From assembly GCF_022045235.1 (NCBI RefSeq), contig NW_027266319.1:35774001-35838000 (forward strand): DNA of 64,000 nt, read 5' to 3'. Origin of the DNA: Haliotis cracherodii (Eukaryota). Numbering within the stretch: the stretch's first letter is position 1; every line of letters starts with the position of its first letter. The position numbers and the translations under genes are program-made. This document shows positions 1 through 64,000 of this stretch, one piece after another. The notes beneath the pieces are model-generated. The model made no database searches and was not told where the DNA came from. It worked only from the letters and a program-made list of their open reading frames with translations.

Positions 1-2190
1 ATTAAATCAACAAACAACCAGAAATGCTGCGCAACCAAACCAACAACAAAGCAAACAAAAAGAGAAACAACCAACTAATTAAGCGAACCAAGCAACCAAC
101 AGACAAAAAGTCAACTAAAAAACAAAAAGCAAATTATCAATGAGGAAAACAACACAAACCAAACGAACACATCTATAAACAACAAAATCAGCAAACAACT
201 AGTAACTAAGACTAACAATACGAACTAACAAAACACAACCATTCAACTTAAAAACAAAAACAAAATATAGTAAAAAAAAACGAAAAAAGCAAACAAAACA
301 TCAAAAGAATTTGTACAACAAAAAGCAAGAACGAAAAAACAAGAAAACAAACAAGGAATGAACCCAGAAAGGAAAATAACTAACAAGTAACCAAGAAACC
401 AAACAAACCAAACAAAGAAACAATCTAAGAAACATTCAAACAACTAACAAAACAAACAATTAACAAAGCAGCACCAACAAAGCGAACGAATGAAGAAGCA
501 AACAAACAAACTGAAAAATAAACAAATAAAAAACTACAACCAACAGAATAAAACAATAGAAACAAGGTATATACAACCGTTAAAATGATACACACAAAAC
601 AAGAAAAAGATAACAATGGCTTCAAAACACCAAAGAATCATACAAGAAACAAACAAATAATCAATAAAAAAGCCAAACAAACAAACCGACATGCACAAAA
701 ACCCAAAGAAAAACCCTTCAAGCAAAGAAACCAGAACACAAAGAAAACAAAAACTATTCATCAAAACAACAACAACAAAAGGCAAATGAATGAACAAGCA
801 AACAAACAAGAAAACAAAATGAAAAAAGAGCTGCAACATAAACAGTTTTACAGAAACAAAGGAAATCCAACCAATCACATACAAAACCAAAAAGAATAAA
901 ATATGAAAACAATGCAAACTAAATGAACAACCAAAGAAACCATGACCCAAATAGACAAGAAAGAAAACCCTAACAAACAAACAAAAGTAAAATTCACCAA
1001 ACAAAGAAGGAAAACAACCAATAAACAACCAAATAAAATACAAACAGTCAGCAACATCAACAAAAAGAAACAGCAAGAAATATGCAAACAAAAGGAACAA
1101 CCAAAGAAACCACCCAAAATATGAACAAACAACGAAACAGCTAAAAACCTTATCAAGTAAATAAACACAACATGCACAGCAAAAGAAACCACTAGTAAAG
1201 CAAACAAGACAACCAACAACCAAAGCAAACAACTAAACAATGACAAAACCCAGACGAACATCAATAATAATTACAAACAAACAAAAGGTACTCAACCATT
1301 AAAACAACAAACAAAAACATCACAAGAATAAAGAAACGAGTCGACCAATAAAAAAACTAAATAAATAAACGAAGAAATAAATAAACAATGAAAACTACCT
1401 ACGACTTAACAAAGAAACAAAATTAAGAAAAAACAAAGGAACTTAACAAACAAACAAACACACAAACAATAAAACAAGAAATAAGACACAAAGCAACCAA
1501 ATAAGCGTCAAGCCAAGAACTGACTGAAGACATACAAAAGAATGATAAAGAACTAAACAATTGAAATAAACATAAACAACCAAATTGACACTTATATGTA
1601 AAAAAACTAACGAAACAAATTACAAGAAAAATACTATAGAAAAAACAACAACAAAACAAACAAACACATGCAAAGAAACAAACAAAAGAACGACGAAAAC
1701 AAACACACACACAAAGCACAGAAAATGGAAAAAAAACAAGTAGAGAACTAATATAATAAACAAACAGAGGAAATAACGATTCAAACAATGCAATACATAA
1801 TCAACCAAACAAACAGATACAACAAATTAAACAAAGAATAAAAACATCTAAAAGAATCAAACACATACGCAAAGAGAGAAAAGAAAGAAAATCAATGAAA
1901 CGAAACAGAAAATAGCCAACCAACTAAAAGAAGAAACAACTGATCCAATAACGAATCAAATTAAAAAAACGAACATGAAGGAAGGAAGAATCCGAAAATG
2001 GGAATAATGTCCGGAAAAATAATGAGAGAGGTTGGAGAAGTACATGTAGGGTATGTAGAGGGGGAAGTAGAAGAAAAAAATAAACAAGCAACAAAAGAAC
2101 AAAACAAATAGATAAACAACAAACAAACAAGCAAAAGAACAATTCAAATGAACAACCAAAGACAGAACAACAACCAGAACAACCAAACAA
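1..2190. repeat. A/C-rich low-complexity tract (degenerate AAAC/AAC/ACAA simple repeat)
   Basis: The plus strand is dominated by A with interspersed C (e.g. aaacaaacaa, aaccaaac). G and T are scarce and there is no fixed period. The F/L/V/C-rich minus-strand ORFs are compositional artefacts. Confidence 0.9.
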
Positions 2191-5100
2191 GGAAGATGGA
2201 GAGGGAAGTTAGAAGGGTAGAGGGATAGATAAGTAGGAGCATTGAGGGTGAACTACGGAAGATGGAGGGAGAAGGATGGATGATTGAGAGGGAAGTAGGG
2301 AGAGTGAAGAGGGAAGTAGGGAGCATGGAGAGGGAATCGAAGTAGGGAGGGAGTAGGGAGCATGGAGGGGGAACTGCTGAGGATGGAGGAGGAGTATGGA
2401 GTATGGGGAGGGAAGTATAGGGAATGGAATGGTAAGTGAGATGATGGAAAGGGAAGAAGGGAGTATGGAAGATGGAGAAGGAAGTAGGAAGGGTGGAGAG
2501 ATAAGTAGGAGCATGGAGAGTGAACTACGGAAGAGTGAGGGAGAAGTATGGAAGATGGAGAGTGAAGCAGGGAGAGGGAAGAGGGAAGTAGGGAGCATGG
2601 AGAGGGAACTATGGAGGGAGTAGGAAGCATGGAGGGGGAAGTGAAGGAAGTCGGGAGCATGGAGGGGTAACTACAGAGGATGGAGGAGGAGTATGGAGTA
2701 TGGAGAGGGAAGTATAGGGGATGGAAAGGTAAGTGAGATGGTGGAAAGGGAAGAAGGGAGTACGGAGTGGCAACTACGGAGGATGGAGGGAGAAGTATAG
2801 AGTATGGAGAGGGAAGTATAGGGGATGGAGGGTGAAGTACAGATGATGGAAAGGGATGTAGGGAGGTTGGAGAGGGAAGAAGGGAGTACTGAGTGGCAAC
2901 AACGGAGGATGGAGGGAGAAGTATGGAGTATGGAGGGGGCAGTATAGGTGATGGAAAGGGAAGCACGGAGTGGAACTACGGAGGATGGAGGGAGAAGTAA
3001 GGGGGATGGAGAGGGCAGTAGAGAGGGTGGAAAGGGAAGAAGGGAGTATTGAGTGGGAACTAATGAAGATGGAGGAAGAACGGAGGACGGAGGGAGAAGT
3101 ATGGAGGGTAGAGACGGAAGTATAGAGGATGGAGAGGGAAGTAATGAAGCTGGAGGGTGAAGTATAGAGGATGGAAAGGGAACTTCAAGTATGGAGGGTG
3201 GAGGGGGAAGTAGGGAGTATGGAGGGGGAATTACGGATGATGAAGGAAGAAGTATGGAGGATGGAGAGGAAAGTAGGGAGGGTGGAGGTGGAAGTAGGGA
3301 GCATGGAGGGGTAAATACGGGGGATGGAGGGGGAAGTAGGGAGGGTCGAGAGGGAAGTAGGGAGCATGGAATGGGTACTACGGAGGATGGAGAAAGAACT
3401 ATGGAAGATGGAGAGGGAAGTTGGAAGGGTGGAGAGGGAAGTAGGGAGCATGGAGAGGGAAGTATAGAGGGAGTAGGGAGCATGGAGGGGGAACTGGGAA
3501 GGATGGAGGAGGAGTATGGAGTATGGAGAGGGACGTATAGGAGATGGAGAGGTAAGTGAGATTGTGGAAAGGGAAGAAGGGAGTATGGAGGATGGAGGGA
3601 GAAGTATGGAGTATGGAGAGGGAAGTATAGGGAATGGAAAGGGAATTAGGGAGGGTTGAGAGGGAAGAAGGGAGTATGGAGGGGGGGGGTATGGAGGGAG
3701 TAGGGAGCATGGAGGGGGAACTGCAGAGGATGGAGAGGGAAGTAGGGAGGGTGGAAAAGGAAGTAGGCTGCCTGGAGGGGGACATACGAAAGATGAAGGA
3801 AAAGTAGGGAGGATTGAGAGGGAAGCAGGGAGAGTGAAAAGGGAAGTAGGGAGGATGGAGGGGGAACTACGGAGGATGGAGAGGAAAGTAGGGAGGGTGG
3901 AAAAGGAAGTAGGCTGCCTGGAGGGGGACATACGAAAGATTGAGGAAAAGTAGGGAGGATGGAGAGGGAAATAGGGAGTATGGAGGGGGAACTGAAGAGG
4001 ATGGAGGGAGAAGTAGGGAGGATGGAGAGGGAAGTTGGGCGGGTGGAGATGGAAGTAGGAAGTATGAAGTGAGAACTACGGAGGATTGAGGGAGAAGTAT
4101 AGAGGATGGAGACGGAAGAAGGGAGGGTGGAGGGGGAAGTAGGGAGCATGGAGGGGGAAGTTGGGAGGGTGGAGAGGGAAGCAGGAAGTATGGAGGGAGA
4201 AGTATGGAGGATGGAGAGGGAAGTAGGGAGGGTGGAGGTGGAAGTAGGGAGCATGGATGGGGAACTTCGGAGGATGGATGGGGAAGTATAGAGGATAGGA
4301 AGGGAAGTGGGGAGGACGAGGGGGTAAGTAGAGAGTATGGAGGGGATGTACGGAGGATGGAGGGAGAAGTATGGAGGGTAGAGAGGGAAGTATAGAGGAT
4401 GGAGAGGAAGTAATGAGGCTGGAGGGTGAAGTATAGAGGATGGAAAGGGAAGTTGGGAGTGTGGAGTGGGAAGCAGGGAGTATGGAGGGGGAACTGCGGT
4501 GGATTGAGGGAGAAGTATGGAGGATGGAGAGGGAAGTAGGGAGGGTGGAGGAGAAAGTAGGGAGCATGGAGGGGGAAATACGGGGGATGGAGGGGGAAGT
4601 AGGGAGCCTGGAGGGGGACATACCAAAGATAGAGGGAGAAGTATGGAGAATGGAGAGGAAAGCAGGGAGGGTGAAAAGGGAAGTAGGGGGCTTGAAGAGG
4701 GAACTATGGACGGAGGGAGAAGTATGGAGGATGGAGGGTGGAGGATAGAGGATAGAGAGGGAAATAGTGAGGGTGAAGAGGGAAGTAGAAAGCATGGAGA
4801 GGGAACTGCGGAGGAAGTAGGGATCATGGAGAGGGGATTACAGAGGTTAGAGGAGGAGTATGGAGAGGGAAGTATAGGGGATGGAAAGGTAAGTAGGGGG
4901 TGGAGAGGGAAGAAGGGAGTATGGAGTGGCAACTACGGAGGATGGAGGGAGAAGTATGGAGTTTGGAGAGGGAAGTATATGGGATGGAAAGGGAGCTCTC
5001 TCGAGGATGGAAGGGGAAGTATTGACGACTGATGGTGAAGTATAGAGGGTGGAAAGGGACGTAGGGAGAAGGGAGGGGGAATTGAAGTGGATGGATGGAG

Positions 5101-8100
5101 AGATTTTGTGGATGGAGAGGGAAGTATGGAGTATGGAGGGGTAACTACGGAGGGTGAAGGGGGAAGTATAGAGGATGGAAAGGGAAGTAGGGAGGATGGA
5201 GGGGAAGAACGGAGGACGGAGGGAGAAGTATGGAGGGTAGAGAAGGAGGTATAGAGGATGGAGAGGGAAGTAGTGAGGCTGGAGGGTGAAGTATAGAGGA
5301 TTGAAAGGGAACTTCAAGTATGGAGGGTGGAGGGGGAAGTAGGGAGTATGGAGGGGGAATTACGGATGATGAAGGAAGAAGTATGGAGGATGGAGAGGGA
5401 AGTAGGGAGGGTGGAGGGGGAAGTAGGGAGCATGGATAGTGAAGTTGGGAGGGTGGCGAGGGAAGCAGGGAGTATGGAGAGGGATCTGCGGAGTATTGAG
5501 GGAGAAGTAGGGAGGATGGAGAGGAAAGTAGGTAGGGTGGAGGTGGAAGTAGGGAGCATGGAGGGGTAAATACGGGGGATGGAGGGGGAAGTAGGGAGGG
5601 TCGACAGGGAAGTAGGGAGCATGGAATGGGAACTACGGAGGATGGAGAAAGAACTATGGAAGATGGAGAGGGAAGTTGGAAGGGTGGAGAGGGAAGTAGG
5701 GAGCAAGGAGAGGGATGTATGGAGGGAGTAGGGAGCATGGAGGGGGAACTGGGAAGGATGGAGGAGGAGTATGGAGTATGGAGAGGGAAGTATAGGAGAT
5801 GGAGAAGTAAGTGAGATTGTGGAAAGGGAAGAAGGGAGTATGTAGTGGCAACTACGGAAGATGGAGGGAGAAGTATGGAGTATGGAGAGGGAAGTATAGG
5901 GGATGGAAAGGGAAGTAGGGAGATTGGAGAGGGAAGAAGGGAGTATGGAGGGAGTAGGGAGCATGGACGGGGAACTGCAGAGGATGGAGAGGGAAGTAGG
6001 GAGGGTGGAAAAGGAAGTAGGCTGCCTGGAGGGGGACATACGAAAGATTGAGGAAAAGTAGGGAGGATGGAGAGGGGAATAGGGAGGATGGAGAGGGAAG
6101 CAGGGAGAGTGAAAAGGTAAGTAGGGAGCATGGAGGGGGAACTACGGAGGATGGAGAGGGAAGTAGGGAGGGTGGAAAAGGAAGTAGGCTGCCTGGAGGG
6201 GGACATACGAAAGATTGAGGAAAAGTAGGGAGGATGGAGAGGGAAATAGGGAGTATGGAGGGGGATTGCGGAGTATGGAGGGAGAAGTATGGAGGATGGA
6301 GAGGGAAGTAGGGAGCATGGAGGGGTAACTACGGAGGATGGAGAGGGAAGTAGGGAGCATGGATGGGGAACTTCGGAGGATGGAAGGGGCAGTATAGAGG
6401 ATAGGAAGGGAAGTGGGGAGGACGAGGGGGTAAGTAGAGAGTATGGATGGGATGTACGGAGGATGGAGGGAGAAGTATGGAGGGTAGAGAGGGAAGTATA
6501 GAGGATGGAGAGGAAGTAATGAGGCTGGAGGGTGAAGTATAGAGGATGGAAAGGGAAGTTGGGAGGGTGGAGTCGGAAGCAGGGAGTATGGAGGGGGAAC
6601 TGCGGTGGATTGAGGGAGAAGTATGGAGGATGGAGAGGGAAGTAGGGAGGGTGGAGGAGAAAGTAGGGAGCATGGAGGGGGAAGTTGTGAGGGTGGAGGG
6701 GAAAGTAGGGAGCATGGAGGGGGAACTGCAGAGGATGGAGAGGGAAGTAGGGAGGGTGGAGAGGAAAGCAGGGAGGGTGAAGAGGGAAGTAGGGGACTTG
6801 AAGAAGGAACTATGGTCGGAGGGAGAAGTATGGAGGATGGAGGGTGGAGTATAGAGGATGGAAAGGGAAGTAGGGATTGTGGAGAGGGAAGTAGGGAGTA
6901 TGGAGGGGGAAGTACGGAGGATGGAGGGAGAAGTATAGAGGATAGAGAGGAAAGTAGGGAGGGTGGAGGTGGAAGTAGGGAGCATGGAGGGGTAAATACG
7001 GGAAGTAGGGAGGGTCGAGAGGGAAGTAGGGAGCATGGAATGGGAACTACGGAGGATGGAGGGAGAAGTATGGAGGATAGAGAGGGAAGTATAGAGGAAG
7101 GAGAGGGAAGTAGGGAACATGGAGAGGGAAGTATGGAGGGAGTAGGGAGTATGGAGGGGGAACTGGGAAGGATGGAGGAGGAGTATGGAGTATGGAGAGG
7201 GACGTATAGGAGATGGAGAGGTAAGTGAGATTGTGGAAAGGGAAGAAGGGAGTATGGAGTGGCAACTACGGAGGATGGAGGAGGAGTATGGAGTATGGAG
7301 AGGGAAGTATAGGAGATGGAAAGGTAATTGAGATTCTGGAAAGGGAAGAAGGGAGTATGGATTGGCAACTACGGAGGATGGAGGGAGAAGTATGGAGTAT
7401 GGAGAGGGAATGGAAAGGGAAGTAGGGAACATGGAGACGGAAGTAGGGAGTATAAAGGGGGAATTACGGGGGATTATAGAGGATGGAAAGGGATGTAGGG
7501 AGGGTGGAAAGGGAAGTAGGGAGCATGGAGAGGGAACTACGGACTGTGGGGAGGGAAGGTGGGAGCCTGGAGGGGGACATACGAAAGATAGAGGGAGAAG
7601 TAGGGAGGATGGAGAGGGAAGGAGGGAGGGTGAAAAGGGAAGTAGGGAGGATGGAGGGGGAACTACTGAGGATGGAGAGGAAAGTAGGGAGGGTGAAAAA
7701 GGAAGTAGGCTGCCTGGAGGGGGACATACGAAAGATTGAGGAAAAGTAGGGAGGATGGAGAGGGAAATAGGGAGTATGGAGGGGGAACTGAGGAGGATGG
7801 AGGGAGAAGTATGGAGGATGGAGAGGGAAGTTGGGCGGGTGGAGATGGAAGTAGGAAGTATGAAGTGAGAACTACGGAGGATTGAGGGAGAAGTATGGAG
7901 GATGGAGAGGGAAGTAGGGAGGGTGGAGGGGGAAGTAGGGAACATGGAGACGGAAGTAGGGAGTATAAAGGGGGAATTACGGGGGATTATAGAGGATGGA
8001 AAGGGATGTAGGGAGGGTGGAAAGGGAAGTAGGGAGCATGGAGAGGGAACTACGGACTGTGGGGAGGGAAGGTGGGAGCCTGGAGGGGGACATACGAAAG

Positions 8101-9013
8101 ATAGAGGGAGAAGTATGGAGGATGGAAAGGGAAGGCTGGAGGGTGAAGAGGGAAGTAGGGGACTTGAAGAAGGAACTATGGTCGGAGGGAGAAGTATGGA
8201 GGATGGAGGGTGGAGTATAGAGGATGGAAAGGGAAGTAGGGAGTATGGAGGGTGAACTACGGAGGATGAAGGGAGAAGTATGGACGATGGAGAGGAAAGT
8301 AGGGAGTATGGAGGGGGAACTTCGGAGGATGGAGGGAGAAGTATAGAGGATAGAAAGGGAAGTGGGGAGGATGGAGGGGTAAGTAGAGAGTATGGAGGGG
8401 AAGTACGGAGGATGGAGGGAGAAGTATGGAGGATAGAGAGGGAAGTATAGAGGAAGGAGAGGGAAGTAGTGAGGGTGGATGTCGAAGTAAAGAGGATGGA
8501 AAGGGAAGTATGGAGGGTGGAGGGAGAAGTAGGGAGTATGGAGGGGGACATACCAAAGATAGATGGAGAAGTATTGAGAATGGAGAGGGAAGCAGGGAGG
8601 GTGAAAAGAGAAATAGGGGGCTTGAAGAGGGAACTATGGACGGAGGGAGGAGTATGGAGGATGGAGGCTGGAGTATAGAGGATGGAAGGGAAGTAGGAAG
8701 GGTGGAGAGGGAAGTAGGGAGTATGGAGGGGTAAGTACGGAGGATGGAGGGAGAAGTATAGAGGATAGAGAGGGAATTTGTGAGGGTGAAAAGGGCAGTA
8801 GGAAGCATGGAGAGGGAACTATGGAGGGAGTAGGAAGCATGGAGGGGGAACTGCGGAGGAAGTAGGGAGCATGGAGTGGGGACTACAGAGGTTGGAGGAG
8901 GAGTATGGAGAGGGAAGTATAGAGGGTGGAAAGGGAAGTAGGGAGTAGGGAGGGGGAATTGAGGTGGATGGAGGGAGAGATTTTGAGGATGGAGAGGGAA
9001 GTAGGGAGTAGAG
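2191..9013. repeat. Polypurine complex satellite, ~21-bp unit (GGAGAGGGAAGTAGGGAGGAT-like), block 1
   Basis: Hundreds of variants of ggag(a/g)gggaagtagggag(c/g/t)at and ggagggggaactacggaggat. The plus strand is overwhelmingly G+A. Confidence 0.95.
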
Positions 9014-9355
9014 TAAAAGAAACAAACACATACGCAAAGAGAGAAAAGAAAGAAAATCAATGAAACGAAACAGAAAATAGCCAACCAACTAAAAGAAGAA
9101 ACATCTGATCCAATAACGAATCAAATTAAAAAAACGAACATGAAGGAAGGAAGAATCCGAAAATGGGAATAATGTCCGGAAAAATAATGAGAGAGGTTGG
9201 AGAAGTACATGTAGGGTATGTAGAGGGGGAAGTAGAAGAAAAAAATAAACAAGCAACAAAAGAACAAAACAAATAGATAAACAACAAACAAACAAGCAAA
9301 AGAACAATTCAAATGAACAACCAAAGACAGAACAACAACCAGAACAACCAAACAA
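9014..9355. repeat. Second copy of the A/C-rich segment 1849-2190 (junction of the 7.2-kb duplication)
   Basis: Near-identical to 1849-2190 at offset 7165 (e.g. ORFs 1924/9089 and 1956/9121). Confidence 0.95.
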
Positions 9356-12300
9356 GGAAGATGGAGAGGGAAGTTAGAAGGGTAGAGGGATAGATAAGTA
9401 GGAGCATTGAGGGTGAACTACGGAAGATGGAGGGAGAAGGATGGATGATTGAGAGGGAAGTAGGGAGAGTGAAGAGGGAAGTAGGGAGCATGGAGAGGGA
9501 ATCGAAGTAGGGAGGGAGTAGGGAGCATGGAGGGGGAACTGCTGAGGATGGAGGAGGAGTATGGAGTATGGGGAGGGAAGTATAGGGAATGGAATGGTAA
9601 GTGAGATGATGGAAAGGGAAGAAGGGAGTATGGAAGATGGAGAAGGAAGTAGGAAGGGTGGAGAGATAAGTAGGAGCATGGAGAGTGAACTACGGAAGAG
9701 TGAGGGAGAAGTATGGAAGATGGAGAGTGAAGCAGGGAGAGGGAAGAGGGAAGTAGGGAGCATGGAGAGGGAACTATGGAGGGAGTAGGAAGCATGGAGG
9801 GGGAAGTGAAGGAAGTCGGGAGCATGGAGGGGGAACTACAGAGGATGGAGGAGGAGTATGGAGTATGGAGAGGGAAGTATAGGGGATGGAAAGGTAAGTG
9901 AGATGGTGGAAAGGGAAGAAGGGAGTATGGAGTGGCAACTACGGAGGATGGAGGGAGAAGTATAGAGTATGGAGAGGGAAGTATAGGGGATGGAGGGTGA
10001 AGTATAGATGATGGAAAGGGATGTAGGGAGGTTGGAGAGGGAAGAAGGGAGTACTGAGTGGCAACAACGGAGGATGGAGGGAGAAGTATGGAGGGGGAGT
10101 ATAGGTGATGGAAAGGGAAGTAGGGAGGGTGGAGAGGGAAGTAGAGAGCACGGAGTGGAACTACGGAGGACGGAGGGAGAAGTAAGGGGGATGGAGAGGG
10201 CAGTAGAGAGGGTGGAAAGGGAAGAAGGGAGTATTGAGTGGGAACTAATGAAGATGGAGGAAGAACGGAGGACGGAGGGAGAAGTATGGAGGGTAGAGAC
10301 GGAAGTATAGAGGATGGAGAGGGAAGTAATGAAGCTGGAGGGTGAAGTATAGAGGATGGAAAGGGAACTTCAAGTATGGAGGGTGGAGGGGGAAGTAGGG
10401 AGTATGGAGGGGGAATTACGGATGATGAAGGAAGAAGTATGGAGGATGGAGAGGGAAGTAGGGAAGGTGGAGGTGGAAGTAGGGAGCATGGATAGTGAAG
10501 TTGGGAGGGTGGCGAGGGAAGTAGGGAGTATGGAGAGGGATCTGCGGAGTATTGAGGGAGAAGTATGGAGGATGGAGAGGAAAGTAGGGAGGGTGGAGGT
10601 GGAAGTAGGGAGCATGGAGGGGTAAATACGGGGGATGGAGGGGGAAGTAGGGAGGGTCGAGAGGGAAGTAGGGAGCATGGAATGGGAACTACGGAGGATG
10701 GAGAAAGAACTATGGAAGATGGAGAGGGAAGTTGGAAGGGTGGAGAGGGAAGTAGGGAGCATGGAGAGGGAAGTATGGAGGGAGTAGGGAGCATGGAGGG
10801 GGAACTGGGAAGGATGGAGGAGGAGTATGGAGTATGGAGAGGGACGTATAGGAGATGGAGAGGTAAGTGAGATTGTGGAAAGGGAAGAAAGGAGTATGGA
10901 GGATGGAGGGAGAAGTATGGAGTATGGAGAGGGAAGTATAGGGAATGGAAAGGGAATTAGGGAGGGTTGAGAGGGAAGAAGGGAGTATGGAGGGGGGAGT
11001 ATGGAGGGAGTAGGGAGCATGGAGGGGGAACTGCAGAGGATGGAGAGGGAAGTAGGGAGGGTGGAAAAGGAAGTAGGCTGCCTGGAGGGGGACATACGAA
11101 AGATGAAGGAAAAGTAGGGAGGATGGAGAGGGAAGCAGGGAGAGTGAAAAGGGAAGTAGGGAGGATGGAGGGGGAACTACGGAGGATGGAGAGGGAAGTA
11201 GGGATGGTGGAAAAGGAAGTAGGCTGCCTGGAGGGGGACATACGAAAGATTGAGGAAAAGTAGGGAGGATGGAGAGGGAAATAGGGAGTATGGAGGGGGA
11301 ACTGAAGAGGATGGAGGGAGAAGTAGGGAGGATGGAGAGGGAAGTTGGGCGGGTGGAGATGGAAGTAGGAAGTATGAAGTGAGAACTACGGAGGATTGAG
11401 GGAGAAGTATAGAGGATGGAGACGGAAGTAGGGAGGGTGGAGGGGGAAGTAGGGAGCATGGAGGGGGAAGTTGGGAGGGTGGAGAGGGAAGCAGGAAGTA
11501 TGGAGGGAGAAGTATGGAGGATGGAGAGGGAAGTAGGGAGGGTGGAGGTGGAAGTAGGGAGCATGGATGGGGAACTTCGGAGGATGGATGGGGAAGTATA
11601 GAGGATAGGAAGGGAAGTGGGGAGGACGAGGGGGTAAGTAGAGAGTATGGAGGGGAAGTACGGAGGATGGAGGGAGAAGTATGGAGGGTAGAGAAGGAAG
11701 TATAGAGGATGGAGAGGAAGTAATAAGGCTGGAGGGTGTAGTATAGAGGATGGAAAGGGAAGTTGGGAGGGTGGAGTGGGAAGCAGGGAGTATGGAGGGG
11801 GAACTGCGGTGTATTGAGGGAGAAGTATGGAGGATGGAGAGGGAAGTAGGGATGGGTGGAGGAGAAAGTAGGGAGCATGGAGGGGGAAATACGGGGGATG
11901 GAGGGGGAAGTAGGGAGCCTGGAGGGGGACATACCAAAGATAGAGGGAGAAGTATGGAGAATGGAGAGGAAAGCAGGGAGGGTGAAAAGGGAAGTAGGGG
12001 GCTTGAAGAGGGAACTATGGACGGAGGGAGAAGTATGGAGGATGGAAGGTGGAGGATAGAGGATAGAGAGGGAAATAGTGAGGGTGAAGAGGGAAGTAGA
12101 AAGCATGGAGAGGGAACTGCGGAGGAAGTAGGGATCATGGAGAGGGGATTACAGAGGTTAGAGGAGGAGTATGGAGAGGGAAGTATAGGGGATGGAAAGG
12201 GAAGTAGGGGGTGGAGAGGGAAGAAGGGAGTATGGAGTGGCAACTACGGAGGATGGAGGGAGAAGTATGGAGTTTGGAGAGGGAAGTATATGGGATGGAA

Positions 12301-15300
12301 AGGGAGCTCTCTCGAGGATGGAAGGGGAAGTATTGACGACTGATGGTGAAGTATAGAGGGTGGAAAGGGACGTAGGGAGTAGGGAGGGGGAATTGAAGTG
12401 GATGGATGGAGAGATTTTGTGGATGGAGAGGGAAGTATGGAGTATGAAGGGTTACTACGGAGGGTGGAGGGGGAAGTATAGAGGATGGAAAGGGAAGTAG
12501 GGAGGATGGAGGGGGAAGTAGAGAGTATGGAGGGGAAGAACGGAGGACGGAGGGAGAAGTATGGAGGGTAGAGAAGGAGGTATAGAGGATGGAGAGGGAA
12601 GTAGTGAGGCTGGAGGGTGAAGTATAGAGGATGGAAAGGGAACTTCAAGTATGGAGGGTGGAGGGGGAAGTAGGGAGTATGGAGGGGGAATTACGGATGA
12701 TGAAGGAAGAAGTATGGAGGATGGAGAGGGAAGTAGGGAGGGTGGAGGGGGAAGTAGGGAGCATGGATAGTGAAGTTGGGAGGGTGGCGAGGGAAGCAGG
12801 GAGTATGGAGGGGGATCTGCGGAGTATTGAGGGAGAAGTATGGAGGATGGAGAGGAAAGTAGGTAGGGTGGAGGTGGAAGTAGGGAGCATGGAGGGGTAA
12901 ATACGGGGGATGGAGGGGGAAGTAGGGAGGGTCGAGAGGGAAGTAGGGAGCATGGAATGGGAACTACGGAGGATGGAGAAAGAACTATGGAAGATGGAGA
13001 GGGAAGTTGGAAGGGTGGAGAGGGAAGTAGGGAGCATGGAGAGGGAAGTATGGAGGGAGTAGGGAGCATGGAGGGGGAACTGGGAAGGATGGAGGAGGAG
13101 TATGGAGTATGGAGAGGGAAGTATAGGAGATGGAGAAGTAAGTGAGATTGTGGAAAGGGAAGAAGGGAGTATGTAGTGGCAACTACGGAGGATGGAGGGA
13201 GAAGTATGGAGTATGGAGAGGGAAGTATAGGGGATGGAAAGGGAAGTAGGGAGATTGGAGAGGGGAGAAGGGAGTATGGAGGGAGTAGGGAGCATGGACG
13301 GGGAACTGCAGAGGATGGAGAGGGAAGTAGGGAGGGTGGAAAAGGAAGTAGGCTGCCTGGAGGGGGACATACGAAAGATTGAGGAAAAGTAGGGAGGATG
13401 GAGAGGGAAGGAGGGAGAGTGAAAAGGTAAGTAGGGAGCATGGAGGGGGAACTACGGAGGATGGAGAGGGAAGTAGGGAGGGTGGAAAAGGAAGTAGGCT
13501 GCCTGGAGGGGGACATACGAAAGATTGAGGAAAAGTAGGGAGGATGGAGAGGGAAATAGGGAGTATGGAGGGGATTGCGGAGTATGGAGGGAGAAGTATG
13601 GAGGATGGAGAGGGAAGTAGGGAGCATGGAGGGGTAACTACGGAGGATGGAGAGGGAAGTAGGGAGCATGGATGGGGAACTTCGGAGGATGGAAGGGGCA
13701 GTATAGAGGATAGGAAGGGAAGTGGGGAGGACGAGGGGGTAAGTAGAGAGTATGGAGGGGAAGTACGGAGGATGGAGGGAGAAGTATGGAGGGTAGAGAG
13801 GGAAGTATAGAGGATGGAGAGGAAGTAATGAGGCTGGAGGGTGAAGTATAGAGGATGGAAAGGGAAGTTGGGAGGGTGGAGTCGGAAGCAGGGAGTATGG
13901 AGGGGGAACTGCGGTGGATTGAGGGAGAAGTATGGAGGATGGAGAGGGAAGTAGGGAGGGTGGAGGAGAAAGTAGGGAGCATGGAGGGGGAAGTTCGGAG
14001 GGTGGAGGGGAAAGTAGGGAGCATGGAGGGGGAAATACGGGGGATGGAGGGGGAAGTAGGGAGTGTCGAGGGGGAAGTACGGAGCCTGGAGGGGGAACTG
14101 CACAGGATGGAGAGGGAAGTAGGGAGGGTGGAGAGGAAAGCAGGGAGGGTGAAGAGGGAAGTAGGGGGCTTGAAGATGGAACTATGGACGGAGGGAGAAG
14201 TATGGAGGATGGAGGGTGGAGGATAGAGGATGGAAAGGGAAGTAGGGATTGTGGAGAGGGAAGTAGGGAGTATGGAGGGGGAAGTACGGAGGATGGAGGG
14301 AGAAGTATAGAGGATAGAGAGGAAAGTAGGGAGGGTGGAGGTGGAAGTAGGGAGCATGGAGGGGTAAATACGGGGGATGGAGGGGGAAGTAGGGAGGGTC
14401 GAGAGGGAAGTAGGGAGCATGGAATGGGAACTACGGAGGATGGAGAAAGAACTATGGAAGATGGAGAGGGAAGTTGGAAGGGTGGAGAGGGAAGTAGGGA
14501 GCATAGAGAGGGAAGTATGGAGGGAGTAGGGAGCATGGAGGGGGAACTGGGAAGGATGGAGGAGGAGTATGGAGTATGGAGAGGGAAGTATAGGAGATGG
14601 AGAGGTAAGTGAGATTGTGGAAAGGGAAGAAGGGAGTATGGAGTGGCAACTACGGAGGATGGAGGAGGAGTATGGAGTATGGAGAGGGAAGTATAGGAGA
14701 TGGAAAGGTAAGTGAGATTGTGGAAAGGGAAGAAGGGAGTATGGAGTGGCAACTACGGAGGATGGAGGGAGAAGTATGGAGTATGGAGAGGGAATGGAAA
14801 GGGAATTAGAGAGGGTTGAGAGGGAAGAAGGGAGTATGGAGGGGGGAGTATGGAGGGAGTAGGGAGCATGGAGGGGGAACTGCAGAGGATGGAGAGGGAA
14901 GTAGGGCGGGTGGAAAAGGAAGTAGGCTGCCTGGAGGGGGACATACGAAAGATTGAGGAAAAGTAGGGAGGATGGAGAGGGAAGGAGGGAGAGTGAAAAG
15001 GGAAGTAGGGAGGATGGAGGGGGAACTACGGAGGATGGAGAGGAAAGTAGGGAGGGTGAAAAAGGAAGTAGGCTGCCTGGAGGGGGACATACGAAAGATT
15101 GAGGAAAAGTAGGGAGGATGGAGAGGGAAATAGGGAGTATGGAGGGGGAACTGAGGAGGATGGAGGGAGAAGTATGGAGGATGGAGAGGGAAGTTGGGCG
15201 GGTGGAGATGGAAGTATGAAGTATGAAGTGAGAACTACGGAGGATTGAGGGAGAAGTATGGAGGATGGAGAGGGAAGTAGGGAGGGTGGAGGGGGAAGTA

Positions 15301-18300
15301 GGGAACATGGAGACGGAAGTAGGGAGTATAAAGGGGGAATTACGGGGGATTATAGAGGATGGAAAGGGATGTAGGGAGGGTGGAAAGGGAAGTAGGGAGC
15401 ATGGAGAGGGAACTACGGACTGTGGGGAGGGAAGGTGGGAGCCTGGAGGGGGACATACGAAAGATAGAGGGAGAAGTATGGAGGATGGAAAGAGAAGGCT
15501 GGAGGGTGAAGAGGGAAGTAGGGGACTTGAAGAAGGAACTATGGTCGGAGGGAGAAGTATGGAGGATGGAGGGTGGAGTATAGAGGATGGAAAGGGAAGT
15601 AGGGAGTATGGAGGGTGAACTACGGAGGATGAAGGGAGAAGTATGGACGATGGAGAGGAAAGTAGGGAGTATGGAGGGGGAACTTCGGAGGATGGAGGGA
15701 GAAGTATAGAGGATAGAAAGGGAAGTGGGGAGGATGGAGGGGTAAGTAGAGAGTATGGAGGGGAAGTACGGAGGATGGAGGGAGAAGTATGGAGGATAGA
15801 GAGGGAAGTATAGAGGAAGGAGAGGGAAGTAGTGAGGGTGGATGTCGAAGTAAAGAGGATGGAAAGGGAAGTATGGAGGGTGGAGGGAGAAGTAGGGAGT
15901 ATGGAGGGGGACATACCAAAGATAGATGGAGAAGTATTGAGAATGGAGAGGGAAGCAGGGAGGGTGAAAAGAGAAATAGGGGGCTTGAAGAGGGAACTAT
16001 GGACGGAGGAAGGAGTATGGAGGATGGAGGCTGGAGTATAGAGGATGGAAGGGAAGTAGGAAGGGTGGAGAGGGAAGTAGGGAGTATGGAGGGGTAAGTA
16101 CGGAGGATGGAGGGAGAAGTATAGAGGATAGAGAGGGAATTTGTGAGGGTGAAGAGGGCAGTAGGAAGCATGGAGAGGGAACTATGGAGGGAGTAGGAAG
16201 CATGGAGGGGGAACTGCGGAGGAAGTAGGGAGCATGGAGTGGGGACTACAGAGGTTGGAGGAGGAGTATGGAGAGGGAAGTATAGAGGGTGGAAAGGGAA
16301 GTAGGGAGTAGGGAGGGGGAATTGAGGTGGATGGAGGGAGAGATTTTGAGGATGGAGAGGGAAGTAGGGAGTATGGAGAGGGAACTACAGAGGGTGGAGG
16401 GGAAGCATAGAGGATGGAAAGGTAAGTAGCGAGGATGGAGGGGGAAGTAACGAGTATGGAGGGGGAAGTACGGAGGATGGAGGGAGAACTGCGGAGAAAG
16501 TAGGGAACATGGAGGGGGGACTACAGAGGTTTGAGGAGGAGTATGGAGAAGGAAGTATAGGGGATGGAAAGGTAAGTAGGGGGTGGAGAGGGAAGAAGGG
16601 AGTATGGAGTCCCAACTACAGAGGATAGAGGGAGAAGTATGGAGTTTGGAGAGGGAAGTATATGGGATGGAAAGGGAGCTCTCTCGAGGATGGAAGGGGA
16701 AGTATTGACGACTGATGGTGAAGTATAGAGGGTGGCAAGGGAAGTAGGGAGTAGGGAGGGGGAATTGAGGTGGATGGATGGAGAGATTTTGAGGATGGAG
16801 AGGGAAGTAGGGACTTTGGAGGGGGAACTACGGAGGGTGAAGGGGGAAGTATAGAGGATGGAGAGAGAAGTAGGGAGGATGGAGGGGGAAGTAGAGAGTA
16901 TGGAGGGGAAGTACGGAGGATGGAGGGAGAAGTATGGAGGGTAAAGAAGGAAGTATAGAGGATGGAGAGGGAAGTAGTGAGGCTGGAGGGTGAAGTATAG
17001 AGGATGGAAAGGGAAGTATGGAGGGTGGAGGGGGGAGTAAGGAGTATGGAGAGGGAAGTAGGGAGCATGGAGGGGGAAGTAGGGAGCCTGGAAGGGGACA
17101 TACGAAGGATAGAGGGAGAAGTATGGAGGATGGAGAGGAAAGCAGGTAGGGTGATGAGGGAATTAGGGGGCTTGAAGAGGGAACTAGGGACGGAGAAGTA
17201 TTAAGGATGGAGGGTGGAGTATAGAGGATGGAAAGGGGAGAAGAGAGGGTGGAGAGGGAAGTAGGAGCATGAAGGGTGAACTACGGAAGATGGAGGGAGA
17301 AGGATGGAGGATGGAGAGGGATGCAGCGAGAAGGAAGAGGGAGTAGGGAGTATGGAGGGGGAACTGCGGAGGAAGTAGGGAGCTTGGAGGGGGGACTACA
17401 GAGGTTGGAGAAGGAGTATGGAGAGGGAAGTATAGGGGATGGAAAGGTAAGTAGGGGGATGGAGAGGGAAGTAGGGAGGATGGAGAGGGAAGTAGGGAGC
17501 ATGGAGAGGGAACTATGGAAGGTGGAGGGTGAAGTATAGAGGATGGAAAGGAAGTAGGGAGGGTGGAGAGGGAAGTAGGGAGTATGGAGGGGTAACTACG
17601 GAGGTTGAGGGGAGAAGTATGGACGATGGAGAGGGAAGTAGGGAGCATGGAGGGGTAACTACGGAGGATGAAGGGAGAAGTATGGACGATGGAGAGGGAA
17701 GTAGGGAGCATGGAGGGGTAACTATGGAGGGTGAAGGGAGAAGTATGGACGATGGAGAGGGAGGTAGGGAGCATGGAGGGAGAAGTATGGATGATTGAGG
17801 GTGAACTTTTGAGGATTGAAAGGGAAGTAGGGAGGGTGGAGAACGAAATAGGGAGTATGGAGGGGGAACTGAGGAGGATGGAGGGAGAAGTTTCGAGGAT
17901 GGAGAGGGAAGTAGGGAGTATGGAAGGGGAACTACGGAGGATAGAGGGAGAAGTAGGGAGGATGGAATGGAAAGTAGGGAGCATGGAGGGAGAACTACGG
18001 TTGAATGAGGTAGAAGTATGGAAGATGAAGAGAGAGGTAGAAGGGGTGGAGAGATAAGTAGGTGCATGGAGGGTGAACTCCGGAGGATGGAGTGAGAAGT
18101 ATGGAGGATGGAGAGGGAAGTAGGGAGGGTGGAGGAGAAAGTAGGGAGCATGGAGGGGGAAGTTGGGAGGGTGGAGAGGAAAGTAGGGAGCATGGAGAGG
18201 GAAGAAGTAGGACGGATGCAAGGAGTACAGTGGATAAAAGAGAGGGAAGTTGTGAGGATGAAGGAAGAAGTTAGCATGGTTTTGAGAAATTGAGAATATG

Positions 18301-18800
18301 AAGGGGGAAGTTGGGAGGATGTATGGGGAAGTTGGGAGGATGGAGGGGGAAATAGGGAGGATGAAGGGTGAAGTAGGGAGGATGGAGGGAGATTTTTGGA
18401 AAGATGGGTGGAAGTTTCTGGAGGATTGAGGGGTGTATCAGAGAGAAGTAGAGAGGATCGTGGTAAAATTTGGAGGATGAAGGGGAATGTAGGGAGGATA
18501 GGGGATGGGATACGTAGAGGGGGTTGTCTTGGGGAATACTGGATATGGAAGCGCAGTATGGAATCTGGAGAGGAAAGGAGTGATGGAGATGTCAGGACTA
18601 TAGAATGGGAAATAGCGAGGATGATGGGAATTTGGATGAGAAGCAGGGAGGGAGAAGTAAAGAGATGAGACTGATGGAGAATTCTGGACTATAGAAGGGA
18701 AGCAGGGAGGATGAAGGGAGAAGTAGGAAGTTTGGAGGAGGGTAATAGGGAGGGAGATGTTGGGACGACAGGGGGAGAAGACGGGGATGGAGGTGTTCGT
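9356..18800. repeat. Polypurine 21-bp satellite, block 2, degenerating toward ~18.8 kb
   Basis: Same unit as block 1. 9356-~16375 recapitulates 2191-9013. Beyond ~17.2 kb the units are increasingly diverged. Confidence 0.93.
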
Positions 18801-19935
18801 AGAAGGGTGAGTGTATCCCACCAGCGACACCCGTCACAAACACATGCAAACGTTTTACCTAAAAATATACTCGGGAACATATGGTACAGTAGTGGGATTG
18901 AGGTATGAGCAAGGAGGGAAACTAGGAGCTGGTTCAGAAAGGGGGGACGTGGAAGCAGAAGAAGGGAAGGTAAGAATAGTTCGTTATTTTTTTTCAATAA
19001 TTTTTCGGGGACAATATACATTTTTGCGATTAAAACCCAGGTCCCCAAGAATATCAAATGGTCGGTCCCTAATGGGAGGAGGGAGGTAGAAATTGGTCGT
19101 GAATTTGATGGGAGTAGCTGAGGTGAAGAGAACGATTGTGGAAGGAAAGAGGTGGGAAATAAGGGTCATGGGTGATGAGAGAGGATGAGAATTATAGTGG
19201 GGGGACGAAGGTAAGAGAAAAAATATACTGAAACTGAAATTCAGAGGTAGTTTAGCATTGTCCTCAATGGAATAGTGCAATAATTCCTTTGTTAATGCTT
19301 GCTTAGTTGTTGAGGCCATTTGTGAAAATTAATGTCGGATAAACAAGAGAAACCTGATATGAACTAGGTCTGGCACATTGTAATCTTTCGGGACTTGTAC
19401 AACTAACGTTGAACACTGCCACACGTGTCTCCATATATGTGTGATATAGCAAGGGGACTTGATTTTATGGTTCATCATTTGATTGTCTGGTTTGTTTACA
19501 TGCCCCGTGGCATGGCAGGAGTACTGCTGCATAATTTCTTATACAACCTGTAGATCAGGAAATGCTTACCACTTTTGTCAACACCTGGTGTCATGACTGA
19601 TTTTTATTCAAAAAGATTTCCATGGCTATTTTGCCTTCACGAGCAATTGAATCTAATTCGTATATATACTTGCTATATCAATGCATGTGTCATCAGTGCT
19701 CATCAGACTGACCCACCTTTTGTGTCCAGATCATGAAACATGTACCATTCATCCACGCTTGTTTTTAGAATATGTTAGTGACAATGGCAGCTAGTTGTGA
19801 AAAGTGATCTATGGAAGACCAGCTGTGACATGCATATCATATCAACTTATGATCAGTGCTCATGAGAGTAACACCTTTTGGTTTCCATTTTAGAAAACCT
19901 TTACCTGTCACCCATTCTTGTCTTAGGAGTGTCAA

Positions 19936-20534
19936 GGTCAAATCAGCTCCTGGCTATGAATATTATATGATGGAGGACCAGCTGTGACCTGGTTCGTTGT
20001 ATGTCATCATGGTTTGTCTGGTCCAGACTGAAATACCTTACATGCCGCCACTATACAGCTGTAAGATTACGAACTACTTCAATCACTCACCCATTGGTTT
20101 GTTTACCATATGTTCCACGTGTGTGTTGCTGAATTCAGAGAAACAACTCAGGCTATAAAAGTATAATACCGCTGTATCTGTCTATTGGTTTGGAAAATGA
20201 TACAGGTACTCACTCACATCTTACCAACGTATGGGTCAAATCAGCTGCGGGATATGAATATTACTTGATGGAGGACCAGCTGTGACCTGGTTCGTGGTGT
20301 GTCATCGTAGTTTGTCTTGTCGAGACTGAAATACCTTACATGCCACCACAATACAGCTGTAAGATTATCCATTTCTTCAATCACTCACCCATTGGTTTGT
20401 TTACCATAACATGTTCCATGTGTGTATTGCTGAATTCAGAGAATCAACTGAGGCTATAGAAGTATAATACCGATGTATCAGGTCTGTTGGTTTGGAAAAT
20501 GATACAGGTACTCACTCACATCTTACCAAGTATG
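19936..20534. repeat. Local ~298-bp tandem duplication private to the first unit
   Basis: ggtcaaatcagct...ctcactcacatcttaccaa starts at 19936 and again at 20234. It is single-copy in the other units. Confidence 0.85.
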
Positions 20535-21409
20535 TTCCACATTTGTTTTAATCCCATCAGAGGAATCCATTCTCACCTTGACAGTCAAACTAAAGCATTT
20601 CTGAGCTTTTGAATGAGAAAATATCAAACTTCCGTCTCAGTGGACATATTGTATGTTGTCTCTTGTCACTATATTGTGGCAATATTGCCAGTGTGACGTA
20701 AACGTTTAACTCAATGTCAGACACAGTAATAAAAGAAACTGCCCACATGTTCTCTTAATATCTGGTGCAAAGTATATGACAAATAATCTAAGTTATATTA
20801 AAATTTGATATTTCCGGGAGTAAAAGCATTTTACATAAACATCTCTAAGTCATATATTTGTTGGTTTCAAGAGTCTGCCAACCCCCTTTTGGTATGCTGA
20901 TGCCCATATTGCAATGTTGAAAATGATATTTCGTCTTTCTTTTCTTGCAAGGACTGACAATTCTATAATAGATTTGGCTCTAAGCTAATGAGCTTACTTG
21001 GCCATGCATCGTATGTGAAATATCAATTCAATTTACTTGCATCAGCTGTGAACACTGATATTACTCAAGAATCACAAATGTGACATTAATATTGTTGCAA
21101 TTTATGGTTCAAGTTAAATTGCTCTCATCAAGCATTGTTTGTGCAACACTGAGGGTTAAAATCACAGAATATAATGGTGGCTTTTTGTTGAAGATACATG
21201 CTGATACTTCATGACAATTTACAACCTTGTTCATTTACAACAGTCATACACACTGAGTGAAATCACCAAGACTATGCTGTTAACTATCTATAATTGGTTA
21301 CTGAGAAACCTTCTGCGATGATTAGCAATGTACTTTCACTCAAATTGTTCCTCTACTTTAACAAACCACACAATTCAACTTCAATTGTTAAAATAAAACA
21401 TAACTACTA

Positions 21410-21552
21410 CTTAGACTGCAAATTGATATTTTATTATGAAACCACTGTAGACATAAGTTAGAAACAAGCACATGTTTTTCAGTTACATACTAAATAAACG
21501 GCCTCCAACCTCCCCTCACAGCCGTCCCTTTCCACACTTCACATACACAAAA
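21410..21552 (-). other. Putative non-coding terminal (3' UTR) exon with polyadenylation signal, gene copy 1 (homologues in every unit)
   Basis: Minus-strand acceptor-like cactgtacag| at 21553 and AATAAA at 21435-21430, followed by a T/GT-rich stretch. It pairs with the donor aacag|GTAGGT 22 nt after the stop codon (23309). Inferred, with no transcript evidence. Confidence 0.45.
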
Positions 21553-21599
21553 CTGTACAGTGACATGTTTCCACTGTACATTTTTCATTACTTAGTAGC

Positions 21600-23260
21600 A
21601 GAGCGAATATATAGATGGTTCACGGTGAAAAAACAGGAAATAGTAGGATAGTCGAGACAACATGAAGATAAGAGATAATACAAGACAGGAAACTGTAGTT
21701 TAGTAGAGGGAACACTAAGATAATAGCTAGTACAAGTAAGAGTAGGATAGTAGGGGAAACATATAGATGGTGCAAAACACAACGCTGGAGAGACTAGGAT
21801 AGTACAGAGTAGAACAGTAAGACAGTACATCGTACAAAACAGGAAGAGAAGGATAGTAGAGGTAGATAGTAGATGATAGATAGTAAAAAGGTGGAAAGAA
21901 TGGGATAGTAGAGAAGACTTTACAATAGTAGGTAGTACTAGGAAGGAAAGAGGATGATAGTCATGGTAGTAGAAAGAATAAAATTAGATATCAGACAGCA
22001 CATGACAGGAGAGAGTAGGATAGTTGAGGTAGAAAGTAGATCGTAGATAGTACGAAGGTTGTGGAAATGGGATAGTTGAGAGGATATTAAGATAGTATGT
22101 AGTAGAAGGAAGGACAGAGGATGATCGTAGAGATATAAATAAATAACAGACAGTACAAGGCAGGGGAGAGTAGGATAGGAGAGACAACAATAAGATATTA
22201 GATAGTACAAGGCAGGAAAGAGTAGGATAGTGGAGAGAAGAAAATTAAGATAGCAAATAGTACAAGACAGGAGAGAGAGAGTAGGATAGAAGAGACAAGA
22301 GTAAGATAGTAGACAGAATAAAATACCAAAGAGTAACAAAGTAGAGAGACATCGCTAAGATAGTAGATAGTAGAAAAAAATGGGACAGTACAGGGTGGAG
22401 TAGCAAGGGTTGGTACTGAGAAATGTTTAAAGGGAAGAACAGGATAGCAGAGAATGTGGAGAAGAAGAAAATAACAAAGTACAGATTTGAAGGAAAGCAC
22501 AAATAATGATTGAGTATGATAGTAGTGTAGTGTAGGACTGTACTTAGGCAAGTGTAGGGCAGTTAGGATAGTGAATGACTGGAGAGTGCATATATAAGTT
22601 TCGCAGTACACAGTAGGGTAGTGTTGGACAGTAATTGAGAGGATAGTGTAGGTCAGTAGAGAGTAGGTTAGTGTAGGCCAATACAGTGCAGTGTTGGAGA
22701 GTATCCAGACAGGAGAGATAGTAGGATAGATAAGGGAAGTATAGAGTAGGGTAGTAGTGTATGACAGTAAAATTGTGTTGGATAGAATAGGATAGTACTG
22801 AAGAGGGCAGAGTACGTCTGTACATGGTTGGGTGGTTTAAGGACAGTACAAAGTAAAGAAGAGAATGACAGTGCACGGTAGAGTAGGAATGAGTGAGTGA
22901 GTGAGTGAGTGAATGTGTATGGTTTTCCAGAGCTTTTAGCAATATTCCAGCAATATCACGGCGGGCGACAACCAGAAATGGGCTTCAGACACTGTATACA
23001 TGTCAGGATTCGAACCAAGGTCTTCGGGGTCACAAGCAAAAGCTTTAGAGTAGTATATGAAAGTACATTGTAGACTCGAGTAGTGTATCACATTACATGG
23101 TAGTGTAGATTAGGCCAGTACATGGTAGTGTAAGGTAGTACAGTACATACTAGAGTAGTGTAGGATAGTACACAGTACAGAAGTGTAGCATAGTAGATGG
23201 TAGTGTAGAGCACAACAGTACAAAGTACTGCAAAAACAATGACTGTTAGCTAAAGACATG
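21600..23260. repeat. Degenerate AG/TAG-rich ~55-60-bp minisatellite region (putative intron 3); homologues at ~29.7-31.0, 35.9-38.0, 44.3-46.4, 51.9-54.0 and 59.3-61.2 kb
   Basis: Recurrent aagatagtagatagtacaaggcagg...gtaggatag motifs. Length varies between units. Confidence 0.8.
22890..23046 (-). mobile_element. tRNA-derived SINE, 5'-truncated (A box deleted)
   Basis: B box GGTTCGAATCC and (ACTC)n tail on the minus strand. The head present in the other copies is deleted after aagcttt. Confidence 0.8.
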
Positions 23261-23330
23261 AAAATCATGTATAAACATCAACCTAACTATACAGCAATCT
23301 ATACCTACCTGTTCCCTGCCCTTACAGTGT

Positions 23331-25062
23331 TTAGAAAAAGTCCCTGGTGCCACGTGAGAGACTGGAGCTGTACTCAGCCAGGAGAGCTTCCAGGTCCTCA
23401 AGGGTGTCCTGGGGCTCCTCCAGTCTCGCCTGCTTCACAGCTCGGGGCACCTCGCTGTTGTCATCTGGGCACTTTCTCTTGCGTGAGGGCAGGGACTCCT
23501 TGCTGGGCTCAGATGTGGGTTTCTTCTTTTTCCTTAAAATGAGTTTGGTAAGATACAGATATTCCACATCATATTCATCATCAGAGTTTGGCTCACATCT
23601 GTCCACTGACTTGGCAGAATTTACACTTAATGTTGCAGCAGTGACACCACCTGACTTAGGACTCTCTGATGCTGAAACAACCTTATCCTTTAAATTCTTA
23701 ACAGGGACGGGGGATATCTTGCAACCTGTACTGGGCAAGACAGACTTTGGCTTTAAGTATGCACCACCAGCAGACAACAACTGTTCAGCAAAACTAATCT
23801 TAGGTGAAGCCTTAATGATACTATTTCTACACACAGACTTGGTGATACGGTTCCCCAGGGGTCTGCTCTGGGTTTTGATGTGCTGAGCTCCAAGAGGCCG
23901 AGGCACAAAGTAGGGCTTGCTCTCTGGCTGATGCTTGCCCATTTTCTCCTTCAGAATGCGAGGCTTTGGCTGAGGTTTTGGCCTGAACGTGCGGGGCTTG
24001 CGTTTGCAGGGCTTGAGCTCGAGTTTCTGCTTTTGATGGACATTGGGTTCTGGGCTGCTTGTTGAAGGCATGGGAGGAGTTTCAACATGGGCTATAGACT
24101 GGGGATGAGGAACTGGACTGGGTGGGTCAAGTTGGGGCAGAACACAGGAGAAGGCCTAATGGGCGATACAGTCAATTTTTATATTTCATGATTACGTAAG
24201 TACAGTGGAAGTATATCTGTACTATAAAAGCAAGTATTATTTTTTTTTTGGGTTACGTTTTATAAATCATCAAAAAAACAAGAATACTCCTGCATACCTC
24301 TGGTCTCATCAGCTCCAGGTCTAGCACTGAACTGGGCAGGCTGACAGGCAGCTGGCAGACAGGCATCATCTCCCTACTTCTACTGCAAGATGGTGGCTGG
24401 ACTGCAGAAGGCAAGGGGGTACCAGTCACAGATGACTGACCTCCAGGCTGAAGGAGTCTTGGCTGTAAGTAACCAGCATCAAGGGAGAGGTTAACAGGAT
24501 TACCAGCTGGTATCCAGATAGTGTTGTTATCTATCAGACATCTGGTCCCATCTCCCAACACCACTGTTGGCAGCCCGGTGAGCAAGCGGGTCACAGGCAC
24601 TGTAACAGTGAATAGTTTCTTAAACTGCCTACAACTACAAGATAATTCGTCATTTCGTTAATAGTGAAAACCAATATCTAACTGTTCATTAGATTTATGT
24701 CTTTTGAATCAAGTTCAGAGTGTCTGCAGGAATTCCACGAAGTCCGAAAATGTTGTGTATCATGTTCACTTTTTGTGACAGTACAACTAAAATTCCCTAA
24801 AATGTTCAGGTTACCAATCACCATCTAAAGTTATTGGAAAACTCTACAATATAACACACTGGAAATTCCAATTCCGAAAATGTAAATTGGTTATTGTGCA
24901 ATTCTGTAATAGAAGACCTTCAAACAGACAATGAAAATTGAATATGCGGTCCGGAAACATCAGCGTTTCATTGTTTTCATTGTAAACACATTAAAACAAT
25001 CACATGTTGCTTTGTCACTGGGCAAAATACAAATTTCAAATACCTGTCGTAGTGGGATTCAT
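23331..25062 (-). CDS. Uncharacterised putative nuclear protein, copy 1, 381 aa; exons 25062-25044, 24599-24298, 24155-23331
   Basis: ATG AAT CCC ACT ACG ACA G|gtattt ... ttacag|TG CCT (phase 1) ... CCA GAG|gtatgc ... cattag|GCC TTC (phase 0). 19+302+825=1146 nt, open to TAA. Splice sites are conserved in all six copies. Translates MNPTTTVPVTRLL...LEDLEALLAEYSSSLSRGTRDFF. Confidence 0.85.
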
Positions 25063-25124
25063 AGTTTTCTCCACCTCTTCAAGTCGTACACACTTTTAGA
25101 GTCGTATTTTGCACGATAAAACTG

Positions 25125-25290
25125 TAAACACTTCCAGTGATATCTCTCAAAATGGCTGACACACAGGAAAGGCTAGCTGTTGTCATGACGCCGCTACTCT
25201 AGGTAAAACCACGCATGCGTCGACTTTATGCATAACTCGGCACTTGCGTCTGCCTTACATTGTGAATAAAGATAGATCTACATCAACACT
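25125..25290. promoter_or_regulatory. Putative bidirectional promoter, copy 1
   Basis: CAAAATGGC (YY1-like, 25148), palindromes GTCATGAC (25182), ACGCATGCGT (NRF1-like, 25211) and TTATGCATAA (25226). It is locally CpG-rich and lies between two divergent gene starts. Confidence 0.55.
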
Positions 25291-25619
25291 TGGTAGCCAT
25301 CTATATAAGGTTGAAGATGGAGAATAAACGTTGTTAAATGCGAAGGTCATTCCAAGGGAAGCTACTCTAGTAGAGTTTGCTACTTGACAGAAGTTACCGT
25401 GTTTGAATGAGGATTTTATGATCGCTTGAATGAATCATTAAAAAATACTTCATGTTTGCAATGAGAGTGAGTGAGTGAGTTACTTGTGGGCCACCTGTGA
25501 CCCCTTTACAATGTTAAATAAAATACACCGACACTACATCTGTTAAGATTTAGGCACTTCATTACCATTCTATATAGTAATTAATAAACAAATTACATGA
25601 ACATATTATTTTCTCTCAG

Positions 25620-25838
25620 ATTTAGGGTGCGTTCAAGATTGGAAGTGCCACAATGGCTACTACAGGACTCAAACAGGAGTCACCCGGAAATCCTTATCTT
25701 ATGCAAAATAATTCAATAGAAGGGAAGCCAATTATGTCACTGTAACATAATTCTTTAACCTTCCCCTGGCTACAATGGTTAGTACAGAAATAAAAATTGC
25801 GCCAAGGCACAGTTGCTCAACAGGAGTTTTCAAAGTGA
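25620..25838 (+). pseudogene. Truncated, nonsense-bearing copy of the first coding exon of the divergent plus-strand gene
   Basis: Acceptor ttttctctcag|, ATG at 25653 (MATTGLKQESPGNPYLMQNNSIEGKPIMSL), TAA at 25743 where copy 6 has CAA. Homology ends in the G-rich minisatellite. Confidence 0.7.
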
Positions 25839-25839
25839 G

Positions 25840-27150
25840 AAGGAAATGGAGGAGGAGTGGTAAAGGGAAGTCCATTGGTAGGGCGGAGGTAGGGGCAGGT
25901 GGGGAAATGGGGATTATTAGAGGAGGACAGATGAAAGGGGGGGTGGGGGGTACATTGGTAGGGCGGAGGTAGAGGCAGACGGGGAAATGGAGGAGGAGAG
26001 GTGAATGGAAGTACATTGTTAGGACGGGAGTAGGGGCAGGTTGTGAAATGGGGGACACTGGAGGAGGAGAGGTGAAGGGAAGTACATTGTTAGGACGGGA
26101 GTAGGGGCAGGTTGTGAAATGGGGGACATTGGAGGAGGAGAGGTGAATGAAGTACACTCGTGGGCCGGGGCTAGGGGCAGGTTGGGACATGGAGGAGAGA
26201 TGAAGGGAAGCACATTGGTGGGTCGGAGGTAGGGGCAGGTCGGGAAATTGAGGACATTGGAGGTTGAGAGGTGAAGGGAAGTACATTGGTGGGTCGGAGG
26301 TAGGGGCAGGTGGGGAAATGGAGGACATTGGAGAAGGAAAGGTGAAGTGAAGTACATTGTTAGGACGGGAGTAGGGGCAGGTTGGCAAATGGAGGACATC
26401 GGAGGTGGAGAGGTGAAGGAAAGTACACTGGTAGGTCGGAGGAAGGGGAAAGTTGGGAACTGGAGATCATTGAAGGAGGAGAGGTGAAGGGAAGCACACT
26501 GTTAAGACGGGGATAGGACCTGGTGGGGAAATGGAGGACATCGGAGGAGACAGTAAGGGATGTAACTGGTGAGATGGACGTAGGAGCAGATGGGGGGAAA
26601 GGGGAACATGGGAGTATTTGTAGAGAAGGGACGAGCGGTGGAAGGCCTGACGTAGGTGCAGGTTGGGAAACATAACGGGGAAGGTACGTCACGGAGGGGT
26701 TGAGGGAAGTACAGTGGTTGGATGGAAGTAGGAGCAAGTGGGGAAAGCAGGAGCTGGTTGAGAAATAGGAGACATGGGAGCAGGAGAGAGGAAGAAAAAG
26801 AAAAGAAAAGTGGAGGGAAACAAAGGACATGAGCGAAAGAGACAGGGGAAGGGTTGGATGATAGAGGCAGGATTAAGGCATGACGAATGGGGAAATGGAA
26901 GTTATATAGGATTAGGACAGGGTAAGGGAAGTTTTATTGGAGAACGTAGGTCGGGGCTGGTGTGGAAATTGGGACATTAGAGTAGGAGAGAGGAGTTGTA
27001 CTGCAAGGGACCGAAACTGGAGGTAGAAACTGGTCGTGAATTGATGACATGGGAGTAGCCAAGGTGAAAGGAACTATTGTGGAAATGTTGGGAAATGAGG
27101 GTCATGTGTCATAAGAGAGGATAGGTAGTAAAGTCGGAGGAAGAAGATAA
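25840..27150. repeat. G-rich ~70-71-bp minisatellite and purine-rich tail; homologues ~33563-33680 (deleted form), 40586-41740, 48913-50070, 56235-56980
   Basis: ggaggaggagaggtgaagggaagtacattg...aggggcaggttg(g/t)gaaatgggggacatt recurs at ~25989, 26060, 26131, 26260, 26330 and 26401. Confidence 0.85.
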
Positions 27151-30100
27151 GAGAAAAAAACAGATAGAAATTCTGAGGTAGTTTAGCATTGTCCTCAATG
27201 GAACAGTTTAATAATTCCTCTGTAAAGCCTTGTTAACGTATTGAGACTATTTGTGAAACCTAATGTCAGATTAACATGAGAAACCTGATATGAACAATAG
27301 GTCTTGCACATTGTGAACGACCACAGACCTCTTGGGACTTGTGCAACTAACATTGAACACTGCCACAGGTGTCTCCAGCTACATGTGATATAGCTAGGGT
27401 ATATCTAATTCAAAATTACCATACATTCTTGGTTTCAACAAAGAAAGTAAATGCACCATCATGATACTGGATTTCTAGTTCATCATTTGATTGTCTGGTT
27501 TGTTTACATGCCCCCGTGGCATGGCAAGAGTACTGCGGTGTTGGTCTCGGAAACAAGGACATACATTTCTTATGTAAATTTTGCAGGTACTACCCGTAGG
27601 GTCGGAAATGTTTACCATTTTCGTGAACACCTGGTGTCATCCATTTATAAACTTTTCATGTCTTTTTTGCCTTTACAAGCAATGGAATCTGCTTATTGCA
27701 AGGCAAGGCAAGGACGTTTGATAATTTACAACAGTGTAAAACCATACTAAATCCTCAGGTTCTGTGTTACTTTTAGTTAAAGGACGAAAAATGTAAATTG
27801 TGCAAGGTAATGACATTATGTCCGTCGTGTTATATCATAAACTGGTCATAAAACCTTTTCGGATTTCATATGTTAGAAAAAGGAATTTCTTAGTTATCAT
27901 ATGACACATTCTCTTAATAGCTGAGAGAACGTCCCTTCAAATAAACGAGTTAAATTTATACTGTGACAATGCCACATGTACATCTATATGAGGCAAATCT
28001 GTGTCCCAACCGTGTATTACTCGTGAAGAAATATAAGATATACAAAATATATACTTGCTATATAAATGCATGTGTCATCAGTACTCATCAGGGTGACCCA
28101 CCTTTTGTGTCAAGATCATGAAACATTTACCATTCACCCATGCTTGTCTTTAGAATGTGTTAGTGTCAATGGCTGCTAGTTGTAAAAAGAGATCTATGGA
28201 GGACCAGCTATGACATGCATATCATATCAACTTATGATCAGTGCTCATGAGAGTAACACCTTTTGGTTTCCATTTTAGAAAACCTTCACCTGTTACCCAT
28301 TCTTGTCTTAGGAATGTGTTAGGTCAAATCAGCTCCTAGCTATGATTATTACTTGATGGAGGACCAGCTGTGACCTGGTTCGTTGTGTGTCATCATGGTT
28401 TGCCTGGCCCAGACTGGATTACCTTACATGCCACCACAATACAGCTGTAAGATTACCCATTTCTTCAATCACTCACCCATTGGTTTGTTTACCATAACAT
28501 GTTCCATGTGTGTATTGCTGCATTCAGAGAAACAACTGAGGTTATAAAGTATAATACCGATGTATCATGTCTATTGGTTTGGAAAATGATACAGGTACTC
28601 ACTCACATCTTACCAAGTGTGTTCCACATTTGTTTTACTCCCATCAGAGGAATCCATTCTCACCTTGACAGTCAAAATTAAAGCATTTCTGAGCTTTTGA
28701 ATGAGAAAATATCAAACTTCCGTCTCAGTGGACATATTGTATGTTGTCCCCTGTCACTATATTGTGGCAATATTGCCAGTGTGACGTAAACGTTTAACTC
28801 AATATCAGACACAGTAATAAAAGCAACTGCCCACATGTTCTCTTAACATCTGGTGCAAAGTATATGACAATTAATCTAAGTTAAATTAAAATTTGATATT
28901 TCCGGGAGTAAAAGCATTTTCAGTCACGAGTGATGAATAAACATCTCAAAGTCATATATTTGTTGGTTTCAAGAGTCTGCCAACCCCCTTTTGGTATGCT
29001 GATGCCCATATTGCAATGTTGAAAATGATATTTCGTCTTTCTTTTCTTGCAAGGACTGACAATTCTATAATAGATTTGGCTCTTAGCTAATGAGCTTACT
29101 CATGGGCCATGCATCGTATGTGAATATACCAATTTAATTTACTTGCATCAGCTGTGAACACTGATATTACTCAAGAATCACAAATGTGACATTAATATTG
29201 TTGCAATTTATGGTTCAAGTTAAATTGCTCTCGTCAAGCATTGTTTGTGCAACAATAAGGGTTAAAATCACAGAATATAACAGTGACTTGTCGTTTAAGA
29301 TACATGCTGATACTTCATGACAATTTACAACCTTGTTCATTTACAACAGTCATACACACTGAGTGACATCACCAAGACAATGCTGTTAGCTATCTATAAT
29401 TGGTTACTGAGATACCTTTTGCGATGCTTAGCAATGTACTTTCACTCAAATTGTACCTCTACTTTAACAAACCACACAATTCAACTTCAGTTGTTAAAAT
29501 AAAACATAACTACTACTTAGACTGCAAAGTGATATTTTATTATGAAACCATTGTAGACACAAGTTAGAAACAAGCACGTTTTTCAGTTACATACTAAATA
29601 AACGGCCTCCAACCTCCCCTCACAGCCGTCCCTTTCCTCACTTCACATACACTTATTAAACTGTACAGTGACATGTTTCCACTGTATATCTGTCATTACT
29701 TGATAGTTGAGCGAATATGTAGATGGTTCACAGAGAAAATAAAGGAAAGAGTAGGATTGTAGAGACAACATTAAGACAAGAGATAATACAAGACAGGAAA
29801 CTGTAGTTTAGTAGAGGGAACATTAAGATAATAGCTAGTACAAGAGTAGGAAAGTAGGATAGGAGAGACAACAATAAGATAGTAGATAGTACAAGGCAGG
29901 AAAGGGTAGGATAGTGGAGAGCAGAAAAATTAAGATAGCAAATGGTACAAGACAGGGGTAGAGTAGGACAGGAGAGACAACAATAAGATAGTAGATAGAA
30001 CAAAATACCAAAGAGTAACAAAGTAGAGAGACAGCACTAGGATAGCAGATAGTAGAAAAATTGGGATGGTACAGAGTGGGGTAGCAATGGTTGGTACTGA

Positions 30101-30567
30101 GAAATGTTTAAAGGGAAGAACAGGATAGCAGAGAATGGGGAGATGAAGAAAATAACAAAGTACAGATTTGAAGGAAAGCACAAATAATGATTGAGTATGA
30201 TAGTAGTGTAGTGTAGGACTGTACTTTGGCTAGTGTAGGGCAGTTAGGATAGTGAATGACTGGAGAGTGCATATAAGTTTGGCAGTACACAGTAGGGTAG
30301 TGTTGGACAGTTATTGAGAGGATAGTGTAGGTCAGTAGAGAGTAGGTTAGTGTAGGCCAATACAGTGCAGTGTTGGAGAGTATCCAGACAGGAGAGATAG
30401 TAGGATAGATTAGGTAAGTATAGAGCAGGGTAGTAGTGTATGTATGACCGAAGAATAGTTTTGGATAGAATAGGATATTACTGAAGAGGGCAGAGTACGT
30501 CTGTACATGGTTGGGTGGTTTAAGACAGTAGAAAGTAAAGAAGAGAATGACAATGCACGGTACAGTA

Positions 30568-30749
30568 GGAGTGAGTGAGTGAGTGAGTGAATGTGTATTG
30601 TTTTCCGGAGCTTTTAGCAATATTCCAGCAATATCACGGCGGGGGACAACCAGAAATGGGCTTCAGACACTGTACACATGTCAGGATTCGAACCCAGGTC
30701 TTCGGGGTCACAAGCAAAAGCTTTAACCACTAGGCAACCAGACTGCCCC
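30568..30749 (-). mobile_element. tRNA-derived SINE, full length
   Basis: Minus strand reads GGGGCAGTCTGGTTGCCTAGTGGTTAAAGC (A-box region)...GGGTTCGAATCC (B box)...GATATTGCTGGAATATTGCTAAAAGC...(ACTC)n tail. Confidence 0.88.
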
Positions 30750-31100
30750 AGACTAGTGTAGGAAAGTATGTAGCAGAGTAGTATATGAAAGTACATAGTA
30801 GACTCGAGTAGTGTATCACATTACATGGTAGTGTAGATTAGGCTAGTACATGGTAGGGTAAGGTAGCACAGTACATACTAGAGTAGTGTAGGATAGTACA
30901 CAGTACAGAAGTGTAGCACAGTAGATGGTAGTGTAGAGCACAACAGTACAAAGTACAGAAGTGTAGCACAGTAGATGGTAGTGTAGAGCACAACAGTACA
31001 AAGTACTGCAAAACAATGACTGTTAGTGAAAGAATCATATATAAACATCAACCTACTATACACCAATCTATACCTACCTGTTCCCTGCCCCTTACAGTGT

Positions 31101-32848
31101 TTAGAAAAAGTCCCTGGTGCCACATGAGAGACTGGAGCTGTACTCAGCCAGGAGAGCTTCCAGGTCCTCAAGAGTGTCCTGGGGCTCCTCCAGTCTCGCC
31201 TGCTTCACAGCTTGGGGCACCTCGCTGTTGTCATCTGGGCACTTTCTCTTGCGTGAGAGAAGGGACTCCTTGCTAGGCTCAGATGTGGGTTTCTTCTTTT
31301 TCCTTAAAATGAGTTTGGTAAGATACAGATATTCCACATCATATTCATCATCAGAGTTTGGCTCACATCTGTCCACTGACTTGGCAGAATTTACACTTAA
31401 TGTTGCAGCAGTGACACCACCTGACTTAGGACTCTCTGGTGCTGAAACAACCTTATCCTTTACATTCTTAACAGGGACAGGGGATATCTTGCAACCTGTA
31501 CTGGGCAAGACAGACTTTGGCTTTAAGTATGCACCATCAGCAGACAACAACTGTTCAGCAAAACTAATCTTAGGTGAGGCCTTAATGATACTATTTCTAC
31601 CCGCAGACTTGGTGATACGGTTCCCCAGGGGTCTGCTCTGGGTTTTGATGTGCTGAGCTCCAAGAGGCTGAGGCACAAAGTAGGGCTTGCTCTCTGGCTG
31701 ATGCTTGCTCATTTTCTCCTTCAGAATGCGAGGCTTTGGCTGAGGTTTTGGCCTGAACGTGCGGGGATTGCGTTTGCAGGGCTTGAGCTCGTGTTTCTGC
31801 TTTTGATGGACATTGGGTTCTGGGTTGCTTGTTGAAGGCATGGGAGGAGTTTCAACATGGGCTATAGACTGGGGATGAGGAACTGGACTGGGTGGGTCAA
31901 GTTGGGGCAGAACACAGGAGAAGGCCTAATGGATGATACAGTCATTGTATCATTTTTATATTTCATGATTATGTAAGTACAATGAAAGTATATCTCTACT
32001 ATAAAAACAAGTATAATTATGTTTTGAGGTACGTTTTATAAATAATCAAAAAACAAGAATACTCCTGCATACCTCTGGTCTCATCAGCTCCAGGTCTAGC
32101 ACTGAACTGGGCAGGCTGACAGGCAGCTGGCAGACAGGCATCATCCCCCTACGTCTATTGCAATGTGGTAGCTGGACTGCAGGAGGCAGGGGGGTACCAG
32201 TCACAGATGACTGACCTCCAGGCTGAAGGAGTCTTGGCTGTAAGTAACCAGCATCAAGGGAGAGGTTAACAGGATTACCAGCTGGTATCCAGATAGTGTT
32301 GTTATCTATCAGACATCTGGTCCCATCTCCCAACACCACTGCTGGCAGCCCGGGGAGCAAGCGGGTCACAGGCACTGTAACAGTGAATAGTTTCCTAAAC
32401 TGCCTACATCTACAAGATAATTCGTCATTTCGTTAATAGTGAAAACCAATATCTAACTGTTCATTAGAATTATGTCTTTTGAAAACAAGTTTAGCGTGTC
32501 TGCAGGAATTCCACGAAGTCGAAAATGTTGTGTATCATGTTCACTTTTTGTTCACTTCATGTTCACTAGAAAGTAAAATTCCCTAAAATGTTCAGGTTAC
32601 CAATCACCATCTAAAGTTATTGGGAAACTCTACAATATAACACACTGGAAATTCCAATTCCCAAAATGTAAATTGGTTATTGTGCAATTCTGTTATAGTA
32701 GACCTTCATACAGACAATGAAAATTGAATATGCGGTCCGGAAACATCAGCGTTTCATTGTTTTCATTGTAAACACATTAAAACAATCACATGTTGCTTTG
32801 TCACTAGGCAAAATACAAATTTCAAATACCTGTCGTAGTGGGATTCAT
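31101..32848 (-). CDS. Uncharacterised putative nuclear protein, copy 2, 381 aa; exons 32848-32830, 32374-32073, 31925-31101
   Basis: Same exon lengths and GT-AG sites as copy 1, open frame. Exon 3 is ~98% identical to copy 1. Confidence 0.85.
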
Positions 32849-32910
32849 AGTTCTCTCCACCTCTTCAAGTCGTACACACTTTTAGAGTCGTATTTTGCAC
32901 GATAAAACTG

Positions 32911-33075
32911 TGAACACTTCCAGTAATATCTCTCAAAATGGCTGACACACAGGAAGGGCTAGCTGTTGTCATGACGCCGCTACTCTAGGTAAAACCACGC
33001 ATGCGTCGACTTTATGCATAACTCGGCACTTCCGTCTGCCTTACATTGTGAATAAAGATAGATCTACATCAACAC
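32911..33075. promoter_or_regulatory. Putative bidirectional promoter, copy 2
   Basis: Same motif cluster (ACGCATGCGT at 32997) plus ETS-like CACTTCCG. Confidence 0.5.
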
Positions 33076-33404
33076 TTGGTAGCCATCTATATAAGGTTGA
33101 AGATGGAGAAGAAATGTTGTGAAATGCGAAGGTCATTCCAAGGGAAGCTACTCTAGTAGACTTTGCTACTTGACAGGAGTTACCGTGCTTGAATGAGGAT
33201 TTTATGATCGCTTCAATGAATCATTAAAAAATACTTCATGTTTGCAATGAGAGTGAGTGAGTGAGTTACTTGTGGGCCACCTGTGACCCCTTTACAATGT
33301 TAAATAAAATACACGACACTACATCTGTTAAGATTTAGGCACTTCATTACCATTCTATATAGTAATTAATAAACAAATTACATGAACATATTATTTTCTC
33401 TCAG

Positions 33405-33563
33405 ATTTTGGGTGTGTTCAAGATTGGAACTGTCACAATGGCAATTACAGGACTCAAACAGGAGTCACCCGGAAATCGTTATCTTATGCAAAATAATTTA
33501 ATAGTCGGGAAGCCAATTATGTCACTGTAACATAATTAATTGACTTTCCCCTGGCAACAATGG
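33405..33563 (+). pseudogene. Truncated nonsense-bearing copy of the plus-strand gene exon
   Basis: ATG at 33438, TAA at 33528, truncated at caacaatgg. Confidence 0.65.
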
Positions 33564-36500
33564 AGGAGGAGGGGTAAAGGAAAGTCCATTGGTAGGGCGG
33601 AGGTAGGGGCAGGTGGGGAAATGGGTATTATTAGAGGACAGGTGAGGGGGGTTACATTGGTAGGCCGGGGCTAGGGGCAGGTTTCAACAAAGAAAGTAAA
33701 TGCACCATCATGATACTGGATTTCTGGTTCATCATTTGATTGACTGGTTTGTTTACATGCCCCCGTGGCATGGCAAGAGTACTGCTGTGTTGGTCTCAGA
33801 AACAAGGACATACTTTCTTATGTAAATTTTGCAGGTACTACCCGTAGGGCAGGAAATGTTTACCATTTTCGTGAACACCTGGTGTCATCCATTTATAAAC
33901 TTTTCATGTCTTTTTTGCCTTTACAAGCAATGGAATCTGCTTATTGCAAGGCAAGGCAAGGACGTTTGATAAATTACAGCAGTGTAAATCATACTAAAAC
34001 CTCAGGTTCTGTGTTACTTTTAGTTAAAGGACGAAAAATGTAAATTGTGCAAGATAATGACATTATTTCCGTCGTGTTATATCATAAACTGGTCATAAAA
34101 CCTTTTCGGATTTCATATGTTAGAAAAAGGAATTTCTTAGTTATCATATGACACATTCTCTTAATAGCTGAGAGAACGTCCCTTCAAATAAACGAGTTAA
34201 ATTTATACTGTGACAATGCCACATGTACATCTATATGAGGCAAATCTGTGTCCCAAACGTGTATTACTCGTGAAGAAATATAAGATATGACAAAATATAT
34301 ACTTGCTATATCAATGCATGTGTCATCAGTACTCATCAGAGTGACCCACTTTTTGTGTCCAGATCATGAAACATTTACCATTCACCCATGCTTGTCTTTA
34401 GAATGTGTTAGTGTCAATGGCTGCTAGTTGTAAAAAGAGATCTATGGAGGACCAGCTGTGACATGCATATCATATCAACTTATGATCAGTGCTCATGAGA
34501 GTAACACCTTTTGGTTTCCATTTTAGAAAACCTTCACCTGTTATCTTTTCTGTCTTAGGAATGTGTTAGGTCAAATCAGCTCCTAGCTATGAATATTACT
34601 TGATGGAGGACCAGCTGTGACCTGGTTCGTTGTGTGTCATCATGGTTTGCCTGGCCCGGACTGGATTACCTTACATGCCACCACAATACAGCTGTAAGAT
34701 TACCCATTTCTTCAATCACTCACCCATTGGTTTGTTTACCATAACATGTTCCATGTGTGAAACAACTGAGGCTATAAAGTATAATACCGATGTATCAAGC
34801 CTGTTGGTTTGGAAAATGATACAGGTACTCACTCACATCTTACCAAGTATGTTCCACATTTGTTTTAATCCCATCAGAGGAATCCATTCTCACCTTGACA
34901 GTCAAACTAAAGCATTTCTGAGCTTTTGAATGAGAAAATATCAAACTTCCGTCTCAGTGGACATATTGTATGTTGTCTCTTGTCACTATATTGTCTGAAT
35001 ATTGCCAGTGTGACGTAAACGTTTAACTCAATATCAGACACAGTAATAAAAGCAACTGCCCACATGTTCTCTTAACATCTGGTGCAAAGTATATGACAAA
35101 TAATCTAAGATAAATCAAAATTTGATATTTCAGGGAGTAAAAGCATTTTCAGTCACGAGTGATGCACAAACATCTCAAAGTCATATATTTGTGGGTTTAA
35201 AGAGTGTGCCAACCCCCTTTTGGTATGCTGATGCCCATATTGCAATGTTGAAAATGATATTTCGTCTTTCTTTTCTTGCAAGGACTGACAATTCTATAAT
35301 AGATTTGGCTCTTAGCTAATGAGCTTACTCATGGGCCATGCATCGTATGTGAATATACCAATTTAATTTACTTGCATCAGCTGTGAACACTGATATTACT
35401 AAGAATCACAAATGTGACATTGTATATATTGTTGCAATTTATGGTTCAAGTTAAATTGCTCTCGTCAAGCATTGTTTGTGCAACACTGAGGGTTAAAATC
35501 ACAGAATATAACGGTGACCTTTCGTTGAAGATACATGCTGATACTTCATGACAATTTACAACCTTGTTCATTTACAACAGTCATACACACTGAGTGATAT
35601 CACCAAGACAATGCTGTTAGCTATCTATAATTGGTTACTGAGATACCTTTTGCGATGCTTAGCAATGTACTTTCACTCAAATTGTTCCTCTACTTTAACA
35701 AACCACACAATTCAACTTCAGTTGTTAAAATAAAACATAACTACTACTTAGACTGCAAATTGATATTTTATTATGAAACCATTGTAGACATAAGTAAGAA
35801 ACAAGCACATGTTTTTCAGTTACATACTAAATAAACGGCCTCCAACCTCCCCTCACAGCCGTCCCTTTCCACACTTCACATACACTTACAAAACTGTACA
35901 GTGACATGTTTCCACTGTATATTTTTCATTACTTGATAGTTGAGCGAATATGTAGATGGTTCACAGAGAAAAAAAAGGAAAGAGTAGGATTGTAGAGACA
36001 ACATTAAGACAAGAGATAATACAAGACAGGAAACTGTAGTTTAGTAGAGGGAACATTAAGATAATAGCTAGTACAAGAGTAGGAAAGTAGGAAAAACATA
36101 TTGATGGTTCAAAGAACAACGCTGAAGAGACTAGGATAGTAGAGAGTAGAACAGTAAGACAGTACATTGTACAAAACAGGAAGAGAAGGATATTAGAGAC
36201 AACATTTAAGATATTAGATAGTTCAAGACAGGAAAGAGTAGGGTAGTAGTAGTAAATGGTAGATAGTACAAAGGTGGAGTGAATGGGATAGCAAAGAGGA
36301 CTTTACGATAGTTGGCAGTACTAGGAAGGAAAGAGGATGATAGTCATGGTAGTAGAGAGAATAGAATTAGATATCAGACAGCACATGACAGGAGAGAGCA
36401 GGATAGTTGAGGTAGAAAGTAGATCGTAGATAGTACGAAGGTTGGGGAAATGGGATAGTTGAGAGGATATTAAGATAGTATGTAGTAGAAGGAAGGAAAG

Positions 36501-37654
36501 AGGATGATAGCAAAGCAAAAATAAATAAATAACAGACAGTACAAGGCAGGGGAGAGCAAGATAGGAGAGACAACAATAAGATAGTATATAGTACAAGGCA
36601 GGAAAGGGTAGGATAGTGGAGAGCAGAAAAATTAAGATAGCACATGGTACAAGACAGGGGTAGAGTAGCATAGGAGAGACAACAATAAGATAGTGGATAG
36701 AACAAAATACCAAAGAATAACAAAGTAGAGAGACAGCACTAGGATAGCAGATAGTAGAAAAATTGGGATGTTACAGAGTGGGGTAGCAATGGTTGGTACT
36801 GAGAAATGTTTAAAGGGAAGAACAGGATAGCAGAGAATGGGGAGATGAAGAAAATAACAAAGTACAGATTTGAAGGAAAGCACAAATAATGATTGAGTAT
36901 GATAGTAGAGAAAAGAAATATATAGCCGACAGTACAAGGCACGGGAGAGTAGGATAGGAGAGACAACAATAAGATAGTAGATAGTACAAGGCAGGAATGA
37001 GGAGGATAGTAGAGAGAAGAAAATTAAGATAGCAAATAGTACAAGACAGGAGAGAGAGAGTAGGATAGGAGAGACAACAATAAGATACAAACAAAATACC
37101 TAATAGTAACAAAGTAGACAGACAGCACTAGGATAGTAGATAGTAGGAAAATGGAATAGTACAGAGTGGGGTAGCAGTGGTTGGTACTGAGAAATGTTTA
37201 AAGGGAAGAACAGGATAGCAGAGAAAGGGGAGAAGAAGAAAATAACAAAGTACAGATTTGAAGGAAAGCACAAATAATGAGTATGATAGTAGTGTAGTGT
37301 AGGACTGTACTTAGGCAAGTGTAGGGCAGTTAGGATAGTGAATGACTGGAGAGTGCATATAAGTTTGGCAGTACACAGTAGGGTAGTGTTGGACAGTTAT
37401 TGAGAGGATAGTGTAGGTCAGTAGAGAGTAGGTTAGTGTAGGCCAATACAGTGCAGTGTTGGAGAGTATCCAGACAGGAGAGATAGTAGGATAGATTAGG
37501 TAAGTATAGAGTAGGGTAGTAGTGTATGTATGACCGAAGAATAGTTTTGGATAGAATAGGATATTACTGAAGAGGGCAGAGTACGTCTGTACATGGTTGG
37601 GTGGTTTAAGACAGTAGAAAGTAAAGAAGAGAATGACAATGCACGGTACAGTAG

Positions 37655-37827
37655 GAGTGAGTGAGTGAATGTGTATTGTTTTCCGGAGCTTTTAGCAATA
37701 TTCCAGCAATATCACGGCGGGGGACAACCAGAAATGGGCTTCAGACACTGTACACATGTCAGGATTCGAACCCAGGTCTTCGGGGTCACAAGCAAAAGCT
37801 TTAACCACTAGGCTACCAGACTGCCCC
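37655..37827 (-). mobile_element. tRNA-derived SINE
   Basis: A-box TAGCCTAGTGG, B box GGTTCGAATCC, (ACTC)n tail. Confidence 0.88.
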
Positions 37828-38128
37828 AGACTAGTGTAGGAAAGTATGTAGCAGAGTAGTATATGAAAGTACATAGTAGACTCGAGTAGTGTATCACATT
37901 ACATGGTAGTGTAGATTAGGCTAGTACATGGTAGGGTAAGGTAGCACAGTACATACTAGAGTAGTGTAGGATAGTACACAGTACAGAAGTGTAGCACAGT
38001 AGATGGTAGTGTAGAGCACAACAGTACAAAGTACTGCAAAACAATGACTGTTAGTGAAAGAATCATATATAAACATCAACCTACTATACACCAATCTATA
38101 CCTACCTGTTCCCTGCCCCTTACAGTGT

Positions 38129-39872
38129 TTAGAAAAAGTCCCTGGTGCCACATGAGAGACTGGAGCTGTACTCAGCCAGGAGAGCTTCCAGGTCCTCAAG
38201 AGTGTCCGGGCGCTCCTCCAGTCTCGCCTGCTTCACAGCTTGGGACACCTCGCTGTTGTCATCTGGGCACTTCCTCTTGCGTGAGGGCAGGGACTCCTTG
38301 CTAGGCTCAGATGTGGGTTTCTTCTTTTTCCTTAAAATGAGTTTGGTAAGATACAGATATTCCACATCATATTCATCATCAGAGTTTGGCTCACATCTGT
38401 CCACTGACTTGGCAGAATTTACACTTAATGTTGCAGCAGTGACACCACCTGACTTAGGACTCTCTGGTGCTGAAACAACCTTATCCTTTACATTCTTAAC
38501 AGGGACAGGGGATATCTTGCAACCTGTACTGGGCAAGACAGACTTTGGCTTTAAGTATGCACCATCAGCAGACAACAACTGTTCAGCAAAACTAATCTTA
38601 GGTGAGGCCTTAATGATACTATTTCTACCCGCAGACTTGGTGATACGGTTCCCCAGGGGTCTGCTCTGGGTTTTGATGTGCTGAGCTCCAAGAGGCTGAG
38701 GCACAAAGTAGGGCTTGCTCTCTGGCTGATGCTTGCTCACTTTCTCCTTCAGAGTGCGAGGCTTTGGCTGAGGTTTTGGCCTGAACGTGTGGGGTTTGCG
38801 TTTGCAGGGCTTGAGCTCGAGTTTCTGCTTTTGATGGACATTGGGTTCTGGGTTGCTTGTTGAAGGCATGGGAGGAGTTTCAACATGGGCTATAGACTGG
38901 GGAGGAGGAACTGGACTGGGTGGGTCAAGTTGGGGCAGAACACAGGAGAAGGCCTAATGGATGATACAGTCATTGTATCATTTTTATATTTCATGATTAT
39001 GTAAGTACAATGAAAGTATATCTCTACTATAAAAACAAGTATAATTATGGTTTGAGGTACGTTTTATAAATAGTCAAAAAACAAGAATACTCCTGCATAC
39101 CTCTGGTCTCATCAGCTCCAGGTCTAGCACTGAACTGGGCAGGCTGACAGGCAGCTGGCAGACAGGCATCATCCCCCTACGTCTATTGCAATGTGGTAGC
39201 TGGACTGCAGGAGGCAGGGGGGTACCAGTCACAGATGACTGACCTCCAGGCTGAAGGAGTCTTGGCTGTAAGTAACCAGCATCCAGGGAGAGGTTAACAG
39301 GATTACCAGCTGGTATCCAGATAGTGTTGTTATCTATCAGACATCTGGTCCCATCTCCCAACACCACTGTTGGCAGCCCGGGGAGCAAGCGGGTCACAGG
39401 CACTGTAACAGTGAATAGTTTCCTAAACTGCCTACAACTACAAGATAATTCGTCATTTCGTTAATAGTGAAAACCAATATCTAACTGTTCATTAGAATTA
39501 TGTCTTTTGAAAACAGGTTTAGCGTGTCTGCAGGAATTCCACGAAGTCGAAAATGTTGTGTATCATGTTCACTTTTTGTGACAGTACAACTAAAAAGTAA
39601 AATTCCCTAAAATGTTCAGGTTACCAATCACCATCTAAAGTTATTGGGAAACTCTACAATATAACACACTGGAAATTCAAATTCCGAAAATGTAAATTGG
39701 TTATTGTGCAATTCTGTAATAGAGGACCTTCAAACAGACAATGAAAATTGAATATGCGGTCCGGAAACATCAGCGTTTCATTCTTTTCATTGTAAACACA
39801 TTAAAACAATCACATGTTGCTTTGTCACTGGGCAAAATACAAATTTCAAATACCTGTCGTAGTGGGATTCAT
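38129..39872 (-). CDS. Uncharacterised putative nuclear protein, copy 3, 381 aa; exons 39872-39854, 39402-39101, 38953-38129
   Basis: Conserved splice sites and an open frame. Confidence 0.85.
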
Positions 39873-39934
39873 AGTTCTCTCCACCTCTTCAAGTCGTACA
39901 CACTTTTAGAGTCGTATTTTGCACGATAAAACTG

Positions 39935-40100
39935 TGAACACTTCCAGTAATATCTCTCAAAATGGCTGACACACAGGAAGGGCTAGCTGTTGTCATGACG
40001 CCGCTACTCTAGGTAAAACCACGCATGCGTCGACTTATGCATAACTCGGCACTTCCGTCTGCCTTACATTGTGAATAGAGATAGATCTACATCAACACTT
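39935..40100. promoter_or_regulatory. Putative bidirectional promoter, copy 3
   Basis: Same motif cluster (ACGCATGCGT at 40021). Confidence 0.5.
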
Positions 40101-40428
40101 GGTAGCCATCTATATAAGGTTGAAGATGGAGAATAAACGTTGTGAAATGCGAAGGTCATTCCAAGGGAAGCTACTCTAGTAGACTTTGCTACTTGACAGG
40201 AGTTACCGTGCTTGAATGAGAATTTTATGATCGCTTCAATGAATCATTAAAAAATACTTCATGTTTGCAATGAGAGTGAGTGAGTGAGTTACTTGTGGGC
40301 CACCTGTGACCCCTTTACAATGTTAAATAAAATACACCGACACTACATCTGTTAAGGTTTAGGCACTTTATTACCATTCTATATAGTAATTAATAAACAA
40401 ATTACATGAACATATTATTTTCTCTCAG

Positions 40429-40586
40429 ATTTAGGGTGCGTTCAAGATTGGAAGTGTCACAATGGCTATTACAGGACTCAAACAGGAGTCACCCGGAAAT
40501 CCTTATCTTATGCAAAATAATTCAATAGTAGGGAAGCCAATTATGTCACTGTAACATAATTCTTTAACTTTCGCCTGGCAACAGTG
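40429..40586 (+). pseudogene. Truncated nonsense-bearing copy of the plus-strand gene exon
   Basis: ATG at 40462, TAA at 40552, truncated by the minisatellite. Confidence 0.65.
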
Positions 40587-43500
40587 GAGGAGGAGGGGTA
40601 AAGGGAAGTCCATTGGTAGGGCGGAGGTAGGGGCAGGTAGGGAAATGGGTATTATTAGAGGAGGACAGGTGAGGGGGGTTACATTGGTAGGACGGAGGTA
40701 GAGGCAGACGGGGAAATGGAGGAGGAGAGGTGAATGGAAGTACATTGTTAGGACGGGAGTAGGGGCAGGTTGTGAAATGGGGGACATTGGAGGAGGAGAG
40801 GTGAAGGGAAGTACACTCGTAGGCCGGGGCTAGGGGCAGGTTGGGACATGGAGGAGAGATGAAGGGAAGTACATTGGTGGGTCGGAGGTAGGGGCAGGTC
40901 GGGAAGTTGAGGACATTGGAGGTTGAGAGGTGAAGGGAAGTACATTGGTGGGTCGGAGGTAGGGGCAGGTCGGGAAGTTGAGGACATCGGAGGTGGAGAG
41001 GTGAAGGGAAGTACATTGGTAGGCCGGAGGTAGGGGCAAGTTGGGAAATGGAGATCATTGAACGAGGAGAGGTGAAGGGAAGCACACTGTTAAGACGGGA
41101 ATAGGACCTGGTGGGGAAATGGAGGACATCGGAGAAGACAGTAAGGGATGTAATTGGTGTGATGGATGAAGGAGCAGATGGGGGGAAAGGGGGACATGGG
41201 AGTATTTGTAGAGAAGGGAAGAGCGGTGGAAGGCCTGACGTAGGTGCAGGTTGGGAAACATAACGGGGTAGATACGTCACGGAGGGGTTGAGGGAAGTAC
41301 AGTGGTTGGATGGAAGTAGGAGCAAGTGGGGAAAGCAGGAGCTGGTTGAGAAATAGGAGTCAAGGGAGCAGGAGAAGGGAAAAAAAAAAAAAAAAAAGTG
41401 GAGGGAAACAAAGGACATGAGCGAAAGAGACAGGGGAAGGGTTGGATTATAGAGGCAGAATTAAGGCATGACGAATGGGGAAATGGAAGTTATATAGGAT
41501 AAGGACAGGGTAAGGGAAGTTTTGTTGGAGAACGGAGGTCGGGGCTGGTGTGGAAATTGGGACATTAGAGTAGGAGAGAGGAGTTGTATTGTAAGGGACC
41601 GAAACTGGAGGTAGAAACTGCTCGTGAATTGATGACATGGGAGTAGCCAAGGTGAAGGGAACTTTTGTGGAAATGTTGGGAAATGAGAGTCATGTGTTAT
41701 AAGAGAGGATAGGTTGTAAAGTGGGAGGAAGAAGATAAGAGAAAAAATAGATAGAAATTCTAAGGTAGTTTAGCATTGTCCTCAATGGAATAGTTTAATG
41801 ATTCCTCTGAAAAGCCTTGTTAACGTATTGAGACCATTTGTGAAAACTAATTTCAGATTAACATGAGAAACCTGATATGAACAATAGGTCTTGCACATTG
41901 TGAACGACCACAGACCTCTTGGAACTTGTGCAACTAACGTTGAACACTGCCACAGGTGTCTCCAGCTACATGTGATATAGCTAGGGTATATCTAATTCAA
42001 AATTACCATACATTTTTGGTTTCAACAAAGAAAGTAAATGCACCATCATGATACTGGATTTCTGGTTCATCATTTGATTGTCTGGTTTGTTTACATGCCC
42101 CCGTGGCATGGCAAGAGTACTGCTGTGTTGGTCTCGGAAACAAGGACATACTTTCTTATGTAAATTTTGCAGGTACTACCCGTAGGGTCGGAAATGTTTA
42201 CCATTTTCGTGAACACCTGGTGTCATCCATTTATAAACTTTTCATGTCTTTTTTGCCTTTACAAGCAATGGAATCTGCTTATTGCAAGGCAAGGCAAGGA
42301 CGTTTGATAAATTACAGCAGTGTAAAACCATACTAAATCCTCAGGTTCTGTGTTACTTTAAGTTAAAGGACGAAAAATGTAAATTGTGCAAGGTAATGAC
42401 ATTATGTCCGTCGTGTTATATCATAAACTGGTCAGAAAACCTTTTCGGATTTCATATGTTAGAAACAGGAATTTCTTAGTTATCATATGACACAATCTCC
42501 TTATAGCTGAGAGAACGTCCCTTCAAATAAACGAGTTAAATTTATACTGTGACAATGCCACATGTACATCTATATGAGGCAAATCTGTGTCCCAAACGTG
42601 TATTACTCGTGAAGAAATATAAGATATTACAAAATATATACTTGCTATATAAATGCATGTGTCGTCAGTACTCATCAGGGTGACCCACCTTTTGTGTCAA
42701 GATCATGAAACATTTACCATTCACCCATGCTTGTCTTTAGAATGTGTTAGTGTCAATGGCTGCTAGTTGTAAAAAGAGATCTATGGAGGACCAGCTGTGA
42801 CATGCATATCATATCAACTTATGATCAGTGCTCATGAGAGTAACACCTTTTGGTTTCCATTTTAGAAAACCTTCACCTGTTACCCATTCTTGTCTTAGGA
42901 ATGTGTTAGGTCAAATCAGCTCCTAGCTATGATTATTACTTGATGGAGGACCAGCTGTGACCTGGTTCGTTGTGTGTCATCATGGTTTGCCTGGCCCAGA
43001 CTGGATTACCTTACATGCCACCACAATACAGCTGTAAGATTACCCATTTCTTCAATCACTCACCCATTGGTTTGTTTACCATAACATGTTCCATGTGTGT
43101 ATTGCTGCATTCAGAGAAACAACTGAGGCTATAAAGTATAATACCGATGTATCAGGTCTGTTGGTTTGGAAAATGATACAGGTACTCACTCACATCTTAC
43201 CAAGTGTGTTCCACATTTGTTTTACTCCCATCAGAGGAATCCATTCTCACCTTGACAGTCAAAATTAAAGCATTTCTGAGCTTTTGAATGAGAAAATATC
43301 AAACTTCCTTCTCAGTGGACATATTGTATGTTGTCTCTTGTCACTATATTGTGGCAATATTGCCAGTGTGACGTAAACGTTTAACTCAATATCAGACACA
43401 GTAATAAAAGCAACTGCCCACATGTTCTCTTAACATCTGGTGCAAAGTATATGACAATTAATCTAAGTTAAATTAAAATTTGATATTTCCGGGAGTAAAA

Positions 43501-45933
43501 GCATTTTCAGTCACGAGTGATGAATAAACATCTCAAAGTCATATATTTGTGGGTTTAAAGAGTGTGCCAACCCTCTTTTGGTATGCTGATGCCCATATTG
43601 CAATGTTGAAAATTATATTTCGTCTTTCTTTTCTTGCAAGGACTGACAATTCTATAATAGATTTGGCTCTTAGCTAATGAGCTTACTCATGGGCCATGCA
43701 TCGTATGTGAATATACCAATTTAATTTACTTGCATCAGCTGTGAACACTGATATTACTCAAGAATCACAAATGTGACATTAATATTGTTGCAATTTATGG
43801 TTCAAGTTAAATTGCTCTCGTCAAGCATTGTTTGTGCAACACTGAGGGTTAAAATCACAGAATATAACGGTGACTTGTCGTTTAAGATACATGCTGATAC
43901 TTCATGACAATTTACAACCTTGTTCATTTACAACAGTCATACACACTGAGTGACATCACCAAGACAATGCTGTTAGCTATCTATAATTGGTTACTGAGAT
44001 ACCTTTTGCGATGCTTAGCAATGTACTTTCACTCAAATTGTTCCTCTACTTTAACAAACCACACAATTCAACTTCAGTTGTTAAAATAAAACATAACTAC
44101 TACTTAGACTGCAAAGTGATATTTTATTATGAAACCATTGTAGACACAAGTTAGAAACAGGCACGTTTTTCAGTTACATACTAAATAAAATGCCTCCAAC
44201 CTCCCCTCACAGCCGTCCCTTTCCTCACTTCACATACACTTATTAAACTGTACAGTGACATGTTTCCACTGTATATTTGTCATTACTTTATAGTTGAGCG
44301 AATATTTAGATGGTTCACAGAGAAAAAAAAGGAAAGAGTAGGATTGTAGAGACAACATTAAGACAAGAGATAATACAAGACAGGAAACTGTAGTTTAGTA
44401 GAAGGAACATTAAGATAATAGCTAGTACAAGAGTAGGAAAGTAGGATAGGAGAGACAACAATAAGATAGTAGATAGTACAAGGCAGGAAAGGGTAGGATA
44501 GTGGAGAGCAGAAAAATTAAGATAGCAAATGGTACAAGACAGGGGTAGAGTAGGACAGGAGAGACAACAATAAGATAGTAGATAGAACAAAATACCAAAG
44601 AGTAACAAAGTAGAGAGACAGCACTAGGATAGCAGATAGTAGAAAAATTGGGATGGCACAGAGTGGGGTAGCAATGGTTGGTACTGAGAAATGTTTAAAG
44701 GGAAGAACAGGATAGCAGAGAATGGGGAGATGAAGAAAATAACAAAGTACAGATTTGAAGGAAAGCACAAATAATGATTGACTATGATAGTAGAGAAAAA
44801 AGATATATAGCAGACAGTACAAGGCACGGGAGAGATAGGATAGGAGAGACAGCAATAAGATAGTAGATAGTACAAGGCAGGAATGAGGAGGATAGTAGAG
44901 AGAAGAAAATTAAGATAGCAAATAGTACAAGACAGGAGAGAGAGAGTAGGATAGGAGAGACAACAATAAGATACAAACAAAATACCTAATAGTAACAAAG
45001 TAGACAGACAGCACTAGGATAGTAGATAGTAGGAAAATGGAATAGTACAGAGTGGGGTAGCAATGGTTGGTACTGAGAAATGTTTAAAGGGAAGAACAGG
45101 ATAGCAGAGAATGGGGAGATGAAGAAAATAACAAAGTACAGATTTGAAGGAAAGCACAAATAATGATTGAGTATGATAGTAGAGAAAAAAGATATATAGC
45201 AGACAGTACAAGGCACGGGAGAGATAGGATAGGAGAGACAGCAATAAGATAGTAGATAGTACAAGGCAGGAAAGAGGAGGATAGTAGAGAGAAGAAAATT
45301 AAGATAGCAAATAGTACAAGACAGGAGAGAAAGAGTAGGATAGGAGAGACAACAGTAAGATACAAACAAAATACCTAATAGTAACAAAGTAGACAGACAG
45401 CACTAGGATAGTAGATAGTAGGAAAATGGAATAGTACAGAGTGGGGTAGCAGTGGTTGGTACTGAGAAATATTTAAAGGGAAGAACAGGATAGCAGAGAA
45501 TGGGGAGAAGAAGAAAATAACAAAGTACAGATTTGAAGGAAAGCACAAATAATGATTGAGTATGATAGTAGTGTAGTGTAGGACTGTACTTTGGCTAGTG
45601 TAGGGCAGTTAGGATAGTGAATGACTGGAGAGTGCATATAAGTTTGGCAGTACACAGTAGGGTAGTGTTGGACAGTTATTGAGAGGATAGTGTAGGTCAG
45701 TAGAGAGTAAGTTAGTGTAGGCCAATACAGTGCAGTGTTGGAGAGTATCCAGACAGGAGAGATAGTAGGATAGATTAGGTAAGTATAGAGTAGGGTAGTA
45801 GTTTATGTATGACCGAAGAATAGTTTTGAATAGAATAGGATATGACTGAAGAGGGCAGAGTACGTCTGTACATGGTTGGGTGGTTTAAGACAGTAGAAAG
45901 TAAAGAAGAGAATGACAATGCACGGTACAGTAG

Positions 45934-46106
45934 GAGTGAGTGAGTGAATGTGTATTGTTTTCCGGAGCTTTTAGCAATATTCCTGCAATATCACGGCGGG
46001 GGACAACCAGAAATGGGCTTCAGACACTGTACACATGTCAGGATTCGAACCCAGGTCTTCGGGGTCACAAGCAAAAGCTTTAACCACTAGGCTACCAGAC
46101 TGCCCC
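45934..46106 (-). mobile_element. tRNA-derived SINE
   Basis: A box, B box and (ACTC)n tail as in the other units. Confidence 0.88.
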
Positions 46107-46456
46107 AGATAAGTGTAGGAAAGTATGTAGCAGAGTAGTATATGAAAGTACATAGTAGACTCGAGTAGTGTATCACATTACATGGTAGTGTTGAAGGGGC
46201 TAGTACATGGTAGGGTAATGTAGCACAGTACATACTAGAGTAGTGTAGGATAGTACACAGTACAGAAGTGTAGCACAGTAGATGGTAGTGTAGAGCACAA
46301 CAGTACAAAGTACAGAAGTGTAGCACAGTAGATGGTAGTGTAGAGCACAACAGTACGAAGTACTGCAAAACAATGACTGTTAGTGAAAGAATCATATATA
46401 AACATCAACCTACTATACACTATCTATACCTACCTGTTCCCTGCCCCTTACAGTGT

Positions 46457-48200
46457 TTAGAAAAAGTCCCTGGTGCCACATGAGAGACTGGAGCTGTACT
46501 CAGCCAGGAGAGCTTCCAGGTCCTCAAGAGTGTCCTGGCGCTCCTCCAGTCTCGCCTGCTTCACAGCTTGGGACACCTCGCTGTTGTCATCTGGGCACTT
46601 CCTCTTGCGTGAGAGCAGGGACTCCTTGCTAGGCTCAGATGTGGGTTTCTTCTTTTTCCTTAAAATGAGTTTGGTAAGATACAGATATTCCACATCATAT
46701 TCATCATCAGAGTTTGGCTCACATCTGTCCACTGACTTGGCAGAATTTACACTTAATGTTGCAGCAGTGACACCACCTGACTTAGGACTCTCTGGTGCTG
46801 AAACAACCTTATCCTTTACATTCTTAACAGGGACAGGGGATATCTTGCAACCTGTACTGGGCAAGACAGACTTTGGCTTTAAGTATGCACCATCAGCAGA
46901 CAACAACTGTTCAGCAAAACTAATCTTAGGTGAAGCCTTAATGATACTATTTCTACCCGCAGACTTGGTGATACGGTTCCCCAGGGGTCTGCTCTGGGTT
47001 TTGATGTGCTGAGCTCCAAGAGGCTGAGGCACAAAGTAGGGCTTGCTCTCTGGCTGATGCTTGCTCACTTTCTCCTTCAGAGTGCGAGGCTTTGGCTGAG
47101 GTTTTGGCCTGAACGTGCGGGGCTTGCGTTTGCAGGGCTTGAGCTCGAGTTTCTGCTTTTGATGGACATTGGGTTTTGGGTTGCTTGTTGTAGGCATGGG
47201 GGGAGTTTCAACATGGGCCATTGACTGGGGATGAGGAACTGGACTGGGTGGGTCAAGTTGGGGCAGAACACAGGAGAAGGCCTAATGGGTGATACAGTCA
47301 TTGTATCATTTTTATATTTCATGATTATGTAAGCACAATGAACGTATATCTCTACTATAAAAACAAGTATAATTATGTTTTGAGGTACGTTTTATAAATC
47401 ATCAAAAAACAAGAAAACTCCTGCATACCTCTGGTCTCATCAGCTCCAGGTCTAGCACTGAACTGGGCAGGCTGACAGGCAGCTGGCAGACAGGCATCAT
47501 CCCCCTACGTCTATTGCAATGTGGTAGCTGGACTGCAGGAGGCAGGGGGGTACCAGTCACAGATGACTGACCTCCAGGCTGAAGGAGTCTTGGCTGTAAG
47601 TAACCAGCATCCAGGGAGAGGTTAACAGGATTACCAGCTGGTATCCAGATAGTGTTGTTATCTATCAGACATCTGGTCCCATCTCCCAACACCACTGTTG
47701 GCAGCCCGGGGAGCAAGCGGGTCACAGGCACTGTAACAGTGAATAGTTTCCTAAACTGCCTACATCTACAAGATAATTCGTCATTTCGTTAATAGTGAAA
47801 ACCAATATCTAACTGTTCATTAGAATTATGTCTTTTGAAAACAAGTTTAGCGTGTCTGCAGGAATTCCACGAAGTCGAAAATGTTGTGTATCATGTTCAC
47901 TTTTTGTGACAGTACAACTAAAAAGTAAAATTCCCTAAAATGTTCAGGTTACCAATCACCATCTAAAGTTATTGGGAAACTCTACAATATAACACACTGG
48001 AAATTCCAATTCCGAAAATGTAAATTGGTTATTGTGCAATTCTGTTATAGTAGACCTTCAGACAGACAATGAAAATTGAATATGCGGTCTGGAAACATCA
48101 GCGTTTCATTCTTTGCATTGTAAACACATTAAAACAATCACATGTTGCTTTGTCACTGGGCAAAATACAAATTTCAAATACCTGTCGTAGTGGGATTCAT
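46457..48200 (-). CDS. Uncharacterised putative nuclear protein, copy 4, 381 aa; exons 48200-48182, 47730-47429, 47281-46457
   Basis: Conserved splice sites and an open frame. Confidence 0.85.
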
Positions 48201-48262
48201 AGTTCTCTCCACCTCTTCAAGTCGTACACACTTTTAGAGTCGTATTTTTCACGATAAAACTG

Positions 48263-48430
48263 TGAACACTTCCAGTAATATCTCTCAAAATTGCTGACAC
48301 ACAGGAAGGGCTAGCTGTTGTCATGACGTCGCTACTCTAGGTAAAACCACGCATGCGTCGACTTTATGCATAACTCGGCACTTCCGTCTGCCTTACATTG
48401 TGAATAAAGATAGATCTACATCAACATTTA
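48263..48430. promoter_or_regulatory. Putative bidirectional promoter, copy 4 (YY1-like site mutated to AAAATTGC)
   Basis: ACGCATGCGT at 48349, TTATGCATAA and CACTTCCG retained. Confidence 0.5.
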
Positions 48431-48754
48431 GTAGCCATCTATATAAGGTTGAAGATGGAGAAGAAACGTTGTGAAATGCGAAGGTCATTCCAAGGGAAGC
48501 TACTCTAGTAGACTTTGCTACTTGACAGGAGTTACCGTGCTTGAATGAGGATTTTATGATCGCTTCAATGTATCATTAAACAATACTTCATGTTTGCAAT
48601 GAGAGTGAGTGAGTGAGTTACTTGTGGGCCACCTGTGACCTTTACAATGTTAAATAAAATACACGACACTACATCTGTTAAGGTTTAGGCACTTCATTAC
48701 CATTCTATATAGTAATTAATAAACAAATTACATGAACATATTATTTTCTCTCAT

Positions 48755-48913
48755 ATTTAGGGTGTGTTCAAGATTGGAACTGTCACAATGGCTATTACAG
48801 GACTCAAACAGGAGTCACCCTGAAATCGTTATCTTACGCAAAAAAATTCAATAGAAGGGAAGCCAATTATGTCACTGTAACATAATTCTTTAACTTTCCC
48901 CTGGCAACAATGG
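48755..48913 (+). pseudogene. Further decayed copy of the plus-strand gene exon
   Basis: Acceptor AG mutated to AT, ATG at 48788, extra TGA at 48821, shared TAA at 48878. Confidence 0.65.
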
Positions 48914-51900
48914 AGGAGGAGGGGTAAAGGGAAGTCCATTGGTAGGGCGGAGGTAGGGGCAGGTGGGGAAATGGGTATTATTAGAGGAGGACAGGTGAGG
49001 GGGGTTACATTGGTAGGACGGAGGTGGGGGCAGACGGGGAAATGGAGGAGGAGAGGTGAATGGAAATACATTGTTAGGACGGGAGTAGGGGCAGGTTGGG
49101 AAATGGGGGACATTGGAGGAGGAGAGGTGAATGAAGTACACTCGTGGGCCGGGGCTAGGGGCAGGTTGGGACATGGAGGAGAGATGAAGGGAAGTACATT
49201 GGTGGGTCGGAGGTAGGGGCAGGTGGGGAAATTGAGGACATCGGAGGTTGAGAGGTGAAGGGAAGTACATTGGTGGGTCGGAGGTAGGGACAGGTCGGGA
49301 AATTGAGGACATTGGAGGTTTAGAGGTGAAGGGAAGTACATTGGTAGGACGGAGGTAGGGGCAAGTTGGGAAATGGAGATCATTGAAGGAGGAGAGGTGA
49401 AGGGAAGCACACTTTTAAGACGGGAATAGGACCTGGTGGGGAAATGGAGGACATCGGAGGAGACAGTAAGGGATGTAATTGGTGCTATGGATGTAGGAGC
49501 AGACGGGGGGAAAGGGGGACATGGGAGTATTTGTAGAGAAGGGAAGAGCGGTGGAAGGCCTGACGTAGGTGCAGGTTGGGAAACATAACGGGGTAGATAC
49601 GTCACGGAGGGGTTGAGGGAAGTACAGTGGTTGGATGGAAGTAGGAGCAAGTGGGGAAAGCAGGAGCTGGTTGAGAAATAGGAGACATGGGAGCAGGAGA
49701 AGGGAAGAAAAAGAAAAGGAAAGTGGAGGGAAACAAAGGATATGAGCGAAAGAGACAGGGGAAGGGTTGGATGATAGAGGCAGGATTAAGGCATGACGAA
49801 TGGGGAAATGGAAGTTATATAGGATTAGGACAGGGTAAGGGAAGTTTTGTTGGAGAACGGAGGTCGGGGCTGGTGTGGAAATTGGGACATTAGAGTAGGA
49901 GAGAGGAGTTGTACTGTAAGGGATTGAAACTGGGGGTAGAAACTGGTCGTGAATTGATTACATGGGAGTGGCCAAGGTGAAGGGAACGATTGTGGAAATG
50001 GTGGGAAATGAGGGTCATGTGTTATGAGAGAGGATAGGTAGTAAAGTGGGAGGAAGAAGATAAGAGAAAAAATAGATGGTGTCTCCAGCTACATGTGATA
50101 TAGCTAGGGTATATCTAATTCAAAATTACCATACATTCTTGGTTTCAACAAAGAAAGTAAATTCAAATAAACGAGTTAAATTTATACTGTGACAATGCCA
50201 CATGTACATCTATATGAGGCAAATCTGTGTCCCAAACGTGTATTACTCGTGAAGAAATATAAGATATGACAAAATATATACTTGCTATATCAATGCATGT
50301 GTCGTCAGTACTCATCAGGGTGACCCAACTTTTGTGTCCAGATCATGAAACATTTACCATTCACACATGCTTGTCTTTAGAATGTGTTAGTGTCAGTGGC
50401 TGCTAGTTGTAAAAAGTGATTTATGGAGGACCAGCTGTGACATGCATATCATATCAACTTATGATCAGTGGTCATGAGAGTAACACCTTTTGGTTTCCAT
50501 TTTAGAAAACCTTCACCTGTTACCCATTCTTTTCTTAGGAATGTGTTAGGTCAAATCAGCTCCTGGCTCTGAATATTACTTGATGGAAGACCAGCTGTGA
50601 CCTGGTTCTTTGTGTGTCATCATGGTTTGCCTGGCCCAGACTGGATTACCTTACATGCCACCACAATACAGCTGTAAGATTACCCATTTCTTCAATCACT
50701 AACCCATTGGTTTGTTTACCATAACATGTTCCATGTGTGTAATGCTGCATTCAGAGAAACAACTGAGGTTATAAAGTATAATACCGATGTATCAGGTCTA
50801 TTGGTTTGGAAAATGATACAGGTACTCACTCACATCTTACCAAGTGTGTTCCACATTTGTTTTAATCCCATCAGAGGAATCCATTCTCACCTTGACAGTC
50901 AAACTAAAGCATTTCTGAGCTTTTGAATGAGAAAATATCAAACTTCCGTCTCAGTGGACATATTGTATGTTGTCTCTTGTCACTATATTGTGGCAATATT
51001 GCCAGTGTGACGTAAACGTTTAACTCAATATCAGACACAGTAATAAAAGCAACTGCCCTCATGTTCTCTTAACATCTGGTGCAAAGTATATGACAAATAA
51101 TCTAAGTTAAATTAAAATTTGATATTTCCGGGAGTAAAAGCATTTTCAGTCACGAGTGATGCATAAACATCTCAAAGTCATATATTTGAGGGTTTAAAGA
51201 GTGTGCCAATCCCCTTTTGGTATGCTGATGCCCATATTGCAATGTTGAACAATTATATTTCGTCTTTCTTTTCATGCAAGGACTGACAATTCTATAATAG
51301 ATTTGGTTCTTAGCTAATGAGCTTATTCATGGGCTATGCATCGTATGTGAAACACCAATTTAATTTACTTGCATCAGCTGTGAACACTGATATTACTCAA
51401 GAATCACAAATGTGACATTAATATTGTTGCAATTTATGGTTCAAGTTAAATTGCTCTCGTCAAGCATTGTTTGAGCAACACAGAGGATTAAAATCACAGA
51501 ATATAATGGTGGCTTTTCGTTGAAGATACATGCTGATACTTCATGACAATTTACAACCTTGTTCATTTACAACAGTCATACACACTGAGTGACATCACCA
51601 AGACAATGCTGTTAGCTATCTATAATTGGTTACTGAGATACCTTTTGCGATGCTTAGCAATGTACTTTCAATCAAATTGTTCCTCTACTTTAACAAACCA
51701 CACAATTCAACTTCAGTTGTTAAAATAAAACATAACTACTACTTAGACTGCAAATTGATATTTTATTATGAAACCATTGTAGACATAAGTTAGAAACAAG
51801 CACATGTTTTTCAGTTACATACTAAATAAACGGCCTCCAACCTCCCCTCACAGCCGCCCCTTTCCACACTTCACATACACTTACAAAACTGTACAGTGAC

Positions 51901-53649
51901 ATGTTTCCACTGTATATTTTTCATTACTTGATAGTTGGGCGAATATTTAGATGGTTCACAGAGAAAAAAAAGGAAAGAGTAGGATTGTAGAGACAACATT
52001 AAGACAAGAGATAATACAAGACAGGAAACTGTAGTTTAGTAGAGGGAACATTAAGATAATAGCTAGTACAAGAGTAGGAAAGTAGGAAAAACATATTGAT
52101 GGTTCAAAGAACAACGCTGAAGAGACTAGGATAGTAGAGAGTAGAACAGTAAGACAGTACATTGTACAAAACAGGAAGAGAAGGATATTAGAGACAACAT
52201 TTAAGATATTAGATAGTTCAAGACAGGAAAGAGTAGGGTAGTAGTAGTAAATGGTAGATAGTACAAAGGTGGAGTGAATGGGATAGTAAAGAGGACTTTA
52301 CGATAGTTGGCAGTTCTAGGAAGGAAAGAGGATGATAGTCATGGTAGTAGAGAGAATAGAATTAGATATCAGACAGCACATGACAGGAGAGAGCAGGATA
52401 GTTGAGGTAGAAAGTAGATCGTAGATAGTACGAAGGTTGGGGAAATGGGATAGTTGAGAGGATATTAAGATAGTATGTAGTAGAAGGAAGGAAAGAGGAT
52501 GATAGCAAAGCAAAAATAAATAAATAACAGACAGTACAAGGCAGGGGAGAGCAAGATAGGAGAGACAACAATAAGATAGTATATAGTACAAGGCAGGAAA
52601 GGGTAGGATAGTGGAGAGCAGAAAAATTAAGATAGCACATGGTACAAGACAGGGGTAGAGTAGCATAGGAGAGACAACAATAAGATAGTAGATAGAACAA
52701 AATACCAAAGAATAACAAAGTAGAGAGACAGCACTAGGATAGCAGATAGTAGAAAAATTGGGATGTTACAGAGTGGGGTAGCAATGGTTGGTACTGAGAA
52801 ATGTTTAAAGGGAAGAACAGGATAGCAGAGAATGGGGAGATGAAGAAAATAACAAAGTACAGATTTGAAGGAAAGCACAAATAATGATTGAGTATGATAG
52901 TAGAGAAAAGAAATATATAGCCGACAGTACAAGGCACGGGAGAGTAGGATAGGAGAGACAACAATAAGATAGTAGATAGTACAAGGCAGGAATGAGGAGG
53001 ATAGTAGAGAGAAGAAAATTAAGATAGCAAATAGTACAAGACAGGAGAGAGAGAGTAGGATAGGAGAGACAACAATAAGATACAAACAAAATACCTAATA
53101 GTAACAAAGTAGACAGACAGCACTAGGATAGTAGATAGTAGGAAAATGGAATAGTACAGAGTGGGGTAGCAGTGGTTGGTACTGAGAAATATTTAAAGGG
53201 AAGAACAGGATAGCAGAGAAAGGGGAGAAGAAGAAAATAACAAAGTACAGATTTGAAGGAAAGCACAAATAATGAGTATGATAGTAGTGTAGTGTAGGAC
53301 TGTACTTAGGCAAGTGTAGGGCAGTTAGGATAGTGAATGACTGGAGAGTGCATATAAGTTTGGCAGTACACAGTAGGGTAGTGTTGGACAGTTATTGAGA
53401 GGATAGTGTAGGTCAGTAGAGAGTAGGTTAGTGTAGGCCAATACAGTGCAGTGTTGGAGAGTATCCAGACAGGAGAGATAGTAGGATAGATTAGGTAAGT
53501 ATAGAGTAGGGTAGTAGTGTATGTATGACCGAAGAATAGTTTTGGATAGAATAGGATATTACTGAAGAGGGCAGAGTACGTCTGTACATGGTTGGGTGGT
53601 TTAAGACAGTAGAAAGTAAAGAAGAGAATGACAATGCACGGTACAGTAG

Positions 53650-53822
53650 GAGTGAGTGAGTGAATGTGTATTGTTTTCCGGAGCTTTTAGCAATATTCCA
53701 GCAATATCACGGCGGGGGACAACCAGAAATGGGCTTCAGACACTGTACACATGTCAGGATTCGAACCCAGGTCTTCGGGGTCACAAGCAAAAGCTTTAAC
53801 CACTAGGCTACCAGACCTCCCC
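53650..53822 (-). mobile_element. tRNA-derived SINE
   Basis: A box, B box and (ACTC)n tail. Confidence 0.88.
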
Positions 53823-54129
53823 AGACTAGTGTAGGAAAGTATGTAGCAGAGTAGTATATGAAAGTACATAGTAGACTCGAGTAGTGTATCACATTACATG
53901 GTAGTGTAGATTAGGCCAGTACATGGTAGTGTAAGGTAGCACAGTACATAGAGTAGTGTAGGATAGTACATAGTACAGAAGTGTAGCACAGTAGATGGTA
54001 GTGTAGAGCACAACAGTACAAAGTACTGCAAAAAACAATCACTGTTAGCGAAAGACATGAAAATCATGTATAAACATCAACCTACAATACACCAATCTAT
54101 ACCTACCTGTTCCCTGCCCCTTACAGTGT

Positions 54130-55849
54130 TTAGAAAAAGTCCCTGGTGCCACATGAGAGACTGGAGCTGTACTCAGCCAGGAGAGCTTCCAGGTCCTCAA
54201 GAGTGTCCTGGGGCTCCTCCAGTCTCGCCTGCTTCACAGCTTGGGGCACCTCGCTGTTGTCATCTGGGCACTTTCTCTTGCGTGAGGGCAGGGACTCCTT
54301 GCTAGGCTCAGATGTGGATTTCTTCTTTTTCCTTAAAATGAGTTTGGTAAGATACAGATATTCCACATCATATTCATCATCAGAGTTTGGCTCACATCTG
54401 TCCACTGACTTGGCAGAATGTACGCTTAATGTTGCAGCAGTGACACCACCTGACTTAGGACTCTCTGGTGCTGAAACAACCTTATCCTTTACATTCTTAA
54501 CAGGGACAGGGGATGTCTTGCAGCCTGTACTGGGCAAGACAGACTTTGGCTTTAAGTAAGCACCATCAGCTGACAACAACTGTTCACCAAAACTAGGTGA
54601 GGCCTTAATGATACTATTTCTACCCGCAGACTTGGTGATACGGTTCCCCAGGGGTCTGCTCTGGGTTTTGATGTGCTGAGCTCCAAGAGGCTGAGGCACA
54701 AAGTAGGGCTTGCTCTCTGGCTGATGCTTGCTCACTTTCTCCTTCAGAATGCGAGGCTTTGGCTGAGGTTTTGGCCTGAACGTGCGGGGCTTGCATTTGC
54801 AGGGCTTGAGCTCGAGTTCCTGCTTTTGATGGACATTGGGTTTTGGGTTGCTTGTTGTAGGCATGGGAGGAGTTTCAACATGGGCCATAGACTGGGGATG
54901 AGGAACTGGACTGGGTGGGTCAAGTTGGGGCAGAACACAGGAGAAGGCCTAATGGGCGATACAGTCATTGTATCATTTTTATATTTCATGATTATGTAAG
55001 TACATTGGAAGTATATCTCTACTATAAAAACAAGTATAATTATGTTTTGAGTTACGTTTTATAAATCATCAAAAACAAACAAGAATACTCCTGCATACCT
55101 CTGGTCTCATCAGCTCCAGGTCTAGCAATGAACTGGGCAGGCTGACAGGCAGCTGGCAGACAGGCATCATCCCCCTACGTCTATTGCAATGTGGCAGCTG
55201 GACTGCAGGAGGCAGGGGGGTACCAGTCACAGATGACTGACCTCCAGGCTGAAGGAGTCTTGGCTGTAAGTAACCAGCATCCAGGGAGAGGTTAACAGGA
55301 TTATTACCAGCTGGTATCCAGATAGTGTTGTTATCTATCAGACATCTGGTCCCATCTCCCAACATCACTGTTGGCAGCCCGGGGAGCAAGCGGGTCACAG
55401 GCACTGTAACAGTGAATAGTTTCCTAAACTGCCTACAACTACAAGATAATTCGTCATTTCGTTAATAGTGAAAACCAATATCTAACTGTTCATTAGAATT
55501 ATGTCTTTTGAAAAGAAGTTCAGCGTGTCTGCAGGAATCCCACGAAGTCGAAAATGTTGTGTATCATGTTCACTAAAGAGTAATATTCCCTTAAATGTTC
55601 AGGTTACCAATTACCATCTAAAGTTATTGGGAAACTCTACAATATAACACACTGGAAATTCCGAAAATGTAAATTGGTTATTGTGCAATTCTGTTATAGT
55701 AGACCTTCATACAGACAATGGAAATTGAATATGCGGTCCGGAAACATCAGCGTTTCAATTTTTGCATTGTAAACACATTAAAACAATCACATGTTGCTTT
55801 GTCACTGGGCAAAATACAAATTTCAAATACCTGTCGTAGTGGGATTCAT
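54130..55849 (-). CDS. Uncharacterised putative nuclear protein, copy 5, 380 aa; exons 55849-55831, 55403-55099, 54948-54130
   Basis: Open frame with a +3-nt insertion in exon 2 (AGNNPV) and a 6-nt deletion in exon 3 (KI lost). Confidence 0.85.
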
Positions 55850-55911
55850 AGTTCTCTCCACCTCTTCAAGTCGTACACACTTTTAGAGTCGTATTTTGCA
55901 CGATAAAACTG

Positions 55912-56075
55912 TGAACACTTCCAGTAATATCTCTCAAAATGGCTGACACACAGGAAGGGCTAGCTGTTGTCATGACGCCGCTACTCTAGGTAAAACCACG
56001 CATGCGTCGACTTTATGCATAACTCGACACTTCCGTCTGCCTTACATTGTGAATAAAGATAGATCTACATCAACA
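55912..56075. promoter_or_regulatory. Putative bidirectional promoter, copy 5
   Basis: Same motif cluster (ACGCATGCGT at 55998). The downstream plus-strand exon is deleted at ~56233. Confidence 0.5.
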
Positions 56076-59000
56076 CTTGGTAGCCATCTATATAAGGTTG
56101 AAGATGGAGAAGAAACGTTCTGAAATGCGAAGGTCATTCCAAGGGAAGCTACTCTAGTAGACTTTGCTACTTGACAGGAGTTACCGTGCTTGAATGAGGA
56201 TTTTATGATCGCTTCAATGAATCATTAAAAAATAGGAGAGGTGAAGGGAAGTACATTGTTAGGACGGGAGTAGGGGCAGGTTGGGAAATGGGGGGCATTG
56301 GAGGAGGAGAGGTGTAGGAAAGCACACTGTTAAGACGGGGATAGGACCTGGTGGGGAAATGGATAACATCGGAGGAGACAGTAAGGGATGTAATTTGTGT
56401 GATTGATGTAGGAGCAGATGGGGAGAAAGGGGGACATGGGAGTATTTGTAGAGAAGGGACGAGCGGTGGAAGGCCTGACGTAGGTGCAGGTTGGGAAACA
56501 TAACGGGGTAGATACGTCACGGAGGGGTTGAGGGAAGTACAGTGTTTGGATGGAAGTAGGAGCAAGTGGGGAAAGCAGGAGCTGGTTGAGAAATAGGAGA
56601 CATGGGAGCAGGAGAGGGGAAGAAAAAAGAAAAGAAAGTGGAGGGAAACAAGGGACATGAGCGAAAGAGACAGGGAAAGGGTTGGATGATACAGAGGCAG
56701 GATTAAGGCATGACGAATGGGGAAATGGAAATTATATAGTAGGGCAGGGTAAGGGAAGTTTTGTTGGAGAACGGAGGTCGGGGCTGGTGTGGAAATGGGG
56801 ACATTAGAGTAGGAGAGAGGAGTTGTATTGTAAGGGACCGAAACTGGAGGTAGAAACTGGTCGTGAATTGATGACATGGGAGTAGCCAAGGTGAAGGGAA
56901 CTATTGTGGAAATGGTGGGAAATGAGGGTCATGTGTTATGAGAGAGGATAGGAAATAAAGTGGGAGGACGAAGATAAGAGAAAAAATAGATTGAAATTGA
57001 AATTCTGTGATAGTTTAGCATTGTCCTCAATGGAATAGTTTAATAATTCCTCTGTAAAGCCTTGTTAACGTATTGAGACCATTTGTGAAAACTAATTTCA
57101 GAATAACAGGAGAAACCTGATATGAGCAATAGGTCTTGCACATTGTGAACGACCACAGACCTCTTGGAACTTGTACAACTAACGTTGAACACTGCCACAC
57201 GTGTCTCCAGCTACATGTGATATGGCTAGGGTATATCTAATTCAAAATTAGCATGACGTTCTCTGTTTCAACAAAGAAAGCAAATGCGCCAAAATGGGAT
57301 TGGATTTCTGGTTCACCATTTGATTGTCTGGTTTGTTTTCATGCCCCGTGGCATGGCAGGAGTACTGCTGTGTTGTACCAGGAAACAAAGACATACTTTC
57401 TTATGTAAGTTTTGCATGTACTACCCGTAGGTTAGGAAATGTTTACCATTTTCGTGAACACCTGGTGTCATTAACTAATTTTCACCCTTCTATCCATAAA
57501 CTTTTTATGTCTATTTTGCCTATACAATCAATGGAATCTGCTTCTTGCAAGGCAAGGCAAGGACGTTTAATAATTTACTGCAGTGTAAAACCATACTCAA
57601 TCCTCAGGTTCTGTGTTACTTAACGTTAAAGAAATAAAAAAGGTAAATTGTGATAGGTAATGACATTATTTCCGTCATGTTATATCATAAATTGGTCATA
57701 AAACCGTTTCGGATTTCATATGTCTGAAAAGGAAGTTTCATAGTTTTCATATTTTCATATGACACATTCTCTATATAGCTGAGAGAACGGCTCTGGCAAA
57801 TACATACATCTGTATCCCAATCGTGTATTGCTCGTGAAGAAATATATAAGACAAAATACATACTTGCTATATCAATGCATGTATCATCAGTGCTCATCAG
57901 AGTGACCCATCTTTTGTGTCCAGGTCATGAAACATTTACCATTCACACATGCTTGTCTTTAAAATGTGTTAGTGTCAATGGCTGCTTGTTGTAAAAAGTG
58001 ATCTATGGAGGACCAGCTGTGACATGCATATTATATCAAATTATGATCAGTGCTCCTGAGAGTAACACCTTTTGGTTTCCATATTAGAAAACTTTTACCT
58101 GTCACCCATTCTTGTCTTAGGAATGTGTAGGTCAAATCAGCTCCTGGCTATCAATATTATATGATGGAGGACCAGCTGTGACATGGTTCGTTGTGTGTCA
58201 TCATGGTTTATCTGGTCCAGACTGAAATACCTTACATGCCACCACAATACAGCTGTAAGATTACCCACTACTTCAATATCTCACCCATTGGTTTGTTTAC
58301 CATAACATGTTCCATGTGTGTGTTGCTGCATTCAGAGAAACAACTGAGGCTATAGAAGTATAATACCGATGTATCAGGTCTATTGGTTTGGAAAATGATA
58401 CAGGTACTCACTCACATCTTACAAAGTATGTTCCACATTTGTTTTAATCCCATCAGAGGAATCAATTCTCACCTTGACAGTCAAACTAAAGCATTTCTGA
58501 GCTTTTGAATGAGAAAATATCAAACTTCCGTCTCAGTGGACATATTGTATGTTGTCTCTTGTCACTATATTGTGACAATATTGCCAGTGTGACGTAAACG
58601 TTTAACTCAATGTCAGACACAACAATTAAAGGATCTTTTCTTGCAAGGAGTGACAATTTGATAATTAATTTGGCTCTAAGCTAATGAGCTTACTTGGCCA
58701 TGCATTGTATGTGAAATACCAGTTTAATTTACTTGCATCAACTGTGAACACTGATATTACTCAAGAATCACAAATGTGACATTGTTGCAATTTATGGTTC
58801 AAGTTACATTGCTCTCGTCAAGCATTGTTTGTGCAACATTGTGGATCAAAATCACAGAATATAATGGTGACTTTTCGTTGAAGATACATGCTGATACAAC
58901 CTTGTTCATTTATAACAGTCATACACACTGAGTGACATCACCAAGACAATGCTGTTAACTATCTATAATTGGTTACTGAGATACCTTTTGCGATGCTTAG

Positions 59001-60669
59001 CAATGTACTTTCAATCAAATTGTTCCTCTACTTTAACAAACCACACAATTCAACTTCAGTTGTTAAAATAAAACATAACTACTACTTAGACTGCAAAGTG
59101 GTATTTTATTATGAAACCATTGTAGACAAAAATTAGAAACAAGCACATATTTTTCAGTTACATACTAAATAAACGGCCTCCAACCTCCCCTCACAGCCGC
59201 CCCTTTCCACACTTCACATACACTTACAAAACTGTACAGTGACATGTTTCCACTGCATAATTTTCATAACTTGATAGTAGAGCGAATATTTAGATGCCCA
59301 CGGTGAAAAAAAACAGGAAATAGTAGGATAGTCTAGACAACATTAAGATAAGAGATAATACAAGACAGGAAACTAGTTTAGCAGAGGGAACATTAAGATA
59401 ATAGCTAGTACAAGACAGGAGAGAGTAGGATAGTAGGGGAAACATACAGATGGTTCAAAACACAACGCTGGAGAGACCAGGATAGTAGAGAGTAGAACAG
59501 TAAGACGGGAGGAAGAGAAGGGTATTAGAGACATAGATATTAAATAGTACAAGACAGGAAAGGGTAGGAAAGTGGAGGTAGATAGTTGATGGTAGATAGT
59601 ACAAAGGTGGAGAGAATGGGATAGTAGGGGGACATTAAGATAGTAGGTAGCAGAAGGAAGGAAAGAGCATGATAGTAGAGAAAAGAAATGAAATAGCAGA
59701 CAGTACAAGGCAGGGGAGAGTAGGATAGGCCAAACAATAAGATAGTATATGGCACAAGACAGGGAAGAGTAGGATAGCAGAGGTAGATACTGATAATAGA
59801 TGGGAGATAGTAGAAAAGTGGAGAGAATTGGATAGTAGAGAGGACTTTACGATAGTAGGTAGCACTAGGAAGGAGAGGAAGATAGTCATGGTAGTAGAGA
59901 GAATAGAATTAAATATCAGACAGCACACGACAGGGTAGAGTAGGATAGTAGAGGTAGAAAGTAGATCGTAGATAGTACGAAGGTGGAGGGAATGGGATAG
60001 TAGAGAGGATATTAAGATAGTATGTAGTAGAAGGAAGGAAAGAATATGATAGTAGAGAAAAAAAATAGCAGACAGTAAAGGGCAGGGGGGAGTAGGATAG
60101 GAGAGACAACAATAGGATAGTAGGTAGAACAAAATACCAAAGAGTAACAAAGTAGAGAGAGAGCGCTAGGATAGTAGATAGTAGAACAATTCGGATAGTA
60201 CAGACTGGGGTGGCAATGGTTGATACTGAGAAATGTTTAAAGGGAAGAACAGGATAGCAGAGAATGGGGAGGAGAAGAAAATAAGAAAGTACAGATGTGA
60301 AGGAAAGTACAAATAATGATTGAGTATGATAGTAGTGTAGTGTAGGACTGTACTTAGGCAAGTGTAGGGCGGTTAGGATAGTGAATGACTGGAGAGTGCA
60401 TATATGTTTGGCAGTACACAGTAGGGTAGTGTTGGACAGTAATTGAGAGGATAGTGTAGGTCAGTAGAGAGTAGGTTAGTATAGGCCAATACAGTGCAGT
60501 GTAGGACAGTATCCAGACAGGAAAGATAGTAGGATAGATTAGGTAAGTATAGAGGAGGGTAGTAGTGTATGGCAGTAGAATAGTGTAGGATAGAATAGAA
60601 TAGTACAGAAGAGGGCATAGTACGTCAGTGCATGGTTGGGTGGTTTAGGACAGTACAAAGTAAAGAAGA

Positions 60670-60852
60670 GAGTGAGTGAGTGAGTGAGTGAGTGAGTGTA
60701 TGGCATTCCGGAGCTTTTAGCAATATTCCAGCAATATCACCGCGGGGGACAACCAGAAATGGGCTTCAGACACAGTACACATGTCAGGATTCGAACCCAG
60801 GTCTTCGGTGTCACAAGCAAAAGCTTTAACCACTAGGCTACCAGACTGCCCC
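60670..60852 (-). mobile_element. tRNA-derived SINE
   Basis: A box, B box and the longest (ACTC)n tail of the six copies. Confidence 0.88.
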
Positions 60853-61262
60853 AGACTAGTGTAAGAAAGTATGTAGCAGAGTAGTATATGAAAAAAAATA
60901 GTAGACTCGAGTAGTGTATCACATAACATGGTAGTGTTGATTAGGCCAGTACATGGTAGGGTAAGGTAGTACAGTACATAGTAGAGTAGTGTAGGATAGT
61001 ACAGAGTAGGGTGGTGTATGGCAAAACATAGTATAGTTGTGTATGACAGTGCACGGTAGAGTTGTGTCAGATAGTACATAGCAGAGTAGTGTAGGATAGT
61101 ACATAGTACAGAAGTGTAGCACAGTAGATGGTAGTGTAGTGCACAACAGTACAAAGTAGTACAAACACAATGACTGTTAGCGAAAGACATGAAGATCATA
61201 TATAAACATCAACCTAACTATACACCAATCTATACCTACCTGTTCCCTGCCCCTTACACTGT

Positions 61263-63118
61263 TTAGAAAAAGTCCCTGGTCCCACGTGAGAGACTGGAGC
61301 TGTACTCAGCCAGGAGAGCTTCCAGATCCTCAAGAGTGTCCTGGGGCTCGTCCAGTCTCGCCTGCTTTACAGCTTGGGGCACCTCGCTGTTGTCATCTGG
61401 GCACTTTCTCTTGCGTGAGGGCAGGGACTCCTTGCTGGCCTCAGATGTGGATTTCTTCTTTTTCCTTAAAATGAGTTTGGTAAGATACAGATATTCCACA
61501 TCATATTCATCATCAGAGTTTGGCTCACATCTGTCCACCGACTTGGCAGAATGTACGCTTAATGTTGCAGCAGTGACACCACCTGACTTAGGACTCTCTG
61601 GTGCTGAAACAACCTTATCCTTTACATTCTTAACAGGGACAGGGGATGTCTTGAAACCTGTACTGGGCAAGACAGACTTTGGCTTTAAGTAAGCACCATC
61701 AGCTGACAACAACTGTTCAGCAAAACTAATCTTAGCCTTAATGATACTATTTCTACCCGCAGACTTGGTGATACGGTTCCCCAGGGGTCTGCTCTGGGTT
61801 TTGATGTGCTGAGCTCCAAGAGGCTGAGGCACAAAGTAGGGCTTGCTCTCTGGTTGATGCTTGATCACTTTCTCCTTCAGAATGCGAGGCTTTGGCTGAG
61901 GTTTTGGCCTGAACGTGCGGGGCTTGCATTTGCAGGGCTTGAGCTCGAGTTTCTGCTTTTGATGGACATTGGGTTTTGGGTAGCTTGTTGAAGGCATGGG
62001 AGGAGTTTCAACATGGGCCATTGACTGGGGATGAGGAACTGGACTGGGTGGGTCAAGTTGGGGCAGAACACAGGAGAGGGCCTAATGGGCGATACAGTCA
62101 ATGTATCATTTTTATATTTCATGATTATGTAAGTACAATGGAAGTATATTTTTACTATAAAAGTAGGTATAATTATCTTTTGGGTTACGTTTTATACATC
62201 ATCAAAAAAACCAAGAATACTCCTGAATACCTCTGGTCTCATCAGCTCCAGGTCTAGCACTGAGCTGGGCAGGCTGACAGGCAGCTGGCAGACAGGCATC
62301 ATCTCCCTACTTCTACTGCAAGGTGGTAGCTGGACTGCAGAAGGCAGGGGGGTACCAGTCACAGATGACTGACCTCCAGGCTGAAGGAGTCTTGGCTGTA
62401 GGTAACCAACATCCAGGGAGAGGTTAACAGGGTTACCAGCTGGTATCCAAATAGTGTTGTTATCTATCAGACATCTGGTCCCATCTCCCATCACCACTGC
62501 TGGCAACCCGGGAGGCAAGTGGGTCACAGGCACTGTAACAGTGAATAGTTTCAGCGTTAGAAATTGGCACTGGTCCTGTAGTCCCTACCAAACTGCCGAA
62601 TAGTAAAGGACTAGTAGAAATTGGCCCATTTTAAGGGTTTTGCTATATGTTATCATTATTAGGACTAGTGGACAAAAACTGTTAGTTTCTAACCCTGAGT
62701 TTACTAACTGCCTACAAATTATTTCGTCATTTCGATAAGAATGATAACAAATATCTAACTGTTCATTAGATTTAAAGCTTTTGAAAAGAAGTTCAGCGTG
62801 TCTGCAGGAAGTCAACGAAGTCGAAAATGTGTATCATGTTCACTTTCATGTACAACTAAACTTTCCTAAAATATTCAGGTTACTAATCACCATCTAAAGT
62901 TATAGTGAAACACACTGGAAATTCCAATTCCGAAAATGTAAATTGGTTATTGTGCAATTCTATAATAGAAGACGTTCATACAGACAATGAAAATTGAATA
63001 TGCGGTCCGGAAACATCAGCGTTTCATTCTTTGCATTGTAAACACATTAAAACAATCACATGTTGCTTTGTCACTGGGCAAAATACAAATTTCAAATACC
63101 TGTCGTAGTGGGATTCAT
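61263..63118 (-). CDS. Uncharacterised putative nuclear protein, copy 6, 379 aa; exons 63118-63100, 62532-62231, 62081-61263
   Basis: Open frame, 6-nt deletion (SP lost), MITE in intron 1, exon-2 donor GAG|gtattc. Confidence 0.85.
62552..62697. mobile_element. 146-bp non-autonomous DNA transposon (MITE) with ~13-bp TIRs and a 5-bp TSD
   Basis: Starts CAGCGTTAGAAAT and ends GTTTCTAACCCTG (reverse complement CAGGGTTAGAAAC, 11/13 match). It is flanked by AGTTT on both sides. The other five units show the empty site (atagtttcctaaactg in copies 2-5, atagtttcttaaactg in copy 1). Confidence 0.88.
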
Positions 63119-63180
63119 AGTTCTCTCCACCTCTTCAAGTCGTACACACTTTTAGAGTCGTATTTTGCACGATAAAACTG

Positions 63181-63370
63181 TGAACACTTCCAGTGATATC
63201 TCTCAAAATGGCTGACACAGAGGAAGGGCTAACTGTTGTCATGACGCCGCTACTCTAGGCAAAACCACGCATGCGTCGACTTTATGCATAACTCGGCACT
63301 TCCATCTGCCTTACATTGTAAATATAGACAGATCTACACCAACACTTGGTAGCCATCTATATAAGGTTGA
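63181..63370. promoter_or_regulatory. Putative bidirectional promoter, copy 6, with plus-strand TATA-like TATATAAG (63358-63365)
   Basis: YY1-like motif and the GTCATGAC, ACGCATGCGT (63267) and TTATGCATAA palindromes lie between the minus-strand ATG (63118) and the plus-strand gene. Confidence 0.55.
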
Positions 63371-63711
63371 AGATGGAGAAGAAACGTTGTTAAATGCGAA
63401 GGTCATTCCAAGGGAAGCTACTCTTAAAGTTTGATACTTAAAAGGAGTTACCTTGCTTGAATGAGGATTTTATTCAAGCTTCAATCAATCATTAAAGTAT
63501 ACTTCATGTTTGCAATGAGAGTGAGTAAGTGGGTTACTTGTGGGCCACCTGTGCCCCCTTTGCAATGTTAAATGAAATACACCGACACTACATCTGTTAA
63601 GGTTTAGGCTGTTCATTACCTTTGTACATGTATATAGTAATTGATAAACAGATTACGTCAACGTATTACTTTCTCTCAGCTTGAGGGAATGTTCAAGATT
63701 GAAGTGTCACA

Positions 63712-63936
63712 ATGGCTACTACAGGAATCAAGCGGGAGTCATCTGAAAATCCTTATCTTATGCAAAATAATTCAATAGAAGGGAAGCCAATGAAGTCACT
63801 GCAACATAATTCATTAACCCCTTCCCTTGGCAACAATGGTTATTATAAGAATAATTATAGCGCCAAAGCACAGTTGCTCAACAGGAATATTCAAAGTAAG
63901 AAAGATAGTGATGTAGAGCGAAATCCTTGCCATAAA
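63712..63936 (+). CDS. First coding exon of an unidentified divergent plus-strand gene (MATTGIKRESSENPYLMQNN...), probably continuing beyond the window
   Basis: Upstream donor gtgagt/gtaagt (63521-63530), acceptor ctttctctcag| (63679) and strong Kozak cacaATGG. The frame is open to AAA|gtaaga donors at 63895 or 63936. The paralogous fragments in other units carry stops. Confidence 0.55.
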
Positions 63937-64000
63937 GTAAGAAATGTGTAGCTGGAAATCAAACTGGTTGTATATGTATATATTTCATTCAAAGAGGACA

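Follow-up and report, generated by a model that had tools for sequence, protein, structure and literature searches.

A tandem array of an abalone-restricted gene family encoding a mostly unfolded, probably nuclear protein in Haliotis cracherodii

Introduction

Multi-kb tandem units that carry one ORF per unit, adjoin satellite DNA and are alike within a species are known from D4Z4/DUX4, CT47, GAGE, TSPY and RS447/USP17, and the same traits are found in the array described here, which lies in a 64-kb stretch of the black abalone (Haliotis cracherodii) genome (hereafter the window). D4Z4/DUX4 consists of tens of units that are >95% alike and copy-number polymorphic, each with an intronless, retrogene-like ORF encoding a double homeodomain. 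The abalone array in one assembly has six units of 88-97% identity. In contrast to DUX4, its gene has three coding exons and two GT-AG introns, and its protein contains neither a homeodomain nor any other domain known to Pfam. Moreover, the six abalone units, at 3-10% divergence, are located mid-contig (35.8 Mb of 70.4 Mb), and whereas DUX4-type genes are silenced, transcripts of the abalone family are present in many public runs that were guessed to be RNA. The likeness to D4Z4/DUX4 that a sequence-only reading of the window had drawn is therefore superficial, with a tandem unit containing an ORF as the common point.

The SPILE (spiralian-specific TALE) homeobox clusters of molluscs are likewise lineage-specific, tandemly duplicated genes for nuclear factors, which are reportedly in use at early cleavage stages. 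However, SPILE genes have a homeodomain and the abalone family is without one. In the literature, we found no paper with the LOC identifiers of this family, and nothing on the family under abalone, orphan or tandem.

Results

Six head-to-tail copies of a three-exon gene

Self-BLAST of the window revealed tandem units at offsets of ~7.0-8.3 kb, extending from ~23.0 kb to the window end with 88-97% identity. The units are arranged head to tail and each carries one gene copy on the minus strand (c1 to c6, Table 1), with ATG-to-ATG distances of 7786, 7024, 8328, 7649 and 7269 bp. With units longer than 1 kb that hold the same gene in the same orientation, the locus is a macrosatellite or tandemly arrayed gene cluster in the generic sense. 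Each copy comprises 19 coding nt in exon 1, an exon 2 of 302-305 nt and an exon 3 of 819-825 nt, with GT/AG at every splice site, and the joined exons encode proteins of 381, 381, 381, 381, 380 and 379 aa without internal stops. Thus, the six-copy array and the spliced 379-381-aa protein per unit, both of which had been read from the sequence at first, hold in 6/6 copies, as does the presence of satellite DNA beside the array. An Rfam search of the 64-kb window returned no family. The ~7-8 kb cassette is collinear between contigs C56 and C21, and the array on contig C21 contains a 70-bp counterpart of the 71-bp minisatellite.

Table 1 Features located in the 64-kb window of black abalone DNA
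Feature	Position	Strand	Description
GA-rich satellite, 16 kb	2231-18387		21/42/63-bp unit AAGTAGGGAGGATGGAGAGGG; abuts array
Gene-less partial unit, array left edge	20234-23047		Matches full-unit segments downstream of gene (self-BLAST)
Copy c1, CDS	23331-25062	-	Start codon at 25062; exon 1 coding part 25044-25062, exon 2 24298-24599, exon 3 23331-24155 including stop; 381 aa
Alternative acceptor inside exon 3 of c1	23532-23534	-	AG at 23534-23533; exon continues from 23532
5' UTR and TATA-less promoter of c1	25063-25300	-	Blocks ACGGAAGTG, CGCATGCG, GCGTCATGAC, CCTTCCTGTGTGTCAGCCATTTTGAGAGAT; contig depth upstream of ATG
71-bp GA-rich minisatellite	25981-26549		~0.9 kb upstream of c1 promoter; also 40585-41134, 49036-49462
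52-bp minisatellite, downstream of gene	29750-30003		Also 21980-22313, 44337-44590
Copy c2	31101-32848	-	Start codon at 32848; exons 32830-32848, 32073-32374, 31101-31925; 381 aa
388-bp longer repeats	36518-37280, 44442-45571, 52513-53275		
Copy c3	38129-39872	-	Start codon at 39872; exons 39854-39872, 39101-39402, 38129-38953; 381 aa
Copy c4	46457-48200	-	Start codon at 48200; exons 48182-48200, 47429-47730, 46457-47281; 381 aa
Copy c5	54130-55849	-	Start codon at 55849; exons 55831-55849, 55099-55403, 54130-54948; 380 aa; exon 2 +3 nt, exon 3 -6 nt
Copy c6	61263-63118	-	Start codon at 63118; exons 63100-63118, 62231-62532, 61263-62081; 379 aa; most diverged of the six
Divergent ORF upstream of c6	63712-63951	+	79 aa; without Pfam match; degenerate or absent in units 1-5

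A neighbouring exon was initially thought to have been duplicated together with the gene. Its decay across the units was confirmed: the frame is open in unit 6, stopped in unit 1 and replaced in unit 5, and its start sequence ATGGCTAC is lost in units 2-4. As an exon it is putative: it is a short plus-strand ORF, Pfam gave no match, and the 20 kb beyond the window contain no clear exons.

The gene family is restricted to abalones

The protein had been taken as unrecognised, but RefSeq already contains the same 380-aa three-exon protein, starting with MNPTTTVPV, in red abalone (H. rufescens) as uncharacterized LOC125383238 (XP_048257501.1) and its siblings LOC125383239 and LOC124117387. Exon 3 of c1 shares 93% identity with a H. 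rufescens RefSeq member over 100% of the exon (E = 2.5e-156), and the aligned N-terminus MNPTTTVPVTRL and the C-terminus TRDFF are common to the window copies and the RefSeq members. Full-length collinear similarity and a common exon structure place the window copies in this Haliotis LOC125383238 family. The RefSeq Haliotis models are computer predictions without description, and paralogues in H. rufescens, H. cracherodii, H. rubra and H. asinina have been automatically named 'titin-like', 'TonB-like', 'EspI-like' and 'dao-5-like', names that reflect chance likeness in composition. Of the 90% cluster, the black abalone annotation has a single member on the contig of the window, a 244-aa piece (P0016), so the annotation appears to miss the full-length models.

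A profile search of 1.84e9 representative proteins found five clusters, four of which are from Haliotis while the fifth (P0012) is a fragment from the N-terminal part of the family protein, and relatives were detected in four Haliotis species only (H. cracherodii, H. rufescens, H. rubra and H. asinina). The family is restricted to abalones and represents a genuine lineage-restricted tandem family. The array does not stand alone but is one of four or five in the black abalone genome, where all 31 exon-3 matches fall into five local clusters. The contigs with arrays of this family (C21, C9 and C56) contain no SIR2 exon, so a link to a SIRT6-adjacent orphan family was rejected. On three contigs, 29 copies were modelled, of which 23 are intact and six are broken, the broken ones lying within two clusters. 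In red abalone, at least five copies are located on a single 13.8-Mb scaffold. In the phylogenetic tree, this array and the C56 array form one clade (support 100/99), within which the H. rufescens copies are monophyletic and nearly identical. On this sequence evidence, the window array is orthologous to the red abalone array, whose copies have been homogenised or re-amplified within the species.

Family genes are transcribed and spliced

Parts of the gene were found in 14 public runs (8 studies, 6 organism labels), which were guessed to be RNA and whose tissue labels are coded. The splice joint 24599->25044 of c1 is present in contigs of runs X2, X3 and X6, and the joint 24154/5->24297/8 (GT..AG, minus strand) in contigs of X1 and X3, with exon depth 10-80 times the intron depth; loose contig ends carry exon 1 sequence of the paralogues on contig C21. 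Both introns are thus removed in run contigs, and the family genes are transcribed and spliced as modelled in runs guessed to be RNA. Because most run contigs are 90-95% like c1, expression applies to the family as a whole and to copies of the C56 and C21 types rather than to each of the six. Contig depth extends ~100-150 nt upstream of the c1 ATG (bins 25050-25217), which indicates that the 19 nt, first described as a micro-exon, are just the part of a regular first exon that is coding.

When the donor of exon 2 is spliced to an alternative acceptor within exon 3, the product is an N-terminal protein of 107 aa that ends in EKEETHI. Use of the acceptor is supported by the joint 23531->24297 in X3 and by loose ends CTGGTCTCAT at 23534 in X1, X2 and X6. 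This acceptor is conserved in 27/29 copies, and the C-terminal end of RefSeq model P0013 is identical to the end of the short isoform.

The promoter blocks are conserved across all arrays of the genome, as seen when 11 copies from four arrays are aligned; dS between arrays is 0.13-0.19. We take these blocks to be ETS/NRF1/CRE/YY1-like; a TATA-less promoter with blocks of this kind is the usual look of broadly expressed genes.

Ampliconic genes can turn over quickly in genetic conflicts, and mouse Slx/Sly, Drosophila Stellate/Su(Ste) or Dox and primate cancer-testis arrays are examples of this type. Fast turnover of the abalone family might likewise reflect an arms race in the germline or early embryo, involving a meiotic driver or suppressor or the silencing of transposons or viruses. 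The 29 copies in several independent arrays, some of them broken, the confinement to one genus, the homogenised red abalone copies, the satellites owned by each cassette and linker windows of the protein with omega of 1.3-2.0 are consistent with such a conflict. However, omega > 1 is not significant in any window (best P = 0.056), the promoter has a broad-expression look judging by its motifs, and the occurrence in 14 runs guessed to be RNA speaks against very narrow expression. We therefore regard a conflict gene as unlikely, and prefer an abalone-only family whose copies may raise the dosage of a probably nuclear protein (see Discussion).

The protein is predicted to be mostly disordered

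For the similarity searches, exons were queried singly and the whole-protein queries were database proteins (P0001 and others); the joined CDS of the window copies were used for frame checks and dN/dS. Pfam searches with exons 2 and 3 and with the full-length homologues P0001, P0004 and P0008 gave nothing above noise (DUF6099, E = 0.27; zf-C3HC, E = 0.23), and a PDB sequence profile search gave 0 hits at E <= 10. No match to a known family or transposon ORF was found in these searches. AlphaFold2, run with a 10-sequence alignment, predicted disorder (mean pLDDT 43.5), with strands in residues 18-35 and helices at 228-235, 303-315 and 358-372. Thus, the absence of a recognisable folded domain, as well as the basic, low-complexity composition with an acidic C-terminal helix, agrees with what had been described from the sequence. 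Matches in the ESM Atlas to the whole protein and its C-terminal part (best 0.79 and 0.76) were rejected, since shuffled sequences reach the same range.

Three basic clusters, PCKRKPR, RKK[KR]K and SRKRK, show little or no variation among ten aligned homologues, and by sequence pattern they qualify as monopartite NLS-type K/R clusters. These conserved clusters and the predicted helices are the whole basis for the earlier designation of the protein as a putative nuclear regulator, which was overstated. The protein is mostly unfolded, as far as predicted, and probably nuclear.

Alternatively, the N-terminal stretch could be the signal peptide of a secreted or extracellular basic protein, like the shell-matrix or gamete proteins of abalones, which are known for fast-evolving secreted proteins. 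Residues 12-22 are indeed hydrophobic, and the segment LLTGLPTVVLG fairly so. But the N-terminal 45 residues are among the best conserved and run into a likewise conserved GDGTRCLxDNNTIWIP module, unlike a signal peptide, Pro and Gly lie within the hydrophobic stretch in most homologues (RLPPGLPTVVMG), and the protein has several invariant NLS-type clusters, few cysteines and no repeats. Secretion is thus very unlikely, and a nuclear protein remains our preferred reading.

Selection keeps the reading frame

Among the six copies, divergence is 1-4% in the CDS and 3-10% in introns, the coding divergence being about half of the intronic one. The coding sequences contain three indels (3, 6 and 6 nt), all multiples of 3, whereas 13 of the 16 indel events in 751 intron columns are not. 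As first noted, coding indels are in frame and no copy has a stop. At the intron indel rate, ~20 frameshifting indels would be expected in the 6 x 1146 nt of coding sequence and none is present (P ~2e-9). All six copies would be free of stops with a probability of 0.008 at the substitution rate of the introns and of 0.11 given the observed number of CDS substitutions; at the latter, the lack of stops is by itself not significant. Once indels are counted, the intact frames, for which neutrality had been offered as a counter-explanation, are unexpected under neutrality. Selection keeps the reading frame.

Within the array, omega ranges from 0.4 to 1.15 and variable sites are evenly spread over the three codon positions (27:23:26), suggesting weak amino-acid constraint among the six copies. 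Over the whole family, omega is 0.65 (418 N and 201 S changes on the tree). It falls to 0.16-0.22 in residues 301-360 (P <= 4e-4), and the basic centre has a value of ~0.5. Purifying selection is clear for the C-terminal 85 residues (omega ~0.2); the C-terminal third and the basic centre are constrained, and the linkers drift almost freely.

A neutral young duplication, in which a functionless ORF stayed intact through recency or gene conversion, would fit the omega of ~1 for some pairs within the array and the stop probability of 0.11. It is contradicted by the missing frameshifts, the halved coding divergence, the constrained C-terminus and the conserved promoter and splice sites, and also by the frame, which is intact in four species and in 23/29 copies with a dS of up to 0.19 between them, and is thus extremely unlikely. 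Least credible is an origin of the ORF from a repeated mobile element: in the H. rubra RefSeq model P0013, exon 2 of a family member is indeed fused to a DDE_1 tail of pogo/Tigger type, but this piece is part of a neighbouring insertion outside the family, Pfam shows no TE domain such as transposase, RT or integrase in the protein, two introns interrupt the gene, its promoter is conserved and of cellular type, and the 31 genomic matches form five local clusters with none dispersed.

Discussion

We consider it likely that the window contains an array of an abalone-only gene family, amplified as a cassette, which encodes a disordered, nuclear-imported adaptor and whose copies raise its dosage. 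In this model, a ~7-8 kb cassette with the TATA-less promoter, the three-exon gene and its own minisatellites would have been copied head to tail, probably partly by two-unit steps of ~15-16 kb, and would also have spread to other chromosomes, which accounts for the ~29 copies in black abalone. The intrinsically disordered protein would be imported into the nucleus via its three invariant basic clusters and may act there as an adaptor, with a small N-terminal beta module (GLPTVVMGDGTRCLxDNNTIWIP) binding one partner and two C-terminal helices, YLYLTKLILRKK and the acidic LEDLEALLAEY (with LxxLL), binding others. The many copies may mainly raise dosage, and the internal acceptor would provide a short isoform, limited to the N-terminal module, as a possible competitor of the full-length protein. 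The nuclear location, partner binding and dosage role of the protein are putative, being deduced from its sequence.

By analogy, the family might go further and represent an abalone-specific, dosage-driven, fast-turnover nuclear factor that acts in the germline or early embryo and is functionally analogous to DUX4, Zscan4, Slx/Sly or SPILE-type arrays, though we see only a small chance of this. If true, the repeated amplification with private satellites would reflect genetic conflict or a wiring of genome activation peculiar to the lineage.

Taken alone, the family is an ordinary, uncharacterised tandem gene family. It nevertheless provides a clean and well-supported case of a genus-restricted family that is under selection, is expressed and has been amplified repeatedly, without detectable relatives or fold, and the abalone arrays would be tractable for studies of gene birth, concerted evolution and dosage.

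Gene models and transcription

One gene model was built for each of the six units from its start codon on the minus strand, and every model joins 19 coding nt in exon 1, 302-305 nt in exon 2 and 819-825 nt in exon 3 across boundaries that are all GT/AG. The products of c1 to c6, counted from the leftmost copy, are 381, 381, 381, 381, 380 and 379 aa long, and none of the six contains an internal stop. The sequence-only reading, which had proposed intact, stop-free three-part frames of 379-381 aa, is thereby borne out for all units.

Contigs assembled from four public sequencing runs (X1, X2, X3 and X6, from four studies with three organism labels), which we guess to be RNA, were aligned on 22950-25450, the region of c1. 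A joint 24599->25044 was present in X2, X3 and X6 and a joint 24154/5->24297/8 in X1 and X3, both matching the predicted introns to the base with GT..AG on the minus strand. Spliced transcripts, whose absence had been named as a refutation, were thus recovered with both introns removed, provided that the runs are RNA. Contig depth reached up to 130-1240 in exon bins versus 8-44 in intron 1 bins, which is a pattern of RNA and unlike DNA. Moreover, depth runs on for ~100-150 nt upstream of the ATG, so the 19 nt form the coding end of a normal first exon that also has a 5' UTR, and not the micro-exon that had been suggested. Where loose ends occur at the exon 2 acceptor, they have an exon 1 sequence that differs slightly and is that of the C21 paralogues; other arrays are therefore also expressed and spliced. 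Because most contigs are only 90-95% like c1, expression is attributable to the family rather than to each copy. In all, 14 runs that are guessed to be RNA, spread over eight studies, contained parts of the gene. A processed retrocopy as the source of the joints appears excluded, if only indirectly, because all 31 genomic exon 3 matches lie inside intron-bearing arrays.

A third joint, seen complete in X3 and through loose ends in the other three runs (X1, X2 and X6), connects exon 2 to an acceptor inside exon 3, with the exon resuming at 23532. It shifts the frame and ends after EKEETHI (tail EKEETHI/C), giving a predicted product of 114 aa with the N-terminal part only. The acceptor is kept in 27 of the 29 genomic copies, and the H. 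rubra RefSeq model P0013 (XP_046563378.1) has the same C-terminal end. The short isoform could naturally compete with the full-length protein, or it could be noise that persists because the site sits in a highly constrained coding stretch. In P0013 itself, which uses the alternative acceptor, exon 2 of a family member is fused to a C-terminal portion of a pogo/Tigger DDE_1 transposase (E=1e-7); the model is an annotation artefact or else reflects a chimeric transcript that arose from a transposon nearby.

Just downstream of c1, a short segment reaches contig depths of ~4000-4350 in all four runs, versus tens to hundreds elsewhere, and is either a repeat of very high copy number or an element transcribed in abundance.

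Coordinates of the gene clusters and associated features (window positions unless a contig is named)
Feature	Position	Strand	Remark
Gene cluster	C56 (window array)		6 copies
Gene cluster	C21, 4.32-4.39 Mb		8 copies
Gene cluster	C21, 4.65-4.69 Mb		4 copies + 2 broken
Gene cluster	C9, 29.09-29.18 Mb		7 copies
Gene cluster	C9, 29.77-29.78 Mb		2 copies
Gene copies L005-L008	C21:4362302-4387312		copies 16,126 bp apart (nearly) identical
Gene copy L012	C21:4672000-4675167		extra C in exon 2
Gene copy L019	C9:29152000-29155184		extra C in exon 2
Gene copy L020	C9:29164350-29167537		extra C in exon 2
GA-rich satellite	2231-18387		16 kb, 21/42-bp unit, left of array
Gene-less partial unit	20234-23047		from self-comparison
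High-depth segment	22950-23033		downstream of c1
Alternative acceptor inside exon 3	23532-23534	minus	run contigs; same site in units 2-6
Neighbour ORF (MATTGIKRESSENPYLMQNN...)	63712-63951	plus	open 79 aa, unit 6; counterparts ~600 bp upstream of each gene

Selection on the frame

Divergence among the six copies is 1-4% in coding sequence versus 3-10% in introns. As claimed from the sequence alone, all coding indels are multiples of three: there are three such events (3, 6 and 6 nt), versus 16 indels in 751 intron columns, 13 of the 16 having lengths that three does not divide. If the CDS gained indels at the intron rate, ~20 frameshifts should have occurred, and the probability of none is about 2e-9; once indels are counted, six intact frames are not what neutrality predicts at this divergence. 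The lack of stops alone is weaker evidence, with a probability of 0.11 at the 76 observed variable coding sites and of 0.008 at the intron substitution rate.

Pairwise dN/dS within the window array is 0.4-1.15, and amino-acid constraint among the six copies is therefore weak. Between arrays, dS is 0.13-0.19 and omega 0.50-0.66, and 418 non-synonymous and 201 synonymous changes counted on the tree give an omega of 0.65 for the family across the genome. Omega is 0.16-0.22 at residues 301-360 (P<=4e-4) and about 0.5 in the basic centre and at the N-terminus; in two linker windows it rises to 1.3 and 2.0, without significance (P=0.25 and 0.056). The within-array indels and the genome-wide omega values indicate selection on the frame and on several modules, with the linkers left to drift. 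A neutral reading of the intact frames is rejected by the missing frameshifts, the between-array omega and the low omega at residues 301-360.

A protein family of Haliotis

A Pfam search of the family protein, a profile search against all PDB sequences and two ESM Atlas queries (scores below chance level) gave no match, in agreement with the earlier view that the protein has no recognisable folded domain. Exon 3, used as the query of a word-based search, retrieved ten proteins, each of which belongs to a Haliotis species (rufescens, cracherodii, rubra or asinina); their automatic names ("titin-like", "TonB-like") are a reflection of composition only. With a profile HMM built from these ten, five clusters were retrieved among 1.84 billion cluster representatives, four with Haliotis names and the fifth being P0012, an N-terminal fragment of the family. 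The gene is a member of the RefSeq-predicted, undescribed Haliotis family LOC125383238; the term "unrecognised" used by the sequence-only reading holds for the missing description but not for the databases, as RefSeq already predicts the family. The sole C56 member found of the 90% cluster is P0016, a 244-aa piece of the size of the internal-Met exon 3 ORF in units 5 or 6, so the black abalone annotation may lack the full-length models of 379-381 aa.

In the AlphaFold2 prediction (mean pLDDT 43.5) the only structured parts are a three-strand element (residues 18-35) and helices at 228-235, 303-315 and 358-372. The ten-homologue alignment shows conserved pieces: the N-terminal GLPTVVMGDGTRCLxDNNTIWIPAGNPV; LDLxLMRPEAFSCVLPQLD; a basic Pro/Lys stretch ELKPCKRKPRTFRPKPQPKPRIPKEK followed by SKPYFVPQPLGAKHIK; an acidic-then-helical SDDEYDVEYLYLTKLILRKK[KR]K; SRKRKCPDDNSEV; and an acidic helix QDTLEDLEALLAEYSSSL containing LxxLL, with a terminal TRDFF. 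Three invariant K/R clusters fit the pattern of classical nuclear import signals, from which our best guess is that the protein would be a disordered nuclear adaptor.

Promoter and neighbour ORF

The 250 nt upstream of the ATG contain no TATA box but four blocks conserved in all arrays (ACGGAAGTG, CGCATGCG, GCGTCATGAC and CCTTCCTGTGTGTCAGCCATTTTGAGAGAT), which are better conserved than synonymous sites. We take them to resemble ETS, NRF1, CRE/ATF and YY1 sites, the usual set in broadly expressed or bidirectional promoters. The finding of parts of the gene in putative RNA runs of eight studies is in line with this promoter type.

The promoter region is common to the gene and to a divergent short ORF. 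In unit 1 a stop closes this ORF after 30 codons, in units 2-4 its start sequence ATGGCTAC is gone, and in unit 5 other sequence stands in its place. Pfam gave no match for it, and the 20 kb that follow show no clear exons downstream. The decay attributed earlier to a co-duplicated neighbour exon is seen in this short ORF, which is at best a putative exon. In unit 6, where it stays open, the ORF is a possible gene.

Array structure and spread of the family

In self-comparison, the tandem repeat begins at ~23.0 kb and reaches the end of the window; its units are offset by 7.0-8.3 kb and are 88-97% identical. Over long stretches alternate units are most alike (offsets 14.6-16.0 kb, 95.6-96.9% identity), which suggests that the array grew partly in two-unit steps. 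On C21, L005 equals L007, while L006 and L008 are each 0.0027 from their fork; these four copies represent a very recent two-unit duplication with the step size suggested in the window. The satellite DNA reported to adjoin the array was confirmed. It has strong strand asymmetry (GC skew about +0.85), and its 21-bp unit and the 71-bp minisatellite inside the gene units have the words GGGAAGTA and GGAGG in common, so it may have grown out of that minisatellite.

Across the 1.18-Gb genome, exon 3 has 31 matches in five clusters. A look for SIR2 exons on C21, C9 and C56 found none, so this family is not one adjacent to SIRT6. Among the 29 genes modelled, 23 are intact with all splice sites, and the other six carry 1-nt insertions, stops or deletions that break them. 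Three of the six (L012, L019 and L020) owe their break to one surplus C in one and the same homopolymer stretch of exon 2, which could be a mutational hot spot or an assembly error; in the latter case 26 of 29 copies would be intact.

In the protein tree, the C56 and the two C21 clusters each form a clade, and the C9 copies fall into two groups. The C56 array groups, with support of 100/99, with an array that lies on a 13.8-Mb scaffold of red abalone; within this clade the four copies of red abalone form one monophyletic group with hardly any differences, and those of black abalone are 1-5% apart. From this grouping, the locus predates the split of the two species, and the red abalone copies have been homogenised or re-amplified within theirs. 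The whole cassette, in which the gene has a ~70-bp GA-rich minisatellite on its upstream side and a 25/52-bp minisatellite on its downstream side, is collinear between C56 and C21 (about 79% identity) and partly recognisable in the 12-13-kb units of C9. Given this collinearity, the family spread as whole cassettes that were copied to new places and afterwards amplified locally.

The structure is a tandemly arrayed gene cluster. The proposed likeness to D4Z4/DUX4 fails on defining features, as the window gene has introns and no homeodomain, and its units seem few and diverged. That the gene is a conflict or early-embryo gene seems improbable to us. The six-copy tandem array of an intact, spliced gene is confirmed by the models, the joints in the run contigs and the selection counts, and represents a real, expressed and selected gene family of one genus only, Haliotis, that has been amplified in tandem.
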